A DNA stretch of 64,000 bases from NCBI GenBank assembly GCA_004431415.1, contig QPMI01000197.1, positions 1-64,000 of the forward strand. The letters are read 5' to 3'. The position numbers and the translations under genes are program-made. This document shows, one piece after another, positions 1 through 64,000 of this stretch (position 1 is the stretch's first letter; every line of letters begins with the position of its first letter). The notes under the pieces were generated by a model. That model worked only from the letters and a program-made list of their open reading frames with translations. It did not search any database and had not been told where the DNA came from. The stretch is from Cyanophora paradoxa CCMP329 (lineage: Eukaryota > Plantae > Glaucophyta).

Positions 1-1115
1 CCCGCCCGCGCCCCCGCCCGCGCTGCGCGCCGGCGCCCCGCGCAGGAGGCCGCGCGGCGCCGCCGGCGGGCGCCCTGAACGCGAGGGGACGACGCCGCGA
101 CGCCGCCGACGCCGTCCGCCGAGCCGAGCGGTCCGTGCACCCCGCCCGCGCCCCCCGCCCCGCTGCGCGCCGCGCCCGCCGCAGGGGCCGCGCGCCGCCG
201 CGCCCTGAACGACGAGGGACGACGCCCGACGCCGCGCGCCGTCCGCCGACGCCGAGCGAGTCCGTGCAGCCCGCCCGCGCCCCCGCCCGCGCTGCGCGCC
301 GGCCCCGCCGCAGGAGGCCGCGCGCGCCGCCGGCGGGCGGCCCTGAACGCGAGGGACGACGCCGCGACGCCGCGACGCCGTCCGCCGACGCGAGCGAGTC
401 CGTGCAGCCCCGCCCGCGCCCCCCGCGCCGCGCTGCGCGCCGGCGCCCGCCGCAGGAGGCCGCCGGCGCCGCGGCGGGCCCTGAACGCGAGGGACGACGC
501 CGCGACGCCGCCGACGCCGTCGCCGACGCCGAGCGAGTCCGTGCAGCCCGCCGCCCCCCGCCCGCGCTGCGCGCCGGCGCCCGCCGCAGAGGCGCGCGGC
601 GCGCCGGCGGCGCCCTGAACGCGAGGGCGACGCCGCGACGCCGCCGACGCGTCCGCCGACGCCGAGCGAGTCCTGCAGCCCGCCGCGCCCCGCCCGCGCT
701 GCGCGCCGGCGCCCCGCCGCAGGAGCCGCGCGCGCCGCGCGGGCGCCCTGAACGCGAGGGACGACGCCGCGACGCGCCGACGCCGTCGCCGACGCCGAGC
801 GAGTCCGTGCAGCCGCCCGCGCCCCCGCCGCGCTGGCGCGGCGCCCCGCCGCAGGAGGCCGCGCGGCGCCGCCGGCGGCGCCTGAACGCGAGGACGACGC
901 GCGACGCCGCCGACGCCGTCCGCCGACGCGAGCGAGTCGTGCAGCCCCGCCCGCGCCCCCCGCCCGCGCTGCGCGCCGGCGCCCGCCGCAGGAGGCCGCG
1001 CGCGCCGCCGGCGGGCGCCCTGACGCGAGGGGACGACGCCGCGACGCCGCCGACGCCGTCCGCGACGCCGAGCGAGTCCGTGCAGCCCCGCCCCGCCCCC
1101 GCCCGCGCTGCGCGC
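1..1115. repeat. GC-rich tandem repeat, unit about 135-140 bp, about 8 degenerate copies (continues off the left edge)
   Basis: The block ccctgaacgcgagggacgacgccgcgacgccgccgacgccgtc...gagcgagtccgtgcagccc recurs about every 135-140 bp. The many 1-bp indels between units suggest degeneration or long-read error. Confidence 0.9.
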
Positions 1116-1166
1116 ACAAGCTCTGCAATGCATTCAGATTCAGAGTTTCACATTCAGAACACAAGT

Positions 1167-2119
1167 CTACAGGCTCGCTCCGAGAAGCTGCCCCCGTATA
1201 ATTTCTAGCGCTATACGCTCCCGGAAGTATCTCTGTCTTCTGGCTGAAAGCGTCAGTCCGTCGCCGACAATGAAGCATTCATCACCGGTTGAGACATAAT
1301 CAGCAAATAAGCACATGAACACTCCGCAGCTGTTCCCGTCGGTCTGTAAAAAATAGTGAATATTATGATAAGCTCGGATTTCGAGGCAAATACCTGTAGT
1401 GGGACCTGTTCAATGAAGGTGCCACAACACGCCAATTCGAGAGATCCAGAGGGGCATTTTTCTTGTGGTTGTGCTCATCTTGTAGCCAGCGCCTTAAGTT
1501 CTGGAATACAAATCAATGTTTTCTTGGAGCGAAAGAACTGTACTGCACACTGCACATTGGACTGCCCCACTTCCGTAATATCCATCATAGTATAGAATCT
1601 GAAACACGAAAGATTGAAATTAAACAAAAAAAGTAAGAAAGTACAGGACACCTGCTTTTCGTTGAAGTCAATGACGGCCAATGTCCAGTGTGTGCTGTTA
1701 AGGTTTATTGGGCAGATAACGCGGTCCATTGAGAAGATGTCCACCTGCACGCGTGATTTCGAATTCGATTAAAACTCAAGATTTTGAGAATGAACACCTT
1801 ATCCACCGTCCAATCCTTCACCCTATTGAAATCATACGTAGGCACTGTTAATCGCGTGTAGAAGAACGAATGCCATATATGACACTGGTGCAAAAAAGAA
1901 GAGATCGATCGGCATCGCCCAGACGAAAAGAATGAATCACTTGAATCTTACTTTCAAAGGAAGCGGTGGGTGGGCAAGAGCGTTCCGACGAGCAAGCAGG
2001 CCCATGTAAAAGTTGACAATCTCATCGTCCAGCCATTCAGTTCGCGAAGTTTCCGAAGATGCTCGCGAGAGACTATCAAAAATCCAAAACGGGGAACGTG
2101 GACTCAACAATAATGTCAT
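1167..2119 (-). CDS. Ulp1/SENP1-like SUMO protease catalytic domain (peptidase C48), multi-exon
   Basis: Spliced exons give EWLDDEIVNFYMGLL / HSFFYTRL / VDIFSMDRVICPINLNSTHWTLAVIDFNEKQ / ILYYDG / NLRRWLQDEH / TDGNSCGVFMCLFADY / RYFRERIALEIIRGQLL, with the stop at 1167-1169. Catalytic His, Asp and Cys are present. Confidence 0.9.
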
Positions 2120-2723
2120 TAATTGGACCGATCATCGAAGCCTTGACACGCTCTTTTTCTTCGCTGCACCACTTTACAAGTAAGGTGAGATATATGCTCC
2201 AAAACAATTCCCAATCAACGTACGATAAAAGTCGGCGCTTTCTGAAAAACCAAGCCCGCCACTAACTCCCGCCCATCGCTGCTTTGTTTGTTTTCCACCC
2301 TCGATCTTGGGAGAAAAAACAAAGGTCAGGCGAAGCATATCTCTTTAGGGAAATCTCTCTCTCTTTCTCGAAAATTCAAGAAAACAGGTCCTACTGGCTC
2401 TTTCCGGACGCTGTCGAGCTAGGAGTCTTCGTCGCTGTCGTACACTCTGCGCTATATTCAATTCAGTGAAGCAAAGAAGAACATGGAGCGGCCACGCCTC
2501 GCCTGCACGGGACAGGTGTTTCACATGTAATCTCGAAGAAATCCGCAACGGAAGCACCTGTTGAGTACGGAATCACTATACATAGCGACAAAACAAAACG
2601 TATCAAACAAAGACGGACCCGACGGAACCTCGCCAGGACATTCATCAACAAACACCTTCTGATATTCCTGCCGCTTCATGTCCATGAAGTTCTTGTTCGT
2701 GCCTGACGTTCCCTTCAAGAACT

Positions 2724-3218
2724 TCACGTTGTTTTTAAAGTCCTCGCTTTCTTTCCAGTGAGAGATATCCCTGGGTCGATTTCGCGAGCGACACAGTCAA
2801 TGAAAAACACGATCCAGGGTCCACACTGGTACGAATCGCGTTGAAGACAACCCTCAGATGTTTCGTCCACGATCGAAAATTCATTGAAAGCCGCTGAAAG
2901 AGACGATCGCAATGCAGAATCCACCGTGTATTGAAGCGAGTCGAACCAGCGAATCTGCTTCTTGACCCTGTCGAAGACGAGAAGACTCCAGTGTTGCCCC
3001 GTGGCACCATGCACGACATTGTCACCCTGAGCAATCGGCAAAAAACAAAGCTTCCAGGGTCGATCGCGGTTGTTCATGATTTGGCGGTTCTTCATTGGTT
3101 CGCGGGTTGCGAGATTGTTGAACACTTCTTTCGCTTCGATCATACTGAGACCTAGGAAAAGAACGACTTCATCATGTATTATCAATTTCTTCAGCCGATG
3201 CGCTGCCGCGAAGTCCAA
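2724..3218 (-). CDS. Second peptidase C48 domain, SENP8/DEN1 (NEDD8-protease)-like
   Basis: FLPIAQ...GQHWSLLVFDRVKKQIRWFDS...QRDSYQCGPW contains the His/Asp/Gln/Cys catalytic set. The GxHWSLLV motif resembles SENP8/NEDP1. It may be part of one spliced gene running from about 4138 to 1167. Confidence 0.8.
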   Translation of the reverse strand: MDFAAAHRLKKLIIHDEVVLFLGLSMIEAKEVFNNLATREPMKNRQIMNNRDRPWKLCFLPIAQGDNVVHGATGQHWSLLVFDRVKKQIRWFDSLQYTVDSALRSSLSAAFNEFSIVDETSEGCLQRDSYQCGPWIVFFIDCVAREIDPGISLTGKKARTLKTT

Positions 3219-3503
3219 ATGGCAGTCCTGAAATCCAAAATGGAGTCAGTGGTGCACCCTATACCAGTAAACAAATCATGCTCGCACCCTATACCAGCGA
3301 TCACTACCTGAAGGGACTGATTCCGTTGGGTACTCGTCCGTGAAGCTCTTTGTATATGTGGTTCCAAACGGAACTTGTTCTCGCGGGCCGGTTACGGTAT
3401 CAAACGACTTAACTGCAGCTTCCTCCGATCTACAGCAAGACATGAGAGGTTATGAGAACGGTTCAGAAACGGTTTCAAGCCGCACGAGGACGGCTGATCG
3501 ACG

Positions 3504-3980
3504 CCAGGACTGACGAAAACGTAAGACATGAGAGCAATCAAGAGAGGGAATTGCATGCACGTTTCCAGCGATGGGGGCTTGTTCACGGTGGGGCTCTCGC
3601 GAATGACTTTCTTGTCCGCCGAGCTTGGGCCAGCAGCATACGGAGCACCCGCCGTGCTAACAAATTATGTAAGACCGTCTTAATGGGTCTGAACATTGTC
3701 CTTTGCCGCACCTGGACGCCTGGTGGAAGCCAGGACTGAAGACAACATAAGACATGAGAGCAATCAAGAGAGGGAATTGCATGCACGTTTCCAGCGATGG
3801 GGGCTTGTTCACGGTGGGGCTCTCGCGAATGACTTTCTTGTCCGCCGAGCTTGGGCCAGCAGCATACGGAGCACCCGCCGTGCTAACAAATTATGTAAGA
3901 CCGTCTTAATGGGTCTGAACATTGTCCTTTGCCGCACCTGGACGCCTGGTGGAAGCCAGGACTGAAGACAACATAAGACA
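3504..3980. repeat. 226-bp direct tandem duplication (about 2.1 copies)
   Basis: ccaggactga...aagaca begins at about 3504, 3730 and 3956. ORFs 3452..3739 and 3696..3965 share an identical C-terminal sequence. Confidence 0.95.
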
Positions 3981-4983
3981 AAAAACGCGTGGACAGAAAC
4001 AAAACGCACGCACGTTTCGAGCGGCCTTTTGGATGCCTTTTTCGGAGATTGTGCCGGAAAGAGGGGCCTTTGCCTTTGAGGAGTTGCAACAGCAAGCTCT
4101 TTAAGTTTCTGACGCCGCGCGAGGATGGATTCGCTCATTCGTTTCCGCCGCTCGACAGCCTCCTCCTCTTGCTCTGGTGTCGCAACTATTGACGCTGCGG
4201 AAGCGGTCGAAGCCGAATCAAAACAGATGGTGCTGCACCGCGCACCACAACTAGCAGGAAGCTTCGACTGAAGTTCAGTGCATGTCGAAGCATCAACACG
4301 TGCGCCTTCGACGTCAGCATCAACGATGTCGGGGCGAGCTACGAAGGGCGGTAGAAGCGGGAGCGGTCAGCATCAAGGGAACGCGCCCCATTCCCAGCGT
4401 GGCCGATATACGTATACGCTCACCATTCCTCGGCGTTCCAGGATCCGAGACAGATGCATCACCAGTACCTACGGAACGCTCAAACGCACGGATGCTGGAA
4501 AACGCGAAACCCGCCATGCGGCGGCTTGATGCCCGCTCACTTGCTCTCTGTGTTGATCCTTTCGCTGGAAAGGAAGCCCGCCCACTTATCAGACCGCCAC
4601 TCTCGTCCGAATGAACATCACCTAAAGACGGGCATCAGCCAACCGCGGGACACAATGCGAGCAGAATCTGAACCTTCAGCCTGCATGGCTAACAAACATG
4701 CTGCGCGAGCTGCGTCGTCCAACTGCCCGCGCGCGCGGGGAATCGACTGACTTCACCTAATGTAATATGTACCCCCATCATTAAATAAAATATTTATTAA
4801 ATAGAATACTTTTCGATCTGAAGAAACACTTTTCATGCTTTTGGTTTTCAGATTGTACATCAGATTCATTTGCAAGATCAGATTTTGTTGCGGTACAATT
4901 CATCTCAATCCTTCTGGACCTAAAATCTACAATCTGGATCCGGAGCAGTTTGAAGCAACACTTCATTCAAAAAAGACTTCATT

Positions 4984-7572
4984 CTACAGGTACAGCTGTG
5001 GAGCAGATTGTAGAGACACTGCATCAGGGCCATCTTGGAAATGTACATTGCAGCTTGGAAGAGTTTCCTTAAGAATGACATCACGAATGTGTAGCACTGC
5101 ATGTTTAATGAAATGAATATGGCAATCTACTCCGGGTCTGCGAGCTATATCTTCGAGTGCCGAAAAGCGTTCCACAAAATCTCGCTTGCTAAAGTCCGAC
5201 GCTCTATCGCAGCATACAAAAACATTCATGAATCGGATGTTGCTGCAGTGTTGCCTGAGTGCAAAAAATTCTTCCCAAGACGGAAGCCACGAGATCCGAA
5301 CGAAATCCGTGATTCCCCAGGCGAAGAGCCTGTTGCTGACAAAGTTGTTAAGAAGATGAGATGAAATGTTTCGGTCGGCTTGTACGAGAAACTCGGATTC
5401 GAATTGCCCATAACCGTTCGAATTTACCAGGACTGGAGCTCGATGTTCGATTGTTAATAAAATTCGTCTGAGTCCACTTGTGTAGCGCACGACAGACGAA
5501 AGTTGGTCCAGTCTCGCACGAATACGTTTCCCACATCCTCTGATATTCACCGAGATTTGTTGAATTTTCTTGATTGAAATCGACGATGACAATGCAGTGA
5601 AAGTTTCGATTCCGCAATGTTCAGATGCTGAATGAGTGCATGTATAATCGCGTGACTTCTTGATATGCGCAAAGGTGCACGCGCATGATGTTGATATAAC
5701 CGAAATGTCGGTTATAACCAATGCCGGCCTTGCGAAGAGCATGTCAAAAAGAGAGGCCAGAGAGAGAGGAAAGCCCTGCAACTCGACTGATCGCATTTTC
5801 GGAGTCTTCTGCTTTTTAATATAAGAACGACGGAAAACGTGCGATTTGTAGTGGCTTACGGATGCGATTCTAGCAACCGACTCCAGCGACGATCTTGCAA
5901 TTCGTTCGGCAGAAAGGTTGCGCATCCGGGTACACTTCACAGAAAGATGCTCCAGTGACGAGATATCGGCATTTCGCAAGTGGAGATCGTTCGAAACGCG
6001 ATACAGCATGTCTGAAACTGAAAACGGCGCAGTAGAAATCATAATGATGCCATAAAAATGATGGTACATGCCAAGCGAACCCGTATGAAGCCGTTTAAGA
6101 GTTGCAATGCTGAGAATGATTTGAAGTGCGTTATCGAGGTCCACAATGCTTGTGAATCGGGCATCGTCCACGAATATCCCAAGCTCCTTTTGCGAGAAAG
6201 TGTCAACGTCCGACGGTCAACGTGATGTGTCACAATGTTCACAAATGTACCTCCAAATTCCGAAACGACTCTGAGATAGCGCATGCAACGGCGCACACAA
6301 GCGGTTGAGAGGTGTATGAAAAAGCATCCTCTTCGCAAAGGTTCGATTGCAACCTTCCGTCGCCCGTTTTATACAAATCTGCATTTCCATTTATTCATAC
6401 AAAAGCAAGTCGCAATACTTAAAACGCTCACATCCGTAGTGCGTGTGAACACTCCCAATCCACATCGAAAATGACTTGATTGCAGGGATGCATTTCGCAA
6501 GAGACCGCACACGTTCACAGTCCATATAAATTGAACGCCCAAAATCAAGCTTCTGGAGAAGTCGAAGTTTTTGAAGCGATTGAAGTATTTGGTTCCATTG
6601 GCTCATTGCTGCCGTCTCCGTATTAGCATTGGAAGTATACTCACTTTCTGGAAAGAAGCACACATGGAGGAACTCTGAAATCACGAGCAACAATTGTTGG
6701 TGTTGTTGTTGACGCATCTTTGTAGAGCACGTATGACTGAGAAGGTGGGGGACTTGTGTATTCCTTATGAACACTGATATTGATGACCAGATTAACAAGT
6801 GTGTTGGATGAGGACAACGAGGCAGCTTCAATGACAGACGCAATGTACTTGTTTCGAAATTGCACAGCTGTCTCGTTGGTCGTTGGTGTAGGTGGCGAAC
6901 TGAAAATTCCATTCCAATTAATCATGAGGAAATCGCCGTGAACGATCTTCAAGTCGGTGAGCTCCAACCGTTTCACAAGCAATGGAATCTGATAGATATG
7001 ATCAGAAGATCAGAAGATGTCAAGATATTGAAACGTGTGCGGACTTTCTTTAAGTAAAAGGACCCAATCGAAGCAATTATGTCTAGTCGTCGGCTTTGGA
7101 AGCCATAGTTGCAAGCTCGATTGATCCAGACTGTGAGAAGGTTTTGAAATGAATCGTCGAATGTCTTGTCGTTTCTAGAATTGACTAGTCCTTGGCACTG
7201 CTCTCGCTTTGGTTTGATCCCGAACAATGTAGGAAACGCATCCTGAAGGTACAAGTTTGGTGAGGTAACGGTGCCAGACACCGCTCGGTAGTCTTGACAG
7301 AGTTTTCGCGACCAGAGAGGAAATCGACAAGTTCCCCAAAAATCCACAGCATCTTGGGCAAGAAAGAACAAAATCTTGACAACGATTTCCGTCGGAAGTT
7401 GCTCAAAAACATGTTCAATGATGTGCTTTTCAGAACTGTCATCCTCGCCCAATTTGCGTTTTGCACTGCAGGAAATGTTATGACCAGAAGTGGAACGAAC
7501 AAGCAGAAGCGGAAGCGGCAGACCAGGGATTCGGCAAAGATATCGCCTTGGATCGGATTCTACTGTTGGCAA
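4984..7572 (-). CDS. Putative F-box protein with a degenerate LRR-like C-terminal region (multi-exon; ORFs 6973..7572, 6391..6912, 4984..6171)
   Basis: VFEQLPTEIVVKILFFL matches the F-box core LPxEIxxxIxxxL. Downstream co-oriented ORFs have leucine-periodic segments (LQSLQKLRLLQKLDFG, ISSLEHLSV). Joining these ORFs into one gene is inferred. Confidence 0.55.
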
Positions 7573-7714
7573 CAGTCCTGAAGGATCCGGAGGGAAACAG
7601 TCAACGAATGCAAGAAGTCAGAACGAAATTTCTAGTACCGCTTTATCTGACTGGCTTGTCCTGCAGGGATAATCCCACAAGTCGAAGTCTTAGATGCAAC
7701 AACGGGACTCGTAG

Positions 7715-8015
7715 TCACAGCAGCTTGTTTCAGTTTCTGCCGCCGCGCGAGGATGTCTTCGCTCATTCGTTTCCGCCGCTCGATAGCTTCCTCCTCTTGC
7801 TCTGGTGTCGCAACCATAGACGCTGCGGAAGCAGTCAAACCCCGGTAGCGCCGGCTAATCAGAGGCGGTTGTGCTGCCCCGCGCACCAAAAAGGGCAGGA
7901 AGCTTCGACTGAAGATCAGCGCATGTCGGTACATCAACACGTGCGCCTTCTACGTGCGCCACACGGGAATCCATTCGCGCGCTGGCAGCCCCAACGTTGC
8001 CGTGGCGAGCTACGC
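7715..8015. repeat. Dispersed paralogous segment (copy of about 4085-4350) preceding both cargo genes
   Basis: The minus-strand translation MSEDILARRQKLKQAAVTT here matches MSESILARRQKLKELAVAT at 4138. The DNA ttcgctcattcgtttccgccgctcga...cctcctcttgctctggtgtcgcaac is shared. Confidence 0.85.
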
Positions 8016-8786
8016 AGGCGCCGGATGCACGGGCTCACTGTTTACCGCCGATCGCGGCTGAAAGCGAGCTCACCGTCCACACCGTTCACAGCCGCTGGCC
8101 AGCGTGCAGTTCAAAATCTCTGGGGTACGCTTCGGGTACATTGCGGGTACAATGCTTGCAACCAGCAGGGTACTTGATCTTTTGTATTTCGCGCCACCTG
8201 TTGAGGAAATCTCGAAGGCGCCGATGTCGGAAGGAGATCCTCACGCTGATGATGACCGTTCATCACCCTCGTAAGCATAGCGCTCTAGCCGATGAATGCG
8301 CCCGAGTTCTAACCAAGTAACCTGATTGGACGATGCGCAGTTTCAACATCGATATTGCAGACGAACAAGACAGGTTCAGTGACGATTCTTCGTTGGTCGA
8401 CCATCGTGACTCGTACGCAGGACTCCTCCCCGTTCGTCTCCAGACGCCGACACGATGTTGTCTTCGCCTACAATGCTGCAGGTAATTATGAAACCTGTTC
8501 AAACACATCATGGGGGCCGGCCTGCTCAAACTAACTGCCGAAAGTGTATCGAACCCGAAACCGAGGGGTTCAAGCAACACTCGCTTGAGGGCGTGGACGA
8601 AGAGGATCAATCCGATTTTGAGATCGCCCGCTCTGCCGTAAGACCTTCTCCATTATTTTCTTCAAACTTCTGACGGGCCTGACGATCCGTCCATCTGCCA
8701 AGGATACTAAATGCAAGGGCGGCTCCTTTTGTCCAATCGTCAATGAACAGCCATGCAAGGATTGCTTTCTTTATCCCAAGTTTGTC

Positions 8787-9728
8787 GTGGATCCGGAACT
8801 CAAATTGCGTTTTCCCATCAATCGAGCAAAATGTGGATGCTGCTTGGCGCTTTCTCCGGAAGGTGAAACGCGTTTAGACGCTCACATCTACGGGCAAATC
8901 GGGTTTTGTGCTGGCACAAAGCTCTCTTCCGTCGACTCCTGCATCCGAATCCCACACGTCGCCGAATTTGAAGAGATTCACATTAACGATCCCACACGGA
9001 CGCAAGGAGACTTGCGCTGGATTCCAGTTCGACGCGAAGCGCGTTTTGGAAAATTTCAAAAGATCAGGCTTCGTCCCGCGATCGAACCAGGGCATCCAAA
9101 ACGCATCATGCTTGGAGACGCACAAGAGCCGGAACTCCTTCGTCTACAGGCTCCGACATATAAAAACTGGAAAGTTCTTGTCATCAATCCAAATTGTCAA
9201 CCGCAATCGTTTGCAGACCTCACTTCAAATCGCCAGTGCATACTCAAGGTGCATCACAAGAAGATGTTTCACAGCAGAGTTTCAAACGCTGATGATACGC
9301 AGCATCTTGCCGTCGAATACAATCAAGCTGCAAATGAATTCTACGTCGCTCGGAAGCAGAGCCGTGACAGAAAAGAATTCCTTTACCCGACTGCCATCAA
9401 CATCCTGCCGGCGCGAGAGAGCTTTCCGCTCACTATTCCTGGCATGTATAAGCTCAAATGCGATACACGAGATCAAGGACATAACCTTAAGCTTGCAGGA
9501 CACATCTATGCGGTTTGCGCACAATCAGCGCACAATCAGTTTTGCCGCATTCTGAGAGCGCATCAGATGATGAAGAGAATTCACGAAGTGGAAGACAATA
9601 TTTGGATGCCAGCACTTGAACGCGAAATCAATGCATACAATCTTCTTGTTATGGTCAGTAATTTGTTTCCATTTTATAAAATCCTTTTTTGCGACCCATT
9701 CGCATTCGCAGTTTATGCTACAGTATAG
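8787..9728 (+). CDS. Unknown protein, Cys-rich N-terminus (transposon cargo)
   Basis: 313-aa ORF in AT-richer DNA. The frame extends upstream through KCKGGSFCPIVNEQPCKDC into KCGCC. I do not recognise a family. Confidence 0.5.
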   Translation: MDPELKLRFPINRAKCGCCLALSPEGETRLDAHIYGQIGFCAGTKLSSVDSCIRIPHVAEFEEIHINDPTRTQGDLRWIPVRREARFGKFQKIRLRPAIEPGHPKRIMLGDAQEPELLRLQAPTYKNWKVLVINPNCQPQSFADLTSNRQCILKVHHKKMFHSRVSNADDTQHLAVEYNQAANEFYVARKQSRDRKEFLYPTAINILPARESFPLTIPGMYKLKCDTRDQGHNLKLAGHIYAVCAQSAHNQFCRILRAHQMMKRIHEVEDNIWMPALEREINAYNLLVMVSNLFPFYKILFCDPFAFAVYATV

Positions 9729-10109
9729 AGTGACTTGGGACTCAATTTCAAAGCATATCTTTCAACCACTTCGACTTTGTGACGACACAAACAAGTTCAA
9801 CCGCCTAGGATGTGTTTGTTACTTCACCAGCTCAGCGATGTGCGTTACGTACGCGCAATGTGTTCATTACTGGCGCTTTCCAATGTGTTGGTGGACATTG
9901 CAGGTCATCGAAACGAGGACGCGACAAAGTCGACGAACAGAATCGCAGCAAGAAGAAGCCGAATGCAAACTCTTGAACATTACCAAAAGAGAACTCACTC
10001 TCTCTCTCTCTGTATAAGTAGGGAAAAAACATTGTTTCTTGAGCCGGTAAACTCGAAATGTAACGGCAAAATATGAATCGGAAATGAAACTTGAGCCTGC
10101 ACGACAGTG

Positions 10110-12160
10110 TGAGCCACGACAAGGCCACTAGGGCTTCTAAAACAGCCTGCACGGCACTGGATGCTGATTTTCTCGTTGGCACTGAATCATGTTCTCATGA
10201 TCCGACAAATCTGAATATTCTTCTCATGAGTGCAGGGCTCAGTTGATCATCTCTTCATTGTCTCAAGGCCACAAGGGTTTCTGAAACAGCCTGCACGACA
10301 CTGGTTGCTGATTTTCGCGTTATCACCGAATGGTGTTCTCATGAACCGGCCAATGAAACTCTTAAAGCCTTAAAGGCTCAAATATTCTTCTCATGAGTGC
10401 AGGGCTAAGTTGATCATCTCTTCACTGGTTCAAGGCCACAAGGGCTTCTTTAACACCCTGCACGATACTGTTTGCTGATTTTCGCGTTATCACCGAATCA
10501 TGTTCTCATGATCCGACATATAAAGCCTCAAAGACCCAAATATTCTTCTCATGAGTGCAGGGCTCAGTTGATCATCTCTTCATAGTCTCAAGGCCACAAG
10601 GGTTTCTGAAACAGCCTGCACGACACTGGTTGCTGATTTTCGCGTTATCACCGAATGGTGTTCTCATGAACCGGCCAATGAAACTCTTAAAGCCTAAAGA
10701 CCCAAATATTCTTCTCATGAGTGCAGGGCTAAGTTGATCATCTCTTCACGGGCTCAAGGCCACAAGGGCTTCAAGAACAGCTTGCACGACACTGGTTGCT
10801 GATTTTCGCGTTATCACCGAATCATGGTCTCATGAACCGGCCAATGAAACCCTTAAAGACGAAACCCCCAGATATTCTTCTCCTGAGTGCAGGGCTTAGT
10901 TGATCATCTCTTCACTGGTTCAAGGCCACAAGGGCTTCTTAAACACCCTGCACGAAACTGGATGCTGATTTTCGCGTTATCACCGAATGGTGTTCTCATG
11001 AACCGGCCAATGAAACTCGTTAAGCCTAAAAACCCAAATATTCTTCTCATGAGTGCAGGGCTCAGTTGATCATCTCTTCACGGGGACAAGGCCACAAGGG
11101 CTTCTGAAACAGCCTGCACGACACTGGTTGCTTATTTTCGCGATATCGCCAAATCATGTTCATGATCAGCCTCAAATTATCTTTTCATGAGTGCAGGTTT
11201 TATTTGATCATCTCTTCACGGGCTCATGGCCACAAGGGCTTCTTAAACAGCCTGCACGGCACTGGATGCTGATTTTCTCGTTGGCACTGAATCATGTTCT
11301 CATGATCCGACAAATCTGAATATTCTTCAAGGCTTCTCATGAGTGCAGGGCTCAGTTTATCATCTCTTCATTGTCTCAAGGCCACAAGGGTTTCTGAAAC
11401 AGCCTGCACGACACTGGTTGCTGATTTTCGCGTTATCACCGAATGGTGTTCTCATGAACCGGCCAATGAAACTCTTAAAGCCTTAAAGGCTCAAATATTC
11501 TTCTCATGAGTGCAGGGCTTAGTTGATCATCTCTTCACGGGCTCAAGGCCACTAGGGCTTCTAAAACAGCCTGCACGGCACTGGATGCTGATTTTCTCGT
11601 TGGGACTGAATCATGTTCTCATGATCCGACAAATAAAGCCTCAAAGACCCAAATATTCTTCTCATGAGTGCAGGGCTCAGTTGATCATCTCTTCATAGTC
11701 TCAAGGCCACAAGGGTTTCTGAAACAGCCTGCACGACACTGGTTGCTGATTTTCGCGTTGGTGTTCTCATGAACCGGCCAATGAAACTCTTAAAACCTAA
11801 AGACCCAAATATTCTTCTCATGAGTGCAGGGCTCAGTTGATCATCTCTTCACGGGGACAAGGCCACAAGGGCTTCTGAAACAGCCTGCACGACACTGGTT
11901 GCTGATTTTCGCGATATCGCCAAATCATGTTCTCATGATCCGACAAATAAAGCCTTAAAGGCTCGAATATTCTTCTCATGAGTGCAGGGCTCAGTTGATC
12001 ATCTCTTCACTGGTTCAAGGCTACAAGGGCTTCTTTAACACCCTGCACGATACTGGTTGCTGATTTTCGCGTTATCACCGAATCATGTTCTCATAAACCT
12101 GCCAATGAAACTCGTTAAGCCTAAAGACCCAAATATTCTTCTCATGAGTGCAGGGCTCAG
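10110..12160. repeat. Internal satellite, about 12-13 units of about 140-170 bp
   Basis: The core ttcttctcatgagtgcagggct(c/a/t)agttgatcatctcttca recurs at about 10215, 10383, 10541, 10707, 10873, 11039, 11185, 11335, 11496, 11654, 11810, 11968 and 12134. The sequence between cores is also repeated. Confidence 0.95.
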
Positions 12161-12182
12161 TCAGAGAATGACCCTTGAATAT

Positions 12183-15100
12183 TCATTTGAAATTAAATTC
12201 GAGTCTTCTGCCTGAGAAATCGACCACAACTGCAGTTTGAGCAGATTCATCAAAATAAGGAAACGACTTCTGTGCTGCTACTAAATGCTCGATGGATGGA
12301 GGAGGAACAATGCGAATGAGGTGTGGGTGTCTCCAGTCAGGGACTGTCTCGATTCGATACTGCTCGAATTCGTTCGGAAACAACCACTCTCTGGACTCCT
12401 GTTTCGAAGTATCAACAACATCGAGGTTTGCTAGAATGTTGTACTCGGGCAGCTCAAAAATGATGACATGCACTATGTGATGATTGGAAGCCTTGTCGCC
12501 ATGCTCCTTGAATTCGAAGAGTCCTCTGACGCGCCCGTACCTCCGGACTGGGATGAGAGTATCCGGTGGCAGCGATTCAAGTGCTTCCATTGAGAGATAA
12601 GATCGGCCAACTGGAAGTATACCCCGACCTCGAAGTTTGGATGCAGAAACGCTCTCGACAAAAGAAAACCATGACGTGTCATGTTTGCTCGAAGCCATAT
12701 CCACTCCAAAATAAACGAGCTCGTTTGCATAGAACGTTGTGTAGTACACTCCGACGTTTGCAGGAAATCCTATCCATTTCACATTCGATGACTCTTCCAA
12801 AACGCTTGTATCCTCGTACGACGGTTGAGGAGTCCAAATATCAGAATTCAGTTCCCCCCAGGCGCATCTATGTCTCAGTTAGAAGTGCAGGGAAGCTTCA
12901 GATAGTCTGATCCGGACACGCACCGTAGGGCTGCCTGTTCCGGAGCTTCTTCAATGTCATCCGGGTACAACTCTAACCCCTCCTCAAGTGCGTGCTTCTC
13001 GTGCATGAATCGTGCGAGTAAACGCGCAAGGGGGCGCAATTGGGGGGAATTTGAAGCTGCCTCGCGTCGCAGGTACGCATTAAGCAGATGCCCATATTGT
13101 GAATTTGGATCTTGTTCACTGGGAAAGCAGATTATTCCGGGTCAAATCCAGAATCAGCACAATAACGCGGAACAAAACAACACACCTCCCCTCTACTTTG
13201 TAGCCGTATCGTGTGTGGAACTTTGTATGAACTCCTTGGGACATAACACCTGGCATATTTCGTTTGACAGTTCGAATTATCGACCCAGTGCGATCGTCGT
13301 CCAAAAGCCCTGGAATGCGTCCCATGAAATCGTAGAAATGCTGCTCGAGCACAGCACATGACATTTTTTCCTTCCAAGCGGAAATAAGATTCTCGGAAGT
13401 GCCCGGAACACTGTGCTGCGCACCACATAGCGCCTTGCGGCGCTCGGAATCAAAGATGTTTGCGCTCCAATGCCAGGTAATGCCTTCATATCGTGCGCGC
13501 CTCTCTCAACTTGAGCAGCACAAACTGCATACGAGGGGCCTAGCGTTGCCATATGGTCAATCCTGCAAGCGTAGCAATGGTAAGATGAACGCCTACATGC
13601 TATGCAATGCAAGCAAGCAATGGAAAAAAACTAACATGCACGGAAGAAACTCATTCATTGTTGTCCAGAAGCTAATTGGGCGATAGTGTCGTTGCATTCC
13701 GTGAACTATCGCAGCAAGTTTGCGAAGCTCAAGCACATAGTCCTTCCACAAAACCTGAAAATATGTCGATAATTGAGAGATTGATTGAAGCTTGGAAACA
13801 CTTTTGCACTCGTTGCCCGAAGCAAGTCGAGTTCGTTCATCATGAGAATTCTATAGAGGGAATTGGTGTTGTCCAAATCGCTATCAAGAGTTGCACGAAG
13901 GACTGATAAGACGCGCGGCAGTTCAGAAAACTTGTTCGTTATTTTAGCTGTTGTCAAAAAGTCCGGATCGCGAAACTGCTTGCATTTCAGAGAACGTCGT
14001 TTTCAAAAAGTAGCTCGAGTAGGCCTCACCTCAGAGCTCGAGTAGTGCATCCACGTAGAGTGGGTTGCTGCGATCCTACAAGCATGTTTCAGTTTTGGAG
14101 TTCCCAGATACGCGTATTGCTGGAGATCGTCTCGAATTCGGAACGTCAACGCCGGATCAAACCTGTATGAACTCCTGTTGCAGTGTAAATCAATCGCTTA
14201 ATCGAGCAATAAGAAATGATAATGTACTGAATAATGCTGTCAAGCTTTGCTTGGGCGGATTCATCATGCGGAAGAGCGATACCAGAGAGAAAGGTGAGCC
14301 CTACTCGTTGAAAAGCATGCATTTGGTCCAGATGACGAGCTCCACATCTGAGCACATCCAAATCGTAATGGTGCTGCCCAGCACGTAAAAATTCACTATC
14401 GAAAGCGGAGAAGTCCTGTGGAGGTCCAAGGAGGAATCCAGGAAAATTTGCCGTTTCAGCGAGACCGAGAACACCTTCTCGATTATCAGGGACACCACCT
14501 CGATAATCAGGGATCTGATTACCTCTGTTATCGTCTTTTAGAAACTCCTGTAGCTCTTTTTTTGTTTTCAAACCACGCATATTGTCTTGTCGAGCGTTCT
14601 CTGCGTCAATGCCTCGCTGACGCTGGAGGCGGGAAGAATGTTAATGAATTCGAAGTATTCTGATGTCGAAATTCGAAACAAACCATAAGCGCGTCTGTTC
14701 GTGCAGGAGCGGGCCCATCATCCTTCTTTGTAAACATGCACTTGTCGCGCCGCCAGTCACCGGCAGGAAGCTCCCAGCACTGTTTGAACTGTGGGTTGCG
14801 AGTTGTTGGCCCAGACAGGACTGACTCTTTTTCTGTAAAGGGATTGCCATATACTGCGTTGAATTGTTCTGTTCAACACAAGCTTAATATAATGACAAGG
14901 AATAGAAAAAGTTGTGAAAAGAAATAAACATACTGAGACGGGCAGATCCGACCTGACCAGGGAGATCGTCGATGTTAAGAACACAACTGAAATATGCATG
15001 CTCAATATCGTTCGTGTCGCAATTCCTATATGGCACGCTTTTTACCATTAAGTCATGGATTGGCGAAAAATGGAATACAAAGCTCTACCCAGTTGCTTTT

Positions 15101-16648
15101 GAAGAGCATGGATCCACTTCTTTTAGCCATGGGGTTAAAAATAACCGAAAAAGGCCGTTGAAGTTGTGAACTTTTCCGTCGATTAGGAAAGCCAGTACGC
15201 TCAATTTTTCTCTGCGCTCTTCGTGAGCAACGGACATGTACAAGGACACGGATTGGCGGAACGCAACCGAAAATGTGGATGTGCTGTCATGGGGATCAGA
15301 AATATTGGCGTGAAACTCCCGTAATCTTTTCCAGTCCTGTCCCAAAACATGTTTGCAAATCCTAAATATTTGAAGGGATATAAAACGGACCAGAGGTTCT
15401 TTACTGCCGCGTCAGTTGAATACGCAAGAAGCACGCAAATTCCCCGCTTCTTTCCATTTTCTGGGAGAAGTACTCTTCCATCTTTCACGTAGTAGCGAAA
15501 GTGATCTGAATCCGTGTAGTCTCGAACCAGGGTTTGACGCGTCTCCCAGTTGCTGAAGGTGCAGTAGTAAGGTGGAGGAGAATCACGTTCTGACGAGGCC
15601 CGCTGGGCTCCGAACCTGACGAAGTCAGAGGGAGAAGAACCACGAAAACTCGAAACATACATGAAACGCTTCAATAGTTGTGGATTGTTCAGAAATACTT
15701 GCCAGGATTGGCTCAAAGGAAAAAAGAAGCCTCGAGTTGCAGTTCTATACTCAGTGCCACCACAAAGACATGGCGCATTCTTGCTCGCACCACCACTTCT
15801 CGAATCGTCTTCAATCCAGACTGTATCGCAAAATGAACCGAGATTCCTGGAGCTCTCGTTCGCTGTGCAAAGGCGAAACCTAATGAAAGGCTGCAGAATG
15901 TTGAGTTCGCTGTGCGGAACCATTCGTCATAAAACTTACCTCAGCGAATACCGAGACGCGATTCATCATCGAACGCCAGCCGACCAGGCGGACAGGATTT
16001 GGTAACTTGAGAAAGCACTGATTCAAAAAGTTGCTGATATAGCTGAAACTCTCGATAGGAATTTGCGGAAACCGAGTCTTGAGCCTCGAACAAAACGCAG
16101 TGTAGCAAGCTTCCTGTATCGAACGACGATAAGATAGTGTCTGGAATAAATTACGGTTTCAGTAGCATTGTACGAACTGTTATTGGGCAGTCTGTGAAAA
16201 GAGCACTTGTATAATCCTCAGGTTTCGAGCGTTCAAGATCCGAAGATAGAGATTGATCAGAGTTCTCAGCATACTCTTGCCAGATCTCATCAGATTCGGT
16301 GAGGTTCCCAGAATCATCAGGTTCAATTCCATTTTCATGTGCTGGAGATGCTTCTGCCTGTCTTGCCTGCAGCGCCTCGATCGCCTGTTTACGTTGACGT
16401 TTTTGGCGCTCTCTATACTCTGTTGTTTTTGGTAGGGCAACATGTACAGTTCCTCGAGATTCTCGGCTGGGAACCCAGCCGTCGCGTAATCGTCCAGACG
16501 CCGAGTATCGCGCTATCCGAGTGCGTAATGCCGGCCGTGCACCGAATCCATAGAAAGCTTTCATTCTATGCATCGCGCTTGTGCGAACCGACACCAGGGC
16601 GCCTTTGCATTCTGAGCAAAAGCAAGGCTGTGCTTCTTTCACGTTCAT
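12183..16648 (-). CDS. CACTA/En-Spm TnpD-like transposase, multi-exon
   Basis: Motifs occur in the expected order: N-terminal CFCSECKGALVSVRTSAMH zinc knuckle; C..CG..Y...FFFPL; ICVLLAYSTDA (LxxxTDG-like first Asp); FLTPWLKEV (FLxPLVxEL-like); VLNIDDLPG at about 14960 (DxPA-like); GVLG...LDQMH (DxMH); HMATLGPSYAVCAAQVERG (DUF4218-like GPx7ER). Inclusion of ORF 12183..12800 is uncertain. Confidence 0.75.
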
Positions 16649-17231
16649 GACTGTTTATCTGCGCTGGCTTGTACTTGTTACTCTTAAAGCTTGGAATGTT
16701 ATGGTAAACACAGCATGGCAGACGGGAAGTGATCATGAGGGTACGTGTGGTTGGTCGGGGTACGCGATCCATCATTCGAAAGCAACAGACTGGACATTGC
16801 AGCGTAGCAGCCGACTGAAAGAGCTGTCAGACAATTGCTAGAAGCTCTCTCGGTGCTGTTCGGTCGCAACCTTTCCCTCCACGGCCGCCCAGAGACGGGC
16901 CGGCATTCGAGGTGCTTCGGTGGTTCGCCAATGCAAGTCCATCCTGCCTTGTCTTAAATCTTCACTTCTCACTTATACACTGCTCTGCAGAACCATGCTG
17001 CTTCCCACGCCACCGCGCACGGTGGAAACGAGACGACTTGCCCATTGTTACGGCATCAAACGCGCCGAGGCGTATCAACTTGCCATACAGTTCAAAGCTG
17101 CATTAGAATCGTGCGCTCATTCGAATGGGTTCGAATCACGCCGGCGTTCTGAAATCGTGCAGGCCTGGCGACCCATTGTCGTCTGAGGACGCAGACCTTC
17201 GTAGGGACGCCGCGGAGAAGTGGCGTGAAGA

Positions 17232-20200
17232 GTGCGCTTCGATTGCTGTTGTTTATCTGCTGCTCCTTATGATTTGCTGTGCATGCGCAGTCTCGGAACT
17301 AAAGTGCAGGAGTGTTTGAGCGCTCGGACAGCGTTACAGCACGCAGCCGGAACCGAGAAAGGCCTCTCTTTGGAAGCAAGTCCCGAGGAGAACCTGTGTT
17401 CTTTTTCCTTCGAGCTCCTCAGCGCTGTTGAGCAACTCCATAACATCCGAAGAGCGGAGTTGGACGCTTCAAACCCCGACTCGTTCGCTCGTCTCCTTGC
17501 GTATTTGCGCATTGGTCGCTGGGTAATGATGAGAACGAGATCGCAGGATTCTGCAACTCGCGACTCTTTCGAAAAAGACGAAATTATGGGTTGTAAAGCT
17601 TTTCCAGGAGTTTCAAGGTTCGTATGCCTCCAAATGCCTCAAATGCCTCAAATGATCTTTTTCTCATCGCAGATATTCGTGGCAAGTGTAACGTCGCTCT
17701 TCATCATTCTGACGATAGTTTGAATCCTTCAGCTTCGGACGGCAATCAGGGTTTGCGCCCCCGATTCTTTTTTACTTTTCTGACGACATCGAAAAAGTTT
17801 TGCAGACTTCAAGCTCAAGCAGCAGGGCTGTCGGGAGTTCACTCGAGCGTTCAATTAAATCGGAGGTCGACATAACTGACCAAGAGAACGGTGCAATCCT
17901 TTTGGGACATCTTGCGTTCTGTTCAAATTTCCCTTCGTACAGTAAAGCCGATCTCAAACGCCGCTTCTTCTTCTGGTTTTCGTTAACCTATTCCTGGCAG
18001 GTGCATCTCATAAACTGTCTGATCTCCGCTCTTCTCCTTCCAGAGATTCAGGTCTGGTTTCCTGCATGAAGCGCTTGTCAGACACGTTTTTAATACTAAA
18101 GCAGAATCGAAAGCCATGCCGTTCCCGTTTCCTCAGCTGCAGCGCATGCCCTTCCCGCTGGCAAACACTCCCTCCATCAAAGTGGAAGGCGTGACTCTAA
18201 TACTGTTTTTTGACGTCGTTAATTCTTTATAATGCTTTCAATGCAGGATCACCGGCGTCTTCTCTCGCATCAGAAAAGCAAACATCTCTTTCGTCATGTA
18301 CAGCTGAAGTTCATGAAATGAAACGCCTTTTTCCTGGAGACCAAGATTGTACTTCGCGTGTGTCTGTTCTCCCATCTGCGATCGAAAGCTTTAATTTGAC
18401 TCGTTTCGCGACCTTTAGTTGCTTCCGACCTCTTGACTATGAAGCGTGAGAATTTCAACTTCATGGCTTCAAGGTGTGCACCTCTTTGCGAATCTGTGCA
18501 CCCCTAATTTGGAGGAATCATGCACCTAGCAGGCTCGAGGCGGCAGAAAACAATTTGCACGAGCAGCCTCAAGCAACTGAGCTGCTTCGTCTGGGAAAAG
18601 CTCTGATTCGAGAAATTGGAAGCTTCATCGAAAATCGCGAAACTACAAGGTGCGATCTATTTTGTTCATTTCTCCATTTTTTGTACCTTATCCTGTACAG
18701 CCTCTCACCCAATCAAATACTTCTTCAAACAAAGCGTGAGCGAGAACTTGCAGTTTCGATCCGACAAATTAAATCCGGTATTATTTCAATCAATCAATTT
18801 CCTTTCTTTATTCTTTATTCAAGAATTCTTTATTGTATCAGAAATCCAAGCGTCTTTTCCAACTCTCACGGAAGGCCTCGACATGACAATGGAGGATTTT
18901 ATGAACTTCGGTTGGAAAATCGGTTTCTGGGATTTGATCGCTTACATTTATCCGCACACTCAGATGGTCGACTGAAGAAGGTTCTCCTTCTGTGCGCCGA
19001 AGTATCCAATCAACCTCAAAAATTCATCGAAAGGCAAGTGTTTTACTGGCGATTTTATTGAGGTTATTGACGATCACTTCTCAGGGTCGATGGACTCAAG
19101 GACTCGTTTGCGAGAGATACGTCATTAGCAAAATGCCTTCAAATCGCAACGACACTTGCCCATCAATTGACATGTGTTCAAGAAGCTATCACTTCTATAG
19201 CTTCCAAAACGAAACTTCGCGGCGACCGCGAACTTAGTGGAGCTGACGAGTTCGTTTTGTTTTTTGGTACAGGTTGTGTTCCTTAACCGTTTTGCAGGCT
19301 TGAACTTGAAGAGCTTCAAAGAGCTATCACAGATGAAGAGGATCGGAAGAATACTCTTCTATCTGTTGTGAAAGACCTGAGAGGGAAGTTCGAAACCTGT
19401 ACGTCGTCGGATTTTCGCTCTGCGGTCAGTTTTGAAGAAATTTACCTTGCGCTCAGCTGTGAGTGAGATTCGGGAACGCCAAATCGGACCTTGCGAAGAC
19501 TCGACGCCGAGTAAATATAAATGGGGTAACCCGCTTGCTGATCAATTCGCCGAACTTACGGCTCGAAAGCCAAAATGTGCAGATCCGTGTTTCTCATCGT
19601 CATTTCTGGTTTTTTATATTCACCATGATTTCTTGCTTTCAGACACAAGTAAAGAATTCCAGAAAATGGAAACTCCAATGGATTCGTGGCCTCTCAGTGT
19701 ACCTCTCCTACACGAAGTATGCGTAAAGCTTTTTTGTGCGTTTTCTTTTTTTCTTCGAGGAGCTTCATTTTCAAATCAAAGCTTAATACAGGTTTGAAAA
19801 ACGTCGGAGTGAACGGATATCGTGAAATTTCCGATATAACGATCAGCGCATTTCTTTCAAAGCTCATCGACCATTTTGGCACATATCGATTTCAAGGATC
19901 GAACGCTGAACTGGTACTTTTTTTTATTTTTCTCAGTCTTGACATTAACAGCGCAAATCAGCGCAACCATATTCTTCAATTTCAACAGTTTTTTGTCGAT
20001 GCCAAGTACGATATCAAAGTACCTGACGACCACATTTTCGCATCACCACCGGAAGGTTAGATTGATCGATATTCACTTGCCTTCAAATTCTCATTTTTGC
20101 ACAGGATGTGGTTTTCTGGTAAAGCATCGGGAGGGGAAAAAATATACAAAGTCGGACAATATCCGGATTTTTGACGAAGCTTTAATGCCCATCATCTTCT

Positions 20201-22189
20201 GCCTCTGGAGAGCGATTTGCGAGCCGAGGCCGTCTGACTTCTCGAATTGTTATCCCGGTACAAACCTCGAGATTGTCGACTGTAGGTGCTTATGTATTCC
20301 ATTGTTGGCAGGACTTCGTTCAAGAATCATACTCGTTATCAAGTTTCTTGCACATAAACTTCAGGTATTTGAAATTCTTCTACAATCACAGGAACCTTAC
20401 AAACTTTAACAATCACAGGAACCTTACACGGATCATGTTGCCCAAAAGTATCTGAACTACCGACTCTGGCTATGGCGAAAAGACAAGCGGTCTTCGCTCG
20501 CACTTTTAGACGTAAGCCTCTGAATATTTTTTCGAAGATGTCATCGGTTGAGATCATTAAATACTTCTGAACAATATTTCAAGGAGTCATCCGGTGAGAT
20601 CATTGGCTACGACTCCCCGCAACACCGGAAGTACTTGGTGAAGAAAAAAACCAATATCGATGCAAAGACTAAGGATCTCACCCGGACCGTACATGCTGCC
20701 GATTGGCGTTCGTTTTTGCATTTTGATTACTTCGAATTCATTTGGACTCTGACAACATTTTTGCAGTGACGCCGTTTCTCAAATCAGATGGCGCTGTTCA
20801 GATGTGGGATGGAGAATGCGAATCGAAAAGTGTCAACAAGGACGCGAGCAGACCTCTTTTGCCATTTGGCGCATTGGTTAACCTTTATTATCCAAGAACT
20901 GACTCAACTGGCAATGTCACGAAAGAGTTTGTTGCCGCTGGGATGTACACTGGTCGAGTGAACATCGAGCTTCTTGTCAAGAAACATGGCATCATCTTGC
21001 CAAAGGTTTGATCGTTGTTTGCTTTTTATAACTTCTAACTGTTCTTTCAGGACAGTCATGGAGTCTCCGTTGAACATCTGGTCGTTGTTATGACGGCGAG
21101 ACGCATTGGTATGAAAGTTCCATGGCATTTTCAGGATCTTAGAGTCTCGTCTGTCCAGCAAACGAATGCGGTATGCCTTCAATTTCAGCGAATGACTTCA
21201 ATTTTTTTCAAATCCAACTTATATTGCAGCCCAATATGGAAAGCATCTCGGGACGGTTCAAATCAATCTTCTGGAGAGCTGACCTGATCGAAGAGACTCC
21301 TGTGCATGACGAACCAAGCGTCAACGAACCGTCCATGTCGCTCGTTGAACACGATCCAGTGCGTGCAAGTGAAAAATGATCAGTCAAACATTTGATTGCT
21401 CGCAGTTCGCAGCAATTCCACATAAGCGCCAAAGAAGACCACGCGTGAGACCGCCGAAGGCCGAAAAGGGCGAAGATTCCGATCAAAACGCGATTGACGA
21501 TGACGATGACAAAATATCCAAACAGAGCCTTGAACCAGCGACGAGAGGATACAAACGTCCTGGGTCGTCGAGCAATGGTTCAGATGAAAGGTACGCTTTA
21601 AATGTCACAAGAAAGATTTGTCGTTTGTTATTTACTCTCCAAAGAACGACTGGCGCGAAGAAGCAACGAGCAGTTCAACTCCAGCATTCCAAGGTCTGTT
21701 TGTGATGATTTTACCATTCTTTGTGACGCCGGCCATGAAATGCGCAGGTTGCGGTTGTGATTAAGCCAAAATCTCAAAGGTATTTATCTCAATGCCAACA
21801 ACTTCGTGACGAAATGGTGTTAAGGTCAAGACCTGATGTGCCCGAGTCCAAGCGTGTAAGTATTCCCGTGTAAGTCCAAGACCTGAACGCTTATGTGTTT
21901 TCAGGTCAAACGTGTTTTGATCAAGCTTCCGCTTCAATCTGTTGCTCGACGAATCAAAGCAGACAAGCGCAAGCTGGGTGAACCTCCTTGTTTCAGAGAG
22001 GTGGAAATGGATGAGTACGACGGCTGGAATCGCTTCAATTTATTGCGGAGATCCGCTCAGCGCGACGAAAGCGAATATAACTGGGAGATGACTGAAACTG
22101 GCGAACTCGTTGTTGTTGGTGTTGGTTTTGTTATTCCTGAACCCAAGAGTGGGAAGCGTGCGTTAGACTTCGCCTCAGACGTGCGTTAG
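17232..22189 (+). CDS. Long multi-exon gene of unknown function, divergent from the transposase (candidate TnpA-like accessory gene)
   Basis: A run of protein-like segments (ELLRLGKALIREIGSFIENRETTR; EIQASFPTLTEGLDMTMEDFMNFG; LVNLYYPRTDSTGNVTKEFVAAGMYTG) is separated by short T-rich gt...ag stretches. No family recognised, and boundaries are approximate. Confidence 0.45.
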
Positions 22190-23540
22190 ACTTCGCCTTA
22201 ACATTAAATTCGCAGTGATTTACGAGCATCGACTTCCTGCGGTTAACAAGGTCGAGAAAATTCGGACTTGGTCGACTTTTGTTATAACTGAGATCAACAA
22301 ATTCATCAAAGGCGCAATTCTTGATTCTGCGTTCATGTACGCGGTAATGTTTCTTTATCAGTGTGATAGTTCCTTACGATTTGCACAGGTCACATGTTGT
22401 CAAAGAACATCAGCTCAACGCTCTTAGTCGAGAGAGCTGTAAATTTCTCCCGCACGCCTTGTTCGACCACATATCTGACGACATTTCCAAAAATGTGAGT
22501 AAATGTGATTTTTAATTATGATATGAAAATTTGACGTCATTTGTTTTTTCGCAGTACACCCTTCCTGCCATTTTTTTAGAAGATTATCCAGAAGAGAACA
22601 CATGGCAAGATCATACGGATATTTTTGTCGATTCCTCACACACCTCCTCACACACCACCGCTCCCCTCATGAAGCCAAACGGTTCGCAACAATGCGCAGG
22701 CGGTTCACCCGGTTTTGTAAATGTCAGTTTTTCCAGTGAACACGCAAGCAGATCGTTCTGGCGTTCAAGGTGTGACCGTCTTCAAATCTCTTTAATGTAT
22801 CGATATTTTCGACAGAAGCTAACGACGGAGTCAATGGACACGACATTTTATCGACTTTAGATGAACTGGAGGATAACGCTCAAATTTCTTGACACAAACT
22901 GTAGTAACAGTTTCTAGTGTCAACAATTATATTTTTCGTTTTAACACCTCCACTCGCCTTCTGATTCTCGCAGGTTGTCGAGCGCGGGCTGAAACGTGGC
23001 CGGGGGGTGGGGGGTGGGGGGGGGGGGGGGGGGGGCGGGGGCGGGGCGGGGCGGGGGGGGGGGGGGGGGGGGCTTGGGGCGGGGGAGGGGACTTACACCC
23101 CAGCACCATCGTTCAAGACATCCACCAAGACATCCCCAGACACAAGAACCAAGAACCCAAGAACCCAAGATACTTATTCTTCATACTTCATACTCATTCT
23201 TCTAGATACACACACATACTACTCTCCACTTTTCCAAGTACCAGTACCTTCTACTCTTCTACTCTCTTCTACTACACACCTACTCTTCCATCCAGTCCCA
23301 AGTACCCAAGTGCAAGACATATAGACATCCACCAAGCTTGGAGAGGGGACGGGCTAAGTGGGCACTGGTGGAGGGGAGGGGACTTCGTTTCCCCTGTTTT
23401 TCAGTTATTATTCTCTTTCAAGAATTTGTTTCGCGCACCCTTTTTAGATTAAAACCCAAGATACTCATTCTTCATACTTCATACTCATTCTTAGACTTCC
23501 ATTTACTCTTCCACACACACTCAAGGCCAACCAACCTCAT

Positions 23541-24492
23541 AGCTCCATAGTTCAAGACGTCCACCAGTGCGAGGCACAAGAACCCAAGCTTGATACTCAT
23601 TCTTCATACTTCATACTCATACTCCTCTAAGAAATCATCGCGCCTCACGGTTCGTGCGCGTCCAGCGTACCCCACATCCCCAGCTTCCTTTTCAACAACT
23701 GGATCATGTTTTATATTGTCCTCTTTCTCAGATTTCCCAACGAAATCGACGTCTCCGCAAGTCCCTTTGTTCATACGGCTTTCGAAGTTTGCGGAACACG
23801 GACCTTTCCCAACCGACGGGCCACTCAAGGCACCACATGAGACCAACAAAACGTGCAATCAAGGCCAACCGACCTCATAGAACAAGATCCACACACACCC
23901 CAGCTCCATAGTTCAAGACGTCCACCAGTGCAAGACACAAGAACCCAAGCTTGATACTCATTCTTCATACTTCATACTCATACTCCTCTAAGAAATCATC
24001 GCGCCCCACGGTTCGTGCGCGTCCAGCGTACCCACATCCCCAGCTTCCTTTTCAACAACTGGATCATGTTTTATATTGTCCTCTTTCTCAGATTTCCCAA
24101 CGAAATCGACGTCTCCGCAAGTCCCTTTGTTCATACGGCTTTCGAAGTTTGCGGAACACGGACCTTTCCCAACCGACGGGCCACTCAAGGCACCACATGA
24201 GACCAACAAAACGTGCAATCAAGGCCAACCGACCTCATAGAACAAGATCCACACACACCCCAGCTCCATAGTTCAAGACGTCCACCAGTGCAAGACACAA
24301 GAACCCAAGCTTGATACTCATTCTTCATACTTCATACTCATACTCCTCTAAGAAATCATCGCGCCTCACGGTTCGTGCGCGTCCAGCGTACCCCACATCC
24401 CCAGCTTCCTTTTCAACAACTGGATCATGTTTTATATTGTCCTCTTTCTCAGATTTCCCAACGAAATCGACGTCTCCGCAAGTCCCTTTGTT
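23541..24492. repeat. 360/361-bp tandem repeat, about 2.6 copies
   Basis: agctccatagttcaagacgtccaccagtgc starts at 23541, 23902 and 24262, and the copies are near-identical. Confidence 0.95.
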
Positions 24493-24960
24493 CGTCCGGC
24501 TCGAGCTCAACCTCGAGCCTTTCCAAGCTGCTCATGGTTCGAGCCTTTCCAACCTCGTCCTCAACCTCGAGCCTTACCAAGCTGCTCATGGTTCGAGCCT
24601 TTCCAAGCTGTTTTTATAATTTCGTTAAATGTGCTTCTCATTCGCAGAATGATTGCACCAATCCGTCAACTTCTGGAGAGTTCGCCAATGCGTTCAACAA
24701 AGTCCGCAGTTCCAGCCAGTGCCAACAAGCTCAAGGTTCGAGGTGCGGGACACATTCGTCTCTTCTTCGGGACCTGCCTTATCCTTTCCCAGATAAATAT
24801 ATATGCATTATAGCTAGATATACGCAGGAGGTATTCTGTGCGACAGCTTTTTCTAGTCAAACTTATTCAGCTACATGTGTGATGGAATTTAAACATTAAA
24901 TCAAATAGCCACACGCCGCTGGGATGAAAAGAACGAGTGGGCCAGTTGGCAACGTTCGCT

Positions 24961-25151
24961 ATTACACCGACCCCTATTACACCGACCCCTATTACACCGA
25001 CCCCTATTACACCGACCCCTATTACACCGACCCCTATTACACCGACCTGGTCGGAGTAATCGCCCGTGGGAAAACACCGACCTTGTCGGTGTACTAAAGG
25101 TCGGCGAAGCACTATTACTCAGTCGGCGTACCAGCACATGATCTCCCAGTG
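24961..25151. repeat. Subterminal repeats and terminus of the CACTA element
   Basis: The 15-mer attacaccgacccct occurs 5 times plus a partial copy (24961-25047). It is followed by the inverted ggtcggagtaat (25049-25060), further ccgac/gtcgg copies at about 25072, 25085, 25099 and 25121, and the terminal cagtg (25147-25151). Confidence 0.9.
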
Positions 25152-26712
25152 GGATCAGGCGAGCGTGGGGCGACCAGGGGGGCGGGTGGGGGCGAGGGCG
25201 CGCTCTGTAGTCCACCGGCAGCTCGACCGTCCTGGGGTCGACGAGCCACACTGCCGCCCGAGGGTGAGGCGGGGCGGGCGCTTGCAGGGCCCCCAGGGCC
25301 CGCGGCACGCACCGGGGAACTTGGGGATGCGCAGCTGGTGGTGGGCGAACTGCATCTGCGGGGGGGTCAGGAACATCGTCGGCCCGAACGTGAATCGGGG
25401 GGTCGCGTCGCGCCTCGTCGTCGCAGTTGTGGGAGCGGATGTACCCCGGTGACAGGAAGCAGACATACGTCCGGCAGCGCTGCATCGCCTCCTGCGCATG
25501 CCGCGCGCCCCGCGCGCTCGGCATGCTGGAAGGCGCGAGGCGGTGGGCGACGCGCACCCCGATCTTGGCCATCCACTTCTGGCCCGCCTTGAGCTCGCGG
25601 TCGACCCTGCGCGGGGCGAGGGCGTCAGCGGTGCGGGGGCGGGGGAGGGGGCGAGGGAGAGGGGTGGCCTTGGAGGGGGGCGAACCATATCTTGAAGCCG
25701 GCGGCCTCGAGGGCGTCGCAGTAGCGGAAGACGAGCGTCGCGTCGACGTGGGCGTAGCTGCAGGCGGCGTGAGCACCGGCAGCGTGCGGCGGGGGCCGGG
25801 ACAAGCGCCTGACGAAGCAGTCCCAGGCCTTGCCGTCGGCGGCCGGCTGCAGCGGGGGCGGGTGCTGCGGGACTGCAGCAGGCGCCTGCTGGGCGCGCTG
25901 GGCGGCCGGCGGGGAGGGCGCCGCTGGGGGACGGGCTCGCGTCGGGGAAGGGAAGCACGGGCGGGGTACACTGACCGGGGGCCGGAGGGGCCGGGCGGCG
26001 GGCGCAGCGGGGCGCGGGGCGGCGGGCGCAGCGGGGCGCGCGGCAGGGGCGGCGGGCTGCGGTGGCGGGTGAGTGCGCGGTGGAGGCCGAGGGGTAAGGG
26101 GCTGGGAGTGGGGCGCACCGCGGGGGCGGGGAGGGAGCGGAGGTAGGGCACGACGGCGGCGCACTGGGCTGTACCGTCGTACATGTTGTCATTAACGGCG
26201 CGGCGGACAAGCTCGGGCCACGAGTCCACGACGGGGTTGCCGCTCACGTACAGCTCCTGCAGGGCGGCGAGGCGGCCGATCTCCGGCGGCAGCGCCGTGA
26301 GCTGGTTGTCACTCACGAGCAGCTCCTTCAGGGCGGCGAGGCGGCCGATCTCCGGCGGCAGAGCCGTCAGCTGGTTGTCACCCACGTACAGCGTCTGCAG
26401 GTTGGCGAGGCGGCCGATCTCGGGCGGCAGCGCCGTCAGTCGGTTGTCGTTCACGTTCAGCCACCGCAGGGCGGTGAGGCGGCCGATCTCCGGCGGCAGG
26501 TCCGTCAGCCGGTTGTTGGTCAACCACAGCTTTTCCAGGTTCGTCAGCTTGGCGAGCTCGGCCCCCGGGATGCGCGTGAGCTTGTTATAGCCGAGGTCGA
26601 GCTCGCGGATGTTCGCCGGCCCCGCTCGCGCGATCTCCGCCGCCGGCCACTCCGTCCGCCCCTCCTTCTCCAGGTCCAGCTTCCCCTCCGCCGGGATCCA
26701 CCCCTTGCCCAT
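25152..26712 (-). pseudogene. LRR-TIR gene A1 (TIR type A), last exon separated by the transposon insertion
   Basis: ATG at 26712 (MGKGWIPAEGKLDLEKE) is followed by LRRs with 4 LPPEIGRL modules. Spliced TIR exons read AWDCFVSYAHVDATLVFRYCDALEAAGFKIWVDRELKAGQKWMAKIGEAMQRCRTYVCFLSPGYIRSHNCDDEMQFAHHQLRIPKFPVWLVDPRTVELPVDYR. The final exon seen in the paralog (MMLASVNW) is absent. Confidence 0.85.
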
Positions 26713-27800
26713 GCCTGCGGGGCGGTCAGCCGCAGAAGCGCGCCGCGGGGAGCGCGCCCCCGCCCCGCCCGGCGGGTCCCCAGCCTGCGGGGGGCCGCCC
26801 GGCCCGCGCTGAGCCCCTCCCGCAGGGGGCGGTGCACGCGCGCGCCGGGCTCTGCCTTTACCGGCCGCCCCGCCCCGCCCGAGTCGCGGCTCGGGGGAGC
26901 GACGGCGGCCTATGGGAGATTGCACCCCCACGCCCGGGCGCGCGCTGGGTCCTCCCCCCCTCCCCCCGTTCGTGGGTTGGCGAACGAGGCAGCAAGCGAC
27001 GCCGGAGCGTGGGGCCCCCCCCACAGGCCCGGCCCCGTCGACTCGCCCCGCATCTTACCCGACGTCCGCGCGCCCGCCGCGTCGCTTGGTGGGATCAGTG
27101 CGGCCCCTCGCACGCTGCTAGGCGACCCGTGCGGCCCAGAGCGAATTCGAAGCGATTCGTAGATTCTAGACCGGCGGGATCCGCCCAGCGGCAACTAGCG
27201 AGCAACCGGCGTTCTGCGCCCGCCCGGAGGAACGCACCTTCGACGGATCGCCTTGCAGAAGCAGAGCCGAGCTTTCGGAACCGACGGAGCCCGCCCGGTC
27301 AGAAATCCTTGCCGGTCGCGTGCTGCCTGCTGGCTGCTCGCCCGCTGCCCTGTGGAGCTGCGCGCCGGTACAAGCAAGCAATGAGCGAAGGACAGGAGCG
27401 ATGCCAGAAACCCGTCGGCTTCGCACCTGCCGCGATGAATGCCGATTCACCGAAGCGCTTGGGTACGGCCACGCCGAAGCGCCGGGTACGGTCGCGCCGC
27501 AGGCCTCCGCTGCTTTCTTGGCAGGCGGGCGGGTCTGTGAGCTGCATATACCTATAAACGGCGTTCCGGACCGGTGCACTACTGCCCGTCCACTTCATCG
27601 TGCGCCAGCCTTCCAGAGCGATCATATGCATGATCAGGACGCAGGCGCAGCTGCAGCTGCAGTCATCAAGATGCAGCTGCGCCTGCGCACCGGCAGCTGC
27701 CGCCTGGCAGCCGGGCCCGAGGCCATGGCGGAGCAGAGCGCCGTCCGCGGTGGCGGGTCGACCCGCTCCTCGTTCAGCAGTACTTCTGTAAATCCAGCAG
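26713..27800. promoter_or_regulatory. Conserved 5' flank shared by all four LRR-TIR genes (also 42005-42430, 50337-51530, 55476-55850)
   Basis: The blocks ttctagaccgg...cggcaacta, gcgcaccttcgacggatcgcctt and gagcgatgc(c/a)agaaacccgtc are found upstream of each copy. A regulatory role is inferred only. Confidence 0.5.
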
Positions 27801-28457
27801 CACTCGGGCCGCCTGGCTGTCCGCCCGCTCGCTTTGGAGCGAGATCTTGGCATCATCTTGCCCGGCCTGGGGTACAGCCCGCTGTGCAGGCTCCTTCTGA
27901 TCACGGCTTCAGCGATGCTTCTCTGCGATTTGGTACGCTCGCGCTCCTTCTCACTCGGCTCCTGTACCGCTCTGATCGCCGAGGCTCGCAGAGCTCGCTT
28001 CGCCTCGCGCGCGGCGCCGGCACATGTACGACCGAACACGCGCGTGCGAGCGGGGGCCTCGCGCCCGGCGGATCGCACACAATCGCCCTCGGTTGCTCGA
28101 GCCCCGTCGACCCGCGCGTGCGCGTATGCTTGCGCGCTACGAGCACAGCGGCGCCGGCGCGGCCGCGGGCGGCGCGGCGCGGGAGGAGGGCGCGGTGCGG
28201 CCGCGGGCGGCGCGGTGGACGAAGAGCCTCGGGCGCGCTCCGAGCGGCTCGCTCGGACGAGAATCCTGGAGCACGCCTGCGCACTCTTTCTTCTCCACCC
28301 AGGCATCAGGCGCACCGCCTCACAAGCGCACCGTCCTGCGCCGCCTCCGCCAGTGCGTTCGGGACGTGAGGCCGCCCGCCCCGCGCCCGCCCCGCGCCTT
28401 TCCGCCCTGCCTCACCCTAGGCCCGCCCCGCCCCGCCCCGGGCGGCGGGCCCCGCAG

Positions 28458-31205
28458 ATGTTCCGCGCGCTGGCGCGGCTGCCGGCGCTGCGGTCGCTCT
28501 GCGCGGACCGGTCGGGCCTCGGGGAGGAGTCCGCGACGCACCTGCAGGAGCTGGTGCAGCAAAGTCGCCGCAGGGGCAGGGGCAGCCGGCGGGCGGGCAG
28601 AGGGGCCAGCGGTCCCCCGGCCCTGAGAAGGCGGCGCCCTCGATCGGGAGCTCTGCCTCCCTGGAGGCCGCCCCCGCCCCGGACGCGGCGGGGCTCCCGG
28701 CGACCCTCAAGCCCCGCCCCGCGCTGCCGCCCGCCGCCGGAGCCGGAGCCGGAGCCGGCGCCGGCGCCGGATCCTCCCTCGTCGCCGCCGCCGGCGCCGC
28801 CGCGCCCCGCCCGTCAACAACGACGACGACAGCGTCGGCTTCTCCCCCCGCCGCCGCCTCCGCCCCGGGCTCTCGCCCCGACTCCTTCAGCTGGCAGCAG
28901 CCGGACCAGCGGCGGCCCTCGACCAGCGACGGCCTCGCCGGCCCGGGCCTCCTCCCGCCGGGCGCTGTCATCGCCGGCATCAGGTCCGCCCGCCCGCCCC
29001 CCCGCCCGCCCGCTGCGCTGCGCCGCACAGAAGATGCTTGCTGGCCGCTCTGTCTACCTTTCCATCTCTGTCCACCTGTCCTTGACCCGCCCTCCCGCCG
29101 GGATGCAGGCGGGCGTCGACGGCGGCGAGCCTTCCGCGCACCTACTCCGGCACCTCCCTCGCATCCACCGTCCTCCTCAACCCGCCCCAAGTGAGACCAA
29201 CCTTCCTCCATCTAACTAACTAAAAACAGAGACAGAACAGAGGTGATAGGTCTACTGAGCCTCCTCTAACTAACTAACTAATTCACCTTGAGACCATCCT
29301 TCCCCCACCTAACTAACTAACTCTCTCGAACTAAATAACGAATCTCCCTCTTCTTGTTCTCCCCCCCTCTTCTTCTTCTGCCGCCCCTCACGCCCCTCGC
29401 AGACGGCGCCGGCGGGCCCGCCGAAGCGGCCGAGCGGCCTGAGCGCCCTCCAGGTCCACCCCCACCCCTTCCCACCCCCCTCCCCCCCCCATCCCCCCTC
29501 CCCCCCCTCCCCCCCCCTCCCCCCCCCCCCGAGAAGCTTGGATCTAGCCGGACGTGACGCAAGGAGCCTATTGAACCTAGAGAACGCCCGCCGAGGGCCC
29601 CGGGCCCGGCCCCGCCACCCCCTGGGGCAGACCAGGCGCCTCGCCCCCGCCCGCGCCCTCCTCCTCATCGCGGGGGCAGGCGCTGCTGGACGCGAGCCCG
29701 GTGGTCTTCGGCGCGGAGGAGCTCGCCCGCGAGGAGCGCCGCCTCCGCCGCCGCCGCCGGTGCGAGCCGCCCGCCCCCGCCCCGGCCCGCCCCGCCCCGG
29801 CGCCACGTCGTCGCTAGCTGTAGCTGTCTAGAGCTACTACACCTTGAATGCTATAGAACGAGGCCTCTTCTGACGGTGCCGCGCAGGCTGGCGAGGCAGG
29901 CGGCGGCGGAGGCGCGGGCGGACGCGGAGCGCGTCGCCACGCCGGCGGCCCTGCAGCAGATGCAGCTGCAGCACTCGGCGACGGCCCCGGGGGCGCTCGC
30001 GCCGGGCCTGGCGGGGCGGTGGCGCAGCTCGCCGCGCGGCGCATGTCGCGGCGCATGTCCCTCATGAAGCTCGCCGAGCTCGCCGCCCAGGGCGCCGAGG
30101 TCTCCGCCTTTCTGAGGTGCCGCCCTCCTCCCTTCGGCGCGTCCGCAGAGGCTCACCTCGTTCGCCGCGGCGCAGCTCGGACGGCTCGCCGCTGCGGCAG
30201 CCGGCAGGCGGCAGCGGCGGGGCCGGCGCGTGGAGCGAGGAGAGCAGCTCGGGGAGCAGCGCGGAGGAGGCGGCCGCCGGCTCGGCGCAGGAGGAGGACG
30301 AGGCCGAGGAGGAGCGGATGCGCGAGGCGCGCCCGCCGCTGTTCGCCTTCGTTCGCTTCCGTTTGCTGTCCGCTGAGGGGGGTCCCGGGCGCAGGAGGAC
30401 CCGCTGAGCCTCACGGGCTGGGCGAACGCTCGCCAGGCGAAGAAGGCGCGGCACCGGGGGGCGGGGGCGGGGCCCGCGGCCCCCGGGCAGGAGGGCAGGG
30501 CGGCCGCCGCGGCTGCGGCGAAGGGGCCGCTCAAGTCGGGCGGCGTGGGGGCCCGCCTCTTCCGGTTGTACATGGCGGTACCCCTCCCGTCCATGCGGCT
30601 CCTCAGGGAGCGCGGCCCCCGCTCGCCCTCCCCGGACTCCCGCTCGGCCTCTCCCCCCCGGGCCCAGACCGCCGCCGGCCGCGTCCGCGTCTCCACCCCC
30701 CTCGACCCCGTCCACCAGGCGGTGCGCGTACCCCCCTCTCCGCCTCCATCTCACTCCCCCCCTCCTCTTGACCTGGGTACGGCAGGCTCTGGACTTTGCA
30801 AACGCGCGGGCGGAGGCGCGGAGGCTGCGGCAGGAGGCCGGCATGAGCGCGTCCGCGGGGAGCCTCTCCTTCGGCGACCTACCCCCCCCGCCCGGCGACC
30901 TCCCGCCGGGCCTCAGATACGTACCCCCGCCGCGGAATAGGCGGGAGTCCACGGCGGACGGGGTACGCCGCTCCTCTGCGTCGGGCGGGGGGCGCCGGAG
31001 GAGCAGCATACTGGCGCCCGCCGGATCCGAACCGCCGCCCGCCGGCGCCGGCGCCGGGCTGGGGCCCCAGGGGCGGGGCCAGGGGCACCTCTCCGTCACG
31101 CAGTCGGCCCCCTCGCTCGGGGGCCCGGGCCTGCGCTCCGGCGCCCGCCCCGCGACGGTCCCCGCGGAGCCCGCCCGCCCGCACCTGCCCCCGGGGGCGG
31201 CGTGA
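28458..31205 (+). pseudogene. Duplicated 3' half of the START-domain gene, joined to an unrelated LRR(RNI)-like exon
   Basis: 28562-31205 aligns with about 37478-39861 (both end ...PARPHLPPGAA*). It is preceded by the exon MFRALARLPALRSLCADRSGLGEESATHLQELVQQ. Small deletions relative to the 38-39 kb copy suggest decay. Confidence 0.6.
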
Positions 31206-34058
31206 CTCTTTAAGGAAAAAGGGGGGCGGGCGGGGCGGCGGCGGGGGAAAATGCGAGCCGGGGGCGGGGGCGGGGGCGGGGCGGGCGGGGCGGCGCCAAG
31301 AGGAGTGGATTGGAAGCCGCGAGCTGTTGGTGCGCTGCCGATGGCGAGGCTCGGGCCTCGGGTCTCGGGGGAGGCGGCGCGCGCCCTCAGAGTCAGTACA
31401 GGAGAATTCGAGGAAGAGGAGCCGCAGGCTGAAAGGCCGCGATCGGGCGCGGGGGCGCGGGCCGGGCGGGCCCGCGCCCCGCTGGCGGGCCCTCGCGCCC
31501 TGCAGCTGGCTCCAGATCTCTCATGATCAGTCTATCGGGCCAGTACTATAGCTAGAACTAGTCACGTGCACTGGGCCACTGCATGGGGAAGGGGAAGGGG
31601 GTCCTTCCCCAATGATAGCGCTAGCCTAGTACCGTAGTACACGTATACGTAGCTAGCTATAGCTATAGCTATATAGCTATAGCTGCCACGGCCTCAGCTC
31701 TTAATTCGGCCCTTCCATTTCGCTGCGAAAATCGGGCGAGTCCCGTCCCGGTTTTTTGTATGGGCCAGTTTGCAACGTCAGTGGGCGCCCGCCATAGTAA
31801 AAGACCGGGAATTTTCCCGGTTTTTTGTGGTAACGAGCTCGGATCCCGCGGGGCCCGCTTTTCAAACAAAGCCGCATTCGCGTCGCTGCGCACGCGGCAC
31901 ACGATGCGACGTAGCTACAGCGCGCGGAGAGGCGGTAGAGAGGCCGGGGCGGCGTGCGGGCGGCCGGTGGACGCCGGCGCAGCGCCCCGGGGAGCGGCGG
32001 GGCGGGCCGGGGCGCGGGGCGCGGGCGCGGGGCGCGGGGCGCGGGGAGAGAGGCGGGGGCGCTGCTGGGGACGGCGGCGGCGGCGCGGGCCGATCGGCGG
32101 CGCAGCGGCCTCAACCTCCGTCCCCTCCGCCGGGCCCGGCCCGACGCGCCCGCCCGCCCGCCCCCGCGCCAGTCCTCCTCCGCGGCTGCGGGCGGGCGGG
32201 CGGTGAGCGCGGGGGCCGCGGGGGCGGGGCCGGTGTCGGGGCGCGCACCGCGGGCGGGCGCCGGGGAGGCGCGAGCGGCGGGCGGGCCTCGGGCTCCGCA
32301 GCGGCTACGGTCGCTCCGGCGGGGGCGCGCGGCTCGGCCGGGGCCGCCGCGAGGCGCTCCTCCGCCAGCGCGCCCGCCGGCGGCCCCGGAGGCGAGGTCG
32401 AGGAGGGCGGGGGCGGGCGGGGTCGGGGAGGGCGAGGGCGGCGCCGTCCGCGGGGCGATCGGCGGGGACGAGGCGGGCGAGGGCGGCGCCCGCCGGCCGG
32501 CCCTCAGCTCCGGGCACCGCCTGCTCCGAGGGCGGCCCTGCTTCGTCCTGCTTCCGCCGCCGCCGCTCCTCCGCCGCCCCCGCGCCCGCGCCGCCGCAGC
32601 TCGGGCCGCCGTCCGATGCCCGCGCCTTTGCCTGCGGCCGCTGCGGCGTACGCGCCGGAGAGCCTCGGCCCGCCGGCGCCGCCTCCGCGCCCACGGGCCG
32701 CGCGCCGCCGGGCGCACGCGCGGCGAGGGCGGCGCCCTGGGGCGGGCGGGGCGGCGGGAGGGGAGTGGCGGCGGGGGCCGCGGGGCGCTGCGGGGGCCGA
32801 GCTGCGGGGCGGCCGCCGGGGGAGCGCCCTGTGCAGAGGAGAGCGGACTCCGGGCGCGAGGGCCGTACGCAGAGGCCGGCCGCCGCCTCACAGCTGAGCG
32901 GCGCCCCGTGCCGCGCCGGCTCCGTTGGATTCGCGGCGGTTACTAACTGCCGACAGCCGTTAGGCTAACTGCCGCGCAGCGGAGGGGGCGGCGCTTCGGG
33001 GCTTCGGGGCGCACGCTGCTCCTCGCTGGCGACCGGCGCGGGGCGGCCTCCGCACCGCGAACCGCGTCACGGGCAGTGCCGAGCCGTGCTCCACGGGCTT
33101 CGTGCTCCGCGCCCCACTCACGGCGACTCCGCCCTTCGCCCGCCAGTCCATTCAAGCGCGGCGCGGCCATCCGGGGCGACCTGCCGCGGGCGTGCGTCAG
33201 CTTCGACTTCGCCGCATGCAAATGCACGACGCTGTGCGAACCAATGCCCTCCGCCAAGGCCGCCGCCGCCGCGCCTCCGCCGAGCTCGCGACGACCGCGA
33301 GCGGCCATTGCGGCGCTTCCGAGGGAGGCTGATCGTGCTCCAGATGCGTGGAGGAGCGCATTCTGCTGGCCAGCTGCTCGCCCGCACGCTGTGGAGCGAG
33401 ATCTCGTCACGATTTCTGTGCCGGCTTGGGGTACAGCGATCGCCCGCTTCGCCGCCTTCGCTCCTCGAGCTTCTATGCGCCTTGCGGCGCGGCGCCGGTA
33501 TACGTGCGTTCCAACTCTATCGACATCCCGTGCTGGTCTAACACGCGCCGCTCGCAGCCTTGCGATCTTGTGCGACTCGGCGATGCGGTCGATTGCAGGG
33601 ATCAGCGCGCGCGCAGGCGCGCGGCTCGAGGCGAGTGCGATGCGAGCCCGGCGTCGAGCGGATCCAGGTATGCGGCTCGGCCGCGCACGGACGCGCCCAT
33701 CCTGCGCGACTCTGCCCGACTCTGCCGCCTCCGCTCCCAACGAGCCGGCCCGCGTCGACGTCGCGCCCGCGCGCACGCTCGCTGACGTCCGCCTCGAGCG
33801 GCGCCCCGCGGGCCCCTCGCGATCGGACTCGCGAGTCGCCTCGCGCGAGAGGCGCCGCCGCAGCGCCGCGCGCCGCGCCTCCGCGCGCCCCTCGAGCTCC
33901 CGGAGGGCGCCGGCGACTCCTCCTCCTCCCTCCCGCGCGCCCCGCGCGCCCCGCGGCCGCCCCGCCCCGCCCGCCCCGCCCCGCCCCGCCCCCGCAGCTT
34001 GGCTTACTTTGTCTTTGGCCTTGGCTCTCTGGCTGTTTACTCTCCGCCCAGGTTCGAC

Positions 34059-37000
34059 ATGGCGCACGTGCTCTTCCTCGGCGTGGACCGCGGCGAGGCG
34101 CACGGCGCCAAGAAGGTCGCCACGGTGCGCGCCCCTCGTCTCATTCTTCTATAAGATTCTTTTACAAGAGCCGCGAGTATTGCTGTTTTTATTCTATCTA
34201 GATCCAGACCGTTATTCTATCTATCGGCGCCAAGAGGGTCGCCACGGCGCGTGAGCGCGCCTACGGTCGAGGGCGAGATGAAGCTGGGCGGGGCTCGCGG
34301 TCGCTAGGGAGCTAGCTGCCCCACGCCCGACCCCCAGCTCGCTCGCTGGCGCCCGGGCCCCCGAGCCGAACCGAGCCGAGCCGCCCCGCCGCGCCGCGCC
34401 CGCGCAGCCGGAGCAGACGATGTACGCGAAGGAGTACTACAAGCGGGAGGCCGCCGACGCCCTCCTCGACGTCCGCCGCGAGGTGAGCGGGCGAGGCCCA
34501 GCCTCGACGATCCGATCTGGCCCAGCCCAGCCCAGTCTGGCTAGCCCCCTTCCCAGCTAGCCCAGCCCAGTCTAGCTAGCCCCCTTCCCTAGCTAGCTAG
34601 CTAGCTAGCTAGCTAGCTAGCCAGCCCAGACGATCCGATCTAGCCTCGCCTTGTCTAGCTAGGCCTTTCCAGTCCGGTCCGGTCTAGTCCAGCTGGGCCC
34701 CTTGTCTTAGCTTGCCTAGCATAGCATCTGCCTCTCTTTGAGCCCAAGCTGACTCCTCCCCGCAGTTCTCGGGTGCCGATCTGCTATGGACGGACCACGG
34801 GCCGCTTCCGGGCGAGAAGGTCAGACCCTCACCCGCGGGCCCCTCCCCCCCGCCCCCCTCGCGATCCACTCGCCCCCGGGCCATCTTCCACGCCGTGCCG
34901 CTCCTTATGCGCTCACGCCGGACTCAAATCCGCCGGCCTCCACCCGGGCTACCTACCCACGCCCGGGCGTCCCTCGCGCGCCCCTCACGCGCCCCCGCCC
35001 ACCAGATCCGGCGGATGCACCGGGAGGACCCTCTCCCGAACCGGCCCCCGATCCTCAAGTCCGCCCTCGTCATCCCGGTCCGCCCGTCCGCCCGCCCGCC
35101 CCGCGCGCCCCGCCCGCCCGCCCGCCTCGTCCTTCCGCTCGCCTCTACATTATATGCTTCCATAGCTTCCATTTAAGCTGGGCTCGGGCGCGCGTGCCGC
35201 GTCAGCGCACCCTCCCGGCCGGGCCGGGCCCCTTAGGTAGCCAGCGCGGGTTTCTGAACGTGCGCGCAGGCGCCGGCGTGGCGGACGGCAAACTTCCTGT
35301 GGGACCCCACGAGCCGCACCAAGTGGGACAAGGTGCGCCGGCGGGCGGCGGGTGGGCGGCCCCGCGCGAGCTAGCTCCGACCATCCTTGAATTTGATCCC
35401 TAGATTAGATCTCGTAGAAGATCCGATAGCGGAGCGCTCGTTTCCCAAGCGCCCTCAGAGTTTCCTCAGCTCAGATCCCATACATCTTAGCTCATCACTC
35501 GAGAAGACGCTTCCTTTCTAAGCTAACCAGCCAGCTACCTAACTGACTTCGGTTCCCCTCGCGCAGCTGGCGCTGCGGTGCGGGGTGGTGGACGAGCTGG
35601 AGCGGACGACGCGGGTCGACTACGTCGAGGAGACGAACCTGCAAACTTCCTGTGGGACCCCACGAGCCGCACCAAGTGGGACAAGGTGCGCCGGCGGGCG
35701 GCGGGTGGGCGGCCCCGCGCGAGCTAGCTCCGACCATCCTTGAATTTGATCCCTAGATTAGATCTCGTAGAAGATCCGATAGCGGAGCGCTCGTTTCCCA
35801 AGCGCCCTCAGAGTTTCCTCAGCTCAGATCCCATACATCTTAGCTCATCACTCGAGAAGACGCTTCCTTTCTAAGCTAACCAGCCAGCTACCTAACTGAC
35901 TTCGGTTCCCCTCGCGCAGCTGGCGCTGCGGTGCGGGGTGGTGGACGAGCTGGAGCGGACGACGCGGGTCGACTACGTCGAGGAGACGAACCTGCTCCCG
36001 GGTCACCTCCCCCGCAACATGGTCCTCGTCGCCACCGTCCAGGTGGGCGCCAGCACCCGTCTGGCTGCCGGGCTCTGGGGCGAGAGAGCGGGCGGGCGCC
36101 GGTCCCGCTGACACGGCTCCCTCTCTCTGCAGCGCGACCTGCACGCGCGCATGTTCGTGATCGCCTACCGATCCGTCATCCACAAGAAGGGTGCTCCGCT
36201 TAACCCTGCTTTACCCTCCTTCTCTTTTTCCGCGGAGCTGAATCGTGGCGCGCAGTCAAAGTCGAGGGGCAGTTCATCCGGGCGCACGTCTTCAAGGGGG
36301 TGCGCCGTGCGGCGCGAGGGCGAGAGGGGGCTTGGCGCGGCACGGCGCGGCGCGGCGCGGCGGGGCGGGGAGCGAGAGGGGGCGGGGATACGCCGAGCGG
36401 CGGGGCGGGGCGGGACTCGGCTATCGATATCTCCCTTCCGGCGCAACGCAGCTCCGCTATCTCGCGTCTCGACTCTGGAGCGCTAGAAAGAGGGCCTGAC
36501 GGGGCGGGGCGCGGGGCGGCAGGGCTTCATCGTGCGGGAGGTCGACGAGCGCAGCAGCGAGCTGACGTACGTCATCCAGATGGACGTCAAGGTAGCCTAC
36601 CCCCCTCCTTTTCGCCCCCCCCCCCGTGACGTCACGCCCACCGTGACGTCACGCCCGGTCAGGGCGTCCTATCGCGCGTCACGGCGGAACACTACTTCGC
36701 GCGACGCATGCTGGCGCCGCAGCAGGCAGGCTTTCCCGTACCCCTCTTGCTTTCCTCCCCGCCCTTCCTCAGCGCCGCCCCCCTCCCCGCTTTGCAGATC
36801 GGGTACGCCCTTAGGATCGAGTACCTGTCCAACTGCGGGAAGGTGTGTGTACCCCGGCCGGGCTCCGCGGGCCCCGTACCCCGCCTCGCGGGCCGCGCTG
36901 ACGCTCCTGGCAGTGGATCAAGGGCGGGCTCTTCCCCCCCCGCTCCCTCGTCTCCGAGTCGCGGCACATCCAGGGGGCCCTGAAGAAGGTCCGAGCACGC

Positions 37001-39861
37001 TCTTGTTCGTTCCCGCGCGTTTCCTCGCTCGTGATCTGACGGGTACGCGGCAAGATCCGGGGGATGAAATCGCTGGTGTCGTTCCTTCCGGGGTCCTCGT
37101 CGGGGCAGCCGTCGCCCACTGGCTCCGAGGAGGACGAGCCGGGGGACCCGCGCCCCGCCCCGCCGCACGAGGGCGCAGAGGGACCCGGGGGGGAGGCCCC
37201 GCGGGGGGGTACGGAATCCGAGCCCCGCGAGGCGGCGGCGCCCCGCGAGCCGCAGGCGGACCCCGAGAGGGCGCGCGTGCCCTCCCCGGGGCCGGACGCC
37301 GACGCGCCGTCGCCGCAGCCGTTGCCGGGCCGCCCGAGTCGGCGCAGCCGTCGAGGAAAGCGGCGCGGCTCGCCGCGCCGCAGCCGCTCGACGTTGCAGG
37401 CGACCGTTCCCCCTCCCCTTCCCCTCCTCCCGTCGCCGGTCGCGGCGGCGGCCGGGGCCGCGCGGGCGGCCGCAGCGAAGTCGCCGCAGGGGCAGGGGCC
37501 GGCGGGCGTGCAGAGGGGCCAGCGGTCCCCGGCCCTGGGAAGGCGGCGCCCTCGATCGGGAGCGCTGCCTCCCTGGAGGCCGCCCCCGCCCCGGACGCGG
37601 CGGGGCTCCTGGCGACCCTCAAGCCCCGCCCGCGCTGCCGCCCGCCGCCGCCGCCGGCGCCGCCGCGCCCCACCCGTCAACAACGGCGGCGGCGGCGTCG
37701 GCTTCTCCCCCCGCCGCCGCCTCCGTCCCGGGCTCTCGCCCCGACTCCTTCAGCTGGCAGCAGCCGGACCAGCGGCGGCCCTCGACGAGCGATGGCCTCG
37801 CCGGCTCGAGCCTCCTCCCGCCGGGCGCTGTCATCGCCGGCATCAGGTCCGCCCGTCCTCCGCCCGCCCGCCCGCTGCGCTGCGCCGCACAGAAGATGCT
37901 TGCTGGCCGCTCTGTCTACCCTTACATCTCTGCCCACCTGTCCTTGACCCGCCCGCGTGCAGGCGGGCGTCGACGGCGGCGAGCCTGCCGCGCACCTACT
38001 CCGGCACCTCCCTCGCATCCACCGTCCTCCTCAACCCGCCCAAGTGAGTGAGACTCCACTGAGCCTCCTCTAACAGACCCCTTCCTCTCTCTACCCCCTC
38101 GAATCTTCTTCCGCCCCTCACGCCCCTCGCAGACGGCGCCGGCGGGCCCGCCGAAGCGGCCGAGCGGCCTGAGCGCCCTCCAGGTGCGCCCTGCAGGCGG
38201 CCGTCCCAAGAGGCTTGAATCTGGCCGGACCTGGACTTGACGCTAGAGCCTAAAGAGCCTAGAGAACGCCCGCCGAGGGGCCCCGGGCCCGGCACCCCGC
38301 CGCCCGCCGCGCCCTCCTCCTCATCGCGGGGGCAGGCGCTGCTGGACGCGAGCCCCGTGGTCTTCGACGCGGAGGAGCTCGCCCGCGAGGAGCGCCGCCT
38401 CCGCCGCCGCCGCCGGTGCGAGCCGCCCGGCCCCGCACCGGCCCCGGCGCCAGGTCGTCGCTAGCTGTAGCCGTCTAGAGCTACTGCACCGTGAATGCTA
38501 GAGAACGAGGCCTCTTCTGACGGTGGCGCGCAGGCTGGCGCGGCAGGCGGCGGCGGAGGCGCGGGCGGACGCGGAGCGCGTGGCGACGCCGGCGGCCCTG
38601 CAGCAGCTGCAGCTGCAGCACTCAGCGACGGCCCCGGGGGCGCTTGGCCTGGCGCCGGGCCTCGCGGGGGCGGTGGCGCAGCTCGCCGCGCGGCGCATGT
38701 CGCGGCGCATGTCCCTCATGAAGCTCGCCGAGCTGGCCGCGCAGGGCGCCGAGGTCTCCGCCTTTCTGAGGTGCCGCCATCCTCCCTTCGGCGCGTCCGC
38801 AGAGGCTCACTTCGTTCGCCGCGGCGCAGCTCGGACGGCTCGCCGCTGCGGCAGGCGGTGGGCGGCGGCGGCGGGGCCGGCGCGTGGAGCGAGGAGAGCA
38901 GCTCGGGGAGCAGCGCGGAGGAGGCGGCCGCCAACTCGGCCCAGGAAGAGGACGAGGCCGAAGAGGAGAGGATGCGCGAGGCGCGCCCGCCGCTGTTTGC
39001 TGTTGTTTGATTCCGTTTGCTGTCCGCTGATGGTGGTCCCGGGTACAGGAGGACCCGCTGAACCTCACGGGCTGGGCGAACGCTCGCCAGGCCAAGAAGG
39101 CGCGGCACCGGGGGGCGGGGGCGGGGCCCGCGGCCCCCGGGCAGGAGGGCAGGGCGGCCGCCGCGGCTGCGGCGAAGGGGCCGCTCAAGTCGGGCGGCGT
39201 GGGGGCCCGCCTCTTCCGGAAGTACATGGCGGTACCCCTCCCGTCCATGCGGCTCCTCAGGGAGCGCGGCTCCCGCTCCCCCTCCCCGGACTCCCGCTCG
39301 GCTTCTCCCCCCCGGGCCCAGACCGCCGCCGGCCGCGTCCGCGTCTCTACCCCCCTCGACCCCGTCCACCAGGCCGTGCGCGTACCCCCATTCCCCCTCC
39401 GTCTCGCCCCCGGCCCGCTCCCCTTGACCGGGGTACGGCAGGCTCTGGACTTTGCGAACGCGCGGGCGGAGGCGCGGAGGCTGCGGCACGAGGCCGGCAT
39501 GAGCGCGTCCGCGGGGAGCCTCTCCTTCGGCGATCTACCCCCTCCGCCTGGCGACCTCCCGCCGGGCCTCAGATACGTACCCCCGCCGCGGAACAGGCGG
39601 GCGTCCACGGCGGACGGGGTACGCCGCTCCTCCGCGTCGGGCGGGGGCCGCCGGAGGAGCAGCATACTGGCGCCCGCCGGATCCGAACCGCCGCCCGCCG
39701 GCGCCGGCGCCGGGCTGGGGCCTCAGGGGCGGGGCCAGGGGCACCTCTCGGTCACGCAGTCGGCCCCCTCGCTCGGGGGCCTGGGCCTGCGCTCCGGCGC
39801 CCGCCCCGCGACGGTCCCCGCGGAGCCCGCCCGCCCGCACCTGCCCCCGGGGGCGGCGTGA
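34059..39861 (+). CDS. START (StAR-related lipid transfer) domain protein with a long low-complexity C-terminus, multi-exon; true 5' end uncertain
   Basis: The exons ANFLWDPTSRTKWDK / VVDELERTTRVDYV / MFVIAYRSVIHKK / GQFIRAHVFKG / GFIVREVDERSSELTYVIQMDVK follow the START pattern (R.KWD; RSV.H; RA; TYV...D.K). Confidence 0.75.
35288..35993. repeat. 353-bp exact tandem duplication inside the START gene
   Basis: gcaaacttcctgtgggaccc starts at 35288 and again at 35641. The copies look identical. Confidence 0.95.
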
Positions 39862-40429
39862 CTCTCTCTAGTACACGAGTGATCCCCGGGGGCGACGTGA
39901 CTCTAGCGCGATTTCTTGCTCTTCTGTACACTATGGTTTCGTCCTTATTCTAGTTAGCGTTGTGTCTTATATATTCCGGCATCCCACTGAGCCTGCCCGG
40001 CGGCCAAACGTTAACCCGAGCCCCGATCGCGAGCCCGAGCTACCCTCGCAGTCGATCTCGCCGAAAAACATCGTACAGACAGACTCATGATCAAAGACAG
40101 ACTCTTAGGCAGCTAGGACAGAACCGCTAGACAAGAATCACAATTTGGAAGGACAAATTACGTCCAGCCGCCTGAACAATTCAACCGAATTCGAAGGGAA
40201 ATCTAAGACTTTGGCGGATGCGGAGCGCCGGGCCTCGCGGAGGAGGGCTGAAGCACCCGCGGCCTCCTCGAGGAGGGAGGAAGGGGGGAGGGAAGGGCCG
40301 GGGAGGGAGGCGGGCCGGAGCCGGGCCCCGCCCGGCGGCGAGGGGAAGCGAGCGGGCGAGGGCCTGGGGCCGACGGCTTAAGCTTGGCTCGCGGGGGGCG
40401 AAGCGGAGCCGGGCGGCCGGGCGGGGCCC

Positions 40430-42004
40430 TCAGCGGCGGGCGCCCTCCTCGCAGGCCTCGAGCAGGAGCCGGAGGCTGACCCGCCGGAAGGCCGCCTCCG
40501 CGCAGCACGGGATCGCCACGCGGGCAAAGACGAGCCGCAGGTCGGACGGGATCTCCCCCGCTGAGGGGCGATCGAATTCGGTTGGCTGGCGGGGTGGTTC
40601 TGGGGCGGGGGCGCACGGGCGGGGAAGCGGCAGGACTTCTCGTCGTGGAGGAGGACGATGTTCTTCCCCGCCCGCGCCGCGTGCCGCACCTCGCCCAGCA
40701 CGTACTGGCTCGCCAGCACGTCTGCGCAGCGCAGGGTCCGAGAAGATCAGACGCCGCCGGGCACGAGAACAGCCGCGCGGACCCTGAGAGATGATGAGGA
40801 CGACGCTCGCGGAGGCGTCGATGATGTTCTCGAGCCTGCGGGGCGGGGGGCCGGCCCGGGTGAGAGCGCGGCGAGCACTCCAACTCGAGAGGCGCGCACT
40901 GGTGGAGCTCGAGGCGGGAGTCGTCGACGTCGAGGAAGACGCGGAGGCCGGGGCGGGCCTGCTCGAGCTGGAGCTTGAGGGCGAGGGCGAGGTGGCCGGC
41001 CGAGGACTGCTTGTGCGAGAGGAAGACGTCGTACTGCGTCGCTGCGGCGGGGGGTGAGGCTTGGGCGGGGCCGGCTGCTCCGGGGTGGTGCACGGACCGG
41101 GGGCCGGGGCGGCGGGGCGCACCGCGGGGGCGGAGGCGGGGAGGGAGCGGAGGGATCCGAGGCGTTCAGGCGTTCAGAGGGGGTTGCCGCTCACGTCCAG
41201 CGTCTGCAGACGGGAGAGGCGGCCGATCTCCGGCGGCAGCGCCGCCAGCTGATTTTTCTCCACGCTCAGCTTCTGCAGGTTGGAGAGGCGGCAGATCTCC
41301 GGCGGCAGCGCCGTCAGCTGGTTGTTGCTCACGTACAGCTCCTGCAGGTTGGAGAGGCGGCCGATCTCGGGCGGCAGCGCCGTCAGCTGGTTGTTGCTCA
41401 CGTACAGCTCCTGCAGGATGGAGAGGCAGCCGATCTCCGGCGGCAGCGCCGTCAGCTTGTTGTCGCTCACGTTCAGCCACCTCAGGTCGGCGAGGCGGCC
41501 GATCTCCGGCGGCAGCGCCATGAGCTGGTTGCCGCTCACGCCCAGCACCTGCAGGGCGGCGAGGCGGCCGATCTCGGGCGGCAGCGCCGTAAGCTGGTTG
41601 CCGCTCACGCCCAGCGTCTGCAGGTTGGAGAGGCGGCCGATCTCGGGCGGCAGCGCCGTCAGCTGGTTGTCGTTCACGTACAGCGTCTGCAGGGCGGCGA
41701 GGCGGCCGATCTCCGACGGAAGCGTCGTCAGCTGGTTGCTCTGCACGTTCAGCCACCTCAAGGCCGCGAGGCGGCCGATCTCCGGCGGCAGGTCCGTCAG
41801 CCGGTTGTTGGTCAACCACAGCCACTCCAGGTTCGTCAGCTTCGCGAGCTCGGCCCCCGGGATGCGCGTGAGCTTGTTCTCGCCAAGCTCGAGCCAGCGG
41901 ATATTCTCGGGCCCCGCCGCCGCGATCTCCGCCGCCGGCCACTCCTCCCGGTCCTTCCCCCCCAGGTCCAGCTTCCCCTCCGCCGGGATCCACTCCTTGC
42001 CCAT
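40430..42004 (-). CDS. LRR-TIR gene B1 (TIR type B, SARM1/TIR_2-like) with an in-frame TGA between LRR and TIR
   Basis: ATG at 42004 (MGKEWIPAEGKLDL) is followed by 9 LP(P/S)EI modules ending GNPL-TGA (41174). TIR exons read YDVFLSHKQSSAGHLALALKLQLEQARPGLRVFLDVDDSRLELH / LENIIDASASVVLIISQ / VLASQYVLGEVRHAARAGKNIVLLHDEKSCRFP / EIPSDLRLVFARVAIPCCAEAAFRR...EEGARR*. Confidence 0.8.
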
Positions 42005-44636
42005 GCCTGCGGGGCGGTCAGCGGCAGAAGCGCGCCGCGGGGAGCGCGCCCCTGCCCCGCCCGGCGGGTCCCCAGCCTGCGGGGGGCCGCCCGACAGCGC
42101 CATAGCACGCTTATAGGCGCCCCGCGCGGCCCAGAGCGAAGCGATTCGAATTCGTTGGTTCTAGACCGGGATCCCCCCAGCGGCAACTAGCAAGCAATCC
42201 AGGCCATGCGCCCGCCCTGAGGAGCGCACCTTCGACGGATCGCCTTCCCGCAGAAGAGCCGAGCTTTCGGAACCGACGGAGCCCGCCCGGTCAGAGATTC
42301 CTTGCCGGTCGCGCGCTGTCTGCTGGCTGCTCGCCCGCTGCTCTGTGCAGGGAGCTGTGAGCGAACGAGAGGCGAGCGATGCAAGAAACCCGTCGGCTTC
42401 GCACCTGCCGCGATAAACAACGCCTACACCGCCGTAACACCGAGGCCCTCTGCGGCGTCGGTACGTACACGCCGTTCTCGGCCGTCCGAGGCCGTCCGAG
42501 GCCCGGAGGCCGAAGCGCCGGGGTACGGGGTCACTAGTAAAAGGGGGGTCGCCGGAGCCTGTTTCCATGCATCTTTCAGCGCTGCGCATGCCTTTTCACG
42601 GACCTGTCAGCGCTGCGCATGCCTTTTCACTTCAGTACTTCCCTTCTGTCAGTCCTTCTGTACTCCAGCAGGGAAGTCCTTCTGTACTCCAGCACTACCA
42701 GCAGGCTGGCAGCAGCACGCAGCCGAATCAGCAGCGAAGCTCTGGTCTCCGGCTTCGGCGATCGGGACGCGGGCGAGACTCGGACCCGGCAGCCGCGGCG
42801 CTAGCGGGGGCTATGGCGGATCGGACTCCGGCCGCGGGAGCACAGCGCGCGGCGGATCGGAGCACAGCGCCGGTCCGACCCGCACCTCGCGTCGGCCGTC
42901 CTAGTGGCGCTAGCTATTGACCTATTGACGCCGGCTTCACGGACGCCATGCCGGAGGAGCGCCGGCCGATTTCCAGCGGTATACGCGTACGTAGCGCTCC
43001 GACGGCCTGCAGCTGCAGCTGCGCGGGCTGCCGCAGTGCGCGCGGCGCGGGACGGCGGGGCGCCTCCGCCGCAGCGCCGATCGCGAGGGCGCCCGGCCGG
43101 GGCCCCTAGGGAGAGTGGCGGTCGCTAGGGAAGCGTAGCGCGCGCGAGGCGGACTCCGGGGCAGGGCGGAGTGGCGGCCATCTAACTTAGGACGCCGAGG
43201 CGCGAAGCGCGAGCACCCCGGGCACGCCGCCGGACCCGGCCCCTCCCCCTCTCCCTCCGAGACTCCGCGCCCGGAGGAGAGAGGGCGCGCGCCCGCCCCG
43301 TACCCCTCCCGCCGACCCCTCTTCTTCTCGGGACCAGGGCCCGCCTCGCCGCCCCCCCCCCCCCCCCCCCCGGGCCTCGAGGTGGCCCCCTCCACACCGT
43401 ACCCCTTCGTCCCCAATCCCCGCTTATCCCCCGCGGCCTCGCCCCCCCACCCCCCCCACACACACACACACACCCCCACCCCCCACCCCCGCCTCGCCCC
43501 CACGCCCTCGCCTCGCAGATCGCAGGCTTGTGGCACCGGCCCCCGTGCCTCCCGCAGGCCTCGCTGCCCGCTCTCCCCCCGCCGCCCCGGGCCGCCCCGG
43601 GCCGCTGTCTCGGGGCCGTCTGAGCCGTCCCGCCCCGGCTCTCCCCCGGCCGCCCCTCCCTCCCCCCCCTGCCTTTTCCTGTCCCTCGCGCTGGCCCCGC
43701 CCCGGCACGCCTCTCGATCTACGCCCATCCTCTCTTCGCTCCCTTCCGCCCAGCCCTCTTCGCTTTCAGCCCCCCTCGAGGCTCGCCCGTTTAGCTCCCG
43801 GCCTCCCCAGCTGCAGTCCCACGCAGCCTTTCGGGCTCTTCCCCCCGGCGGCCCCCCAAGCTGCCTCGTCTCCGAGTCGGCGCCTCGACTGAATGTAGCG
43901 GATCCGGATCCTCCCACGGAACCTCCCGGGCCCTCTAGATCTCCCCCCCCCCCCCCCCCCTCCACGCCGCCTCCGGATCCTGCACGGGCCCGGAGCCTCG
44001 GAGGCGACGCGACTCCCTTGCTCTTTATTCTGTATACCGTACGTATACTATGTTCTTGTACATGTCCTTATTCCGAGGTTCTAGTTGTGTTTTAAGCCTA
44101 TGTATTCTGATCGCGCCTTGTAATTACTCTAGTTGTATTCTAGATCTGACTCCGGATCCGTGACAGCGCATGCCGCAGTGCAGCCTCGAGATCCGAGAGG
44201 TGAACCTGCGAAGCTCTCTGCCGCAGTGCCACAGCTCCACTGCGGCACTGCAATTGCTCTGCGCCGGTCCCGGGGACGCTCATGACTCAGCCTGCAGCTG
44301 GGGGGTGTGTGATCCGATCCACTGGCCATGGGCCATGATCATCGGATGCTCAGCCTGCCAGGCTGGCAGCTGCAGCCTGTCAGCGGTCAGCTGCAGATCA
44401 CGATCGCTGCCAGGCCGATCATGAGTCATGAACACGATCCGATGCCATGATGATCAGCTGCAGCTGCAGCTCCGAGGCTCGGGATCCTCAGCGATTATTC
44501 TAGATATCGTTGACTGTTTCATGATCATGATCATGATTAGCTGTATGCCCGGATAGCCCAGGTCGGCCCTTGAGCTTGGAGGCTTCCCTTCCTTCCTTTC
44601 CTTCCTTCCAATAACACTTCGCGGACACTGTCCTGC

Positions 44637-46054
44637 CTACTTCCGCTTGGCGCCGGCGGGGGGCGTCTTGCGGGCCACCTCCGAGCGGCTCGCCGGCCGC
44701 GTGGGGGCCGCCTCCTTCGGCGGCTCGGGCTCCGCTGGCTTGGCCGCCTCCGCCAGGGGCGCCGGCGGCGGCGGCGTCTCCGCGCCGGCTGCGACCGGAC
44801 CGGAGGCGCGCGCGGTTAATTTAACATCTCGGTACTTGTAAATATTCGTGCATGCAAGCGTGCTTCCCCGCCTCCCGTTATCCATGCTAGATCAAAGCGA
44901 GTCGTAATGGAGAATGAGATCAACTGCCCAATTGTGTCCCAACATATACAGCTCTACTCAGCCTCGGCATCGACATTGGCTTCAATTGCGAGCTTCGTCG
45001 TGAGCTCGAGCTCCCGCCGCCAGGAGTGCCTTCCGCAGGGCCTCCAGCCCCCTTTGGCAAAGGTAGCGGCGGTAAAAACCCGCCTGCGCCAGCAGAGCTA
45101 GACGCTCGTCGGCACCGACGCCCACCCTTCGCACCTCCACGCGTCAGTTTCAGGCCACTCGGAGTTACAATTGCAACCGCAGCGCTCACCAGCCTTCGAA
45201 GCAGGCCACATTCGCCGCGTCCTCGTCGTAGTCGGTCAGGTTGCTGAGCTGAGGTTCGGAAGTCGAAGGCGGCACCGATCGCTCCCAGCATGTTTTCTCC
45301 TTGGCGAACACCTCGAGGAGGCCAGCCCAGCTGACGGTCAATACAGCATGCGGCCCTGCGCCCTCGAGCTCGGGGGGGGGGGGGGGGGGGGGGGATGGGG
45401 GCGCAGGCGTGAGCTAAGCGCGGCGCAGGCGGACCTTGGGCGGGGCGGGGGCGGCTCGAAGGCGCCGATGTACTCGTCGCCGTTGGCGTACAGCATGCGG
45501 CCCTGCGCCTTCGAGCTCAGGCGAGGAAGAGGCGGGGGGAAGAGGGGGACTGAGTTCCAAGAGGGGGGAGGGGAGGAGGCGGGGGCTGCGAGCCCCCCCC
45601 CTTGAAGTACGATTGGTATAGATCTTAGTACGGGCTTAGTCGTTTTCTTCAATAGTAGATCTTAGCCTGATCTTAGTAGATTCTCTGATTCTTGGGCTTA
45701 GGCTTCTTAATAGGCTTGAGCTCAGGCCGCACCCGGCCGCACTTGAAGTCGCCGGCCCATTCCCCCTCGTACACGTCCCCGTTCCTGTCCGTCGGGGCGC
45801 GTCAGATGAGGCGGAAGCGGGGGGGGGGGGGAGGCGGGGGGGGGGGGGGTAACGGACATGTAGCGCATGGTGCCGGTGCCGTGCCGCTTGTTGTCGAGCC
45901 AGTCCCCTGCGCGGGGATATGGGGGGGGGGGAGAAAGGGGGGTACGCGGCCCGCCCGCCCGCACCCTCGTAGGTCTCCCAGACGGTCTCCTCCTCTGCCG
46001 CCGGTTCGGCTGGGGCGGGCGGGCTGCTGCTGCCCCTCCGCCCCTCCGCCCCCT

Positions 46055-46088
<34 letters not shown>

Positions 46089-48441
46089 TGCCGCCGGCGC
46101 CGCCGGCGCCGGCGCGGCCTCCGAGGGGGCGGTACCCGGCCGCGAGACGGGCGGGGAGGGCGCCGGCGAGGGCGAGGGGCCGGAAGGGACAAAAGGCTGC
46201 CCAGATGAAGCCGCCGGGACCGCCAGGGCCGCTGCTGGGGCCTGGGCCGGGGGGGCGCGCGGGGGCTTCCTGGGGTACCGCGCCGCGCCGCGGCCGGTGC
46301 GGACGCCGGACTTCTTGAAGTCTGAGCGGCGGCCCCCGCGATCAGCGTCCACACGAATAATCTCAAGCTATCAAACTAATGGACCCTTAAACCGCCCAGG
46401 ACTCCAGATTCTTAAGAAGACTAGGACCCTACCCCTCTCCCCCATAAAGCGATCGGCTCCCCCTGTGGCCAGGCCGCGCCCCGCTTTAAGCTCCAGCTCC
46501 GGCCAGGCCGCGCCGCGCCGTGCCGTGCCGCGCCGCGAGCGCTGCCCCGCTTAAAGCCATTAGACTCTTAAGCCGCCCAGGAATTAAACTATTAGATTCT
46601 TAATCTGCCCAATAGTTCCCGGCAATCAGCACGGCGAGCCACGAGCGATCCACTCCCGCTCTAAGGGACGCAAGCCCCGCCCCCCGCACGCATACGAGCG
46701 ATCCGCTCCCGCTGTGGCCAGGCCGCGCCCCGCTTAAAGCCCCCGTGCGCAATCCGCCCGCCCCCGCTTGAAGGGCCGCAACCCTCCCTCGGCCCCCGCC
46801 CGCCGCGCCGCGCACCGCCGTCGTAGAGGATGCCGTTGCGGTACTCGGCATGGCCCCCCGGGCCCTGCGCCCCGCCCCGCCCCGTGAGGCTCAGGTTGGA
46901 TTGGATTGGATAAGATCAGATTGGAGTGGATTGGATCAGATTGGATCCGGCAGGTTGGCGGGCGGGGCGCACGCTGGATTACATTACATTAGATTAGATT
47001 AGAGCGGGTTTCTCGTAGCAATATCTAAACGGCGGGGGCAGGGCGGGGGGGGGGGGGGGGGGGGGGGGGCGAGGCGCACACCGCGTTCACATTAAATTCG
47101 TTTACGCCGCGTTAGAGGCACTATGAAACGTTGGATCTAAATCAACAGTCCCGCAGCCCGGCGGGAGGCGGGAATTTTAGAGTGGTCCCGGCGGTAGGCG
47201 GGGCTACAGTGGTCAGGGGAGGCGGGAAAGCTCATAGGACGAGGCGGGGGCGGGCGGAAATCCGGAGTCCTCGCTAGATTAGATTAGGTTAGATTAAATT
47301 AGAGCGGGCGCCTCATAGCGAAGGGCAGCTTAGAAAGGGCGGGCGGGGCCGGGAATCCGGGGCGGGGCGGGGCGGGGCGCACGTCGCGGTCGCCCATGAC
47401 GAAGGGGCCGACGTACAGGACCTCCCCGTCCGGGCCCAGAGCAGGCCCGAACCTGCGCGAGAGTGGAGAGGATCGGATCGTATTGGATGGGATGGGATCG
47501 GATCAGCCCTGAGTAGCTAGCTTCGGGCTTCGAGTCTAGTCGGCTTCGAGTGGGCCGCGAGGCGGCTTGTACTTAGAAGCCCTAAATCCTTCCTTTCATT
47601 AGAAGCTCAGAAACCTAAGAAGCTAGGAGGGGAGGCGGCCAAGCCGGAAGAAAGCAGCGCGGACCGGAGGGTGCCGTGGCCGTGGCGGGCGATCGAGTGG
47701 CCGTGGGCGCCCGTGAAGGGCCCCTCGTACACGTCCCCGCTCGGGTGCTCCTCCACCCCTGCGAACGAAGCTCAGGGGAGGGTGGGGCTAGGGGAGGGGG
47801 ATGGGGGTAGGGGGGGTACCGAAGGGAAGGCCGTCCTCGAGCCACTCGCCCGAGAAGCGGCTGCCCGTCTCGGCGACGGTGAGCGCGCCCTGCTCAGATC
47901 AGATCAGATCAGATCAGATCAGATCGGATCAGATCAGATCAAATCAGATCGGATCTGATCTGGTTCTGCTCACCTGACCCTGACGGACGCCCTGGTTCCA
48001 CTCGCCCTCGTATTTGTCCCCGTTCGTGTACAGCATAACGCCCCGCCCTGTGCTATTTTCAGAAAGTGGGGGGGGGAAGAGTCGAGGGGTACGGGCTCGC
48101 ACCGTGCCGCACGTTGCGGCGCCAGTCGCCCGTGTACACACGGCCGTCCCAGTACGTCATCGTACCCCCCGCCCCGTCCATCGAGCCCTCCCTCCACGGG
48201 CCCTGCACCCCGGGTCGTTTCGGGCGGGGGGGGGGGGGGGAGAAGAGGACGAAGGGGGGTACGGGAACCTGGTAGACGTCGCCGTTGGAGAACTTCATGA
48301 GGCCCGAAGGACCGGTCATCTGACCGTCCACCCACGGCCCCTCGTACACCTGTACCCCCGGGGAAACAAGTCATAAGCCTCTCAAAGGAGTGGGGGGAAG
48401 GAGTTAAGGAGGGGTACGCACGTCTCCGCCCTGGAAGCGGC
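44637..48441 (-). pseudogene. 5'-truncated duplicate of the MORN-repeat gene
   Basis: The exons YEGPWVDGQMTGPSGLMKFSNGDVYQ, GTMTYWDGRVYTGDWRRNVRHG and GRMLYANGDEYIG and the end RKTPPAGAKRK* match 56275-59303. Homology stops abruptly after gccctggaagcggc (48441 vs about 59303). Confidence 0.85.
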
Positions 48442-48681
48442 CCCCTCCACACCCCCCCCCCCCCCCCCCCCCCCCCCCGCTCTGTATTGGCTACATTAAG
48501 CCGTATTGGCGTATTGTTAATAGCCACGTTAAGCCACACACATATAAATATCTGTGGAACCTCAGGGGCCTATCATAACTCGAAGCTGAATTGGAAAGTT
48601 ACCCCATTGAATCAATATATAAACAGACCAACCAACCAGACGCTCCAACTGGCTTCTCTCCAACTTGGCCCGCTAGCGCGG

Positions 48682-50336
48682 CTAGCGCCGCAGAAAGTCG
48701 CGCAGGCCGGCGACGAGCTCGCCGGCCGCCGCGTCCGCCGCCGCCGCCCCCTCCCCGCGCTGCATCGTCCAGTTCACCGACGCCAGCATCATCTGCCGCC
48801 GTCCGCGGATCAGGCGAGCGTGGGGCGACCAGGGGGGCGGGTGGGGGCGAGGGCGCGCTCTGTAGTCCACCGGCAGCTCGACCGTCCTGGGGTCGACGAG
48901 CCACACTGCCGCCCGAGGGTGAGGCGGGGCGGGCGCTTGCAGGGCCCCCAGGGCCCGCGGCACGCACCGGGGAACTTGGGGATGCGCAGCTGGTGGTGGG
49001 CGAACTGCATCTGCGGGAGGGTCAGGAACATCGTCGGCCCGAACGTGAATCGGGGGCCGCGTCGCGCCTCGTCGTCGCAGTTGTGGGAGCGGATGTACCC
49101 CGGCGAGAGGAAGCAGACGTACGCCCGGCAACGCTGCATCGCCTCCTGCGCCCGCCGCGCACCCCGCGCGCTCGGCATGCTGGAAAGCGCGCGGCGGTGG
49201 GCGACGCGCACCCCGATCTTGGCCATCCACTTCTGGCCCGCCTTGAGCTCGCGGTCGACCCTGCGCGAGGCGAGGGCGTCAGCGGTGCGGGGGCGGGGGA
49301 GGGGGCCACGGAGAGGGGTGGCAATGGAGGGGGGCGAACCTTATTTGGAAGCCGGCGGCCTCGAGGGCGTCGCAGTAGCGGAAGACGAGCGCCGCGTCGA
49401 CGTGCGCGTAGCTGCACGGCGGCGTTAGAGCCGGCGGCGTGCGGTGGAGGCCGGGCAACGCGCCTGACGAAGCAGTCGCAGGCTTTGCCGTCGGCCGCCG
49501 GCTGCAGCGGGGGCGGGTGCTGCGGGACGGCAGCAGGCGCCTGCTGGGGACGCTGGGCCGCGGGCGGGGAGGGCGCCGCTGCGGGGCGGGCTCGCGTCGG
49601 GGGAAGGGAAGCACGGGCGGGGGTACACTGACCGGGGGCCGGAGGGGCGCGTGCGGCGGGGGCGGCGGGCTGCGGTGGCGGGTGAGTGCGCGGTGGAAGC
49701 CGAGGCCGGGGCCGGGGTGAGTGCGCGGTGGCGAGGGGCGGGGCCGGGTGCCGGGGCGGCGGGGCGCACCGCGGGGGCGGGGGCGGGGAGGGAGCGGAGG
49801 TATGCGAGGCGTTCAGCCGTGTTCTTCTTCTTGAGGAGCTCCGGCATGGCCGTGAGGGGGTTGCCGTCCACGTACAGCACCTTCAGGGCGGCGAGGCGCC
49901 CGATCTCCGGCGGCAGCGCCGTCAGCTTGTTGCCGCGCACGTCCAGCGCCTGCAGGATGGAGAGGCGGCCGATCTCGGGCGGCAGCGCCGTCAGCTGGTT
50001 GTTCTCCACCCAAAGCCCCTGCAGGGCGGCGAGGCGGCCGATCTCCGGCGGCAGCGCCGTCAGCTGGTTGCCATCCACGTTCAGCACCTTCAGGGCGGCG
50101 AGGCGGTCGATCTCCGGCGGCAGCGCCGTCAGCTGGTTGCTCTGCAACCACAGCTTCTCCAGGTTCGTCAGCTTCGCGAGCTCGGCCCCCGGGATGCGCG
50201 TGAGCTTGTTATAGCCGAGGTCGAGCTCGCGGATGTTCGCCGGCCCCGCCGCCGCGATCTCCGCCGCCGGCCACTCCGTCCGCCCCTCCTTCTCCAGGTC
50301 CAGCTTCCCCTCCGCGGGGATCCACCCCCTGCCCAT
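48682..50336 (-). CDS. LRR-TIR gene A2 (TIR type A), apparently complete
   Basis: MGRGWIPAEGKLDLEKE is followed by 4 LPPEI modules, the cap GNPLTAMPELLKKKNTAERLAYLRSLP and a Pro/Ala linker. The spliced TIR runs DCFVSYAHVDA...SHNCDDEMQFA...MMLASVNWTMQRGE...LRDFLRR*. Phases of the linker exons were not fully verified. Confidence 0.85.
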
Positions 50337-53300
50337 GCCTGCGGGGCGGTCAGCCGCAGAAGCGCGCTGCGGGGAGCGCGCCGCTGCCCCGTCCGGCGGG
50401 TCCCCAGCCTGCGGGGGGCCGCCCGGCCCGCGCTGAGCCCCTCCCGCAGGGGGCGGTGCACGCGCGCGCCGGGCTCTGCCTTTACCGGCCGCCCCGCCCC
50501 GCCCGAGTCGCGGCTCGGGGGAGCGATCGGCGGCCTATGGGAGATTGCACCCCCACGCCCGGGCGCGCGCTGGGTCCTCCCCCCCCCCCGTTCGTGGGTT
50601 GGCGAACGAGGCAGCAAGCGACGCCGGCGCCGGAGCTCGAGCGTGGGCCCCGTCGACTCGCCCCGCATCTTAGCCGACGTCCGCGCGCCCGCCGCGTCGC
50701 TTGGTGGGATCAGTGCGGCCCCTCGCACGCTGCTAGGCGACCCGTGCGGCCCAGAGCGAATTCGAAGCGATTCGTACGCGTAGATTCTAGACCGGCGGGG
50801 TCCGCGCAGCGGCAACTAGCGAGCAATCGGGGTTCTGCACCCGCCCGGAGGAGCGCACCTTCGACGGATCGCCTTGACGCAGCAGAGCCGAGCTTTCGGA
50901 ACCGACGGAGCCCGCCCGGTCAGAAATCCTCGCCGGTCGCGTGCTGCCTGCTGGCTGGCAGTGGCTGCTCGCCCGCTGCTCTGTGCAGGGGCCTGCGCGC
51001 CGGTACAAGCAAGCAATGAGCAAACGACAGGAGCGATGCCAGAAACCCGTCGGCTTCGCGCCTGCCGCGATGAATGCCGATTCACCGAACGCTGGGGTAC
51101 GGTCACGCCGAAGCGCCGGGGTACGGTCGCGCCGCCTCGGCTGCTTTCATGGCGGCCGGTGGAGCGGTACGTATACGCTGCCTTTGCTTCTACGGTACGG
51201 TCGCGCCGCGGGCCTCTTGCTTTCATGGCGGGCGGGCGGGTCTGTGAGCTGCATATACCTATAAACGGCGTTCCGGACCGGTGCACTACGTATACTGCCC
51301 GTCCACTTCATCGTGCGCCAGCCTTCCAGAGCGATCATGATCGGGACACAGGCGCAGCTGCAGCTGCAGCCATCAAGACGCAGCTGCGCAGACGCACCGG
51401 CCGCGGCAGCTGCCGCCTGGCAGCCGGGCCCGAGGCCATGGCGGAGCACAGCGCCGTCCGCGGTGCACGTGGCGGGTCGACCCGGCCCGGCCCGCTCCTC
51501 GTTCAGCAGTACTTTCTGTAATCCAGCAGCACTCAGACGAATCATGAGCGAAGTTCTGGTCGCCGCGGCGCCGGCTCCGGCGAACGGGGCGCGGGAGAGG
51601 CTCGAACCAGCTCGATGCTCGCCGGCACCGCGGCGCCGCGCGGCCTGCTGATGCACATGGGCGCACGCGTGCACGCAGGCGCCGTCCAACGACGCTTTAC
51701 CCGTTGACGCAGTGCATGCCTGCAGTCGCGGCTCCCGCGGCCAGCGCCCCGGCGCCCCGCGCGAGCTGCAGCGCGCCTCTCGGGGCCCCGCGGCGGATCT
51801 GCGGGCGCCCGGTCCCGCCCCGCCGGACCGCGGACTGGAGACCTCTCCGCGCGCCCCTCGCCCGTCGCCGCGGCGCGGCCCTCGCCCCGCCCCCGCCCCC
51901 GCCGCCCGCGCAGCGCAGCGCCCCGCCGCCCGCCAGTCCCCGCCGGGCGCCCTCCCCGAAGGGCCGCGTTCGCCCCCGGCCCGCCCCGCCCCGCCCCGCC
52001 GCGCGCCTCGAATCCCCTTCCCGCCCTCCCTCGGACGCCTCGCGCGCCCCCGTACCCCACCCCGCAGGCCCTTCGAGCCGGGCGCCGGCGCCCCTTCGCA
52101 CGGGCCGGCCCTTCGGATCCCCCGCCTTCCTCCCGGGGATCGAGGCGAGCCCCGCCCTCCCCGCGCTTCTTCTGAGGCTTCATCTCGGCTTCATCTCAGG
52201 CTCACCTGAACATGAGATCAGGCCCGGCCCGAGGACGCCGTCCAGTCGGCGGCGCCCGCCGCCCGCCGCCCGCCGCCCGCCCCCGGCCCGCCTTCCCTCC
52301 CTCCGAGGCTCCTCGATCCGAGGAGAGTGGGCGCCCGCCCCGTACCCCCCGACCCCTCTCCTTCGCGGCCCCAAGCCTGCCTCGCCCCCTTCTCCCGGGC
52401 CTCGAGGTGGGCCCCCTCCTCCCTCCCCTCCCCTCCCCTCCCCCCCCCCCCTCCCCCGTCTTTAACCCCCGCCTTACCCCCGCGGTCTCGCCCACTTGCC
52501 CTCGCCCCCGCAGATCGCAGGCGTGTGGCGCGGGATATCCCTACCCCCCCCTTCCCCCCCGGGGCCGCCCGCCCTCCCCCCGTCCAGCTCCCTCCCTCCC
52601 TCCCTCCGCGGCGGACCGCCTGCCGCCCGCACGGGCGCCCCTCCTGCGCCATCGGGCCGCCCGGCCTCGCCCCCCGCTCGCCCCCCCTCCGCCCCCGGGC
52701 CCCTGGCTCGGGGCCGTCTGAGCCGTCTGAGCCGTCTGGGCCGTCTTCATCCGCCCCCGTTTCTCCTCTCCCTCGCGCTGTCCCCGCCCCGCCCCGCCCC
52801 GCCCCGCCTCTCGCATAGGCCGCCCCTCTCTTCGCCCCCTCCTCCGAGGATCCCTCGCAACCGGCCCCCCCTTCGGCCCTCCGCCCCGGCCCGGCCCCGG
52901 CCCCGGCCCGGCCTCCGGCCTCGCGGGCCGCGCCGAGGCCTCTAGATCTGGCGGTGGATCGAGGGCGGGCGCCGGCTCCCTCCCCTCCGCGCCCTCGCTT
53001 CCGAGTCCTTCCTCCACGCCGCCTCCCCGCCGGCGCCTCCCGGCCCCGCCCGTCCCCGCCCCCCGGACTCCGGACTCCGGGAGGACCCCGGCCCGGGAAC
53101 CTGCAGTTCATTGTTGCAGTTGGACCCGGGACTCGTACCTGATTACTAAGTCACTAGCCTAGTAGCCATGGTCATGATCACGAGCGCTTGTCCCTTTCAG
53201 TGATCATGACTGTCCGGATCCATATGCACGTGATCGTGACGTCAACATGTACAGGCCTCGGGCCTTGAAGCACAAACCGTCGAACTATGCACCGCGGCAC

Positions 53301-53955
53301 AGATGTGCAGGGCTCCCGAGGCCTGATCATGAGCCCCGGGGGCTCGGAGTTCATTGCAGTGCAATAACTCCAGCCTGGCAGAGATCTAGACTCGTATGCA
53401 TGCCGCGCTGCATGATCATAATCAGGGCCTTGCTATGACTATGAGGCTCTTTGTAGCTCCGCGGCCTAGTACTACGCGGGCCTCGGGAGCCCCGAGAGCA
53501 CCCGCGGCCTCCTCGAGGGGGCGGGGGAGGGGAGAAGGGCGGGGGAGGGGGGGAGGAGGACAGAGAGGAGGTACAGGGAAATACTTCCGAAAATTCGACT
53601 CAAATCTCGACTCAACTGAATCACTCAACCCAAGAGAAAGACTTCTGAAGACTAGAGCAAAGAAGAAAGACAAGTACGAACTCAAGCAGGTCAGGCTCAG
53701 GGCTGGGAGCCAGGTGCGCAGGGCCGGGCCGGGTCCGTGGGGCGGGCGGGCGGGGCCCTCAGCGGGCGAGAAGGGCGGGAGGTTTGGGGGGGGAGGGGAG
53801 GAGGAGAGGGCCCTCCAGGGGACCCGGCGCGCCGCGCGGGGCGGGGCGGAGGCGGAGGCGCCGACGGCGGGCGGGGGGAAGCGAGCGAGCGACGGCCTGG
53901 GGCCGACCGGAACGAGGCGGGAAGCGGGGCGGAGGCGGGCGGGGCCTCGGGGCCC

Positions 53956-55475
53956 TCAGGGGCGGGCGCCCTCGTCGCGGGACCCGCCGGAAGGCCGCCT
54001 CCGCGGGCGGGCAAAGACGAGCCGCAGGTCGGACGGGATCTCCGCGGCTGTGGGGCGATCAAATTTCGAGGTTCGGTTGGCTGGTAGAGCGACCTAGGCC
54101 TGGGGCGGGGGCGCACGGGCGGGAAAGCACGTAGTGGCTCGCCAGGACGTCTGCGCAGCACGGGGCCGGGGAAGATCAGGCGCCGCCAGGCACTAGAACA
54201 GCCGAGCGGACCCTGGGAGATGATGAGGACGACGCTCGTGGAGGCGTCGATGATCTTCTCGAGCCTGCGGGGCGGGGGGCCGGCTCGGGTGAGAGCGCGG
54301 CGAGCACTCCAGCTCAGAGGGGCGCACTGGTGGAGCTCGAGGCGGGAGTCGCCGGCGTCGAGGAAGACGCGGAGGCCGGGGCGGGCCTGCTCGAGCTGGA
54401 GCTTGAGGGCGAGGGCGAAGTGCCCCGCCGAGGACTGCTTGTGCGAGAGGAAGACGTCGTACTGGGCCGCTACGGCGGGGCGTGAGGCGGAGGGGCGGAG
54501 GGGCCGGCTGCTCCGGAGATGATGCACGGACCGGGGGCGGGCTGCGGCGAGGGGTGAGGAGCGGGGCGCGGGGGACGGGGCGGCGGGGCGCACCGCGGGG
54601 GCGGGGGCGGGGAGGGAGCGGAGGTATGCGAGGCGTTCAGGCGTTCAGAGGGGATTGCCGCTCACGTCCAGCGTCTGCAGACGGGAGAGTCGGCCGATCT
54701 CCGGCGGCAGCGCCGCCAGCTGATTTTTCTCCACGCTCAGCTTCTGCAGGTTGAAGAGGCGGCAGATCTCCGGCGGCAGCGCCGTCAGCTGGTTGTTGCT
54801 CACGAGCAGCTCCTGCAGGCTGGAGAGGCGGCCGATCTCCGGCGGCAGCAACGTCAGCTGGTTGTTGCTCACGTACAGCTCCTGCAGGGCGGCGAGGCGG
54901 CCGATCTCCGGCGGCAGCGCCGTCAGCTGGTTGCTCTGCACGTTCAGCCACCGCAGGGCGGCGAGGCGGCCGATCTCCGGCGGCAGCGCCGTGAGCTGGT
55001 TGCTACCCACGCCCAGCGTCTCCAGGGCGGCGAGGCGGCCGATCTCCGGCGGCAGCGCCGTGAGCTGGTTGCCGCTCACGCCCAGCGTCTGCAGGTTGGA
55101 GAGGCGGCCGATCTCGGGCGGCAGCGCCGTCAGCTGGTTGTCGTTCACGTACAGCGTCTGCAGGGCGGCGAGGCGGCCGATCTCCGACGGAAGCGTCGTC
55201 AGCTGGTTGCTCTGCACGTTCAGCCACCTCAGGGCGGCGAGGCGGCCGATCTCCGGCGGCAGGTCCGTCAGCTGGTTGTTGGTCAACCACAGCCACTCCA
55301 GGTTCGTCAGCTTGGCGAGCTCGGCCCCCGGGATGCTCGTGAGCTTGTTCTCGCCAAGCTCGAGCCAGCGGATGTTCTCCGGCCCCGCCGCCGCGATCTC
55401 CGCCGCCGGCCACTCCGTCCGGTCCTTCCCCCCCAGGTCCAGCTTCCCCTCCGCGGGGATCCACTACTTGCCCAT
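53956..55475 (-). pseudogene. LRR-TIR gene B2, pseudogene
   Basis: Starts ATG GGC AAG TAG (stop at codon 4, 55464-55466; GAG in B1). It has 9 LRR modules and the same TGA after GNPL. The TIR lacks 71 bp including the GEV helix and has further small deletions. Confidence 0.85.
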
Positions 55476-56274
55476 GCCTGCGGGACGGTCAGCGGCAGAA
55501 GCGCGCCTCGGGGAGCGCGCCCCTGCCCCGCCCGGCGGGTCCCCAGCCTGCAGGGGGCCACCCGAAAGCGCCATAGCACGCTTCTAGGCGTAGATTCTAG
55601 ACCGGGACCCGCCTAGCGGCAACTAACAGCAATCCAGCCTGGCAGGCCATGCGCCCGCCCGGAGGAGCGCACCTTCGACGGATCGCCTTCCCGGTTCCCG
55701 CACGCCCGCTACTCTGTGCAGGGAGCTGCGCGCCGGTACAAGCGAGCAGTGAGCGAACGACAGGCGAGCGATGCCAGAAACCCGTCAGCTTCGATTCGCA
55801 CCTGCCGCCCGCAGCCGCCGAAGAGCCGGGGTACGGTCGCGCCGCCGCTAACTTTAGTAACCCGCTGCTGCAGCTGCGCTACTTCGAATTCCATGCATGC
55901 GCATATGGCCGGGCGCTTGCGGGCGCGGGTCTGTCAGACCCGCACTGCATGTACTCCAGAGCATGTACATGTACATGTGCCAGCTTTCAACATGTGCCAG
56001 CTTTTAAACATGTGCAGCTGCAGTGCAGGTGACTCAGCGCTTTCAACATGTACATGTGCCAGCTTTTAAACATGTGCAGCTGCAGTGCAGGTGACTCAGC
56101 GCTAGCGCTAGCCTCGAGCCTCGGAGCTCATGATCATGATTAAGGCCTCATGATCAGGGCCTGGCAAAGACTCTCAGAGTCTTCGCGGGTCCTAGGCCCC
56201 ATGGCCAGGCCCGTCCTAAATGCCACCCGGCATCTCGAACCCTCCTTTCTTCCTCCCTTCGAATTCGCGGCTCC

Positions 56275-59200
56275 CTACTTCCGCTTGGCGCCTGCGGGGG
56301 GCGTCTTGCGGGTCACCTCCGAGCGGCTCGCCGGCCGCGCCGGCCCCGCGGCCTCCTTCGGCGGCTCGGGCTCCGCAGGCTTGGCCGCCTCCGCCGGGGG
56401 CGCCGGGGGCGGCGGCGTCTCCGGCTGCGCCCGGACCGGAGGGGACGCGCGCGGTGAGCCGCAAATAAACCTAGCTGGATACAAGGGCCTCTAGCGCAGG
56501 CGCAAGCGGACCTTGGGCGGGGGCGGGGCGGCTCGAAGGTGCCGATGTACTCGTCGCCGTTGGCGTACAGCATGCGGCCCTGCGCCCTCGAGCTCAGGGG
56601 GGGGGGGAAGAGAGGGGGGAGGGGGGGGGGGGGCGTGGACCCGGGGGACCGAGTTCTAAGGGGAGGAGGGAGGAGGCGGGGGAGGGGAAGGCGCCGGGCG
56701 TCTAGAAGAGGCGCCGAGCGGCGCGGGGCGAGGGGGGCGGCGCCCCCACTTGAAGTTGGATTGATATAGATCTTAGTAGGGGCTTAGTCGTTTTTCTTTA
56801 ATATTGAATCTTAGCTAGATCTTAGTAGATCTAGATTCTCTGATTCTTGGGCTTATGGTTCTTAATAGGCTTAAGATTAGGCCGCACCCGCCCGCACTTG
56901 AAGTCGCCGGCCCACTCGCCCTCGTACACGTCCCCGCTCCTTTGGAGGAGGCGCCTCAGATGAGGGCGGGGGAGAGGAGGGGGTGGGGGGTACGGACATG
57001 TAGCGCATGGTGCCGGTGCCGTGCCGCTTGTTGTCGAGCCAGTCCCCTGCGCGAGGATGAGGGGGAGGGGGGGGGAAGAAAGGGGGGGTACGCGGCCCGC
57101 ACCCTCGTAGGTCTCCCAGACCGTCTCCTCCTCTGCCGCCGGTTCGGCGGGTGCGGGCGGAGCAGCAGGAACCCCCTCCGCCCCCTCCGCTGCCGCCGCT
57201 GCCGCCGGCGCCGGCGGCTGAGCGGCCTCCGAGGGGGCGGTACCCGGCCGCGAGGCGGGCGGGGAGGGCGCCGGCGAGGGCGAGGGGCCGGAGGGGGCGG
57301 AGGGCTGAGGCTGAGGCTGAGCGGGCGCCGAAGATACCGCTGAGGCCGGGGCCGGGGCCGGGGCCGGGGCCGGGGCGGCGCGCGGGGGCTTCCTCGGGTA
57401 CCGCGCCGCGCCGCGGCCGGTGCGGACGCCGGACTTGAAATCTGAGCGACGGCCCCCGCGATCAGCGTCCATGCGACTCTTGAACTATTAATCTATTAGA
57501 AGCTTATGCCGCCAGGAGATTCTTAAGAAGACGCTCGAGAGCGCGACAGGCGAGGCCCCCCACCCCCCACTCCCCCATAAAGGCCGAACGCCCTCGCGCT
57601 CCCGCCGCGCGCCGCGCCGCGCCGCGCCGCGCCGCGCCGCGCACCGCCGTCGTAGACGACGCCGTTGCGGTACTCCGCGTGGCCCCCGGGGCCCTGCGCC
57701 CCGCCCCGCCCCGTGAGACAGGCTCGGGTCGGCCACGCTGGGCGGATGGGCGGGCGGGGCGGTGCCTCGAGTTCGTTTAATCTAGCGGGGGCGGGGCTTG
57801 GGGGGCGGGGGGGGGGAGGGGGAGGGTGGGGGGGGGGGGTGCGGGGCGGGGCTGGGGGGGGGAGCCCGGGGGGGGGGGGGGGGGGCGAAACATAGCTATG
57901 GTACTATCGTAGTCATAGTTCTACAATAATCATCAAGGTAAAAAGCGGAGCCGGTGCGGGGGCGGGCAGGGCTTCACTATAAATCGGTTAAGCTTTAGGT
58001 CCGTTGAGCTTTTAGAGTTTAATCTAGCGGGAGCGGGGCGGGGCGGGGGCGGGGGCGCACGTCGCGGTCGCCCATGACAAAGGGGCCGACGTAGAGGACC
58101 TCCCCGTCCGGGCCCCCCGCAGGCCCGAACCTGCGCGAGAGAGGGGATGAGACCGGATCGGATCGGATCAGCCCTGGCTAGCTAGCTCCTGGCGTCGGCT
58201 TCGGGTCCAGTGGGCCGTGGGATCCGAAGGGCCGACCCGGAGGCGGGGAAGGCGGCTTAGAGGCCCCAAGCATGTAAGCCCCGAGTGCTTCTAACCAAGC
58301 CGTCTCAGAGTACCCCGACGAACAGCTGCCACGAGAGGAGATCACGGACTGGAGATCGTATGAGCCCTCGCAGGCCCTAAGCCCCCGCTATCTATGAGCC
58401 CCGGACCTATACGAGCCTCCAGCGCTTATAACCGAGCCCCAAGAACGCAGCGCGGTGGCCCAACGCCCCTCTATCTATCTATCTGCCATCCCTAAGCCCC
58501 AGGCCCCTTGCTTTTTATTCAAGCCCCAAGAAAGCGGCGCGGACCGGAGGGTGCCGTGCCCGTGCCGGGCGATGGAGTGGCCGTGGGCGCCCGTGAAGGG
58601 CCCCTCGTACACGTCCCCGCTCGGGTGCTCCTCCACCCCTGCGAACAAAGTTCAGGGGGGGGGGGGGGGGGGGGGGTGGGGGGGGGGGGAGGGGTACCGA
58701 AGGGGAGGCCGTCCTCGAGCCACTCGCCCGAGAAGCGGCTGCCCGTCTCCGCGACGGTGAGCGCGCCCTGCTCGGATCAGATCAGATCGGATCGGATCGG
58801 ATCTGATCAAATCAGATTAGATCGGAGCAGAGGGCTCACCTGACCCTGCCGGACGCCCTGGTTCCAGTCCCCCTCGTACTTGTCCCCGTTCGTGTACAGC
58901 ATAACGCCCCGCCCTGCGCTATTTTAAGGGGGGGGGGAAGAGACGAGGGGTACGGGCTCGGGCTCGCACCGTGCCGCACGTTGCGGCGCCAGTCGCCCGT
59001 GTACACGCGGCCGTCCCAGTACGTCATCGTACCCCCCGCCCCGTCCATCGCGCCCTCCCTCCACGGGCCCTGCACCCCAGGACGGTTCAGGGTGGGGGGG
59101 GGGGTGAAGACGAAGGGGGGGTACGGGTACCTGGTAGACGTCGCCGTTGGAGAACTTCATGAGACCCGAGGGACCGGTCATCTGACCGTCCACCCACGGC

Positions 59201-60458
59201 CCCTCGTACACCTGTACCCCCCGAGAAACAATTCATAAGCCTCTCAAAGGAGTGGGGGGAAGGAGTTAAGGAGGGGTACGCACGTCTCCGCCCTGGAAGC
59301 GGCACGTGCCGCTCCCGTGCCTCAAATCGTTCCGGAAGTCGCCCTCGAACGTATCCCCTACCCCCCGCCTCGCCCGTCACGAACCGCGCCGGGAGAAGAG
59401 GGGGGAGGGAGCGGGCGGGGGGTACCGTTGGGAAGGTGCTGGAAGCCCTTGCCCTCGCGGCGCCCCTCTACCCAGCGCCCCTGGTACCGCTCCCCGGTCG
59501 CGTACAGCATCATGCCTGAGCGGGGATTACGTCAGATCGGATCGGATCAGATCAGATCAGATCAGATCAGATCAGGTGAGATCTGAGCCGCACCGATGCC
59601 GTTCCTGTGCTCCCCGAGGAAGTACCCCTCGTACCGGTCCCCGTTCGCGTACCAGAACGTGCCTGCGGGGCCTAAGCTGAGAAAACGGATAGAAGGAGTA
59701 GGAGTAGAAGGAGTAGGCTCTTAGAAGAAGCCCCCCCGCCCGCCCGCACCTTTGCCCTGCCGCGCGTCGTTGACCCAGACGCCGACGAAGCGGTCGCCGT
59801 TAACGTAGGAGTACTCGCCGGGCCCGTGCTTCAGGTTGTTCACGAAGGCGCCCTTGAAGCGGTCCCCGCCGCTGTACGTGATCTGGCCCGATCCCTACAG
59901 CCTCGGAGGTCAGCAGGGGCGGAGAGGCGGAGCCAGGCGGGGTTCGCTCGCTCGCTCGCCTCGCGCCGGTCGTCGACCCACTCTCCCTCGTACAAGTCGC
60001 CGTTCTCCCACTGGTACGTGCCGTACCGGTGCCGCACGTCCTTCGTCCAGTTCCTGCGGGCCGCGGGCGCGGACGCGGACGTGGACGCGGCGGTGGCTCA
60101 GCGGTGCGGCGGCGGTGCGGGAAGCGGGAGAGGGGGCGGGAGCGCGGCGCAGCGGCTCGGGCTCACCCCTCGTACTTCGCGCCGTCGTGGTAGAGCAGCG
60201 TTCCTGTGCCCGCGCGGATTCCATCGACCTCGGGAAGCACGGGAAGTTCGACAGGCGGCGGAGGCGGCGTGGGCTCCTCCGGCGGCTGCGCGGCGGTCCC
60301 AAATCGTCAGAGGCTGTGCCCGGGGAGCGCTCGCGGCTTCGCGGGCGCACCGGTGGCGTCGGCGACTTGAGCGGCTCCGGCGGCGGCGGCGGAGGCTCAG
60401 CAGCGGCTGCCGCGGCTGCCTTCGACTCTCCCTTCTTCCCTGCTGGCTTCGGCGGCAT
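56275..60458 (-). CDS. MORN-repeat protein, multi-exon, complete
   Basis: MPPKPAGKKG start; many MORN units (GTYQWENGDLYEGEWVDDRRE, GEYSYVNGDRFVGVWVNDARQGK, GTFWYANGDRYEGYF, GVMLYTNGDKYEGDWNQGVRQGQ); stop after RKTPPAGAKRK. Confidence 0.9.
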
Positions 60459-60739
60459 TCTGGCCTACGCTAGCTAAAGCGCCGCGCGTTCCTCGGTCGC
60501 GCCTCCAGAGCGCTTGCGAAGGACTCTCTAGACTCGTACAGCTGCTGTGTGCAGTGCGTGATTGGTACCAGGGCGTCTGCTGGCTGCTGGCTCTGCCGGG
60601 CTTTTTTTGGCGATTCTAGTCCCGGTGGGTCCCTTTTCGGCGCAGTCGCCATGTGTGCTCGTGCTTCGCGCTGCTCCGTGCGAGCGCCGCGACAGATATA
60701 AATAGTATGCATTGTAAAGCACGGGCGAACGCTACTAGC

Positions 60740-63700
60740 TTACAGCGGCCGGGTGGCATCCTCGAGCCACGCGGTCATGGCCGGCTCATCGTGGAACAGA
60801 GGCGCGAGCCGCGCCCGCACGTCGGCGTGATACGCGTCGACCCACGCGCGCTCGGGGGGCGTCAGGAGAGACACGTCGATCAGCTTCCGCTGGATCGGAA
60901 CCTGTGCGGAATTCGAAGTCAGGGATCAAATTCTCGGAGGGGGGATGGAGTCGGACCAGGGTAAGGTACTCGAAGGTCAGGTACCCCTGGCCGCCGAAGT
61001 TGTGCGGCGTGCGCGCGTCCTTGACGACCTGAGGGCGACAGCGTTAGCGTCGGGCCGCGGCCGCGGTGCGGAGCGGGGCGGGCAGGGTGGGGCGGAAGGG
61101 GTACGCACCATGAGGTTCTCGATGCGGATGCCGAATGCGCCGTCCTCGTAGTACCCAGGCTCTGGGAGCGGCGCGTCACGCTTCGAAATCGGGGAGATGG
61201 GGGAGGGTGGGGGAGGGTGGAGGGGGTACCGTTGGAGACGACCATGCCGCGTCGGAGGGGCACGTCGATGGGCTTCTGGGAGATGCTCTGCGGGCCCTCG
61301 TGCACGTTGAGGAAGGCCCCCACGCCGTGGCCCGTCCTGCGCCCAGACGGGAAAAGTGAGCGTATGTACGCCCCAACGAGCGAGCGAGGCGAAGAAAAGC
61401 GTACCCGTGGCGGTAGTCCAGGCCGACGCTCCAGAGCGGGGCGCGGGCGAGGACGTCCAGCGCCTGAGGCAGGCGGGGCGACGACGACGATGAGGAGCGG
61501 GACATAGGATGGGCAAGAGACGACGAAGCTAAGAAGATAGTTGTAGAGCTAAGCTAGAGCTGAGCTCATGGTCAACTAAATGAGCTTAACTGAGCTTAGA
61601 GCTCAGCTGAGCTTACGTTCTATAGCTAAGCTCAGCTGTTTGAGAGCGGGCGGACCTGGCCGGTGGCGCCGGCGGGGAAGACGGCCGAGGCCAGCGCGAT
61701 GTGGCCCCGCAGCACCCGCGTGAAACACGACCTGAATGAACGAACGTGTACCCGGCGCGCGTGACGTCAGTATCGTTCCGTTCGAACGAATGTGTATCCG
61801 GGGGAGGGTCGAGGCCCACGCATGCGCACCGCTGGTGCTCGCTCGGCTGCCCCATGTGGAACGTCCGCGTGACGTCCGTCGTGCCGTCCCTGTACCCTCA
61901 GTGAGGACGAGGGCGGCGGACGGAGAGGGCGGGTGGCGGGGGGCGGGGGGCGGGAAGGAATGTACTCTATAGAAGGACCGTGCCCAAAGCTGAAGGGCGG
62001 GCGGAACGGAGCCCCGTTCTCTAGCCTAGCCTAGAGCTCTAGCGACGGGGCGAGGAGAAGGGCGGGCGTTGAGCTAGGGCGGGGCTAGAGCTAGAGCTCT
62101 AGCGACGGTGCGAGGACGAGGGCGGGCGGCGAGGGCGGGCGGCGGGGGACGAGAGGGAGCGTCCCCTCTAGCTGGACCGTGCCCCAAGGGCGGGGCTAGA
62201 GCTAGAGCTCTAGCAACGGGGCGAGGAGGAGGGCGGGCGGCGAGGGAGGGCGGGAGCTAGCGATGGGGCGAGGAGGGGGGTAGGGGTACACCGCGCGCCT
62301 GTACTGGCCGCCCGAGTCGAGGAGGAGCATCGAGTCGGGCCCGACGACCCCGCAGCGGCCCTCCTCCGCCCGGTAGTGGATGATCTGAGGAGCGGCTCGG
62401 ATCAGATCGGCTCGGATCTGATCGGATCAGATCTGAGCGATCTGATCTGATCTGAGCGGACCGCGCCGTTGGGGCCCTCGCCGGCGATGGTGGGAAAGGA
62501 GGGGCACACGAAGAGCTGCGGCGAAAGGCGCGGTGAGGCGCGGCGGCGGCGGGGTGCGAGGGAGGCGGGCGCGGGGGAGGCGGCGAGCCCGGGGGAGGCC
62601 GGGCCGGGCCGGCGCGCTAGGGGCCGGGGCGAGGGGCGCGCGCGGTGAGGCGGCGGGGAGGCGAGGTGTGGGGGAGGCGGGGATCCCGGGGGAAGCCGGG
62701 CCCGCGCGCTAGCTCTAGTCGTCCGCTCGCGCGGGTGAGGAGCGACCGTAGCTCCTCTCCGACGCGCTAGCCGTCCGCTCGCCTTCTCCTTCGCCTACGG
62801 TACCCCCCGCACCTGGCAGGCGGCCCTGAACCCGTCGAGGCGGTCGCCCTAGCATACCTAGCATCCGCCCCTCCCTCGCGCCCTCGCACTAGCCCTCCCC
62901 TCCCCTTCTCCCTAGCCCCGCCGCCCCTCCTCCTCCGCCCCTCCCCCTGTACCCCCCGCACCTGGCAGGCGGCCCTGAACTCGTCGAGGCGGTCGCCCTA
63001 GCATACCTAGCATCCGCCTCTCCCTCGGGCCCTCGCACTAGCCCTCCCCTCCCCTTCTCCCTAGCCCCGCCGCCCCTCCTCCTCCGCCCCTCCCCCTGTA
63101 CCCCCCCCCCGCACCTGGCAGGCGGCGCGGAACTCGTCGAGGCGGTCGCCGAGGGCGACCTCGGAGACCCGCCGCCCCGCCGCCACCTCCCCCTCCAGCC
63201 ACGCAAGGAACCGGCACTGCGCGCGGGGCAGCCTCAGCCTCAAGCACGAACAGAGCAGATCCTATAAGCGTCTACATCTTCTTTAAGCTTGTTTAGTTAA
63301 AGACGTACGTCAAGCATCTAGATCTTCTTTTCCTCCAGCCACGCCAGGAACCGGCACTGCGGGGCCCGGGCCTCGCCGGCGGGCTCCATCTACAGCCTCG
63401 GCCCCGAGCGGCCTTCAAGGGTAGCCTTCTCGAGGGGCGCACGAGGGCGGCCTAGAGCTAGCTAGAGTAGATCCTGTAAGCTTAAGCATCTAGAGCTTCT
63501 AAGCTTAAGCCCCGAGCGGGCATCAAGGGTAGCCTTCTTGAGGGGCGCACGAGGGCGGCGCCGTCGCGGACGTGGGCGGCGCGCATGCCCGCCAGCTCCG
63601 ACTCGTTCTTGCACGCCTGCGCCCCAAGGGGTGAGGCCGGGGAGGGAGGGAACGGAAGTCTCGAGATATTCCGGTCTAGACCTTCTTTACGCTTCCTGCG

Positions 63701-64000
63701 CCTTCCTAGGGTCTCCGATAAGAAGAGTTTAGATCTTCTTTAAGCTTCCTACGCCGCCGCCCCTCCCCGATCGCAGCCTCTTCTTAGGTTCTTCTTCTTC
63801 ACAGCCTACCCCCTCCTCCCCTCCCGCCCGCCCGCCGGGCCGGGGGAGGAGGGAATGAAAGTTTCGAGATCTTCCGGTCTAAATCTTCTCTAAGCTTCCT
63901 TAAGATCAACCTCTTCTTAGGGTCTTCTTCACAGCCTAACCCCTTTCCCCCTCCCGCCCGCCCGCCGCGGACCTTGGGGAGGGCGACGGGGCTCGGGGCG
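60740..64000 (-). CDS. Xaa-Pro aminopeptidase (aminopeptidase P, peptidase M24B; XPNPEP1/APP1-like), 3' portion; the 5' part lies beyond the window
   Basis: Exons read ACKNESELAGMRAAHVRDGAAL / PSFPTIAGEGPNGA / IIHY...LLDSGGQYRDGTTDVTRT / LRGHIALASAVFP / [25 protein letters not shown] / EPGYYEDGAFGIRIENLMV / VPIQRKLIDVSLLT...WVDAYH...WLEDATRPL*. The stop is at 60740. Confidence 0.93.
62795..63560. repeat. Duplicated exon-end fragments within aminopeptidase introns
   Basis: gtacccccc-gcacctggcaggcggc...tcgaggcggtcgcc occurs at about 62800, 62950 and 63100. cagccacgc.aggaaccggcactgc occurs at about 63196 and 63336. gtagccttct.gaggggcgcacgagggcggc occurs at about 63421 and 63529. Confidence 0.85.

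Follow-up and report, generated by a model that had tools for sequence, protein, structure and literature searches.

The described systems closest to the genes reported here are SARM1/TIR-1 (ARM-SAM-SAM-TIR), the Toll-like receptors (LRR-TM-TIR), the plant TNLs, in which TIR and LRR flank an NB-ARC switch, and predicted soluble LRR-TIR proteins of bacteria. Of the three lineages with primary plastids, glaucophytes have been studied least, and to our knowledge nothing is known about their immunity. Protist TIRs with the Glu considered below make cADPR (bioRxiv 10.64898/2026.04.20.719644).

We analyzed a 64,000-nt stretch of the Cyanophora paradoxa genome, called the window in the following, which holds four tandem LRR-TIR paralogs on the minus strand, with start codons at 26712 (gene 1), 42004 (gene 2), 50336 (gene 3) and 55475 (gene 4). 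Like SARM1/TIR-1, these genes place a repeat domain N-terminal to the TIR, and one of their two TIR classes, type B, is closest to the SARM1 TIR; in addition, the paralog g4738/P0061 combines a SAM domain with a TIR in which STDWVRKEV occurs. The window genes differ from SARM1 in having neither ARM nor SAM, LRR replacing ARM, and no octamer-forming module, and the resemblance amounts to only ~25% identity with a poor fold model. Toll-like receptors share the LRR-then-TIR order and provide the best structural match of the type A TIR, but the window genes showed no signal peptide or membrane span by hydropathy and have a Pro/Ala-rich linker. Their LRRs, 23 residues long and preceded by a plain N-cap, belong to the short intracellular/bacterial type, whereas TLR ectodomain LRRs are cysteine-capped. 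Plant TNLs, which also belong to Archaeplastida, are similar in combining TIR and LRR, in the TIR Glu, in their clustering and in birth-and-death evolution with variable LRRs. In contrast to the window genes, they have the reversed domain order and an NB-ARC switch, and the TIRs found here fall outside the plant clade, with RUN1 and Roq1 matched only at E 0.025–0.3. The predicted bacterial proteins (P0076, P0096, P0039) hold both domains in one ORF with the same LxxLPPEIGxL type of LRR. They are encoded on bacterial-type contigs in settings of the defence-island type; P0096 adjoins two pentapeptide-TIR genes and the gene for a restriction-modification S subunit. Unlike the window genes, they lack introns, the N-cap and the Pro/Ala linker, and direct descent is not implied.

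Cluster layout and variation of the LRR array

The spliced proteins analyzed were public EukProt models, and exons were searched singly. Three models map exactly, exon for exon, to the window, namely g4721/P0024 to gene 1, g4726/P0001 to gene 2 and g4730/P0002 to gene 3; for gene 4 no public model was present among the search matches. All introns of the public models have GT-AG or GC-AG ends. The four N-caps described in the original prediction were all found in place on the minus strand, that of gene 4 reading MGK*W, and have in common MG(K/R)xWIPAEGKLDL..EWPAAEIAxAGPxNIR, followed by LxxLPPEIGRL repeats. In each paralog an uninterrupted LRR array leads to a Pro/Ala-rich linker and an intron-split TIR, and both this anatomy and the presence of two TIR types were borne out. 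Strong matches to LRR_8, LRR_4 and LRR_14 were obtained in all four LRR ORFs. The arrays comprise 3–9 units of 23 residues each, the linker has ~70–100 residues and is conserved among paralogs, the gap between LRR and TIR measures ~300 nt, and the proteins are ~370–450 residues in size.

Thirteen Cyanophora models of EukProt (205–651 aa) match the N-cap (residues 1–45), behind which they carry TIR-A, TIR-B, SAM-TIR or no TIR. At least eight models on four contigs join LRR and TIR. The cluster itself has at least two further members, g4736 and g4738, just outside the window; SAM is present in P0061 (= g4738) and P0121, both outside the window, and related LRR proteins of the Cyanophora genome carry RING or SAM domains. 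The proposed LRR-TIR architecture was upheld, but the family is wider than the minimal one first envisaged, since the same N-cap and LRR also occur with SAM-TIR or TIR-less. We found no paper on this family, nor any linking Cyanophora with TIR domains, and regard the soluble LRR-TIR family as previously undescribed. The best explanation of the locus as a whole, which we hold with moderate confidence, is a C. paradoxa-specific family of soluble LRR-TIR sensor-effector proteins with an immune-type mechanism.

Within the array, highly variable concave-face positions contrast with a nearly invariant scaffold, LTALPPEIGRLAAL, with entropies of 2.1–3.2 bits at positions 2, 3, 5, 7 and 8 versus ≤0.9 bits at positions 9–21. 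High variability at the LRR "x" positions is partly generic to LRRs. A crude dN/dS, calculated from non-independent all-against-all unit pairs with the pseudogene included, was 3.1 at concave positions and 0.9 on the scaffold. When genes 1 and 3 are compared, no exon has diverged further than the LRR exon, at 84% identity; the TIR exons and the majority of introns reach 92–100%, and linker intron I1 reaches 68%. Segmental duplication was seen, as was a 3′ tract of 100% identity that possibly reflects gene conversion. Both fit the predicted birth-and-death pattern, in which gene 3 is complete, gene 1 truncated at its 3′ end, gene 2 doubtful with a stop ahead of the TIR, and gene 4 clearly dead. 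Tandem duplication and loss, together with swapping of effectors and a changing number of LRR units, would drive the evolution of such a cluster. It counts against a receptor family that a single window copy out of four is clearly complete.

TIR domains and the predicted catalytic glutamate

The C-terminal parts of P0002, P0024 and P0001 scored 65.6, 69.0 and 34.2 bits, respectively, against TIR_2 (PF13676), all above the gathering score of 28 bits. TIR exons searched singly gave sub-threshold TIR_2 matches, as expected for pieces of 25–47 aa. The TIRs of type A (genes 1 and 3) and type B (genes 2 and 4) have no detectable similarity to one another. For type A the best PDB match was the chicken TLR15/TLR2 TIR (7ylf, 2e-6), with BtTir also matched, and the nearest non-Cyanophora relatives were only 26–31% identical. 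For type B, found only behind this N-cap LRR, the best PDB matches were SARM1 TIRs (E 2e-5). With regard to the flavodoxin-like TIR fold, the low-confidence AlphaFold models had pLDDT values of 57.7 for the type A paralog P0003, modelled without an alignment, and 55.8 for type B. Foldseek returned TIRs as top matches, for type A over only 70–85 residues (E 3e-4) and for type B with marginal significance (E 1e-2).

A matching Glu had been predicted in both types and was recovered by alignment. The type A residue (SHNCDDE; codons 25416-25414 in gene 1 and 49070-49068 in gene 3) is aligned with the Glu of "YEL", a motif of TLRs and BtTir, and the type B residue (SQYVLGE; codon 40692-40690 in gene 2) with the Glu of SARM1 "WVHKE". 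The Glu is invariant in four type B paralogs and kept in both TIR classes in all non-decayed copies. The TIRs are candidate NADases.

Type A TIRs are also attached to myosin, BBS1, RING-IBR and beta-helix parts in public models. This association would suit genuine LRR-TIR fusions whose TIR is a non-enzymatic adaptor or scaffold in ordinary signaling or in cytoskeletal or ciliary biology, outside immunity, as would the best match of type A, the TIR of TLRs being regarded classically as an adaptor. Nor did the window yield a defence-type partner gene; 10 GC-rich intergenic ORFs in it had no Pfam match. We nevertheless consider an adaptor role rather unlikely, given that the catalytic-type Glu is retained in both classes, that both type B and the SAM-TIR paralog are similar to SARM1, an NADase, and that catalysis is now reported even for the TIRs of TLRs. 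Moreover, variability in unit number and concave face and the turnover of copies are typical of recognition receptors.

Gene structures and the probable joining of LRR and TIR

Gene 3 (48682..50336, minus strand), a type A gene, is the sole complete copy in the window. Its nine coding exons are separated by introns at 49769-49670, 49632-49579, 49463-49412, 49339-49261, 49211-49146, 49067-49011, 48967-48906 and 48858-48793, and its stop codon lies at 48684-48682. RNA evidence consisted of short Logan contigs. Joints corresponding to the last four introns were seen in RNA-type contigs, and one 269-nt X4 contig contains every one of them. RNA-type contigs from X3 and X4 have a loose end at 50340 that matches 27240-27269 with 0 mismatches, that is, the 3′ end of a non-coding leader exon of gene 1 (27238..27269, minus strand; donor CGATCCGTCGAAG|GT). 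The leader donor motif is conserved four times, at gene 1 and upstream of gene 2 (~42230), gene 3 (~50859) and gene 4 (~55673). In gene 1 the 5′UTR intron (26715..27237, minus strand, ~523 nt) has its acceptor 2 nt upstream of the ATG and MGKGW is therefore the true N-terminus; no ATG was visible between 27400 and 27238. Skips of 74, 103 and 144 nt within the LRR region of RNA contigs were rejected as introns and are most likely repeat-collapse assembly artefacts. The RNA data thus confirm the leader-exon splice and four TIR introns. As to the joining of LRR and TIR in one transcript, there were no RNA-type contigs between 49434 and 49757 and none across the linker.

Gene 1 (tig00000841_g4721; 25216..26712, minus strand; type A) retains the LRR ORF, the linker and the TIR exons up to VWLVDPRTVELP. 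Similarity to gene 3 ends at 25152, within the last intron, and the last TIR exon is absent because of this break against a 23.7-kb low-GC block (47% GC, ~1.2 to 24.9 kb). The breakpoint zone (24901..25151) contains the 15-nt tandem repeat GGTCGGTGTAATAGG in six copies (~25047-24958), after which the block follows. One copy had been called disrupted by a transposable element. Gene 1 is truncated at its 3′ end, but the transposon identity of the block was not confirmed: 10 ORFs searched in it had no Pfam match, and the block ends without terminal repeats. A 60-nt in-frame "intron" in the LRR of P0024 (26316-26257) was discarded as a probable predictor artefact, its GTGAGT donor being the Val-Ser codons of a normal LRR unit in a continuous ORF.

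Gene 2 (40430..42004, minus strand; type B; stop codon 40432-40430) has nine LRR units and contains an internal stop, an in-frame TGA (41174..41176) directly 3′ of the LRR array (SGNPL*) and ahead of the four exons of the SARM1-like TIR (41039-40433). Its public model splices the TGA out by a GT-AG intron of 170 nt (41211-41042) without RNA support, versus 51–100 nt for the others. The N-terminal extension of the g4726 model (42103-42005) is probably 5′UTR intron, since it lies between the leader donor and the conserved ATG. Gene 4 (53956..55475, minus strand; type B) was confirmed as a pseudogene, with a TAG at codon 4 (55466-55464), the same TGA after the LRR as gene 2 (54647-54645), and a frameshifting 71-nt deletion in the TIR (54129/54128) that removes LGEVRHAARAGKNIVLLHDEKSCR including the Glu. 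Its last exon has further deletions of 16 nt and 23 nt.

The TGA shared by genes 2 and 4, which the gene 2 model evades only through an unusually long intron, and a linker crossed by no RNA contig would also fit LRR and TIR being separate transcription units or mostly non-functional relics, joined by the predictor across the low-complexity Pro/Ala stretch, so that the fusion would be an artefact at least for type B. The paralog model P0014, which treats the linker differently and loses strand beta-A, points in the same direction, and the Cyanophora genome paper warns that gene models require manual curation (PMC6704402). Such an artefact is, in our judgement, distinctly improbable. Within the TIR exons no start codon precedes beta-A; in type A there is no Met ahead of KWMAKIG, so that a stand-alone TIR-A would be without this strand. 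The short LRR-TIR gap, the number of models and contigs in which the two domains are joined, and P0005 and P0289, in which a full C-cap and linker precede the type B TIR, argue against it as well. The TIR exons of gene 2 have stayed open with intact splice sites while its duplicate, gene 4, decayed, and the bacterial single-ORF proteins indicate that the architecture is a natural one. Judging from the gene models, the missing start for a separate TIR and these bacterial analogues, LRR and TIR are probably joined.

An origin by decay from a longer gene, of ROCO type (LRR-Roc-COR) or NLR type, is scarcely credible: although the LxxLPPEIGxL type of LRR is common in ROCO and bacterial LRR proteins and many non-Cyanophora matches carry Roc or Ras, Pfam searches of the ORFs and public models gave no NB-ARC, NACHT, Roc or COR match, the linker is short and conserved, and nothing is missing at the N-terminus because the leader exon is spliced to a site only 2 nt ahead of the conserved ATG.

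A hydropathy scan detected no membrane span and no hydrophobic N-terminus or signal peptide, the highest 19-residue Kyte-Doolittle mean (1.71) lying inside a TIR beta strand; together with the Pfam results, this agrees with the domain absences originally noted. The description of the proteins as cytosolic stands as far as the membrane span is concerned, with the caveat that CSVQ, which resembles a CaaX box, forms the C-terminus of two type A paralogs outside the window. No CSVQ-type exon was found downstream of gene 3 or gene 1, and a CaaX tail was rejected for the window genes. N-myristoylation of the MG start was set aside, as the residue following the Gly (Lys/Arg) and the Ile in position 6 depart from the usual consensus.

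Proposed function and meaning

For the sensor-effector explanation, we infer an immune role. The concave face of the LRR would bind a microbial, viral or danger-related ligand, and binding would relieve autoinhibition or drive clustering. The TIR domains could then self-associate and build NAD+-cleaving active sites with the conserved Glu at their core. Type B, the SARM1-like class, may deplete NAD+, whereas type A may produce cyclic ADP-ribose-type signals; either outcome would lead to a defence or cell-death response.

More tentatively, the genes may belong to a mix-and-match repertoire of intracellular receptors, in which a hypervariable LRR cassette, differing in concave face and unit number, is exon-shuffled with TIR-A, TIR-B, SAM-TIR and possibly RING or SAM alone. 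Such a repertoire would use NAD+-derived signals with neither an NTPase switch nor a membrane anchor, and its LRR-TIR pairing would have originated within the third primary-plastid lineage, independently of the TLRs of animals and the TNLs of plants. The small size of the proteins makes the TIR activity and a Glu mutant directly testable in E. coli, as for other protist TIRs. If the proposal is true, the pairing of an LRR sensor with a TIR enzyme arose again outside animals and plants, can do without both membrane and nucleotide-binding switch, and has effector domains that are exchangeable behind a common sensor.

Domain architecture of the four-gene cluster

Minus-strand translation revealed the N-cap MG(K/R)xWIPAEGKLDL at 26712, 42004, 50336 and 55475 (genes 1 to 4), followed in every gene by an unbroken run of 23-residue LRR units of the form LxxLxVxxNxLTALPPEIGRLAA. 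These arrays scored strongly for LRR_8, LRR_4 and LRR_14 in Pfam in all four genes, and 3' of them lie a Pro/Ala-rich stretch and then short exons, read in varying frames, that encode TIR motifs. Searched singly, the TIR exons gave only sub-threshold TIR_2 matches because the pieces are so short. The spliced proteins analyzed were public EukProt models of Cyanophora paradoxa (EP00741), found by protein search with the gene 3 LRR ORF, of which tig00000841 g4721 (P0024), g4726 (P0001) and g4730 (P0002) map exon by exon onto genes 1, 2 and 3, respectively, with introns of 51–170 nt that all have GT-AG or GC-AG ends. The C-terminal parts of P0002, P0024 and P0001 scored 65.6, 69.0 and 34.2 bits for TIR_2, above the Pfam gathering score of 28 bits. 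The original prediction of a four-paralog cluster, in which an LRR array, a Pro/Ala linker and an intron-split C-terminal TIR domain follow one another, was confirmed by coordinates, Pfam scores and, for genes 1 to 3, exon-for-exon public models. The predicted absence of other segments was also borne out: a hydropathy scan found no membrane span or signal peptide, and Pfam searches of the ORFs and public models gave no match to NB-ARC, NACHT or Roc-COR families. The GC content of the region was 66–80% in most 2-kb windows; the published Cyanophora paradoxa genome (PMC6704402), whose gene identifiers are styled like those of the EukProt models, has 67.6% GC, and its genes carry 9.2 introns each, 86 bp long on average.

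TIR classes and transcript evidence

The TIR domains were of two types, A in genes 1 and 3 and B in genes 2 and 4, between which BLASTP detected no similarity. The best solved relatives of type A were the chicken TLR15/TLR2 TIR (7ylf, 2e-6) and BtTir (7uxr), and those of type B were SARM1 TIR domains (2e-5). A further relative of type B is the TIR in P0061 (g4738), an LRR-SAM-TIR paralog just past the window end. The glutamate of the type A motif SHNCDDE aligned with that of the 'YEL' motif in TLR15/TLR2 and BtTir, and the glutamate of the type B motif SQYVLGE aligned with that of SARM1 'WVHKE', the catalytic E642. Alignment to solved TIRs thus upheld the proposed matching glutamate in both classes. 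AlphaFold models were poor (pLDDT 58 and 56), with top Foldseek matches to TIR domains that were clear for type A and marginal for type B.

Contigs from three sequencing runs (X1, X3 and X4) were RNA-like: in gene 3 they skipped exactly four introns predicted in the TIR region (minus strand, 49211–49146, 49067–49011, 48967–48906 and 48858–48793), all four being absent together from one 269-nt contig. Contigs from run X18 were continuous across the introns and DNA-like. Gene 3 has eight introns, three of them with GC-AG instead of GT-AG ends (49463–49412, 49067–49011 and 48858–48793), as have the homologous gene 1 introns; since two of these three, 49067–49011 and 48858–48793, were supported by RNA-type contigs, GC donors seem to be common in a genome so rich in GC. 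RNA contigs ending at 50340 ran on into an exact match to 27240–27269, a leader exon ~525 nt upstream of gene 1, and the leader donor motif CGATCCGTCGAAG/GT is present upstream of all four genes. The leader splice acceptor lies 2 nt ahead of the ATG, and therefore MGKxW is the real N-terminus; by the same splicing, the N-terminal extension of P0001 falls in a 5'UTR intron and is probably non-coding.

No RNA-type contigs cover 49434–49757, where gene 3 passes from LRR to TIR, so that the LRR-TIR join is a predicted one. Indirect support from sequence favors LRR and TIR being joined in one protein: the TIR-A exons have no Met upstream of KWMAKIG, only ~300 nt separate LRR from TIR, at least eight models across four contigs join the two, and LRR-TIR proteins without introns are present on bacterial-type contigs. 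One such contig (L003, JGI metagenome, 4001–7380) carries an LRR-TIR gene and then two pentapeptide-repeat-TIR genes, adjoining genes for a type I restriction-modification S subunit and an integrase-like protein, an arrangement that looks like a repeat-sensor/TIR defence island.

Gene copies and their surroundings

Gene 3 is complete, with nine coding exons and a stop codon at 48684–48682. Gene 1 is 89% identical to it from 27526 down to 25152, where the similarity ends inside the last intron; beyond the breakpoint lie a 15-nt tandem repeat and then a 23.7-kb block of 47% GC that truncates the gene. The last TIR exon (MMLASVNW...RDFLRR), which gene 1 lacks, does not recur in the rest of the window, and the terminal exon of P0024 (25093–25040) is a makeshift of the model. 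In gene 2, every type B exon is open and a TGA (41176–41174) directly follows the LRR, which P0001 excises by a 170-nt intron without RNA support. The likelier reading is that gene 2 is functional, because its TIR exons stayed clean while its duplicate, gene 4, decayed. Gene 4, 91% identical to gene 2, is a pseudogene: it carries a TAG at codon 4, the same post-LRR TGA, a 71-nt deletion that takes out the glutamate-bearing segment, and two further deletions. The predicted copy states stood as an intact gene 3, a stop in gene 2, a pseudogene 4 and a truncated gene 1. A transposable element as the disruptor of gene 1 did not find the same backing, as ten long ORFs of the low-GC block had no Pfam match and no terminal repeats were found in it.

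The block (1150–24900, ~47% vs ~70% GC for the genome) has sharp edges at ~1.1–1.2 kb and ~24.9–25.1 kb, contains tandem arrays of 166-nt units (10214–12161) and 360-nt units (23541–24501), and could have arisen by insertion of foreign or mobile DNA. On its left it adjoins a tandem array of ~87% GC at 1–1115 (133-nt units, ~8 copies, 87% match). Between genes 1 and 2, segments 28780–31209 and 37643–39865 are 93–94% identical and ~8.65 kb apart; their ORFs had no Pfam match, and the two could be copies of a repeated element or of an intron-rich gene that was duplicated. Segments 47640–48441 and 58520–59303 share 90% identity, and their minus-strand translation (YTNGDKYEGEW..., GDVYEGPFTG) is MORN-like as judged by eye, probably representing a neighbouring gene duplicated along with the LRR-TIR genes.

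Family diversity and interpretation

Thirteen Cyanophora models of 205–651 residues share the N-cap. Precomputed Pfam matches assigned 8 of the 13 to LRR-TIR and 2 to LRR-SAM-TIR; the other 3 had no TIR match, one of which, P0017, aligns as a type B TIR. RING or SAM domains occur in related Cyanophora LRR models. Clustering at 50% identity split the type A TIRs into at least 15 groups, each made up of Cyanophora sequences, in architectures that include TIR-only, SAM-TIR, RING-SAM-TIR-IBR, TIR-beta-helix, myosin-LRR-TIR and BBS1-TIR; their nearest relatives after Cyanophora were prokaryotic (26–31% identity). Type B was found in five models, always behind the N-cap LRR and in no other setting. 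Two type A LRR-TIR paralogs outside the window, P0003 (tig00000841_g4736) and P0011 (tig00000600_g2261), have a 33-residue C-terminal tail ending KSCSVQ, whose CaaX-like CSVQ box suggests prenylation. The tail is absent from the genes in the window; it does appear (HGSSLPGPRP...) in an RNA contig, as a loose end at 48687.

When 58 distinct LRR units, drawn from 12 family models, were compared, the concave-face positions 2, 3, 5, 7 and 8 had an entropy of 2.1–3.2 bits, and positions 9–21 one of at most 0.9 bits. For the 26 LRR units in the window, a crude Nei-Gojobori count over all pairs gave a dN/dS of 3.1 at the concave positions vs 0.9 on the scaffold, an excess that is no more than suggestive, because the pairs are non-independent and one gene is dead. 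LRR unit number ranged from 3 to 9 across paralogs. When gene 1 was compared with gene 3, the LRR exon was the most diverged exon (84% identity, in-frame indels), the linker intron I1 (68%) being the sole part below it; identity was 92–100% for the TIR exons and for most of the remaining introns. The 100%-identity tract at the 3' end of this pair may reflect gene conversion.

A literature search returned no paper connecting Cyanophora and TIR domains, and the genome paper (PMC6704402) mentions neither LRR nor TIR. According to a 2026 preprint, several protist TIRs and TLR TIRs, Cyanophora not among them, show glutamate-dependent cADPR production (bioRxiv 10.64898/2026.04.20.719644). Copy states and paralog divergence sustain the predicted birth-and-death evolution, and that picture is supported together with the LRR-TIR architecture; a candidate immune-sensor/NADase mechanism for the family is a reasonable inference.

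What the first reader, a model, noticed from the sequence alone, without database searches (positions are those of the whole stretch)
49800..50336. LRR modules (69-bp units) are hypervariable and appear shuffled among paralogs while flanks stay near-identical
Seen: A1 and A2 are nearly identical in the 5' flank, N-cap and TIR, yet all of their 23-aa modules differ in the xxLxVxxN strand. A1 has RWLNVND, QTLYVGD, KELLVSD, QELYVSG; A2 has KVLNVDG, QGLWVEN, QALDVRG, KVLYVDG. The scaffold LTALPPEIGRL is almost invariant. A1 module types reappear in the B genes (LRWLNV, LQTLYV, LQELYVS, ELLVS), and SILQ is shared by A2 and B1. B1 and B2 agree in modules 1-3 and the last two but diverge in the middle, and LRWLNVQSN occurs twice in B2. 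The array is intronless in an otherwise intron-dense locus. Established: these positions form the concave ligand-binding face, which lamprey VLRs diversify by cassette copying. Inference: the conserved ctgccgccggagatcggccgcctc scaffold acts as a recombination or gene-conversion handle that generates a specificity repertoire.
Basis: partly seen in the sequence, partly recalled or inferred. Interest (0 to 1): 0.85.

Follow-up and report, generated by a model that had tools for sequence, protein, structure and literature searches.

The report
Fast-diversifying LRR arrays in algal receptor cluster
Four neighbouring leucine-rich-repeat/TIR genes of the alga Cyanophora paradoxa keep almost identical flanks while the binding-face codons of their repeats have changed very fast, through exchange between gene copies and probably selection. 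Plant disease-resistance gene clusters evolve the same way, and nothing here points to lamprey-style programmed assembly.

Summary
The window is Cyanophora paradoxa contig tig00000841. It holds four minus-strand paralogs, A1, B1, A2 and B2, with 4, 9, 4 and 9 in-register 69-bp LRR units.

A1 and A2 differ by 4% in the 5' flank, 3.6% in the N-cap and 6.7% in the TIR introns. At binding-face codons pN is 0.43, and units at the same position are as different as random unit pairs.

Exchange between paralogs is shown. A2's C-cap is B-type (site patterns 28:1, p=5e-21). 15 of the 17 B1/B2 amino-acid changes fall in four contiguous units. Unit number varies in register.

Diversifying selection is likely: pN/pS is 2.0 at face codons and 0.18 in the scaffold, and the same concentration of changes appears in three independent gene pairs.

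'Shuffling' is not supported. Across 143 family units, faces shared between genes sit at the same array index, which means collinear descent. A2's faces are unique.

A VLR-like programmed system is not supported. All four copies keep the full gene layout, and no orphan cassettes occur in 64 kb. The read-level test for clonal variation could not be run.

B2 is probably a pseudogene.

Verdict: germline diversification of the plant R-gene-cluster type, in a glaucophyte LRR-effector family that this scan had already flagged on other DNA.

The parts
49779..50336 (-). A2 exon 1, without introns: N-cap 50336-50145, four 69-bp LRR units 50144-49859, C-cap 49858 to about 49779
   Evidence: ORF and translation; Pfam LRR_8/LRR_4 at E about 1e-22; AF2 model with pLDDT 94
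49745..49816 (-). B-type tract inside A2, covering the C-cap end and the first bases of intron 1. A2 matches B1/B2 here and not A1. Boundaries are approximate.
   Evidence: Site patterns A2=B!=A1 28, against A1=A2!=B 1; alignments
48859..49585 (-). A2 Pro/Ala linker exon and TIR-A exons, separated by short introns of 52-79 nt
   Evidence: Peptide mapping against EukProt P0154; weak Pfam TIR_2 hit on one exon ORF
50337..51540 (-). A2 5' flank, homologous to the A1 5' flank (about 4% mismatch)
26127..26712 (-). A1 exon 1: N-cap 26712-26521, four units 26520-26235, and the family-typical GNPVVDSWPE C-cap
25204..25930 (-). A1 linker and TIR-A exons
41174..42004 (-). B1 LRR ORF: N-cap, nine units 41812-41183, then GNPL followed directly by TGA at 41176-41174. 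Same gene as EukProt Cyanophora paradoxa tig00000841_g4726.
40433..41039 (-). B1 TIR-B exons
   Evidence: P0148 carries PF13676
54645..55475 (-). B2 LRR region: nine units 55283-54654, TAG at codon 4 (55466-55464), TGA after GNPL (54647-54645). Probably a pseudogene.
53972..54464 (-). B2 TIR-B remnant, lacking the GEVRHAARAGKNIVLLHDE exon segment

Best explanation
What it is. This is a tandem cluster of a Cyanophora-specific receptor-like gene family. Each gene has a conserved N-cap, then 2-11 LRR units of 23 aa, a C-cap, a Pro/Ala linker and an effector. In this window the effector is TIR-A or TIR-B.

How the arrays diversify. They change in the germline by the processes known from plant resistance-gene clusters:
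(1) Whole-gene and segmental duplication.
(2) Unequal exchange in the 69-bp register, which changes unit number.
(3) Ectopic gene conversion or recombination between paralogs, which pastes in patches such as the B-type C-cap in A2 and the diverged block of units 4-7 in B1/B2.
(4) Probably positive selection for new residues at the beta-strand positions of each unit.
Meanwhile the convex scaffold LTALPPEIGRL is held nearly constant, down to position-specific codons.

Shown here: the hypervariability, the incongruence between flanks and array, the A/B chimera, the in-register unit indel, and the collinearity of shared modules.

Inferred: selection as a cause, the share of conversion versus point mutation in the A2 array, and any immune-type sensing function.
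For: Identity and family. B1 equals EukProt EP00741 Cyanophora paradoxa tig00000841_g4726. All but two weak matches to the N-cap are C. paradoxa proteins. Together with the two short members they make about 20 genes, fused to TIR-A, TIR-B, SAM-TIR or RING, plus one gene model with WD40 repeats in front of the LRR array.

A1/A2 rates. dN is 0.021 in the N-cap, 0.023 in the linker and TIR exons and 0.020 at scaffold codons, but 0.64 at face codons (pN 0.43). Introns differ by 6.7% and the 5' flank by 4.1%.

Incongruence. A1=A2!=B sites against tip changes are 96:12 in the flanks and 8:38 in the array (p=8e-18). In the C-cap, A2=B!=A1 is 28 against 1 (p=5e-21).

B1/B2. 15 of 17 amino-acid changes lie in units 4-7, while units 2 and 3 are identical.

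Selection. On a minimum spanning tree of the 26 units, pN/pS is 2.0 at face codons (binomial p=0.012) and 0.18 in the scaffold (Fisher p=1.6e-9).

A1 versus its closest relative P0154. All 7 array-region substitutions and one 23-aa indel fall in the array. There are none in the N-cap, C-cap, linker or TIR exons t1-t3.

Scaffold codons are position-specific. V21 is GTG in 26/26 units although GTC leads 19:4 elsewhere. L13 is CTC in 26/26, while L16 and L19 are CTG.

Family entropy is 2.3-3.4 bits at unit positions 2, 3, 5, 7 and 8, and at most 0.7 bits across PPEIG.

The strands of the AF2 model cover unit positions 3-7.
Against: Synonymous sites are a poor clock here. N-cap dS is about the same for A1/A2 (0.09) and for A versus B (0.06-0.16), and scaffold pS is about 0.10 for any unit pair. 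So pN/pS of 2 is only moderate evidence for selection.

The minimum-spanning-tree method is crude.

No donor was found for A2's four faces. For that array, conversion and point mutation therefore cannot be separated.

PHI on the units is not significant.

No expression, ligand or immune role is shown. B2 is probably dead, and both B genes have a stop codon directly after the array.
Confidence: 0.7

Rival explanations
1. Exchange and relaxed constraint only, with no diversifying selection. The x positions of LxxLxVxxN are simply unconstrained. The arrays are old lineages moved between genes by conversion, while the flanks are young or homogenised.
For: The C-cap chimera shows block replacement. 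A1/A2 units at the same position are as different as random pairs. dS is uninformative. The divergent A1/A2 block includes non-coding intron 1 sequence with indels.
Against: pN/pS is 2.0 at face codons. A2 unit 3 differs from B unit 3 by 4 single-nucleotide changes, all non-synonymous and all at face codons, with a 39-nt scaffold part that is identical. In the very close pair A1/P0154, 7 of the 9 substitutions hit variable array positions. A2's faces have no copy among 143 units.
Confidence: 0.2
2. A programmed or high-frequency cassette-conversion system, like lamprey VLR or antigenic variation. Scaffold homology would guide copying of 30-nt face cassettes into expressed genes, from arrays that include pseudogenes such as B2, and so create clonal receptor diversity.
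For: Within arrays there are near-identical face cassettes at non-adjacent units: A2.1/A2.4 differ by 2 nt of 30 and B2.1/B2.5 by 1 nt, while their scaffold parts differ by 3 nt. B2 keeps an intact nine-unit reading frame although it has a stop at codon 4.
Against: All four copies have their own 5' region, N-cap and C-cap, and there are no orphan cassettes in 64 kb. Shared faces are collinear between genes. The cassette-versus-scaffold contrast is not significant (4/90 against 9/117 nt). PHI is not significant. The B repeat of RWLNV is also explained by an old multi-unit block duplication present in both B1 and B2. No deaminase or other machinery was sought or seen.
Confidence: 0.04
3. Point mutation plus strong positive selection alone. 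The A1 and A2 arrays are strict positional homologs since duplication, and no exchange was involved in the array.
For: A2's faces are unique in the family. Scaffold silent divergence in the array (0.12) equals that of the flanks (0.09-0.14).
Against: It would need about 8 times the neutral rate at 34 codons. The neighbouring C-cap was certainly replaced. Each A array shares more sites with B than with the other A array (20 and 18 against 8). Scaffold pS is the same for any unit pair, so it dates nothing.
Confidence: 0.06

Closest known systems
Plant resistance-gene clusters (NLR and LRR-RLP loci; reviews and cases PMC3645687, PMC3113787, PMC6771003)
   Same: Tandem paralog cluster. Chimeric genes formed by gene conversion or unequal crossing-over. 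Variable LRR number. Substitutions concentrated at the solvent-exposed xxLxLxx residues, with dN above dS there. Pseudogenes lie among the live copies.
   Different: There is no NB-ARC domain. The LRR is N-terminal and the TIR C-terminal. The units are 23-aa cytosolic 'typical' units with an almost invariant scaffold. The host is a unicellular glaucophyte. No pathogen link is known.
Lamprey/hagfish variable lymphocyte receptors
   Same: LRR modules with a conserved framework and variable concave-face residues. Short framework homology can guide copying.
   Different: VLR has one incomplete germline gene, hundreds of flanking partial cassettes, somatic assembly and CDA deaminases. Here all four copies keep the full gene layout, no orphan cassettes occur in the window, and the variation seen is between germline paralogs.
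Leptospira LIC11098/LIC10831/LIC12759 and bacterial LRR-Roc-COR ('internalin A'-annotated) proteins; SHOC2
   Same: The same 23-aa LRR subtype. The scaffold NQLTxLPxEIGxL is almost identical. The best solved-structure matches have E of 1e-85 to 1e-59, and many bacterial hits reach 50-60% identity.
   Different: They have other N-caps and effectors. The Cyanophora N-cap is lineage-specific. The matches say nothing about paralog-level diversification.

Membership tests
Leucine-rich repeat proteins (typical 23-aa subtype) | Tandem LxxLxLxxNxL units that match LRR profiles | tested here: met
   Pfam LRR_8, LRR_4 and LRR_14 at E of 1e-20 to 1e-48; PDB LRR matches at E=1e-85
Leucine-rich repeat proteins (typical 23-aa subtype) | Solenoid fold in which the variable x residues lie on the parallel beta-sheet | tested here: met
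   AF2 model with pLDDT 94. Strands 61-65, 84-88 and 107-111 cover unit positions 3-7; short helices lie on PEIxR. That the strands form the concave face is textbook LRR geometry and was not measured here.
TIR-domain proteins | C-terminal region matches TIR profiles | tested here: inconclusive
   A single A2 exon ORF gives TIR_2 at E=0.0023, below the cut-off. The full-length relatives P0154, P0179 and P0148 carry PF01582/PF13676 in precomputed annotation.
VLR-type somatic LRR assembly | Incomplete germline gene that lacks its LRR modules | tested here: not met
   A1, A2, B1 and B2 each carry a full N-cap, array and C-cap in one uninterrupted exon
VLR-type somatic LRR assembly | Banks of partial donor cassettes flanking the gene | tested here: not met
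   All 26 scaffold matches and all credible LRR peptides lie inside the four LRR exons of the 64-kb window. The rest of the genome was not scanned.
VLR-type somatic LRR assembly | Variation in module content within an organism or clone | not testable with these tools
R-gene-cluster-type evolution (birth-and-death with exchange and diversifying selection) | Tandem paralogs with a chimeric history (segments with conflicting phylogeny) | tested here: met
   Flank, array and C-cap site patterns conflict (p of 1e-17 to 1e-21). Segmental duplicates lie in the cluster.
R-gene-cluster-type evolution (birth-and-death with exchange and diversifying selection) | Non-synonymous excess confined to the exposed xxLxLxx codons | tested here: met
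   pN/pS is 2.0 at face codons and 0.18 in the scaffold. A1/A2 face dN is 0.64, against 0.02 elsewhere. Caveat: dS is unreliable in this genome.
R-gene-cluster-type evolution (birth-and-death with exchange and diversifying selection) | NB-ARC/NLR architecture | tested here: not met
   No NB-ARC appears in the Pfam hits for the window ORFs or the family members. So this works like an R-gene cluster but is not an NLR.

The most novel reading that the evidence does not exclude
The arrays would be substrates of an active, homology-guided cassette-conversion process in dividing Cyanophora cells. Intact arrays in dead genes such as B2 would serve as donors, so a clonal culture would hold a repertoire of receptor specificities. 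This would be a unicellular analogue of VLR assembly or of antigenic-variation systems.
Probability: 0.04. Interest if true: 0.9.

Novelty: new member of a known kind. Interest (0 to 1): 0.42.

Why it matters
Evolution by duplication, exchange and binding-face diversification is the hallmark of receptors in an arms race. It is well documented for plant NLR/RLP clusters. Finding it in an LRR-TIR (non-NLR) family of a glaucophyte, one of the three primary-plastid lineages and a unicellular one, suggests two things. Variable LRR sensors coupled to TIR effectors may be older than NLRs in Archaeplastida. And Cyanophora probably faces specific biotic pressure from viruses, bacteria or parasites. I found no paper describing this family. 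It offers a small, tractable set of genes for testing what an algal LRR-TIR senses. The scan had already flagged the family on other DNA of this genome. What this report adds is the quantified diversification pattern and the A/B chimera.

Tried and rejected
There is therefore no read-level test of clonal variation, expression or B1 splicing.

PHI. A PHI-type permutation test on the 26 units gave p=0.45-0.94. It shows no distance-dependent incompatibility within 69 nt. It is uninformative rather than negative, because homoplasy is uniformly high.

Scaffold silent-site divergence as a clock. Rejected: pS is about 0.10 for any unit pair, and N-cap dS does not scale with non-coding divergence.

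Cassette versus scaffold distance in the within-array duplicates (4/90 against 9/117 nt). The contrast is not significant, so short-tract cassette copying is not demonstrated.

Search for a donor of A2's faces among 143 family units. None is closer than 2 of 6 face residues. The EukProt set is incomplete; it lacks A1, A2 and B2 themselves. DNA of loci outside the window was not available.

DGR-like or deaminase-like mutagenesis. I looked only at the invariant scaffold adenines (AAC, CAG, ACG, GAG, ATC), which do not fit adenine-directed mutagenesis. The spectrum of changes at face codons was not tallied.

tblastn with whole proteins missed the short TIR exons, so I used peptide mapping instead.

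Exon DNA of A1 and A2 was concatenated only inside a local script for the dN/dS count.

Full report
**1. What is there**

The window is GC-rich (about 70%) eukaryotic DNA. A 22-kb block at 2-24 kb has only 47% GC.

The ORF at 41174-42103(-) is the Cyanophora paradoxa EukProt protein EP00741 tig00000841_g4726.t1.

All matches are on the minus strand and at exact 69-bp spacing. They form four arrays:
- A1, 4 units, 26235-26516
- B1, 9 units, 41182-41822
- A2, 4 units, 49859-50140
- B2, 9 units, 54663-55280

Each array lies in one uninterrupted exon. That exon starts with a conserved N-cap (MGKGWIPAEGKLDL...AELAKLTNLEKLWL) and ends with a C-cap. Pfam calls LRR_8/LRR_4 strongly.

Downstream lie a Pro/Ala linker and a TIR region split into short exons by introns of roughly 51-79 nt. 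A1 and A2 share one TIR type. B1 and B2 share another, which is also found in tig00000042 genes. The finding's coordinates are exon 1 of A2.

**2.

Across the 26 units, the scaffold codons for L-P-P-E-I-G-R-L are almost invariant. Codons 2, 5, 14, 15, 17, 18, 20, 22 and 23 of the N-register unit are highly variable.

A1 and A2 differ as follows:

| Region | Mismatch |
|---|---|
| 5' upstream | 16/390 (4.1%) |
| N-cap | 7/192 (3.6%) |
| TIR introns | 21/315 (6.7%) |
| Array | 48/286 (16.8%) |
| C-cap and linker start | 56/129 (43%), with indels |

Units at the same position in A1 and A2 differ by 12, 13, 12 and 7 of 69 nt. That is the range seen for random unit pairs. B1/B2 units differ by 3, 0, 0, 8, 8, 5, 6, 1 and 1 nt, against a background of 2-4 per 69 nt in their flanks.

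**3. Rates**

Nei-Gojobori counts for A1/A2:

| Region | dS | dN |
|---|---|---|
| N-cap | 0.09 | 0.021 |
| Linker + TIR exons | 0.138 | 0.023 |
| Array scaffold codons | 0.121 | 0.020 |
| Array face codons | 0.24 | 0.64 (pN 0.43) |

Binding-face codons have therefore changed about 30 times faster than other non-synonymous sites, and 6-10 times faster than introns or the 5' flank.

One caveat applies. Synonymous sites are a poor clock in this genome. N-cap dS is no larger for A versus B (0.06-0.16) than for A1/A2, and scaffold pS is about 0.10 for any pair of units in any genes.

A measure that does not assume positional homology is a minimum spanning tree over the 26 units. It gives pN/pS of 2.0 at face codons (92 non-synonymous against 12 synonymous changes; binomial p=0.012 against neutrality) and 0.18 at scaffold codons (Fisher p=1.6e-9).

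**4. Exchange between paralogs is demonstrated**

Site patterns for A1, A2 and B, taken where B1=B2:

| Segment | A1=A2!=B | A1=B!=A2 | A2=B!=A1 |
|---|---|---|---|
| 5' flank + N-cap | 96 | 5 | 7 |
| Array units 1-4 | 8 | 20 | 18 |
| C-cap / linker start | 1 | 2 | 28 |

In the flanks the A genes group together. In the array the pattern is star-like, and d(A1,A2)=0.168 exceeds d(A,B)=0.126-0.140 (Fisher against the flanks, p=8e-18). In the C-cap, A2 groups with B (p=5e-21).

A2's C-cap is GNPLTAMPELLKKKNTAERLAYLRSLPAPA. At the DNA level it is the B type. B1 and B2 carry the same sequence with a deletion of about 38 bp, partly offset by an 8-bp duplication, that creates a TGA directly after GNPL. 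A1 has the family-typical GNPVVDSWPE cap. So A2 is an A/B chimera, with a B-type tract at about 49816-49745. The tract is bounded by short sequences that all four genes share.

In B1/B2, 15 of 17 amino-acid changes fall in the four contiguous units 4-7, while units 2 and 3 are identical. My own binomial estimate for such clustering is about 1e-3 after correcting for six possible blocks. This fits a block event or a locally selected centre.

Unit number changes in register. A1 differs from its nearest relative, tig00000532_g1888 (P0154), by exactly one 23-aa unit. Family members hold 2-11 units.

**5. Selection is likely but not proven**

Three independent pairs show changes concentrated at variable array positions:
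- A1 versus P0154 has 7 substitutions and the unit indel, all in the array. There are none in the 64-aa N-cap, the 45-aa C-cap, the linker or TIR exons t1-t3.
- B1/B2 is described above.
- So is A1/A2.

A2 unit 3 differs from B unit 3 by four single-nucleotide changes. All four are non-synonymous and at face codons, and the 39-nt scaffold part is identical.

The scaffold is conserved at the DNA level in a position-specific way that codon bias cannot explain. V21 is GTG in 26/26 units although GTC leads 19:4 in the non-repeat coding parts. L13 is CTC in 26/26, while L16 and L19 are CTG in 25/26. The units therefore share recent DNA ancestry or are homogenised. Yet their face codons stay saturated with differences. 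That combination is what concerted evolution plus selection for diversity predicts.

**6. 'Shuffling' is not supported**

I cut 23 family proteins into 143 units and found 125 distinct six-residue faces.

Among face-identical pairs between different genes, 5 of 7 sit at the same array index. The other 2 are both terminal units. With up to one mismatch allowed, 16 of 34 pairs share an index, against a background of 17%.

RWLNV at index 2 and QTLYV at index 3 recur in A1, P0154, B1 and B2, and QTLYV at index 3 also in P0245. A1's resemblance to the B genes is therefore collinear descent with unit gains and losses, not reshuffled cassettes.

A2's four faces are unique in the family: each has at least 2 of 6 mismatches to every other unit.

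The second RWLNV in the B genes is present in both B1 and B2 and fits an old multi-unit block duplication; TRF also reports periods of 138 and 207.

Near-identical cassettes occur at non-adjacent units within arrays. A2.1/A2.4 differ by 2 of 30 nt and B2.1/B2.5 by 1 of 30 nt. This hints at intra-array copying. The contrast with their scaffold parts (3 of 39 nt each) is not significant, and PHI on the units is not significant.

**7. Programmed, VLR-like diversification**

All four copies have their own 5' region, N-cap and C-cap. No orphan cassettes exist outside the four LRR exons in 64 kb.

The decisive test is module variation in reads of a clonal culture. I keep this reading at about 4%.

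**8. Structure and relatives**

An AF2 model of A2 exon 1, built with a 14-sequence family alignment, has pLDDT 94. Its strands cover unit positions 3-7 and short helices lie on PEIxR. This agrees with textbook LRR geometry, where the x residues of LxxLxLxx line the concave sheet.

The unit subtype is that of Leptospira LIC11098/10831/12759, SHOC2 and many bacterial LRR-Roc-COR proteins. The scaffold itself is therefore an old, widespread consensus and not a device of this locus.

The N-cap is matched almost only by C. paradoxa proteins; the two exceptions are weak metagenome hits. It is fused to TIR-A, TIR-B, SAM-TIR or RING domains. One gene model (P0232) has WD40 repeats in front of the LRR array.

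**9. State of the genes**

B2 has a TAG at codon 4 (55466-55464), the shared TGA after GNPL, and lacks part of a TIR exon. It is probably a pseudogene whose nine-unit frame is still open.

B1 also has the TGA after GNPL (41176-41174). The EukProt model avoids it with an intron from inside the last unit to the TIR. Whether that splice is real is unknown.

**10. Literature**

Full-text searches found no description of a Cyanophora LRR-TIR family. One survey of NLR domain origins included a glaucophyte but reports nothing of this kind.

Gene conversion, unequal crossing-over and diversifying selection on solvent-exposed LRR residues are standard for plant R-gene clusters (e.g. PMC3645687, PMC3113787, PMC6771003).

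**11. Verdict**

This is germline diversification of the R-gene-cluster type in a glaucophyte LRR-effector family. It is a new member of a known kind. The scan had already noted the family on other pieces of this genome.

Noticed in passing
window 55464-55466 and 53972-54464 (-): B2 has a TAG at codon 4 (MGK*W) and lacks the GEVRHAARAGKNIVLLHDE part of its TIR. It is probably a pseudogene, yet its 621-nt array is still an open frame.
   Followed up: partly
window 41174-41176 and 54645-54647 (-): Both B genes have a TGA directly after GNPL. Relative to A2's C-cap they carry a deletion of about 38 bp plus an 8-bp TGAACGCC duplication. The EukProt model of B1 skips the stop with an intron that starts inside the last LRR unit. 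Whether that is real splicing or a prediction fix is unknown.
   Followed up: partly
window 2000-24000: A 22-kb block of 43-50% GC (mean about 47%) sits in DNA that is otherwise about 70% GC. It holds a 166-bp tandem array (10214-12161) and a 360-bp array (23541-24501). It looks like a large inserted mobile element; another scan note reads part of it as a transposon.
   Followed up: no
window 35288-35995: A perfect (100% identical) tandem duplication of 353 bp. It could be very recent or an assembly artefact.
   Followed up: no
window 28780-31209 vs 37643-39865; 45578-46351 vs 56727-57471; 47640-48441 vs 58520-59303: Further segmental duplicates of 81-94% identity interleave with the LRR genes. 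The order B1-Y-Z is repeated as B2-Y'-Z', and A2 sits between the two copies. The Z copies carry MORN-repeat-like ORFs.
   Followed up: no
P0121 (tig00000042_g15428) and neighbours g15426, g15427, g15431: Another contig holds a second cluster of the family. One predicted 1115-aa protein strings together three N-cap+LRR+C-cap modules before a single TIR-B. It may be a fused gene model or a true multi-sensor protein.
   Followed up: no
(protein hits): The 23-aa unit, with its NQLTALPPEIGxL scaffold, is nearly identical to that of many bacterial LRR-Roc-COR proteins (50-60% identity). A bacterial origin of the repeat module is conceivable.
   Followed up: no
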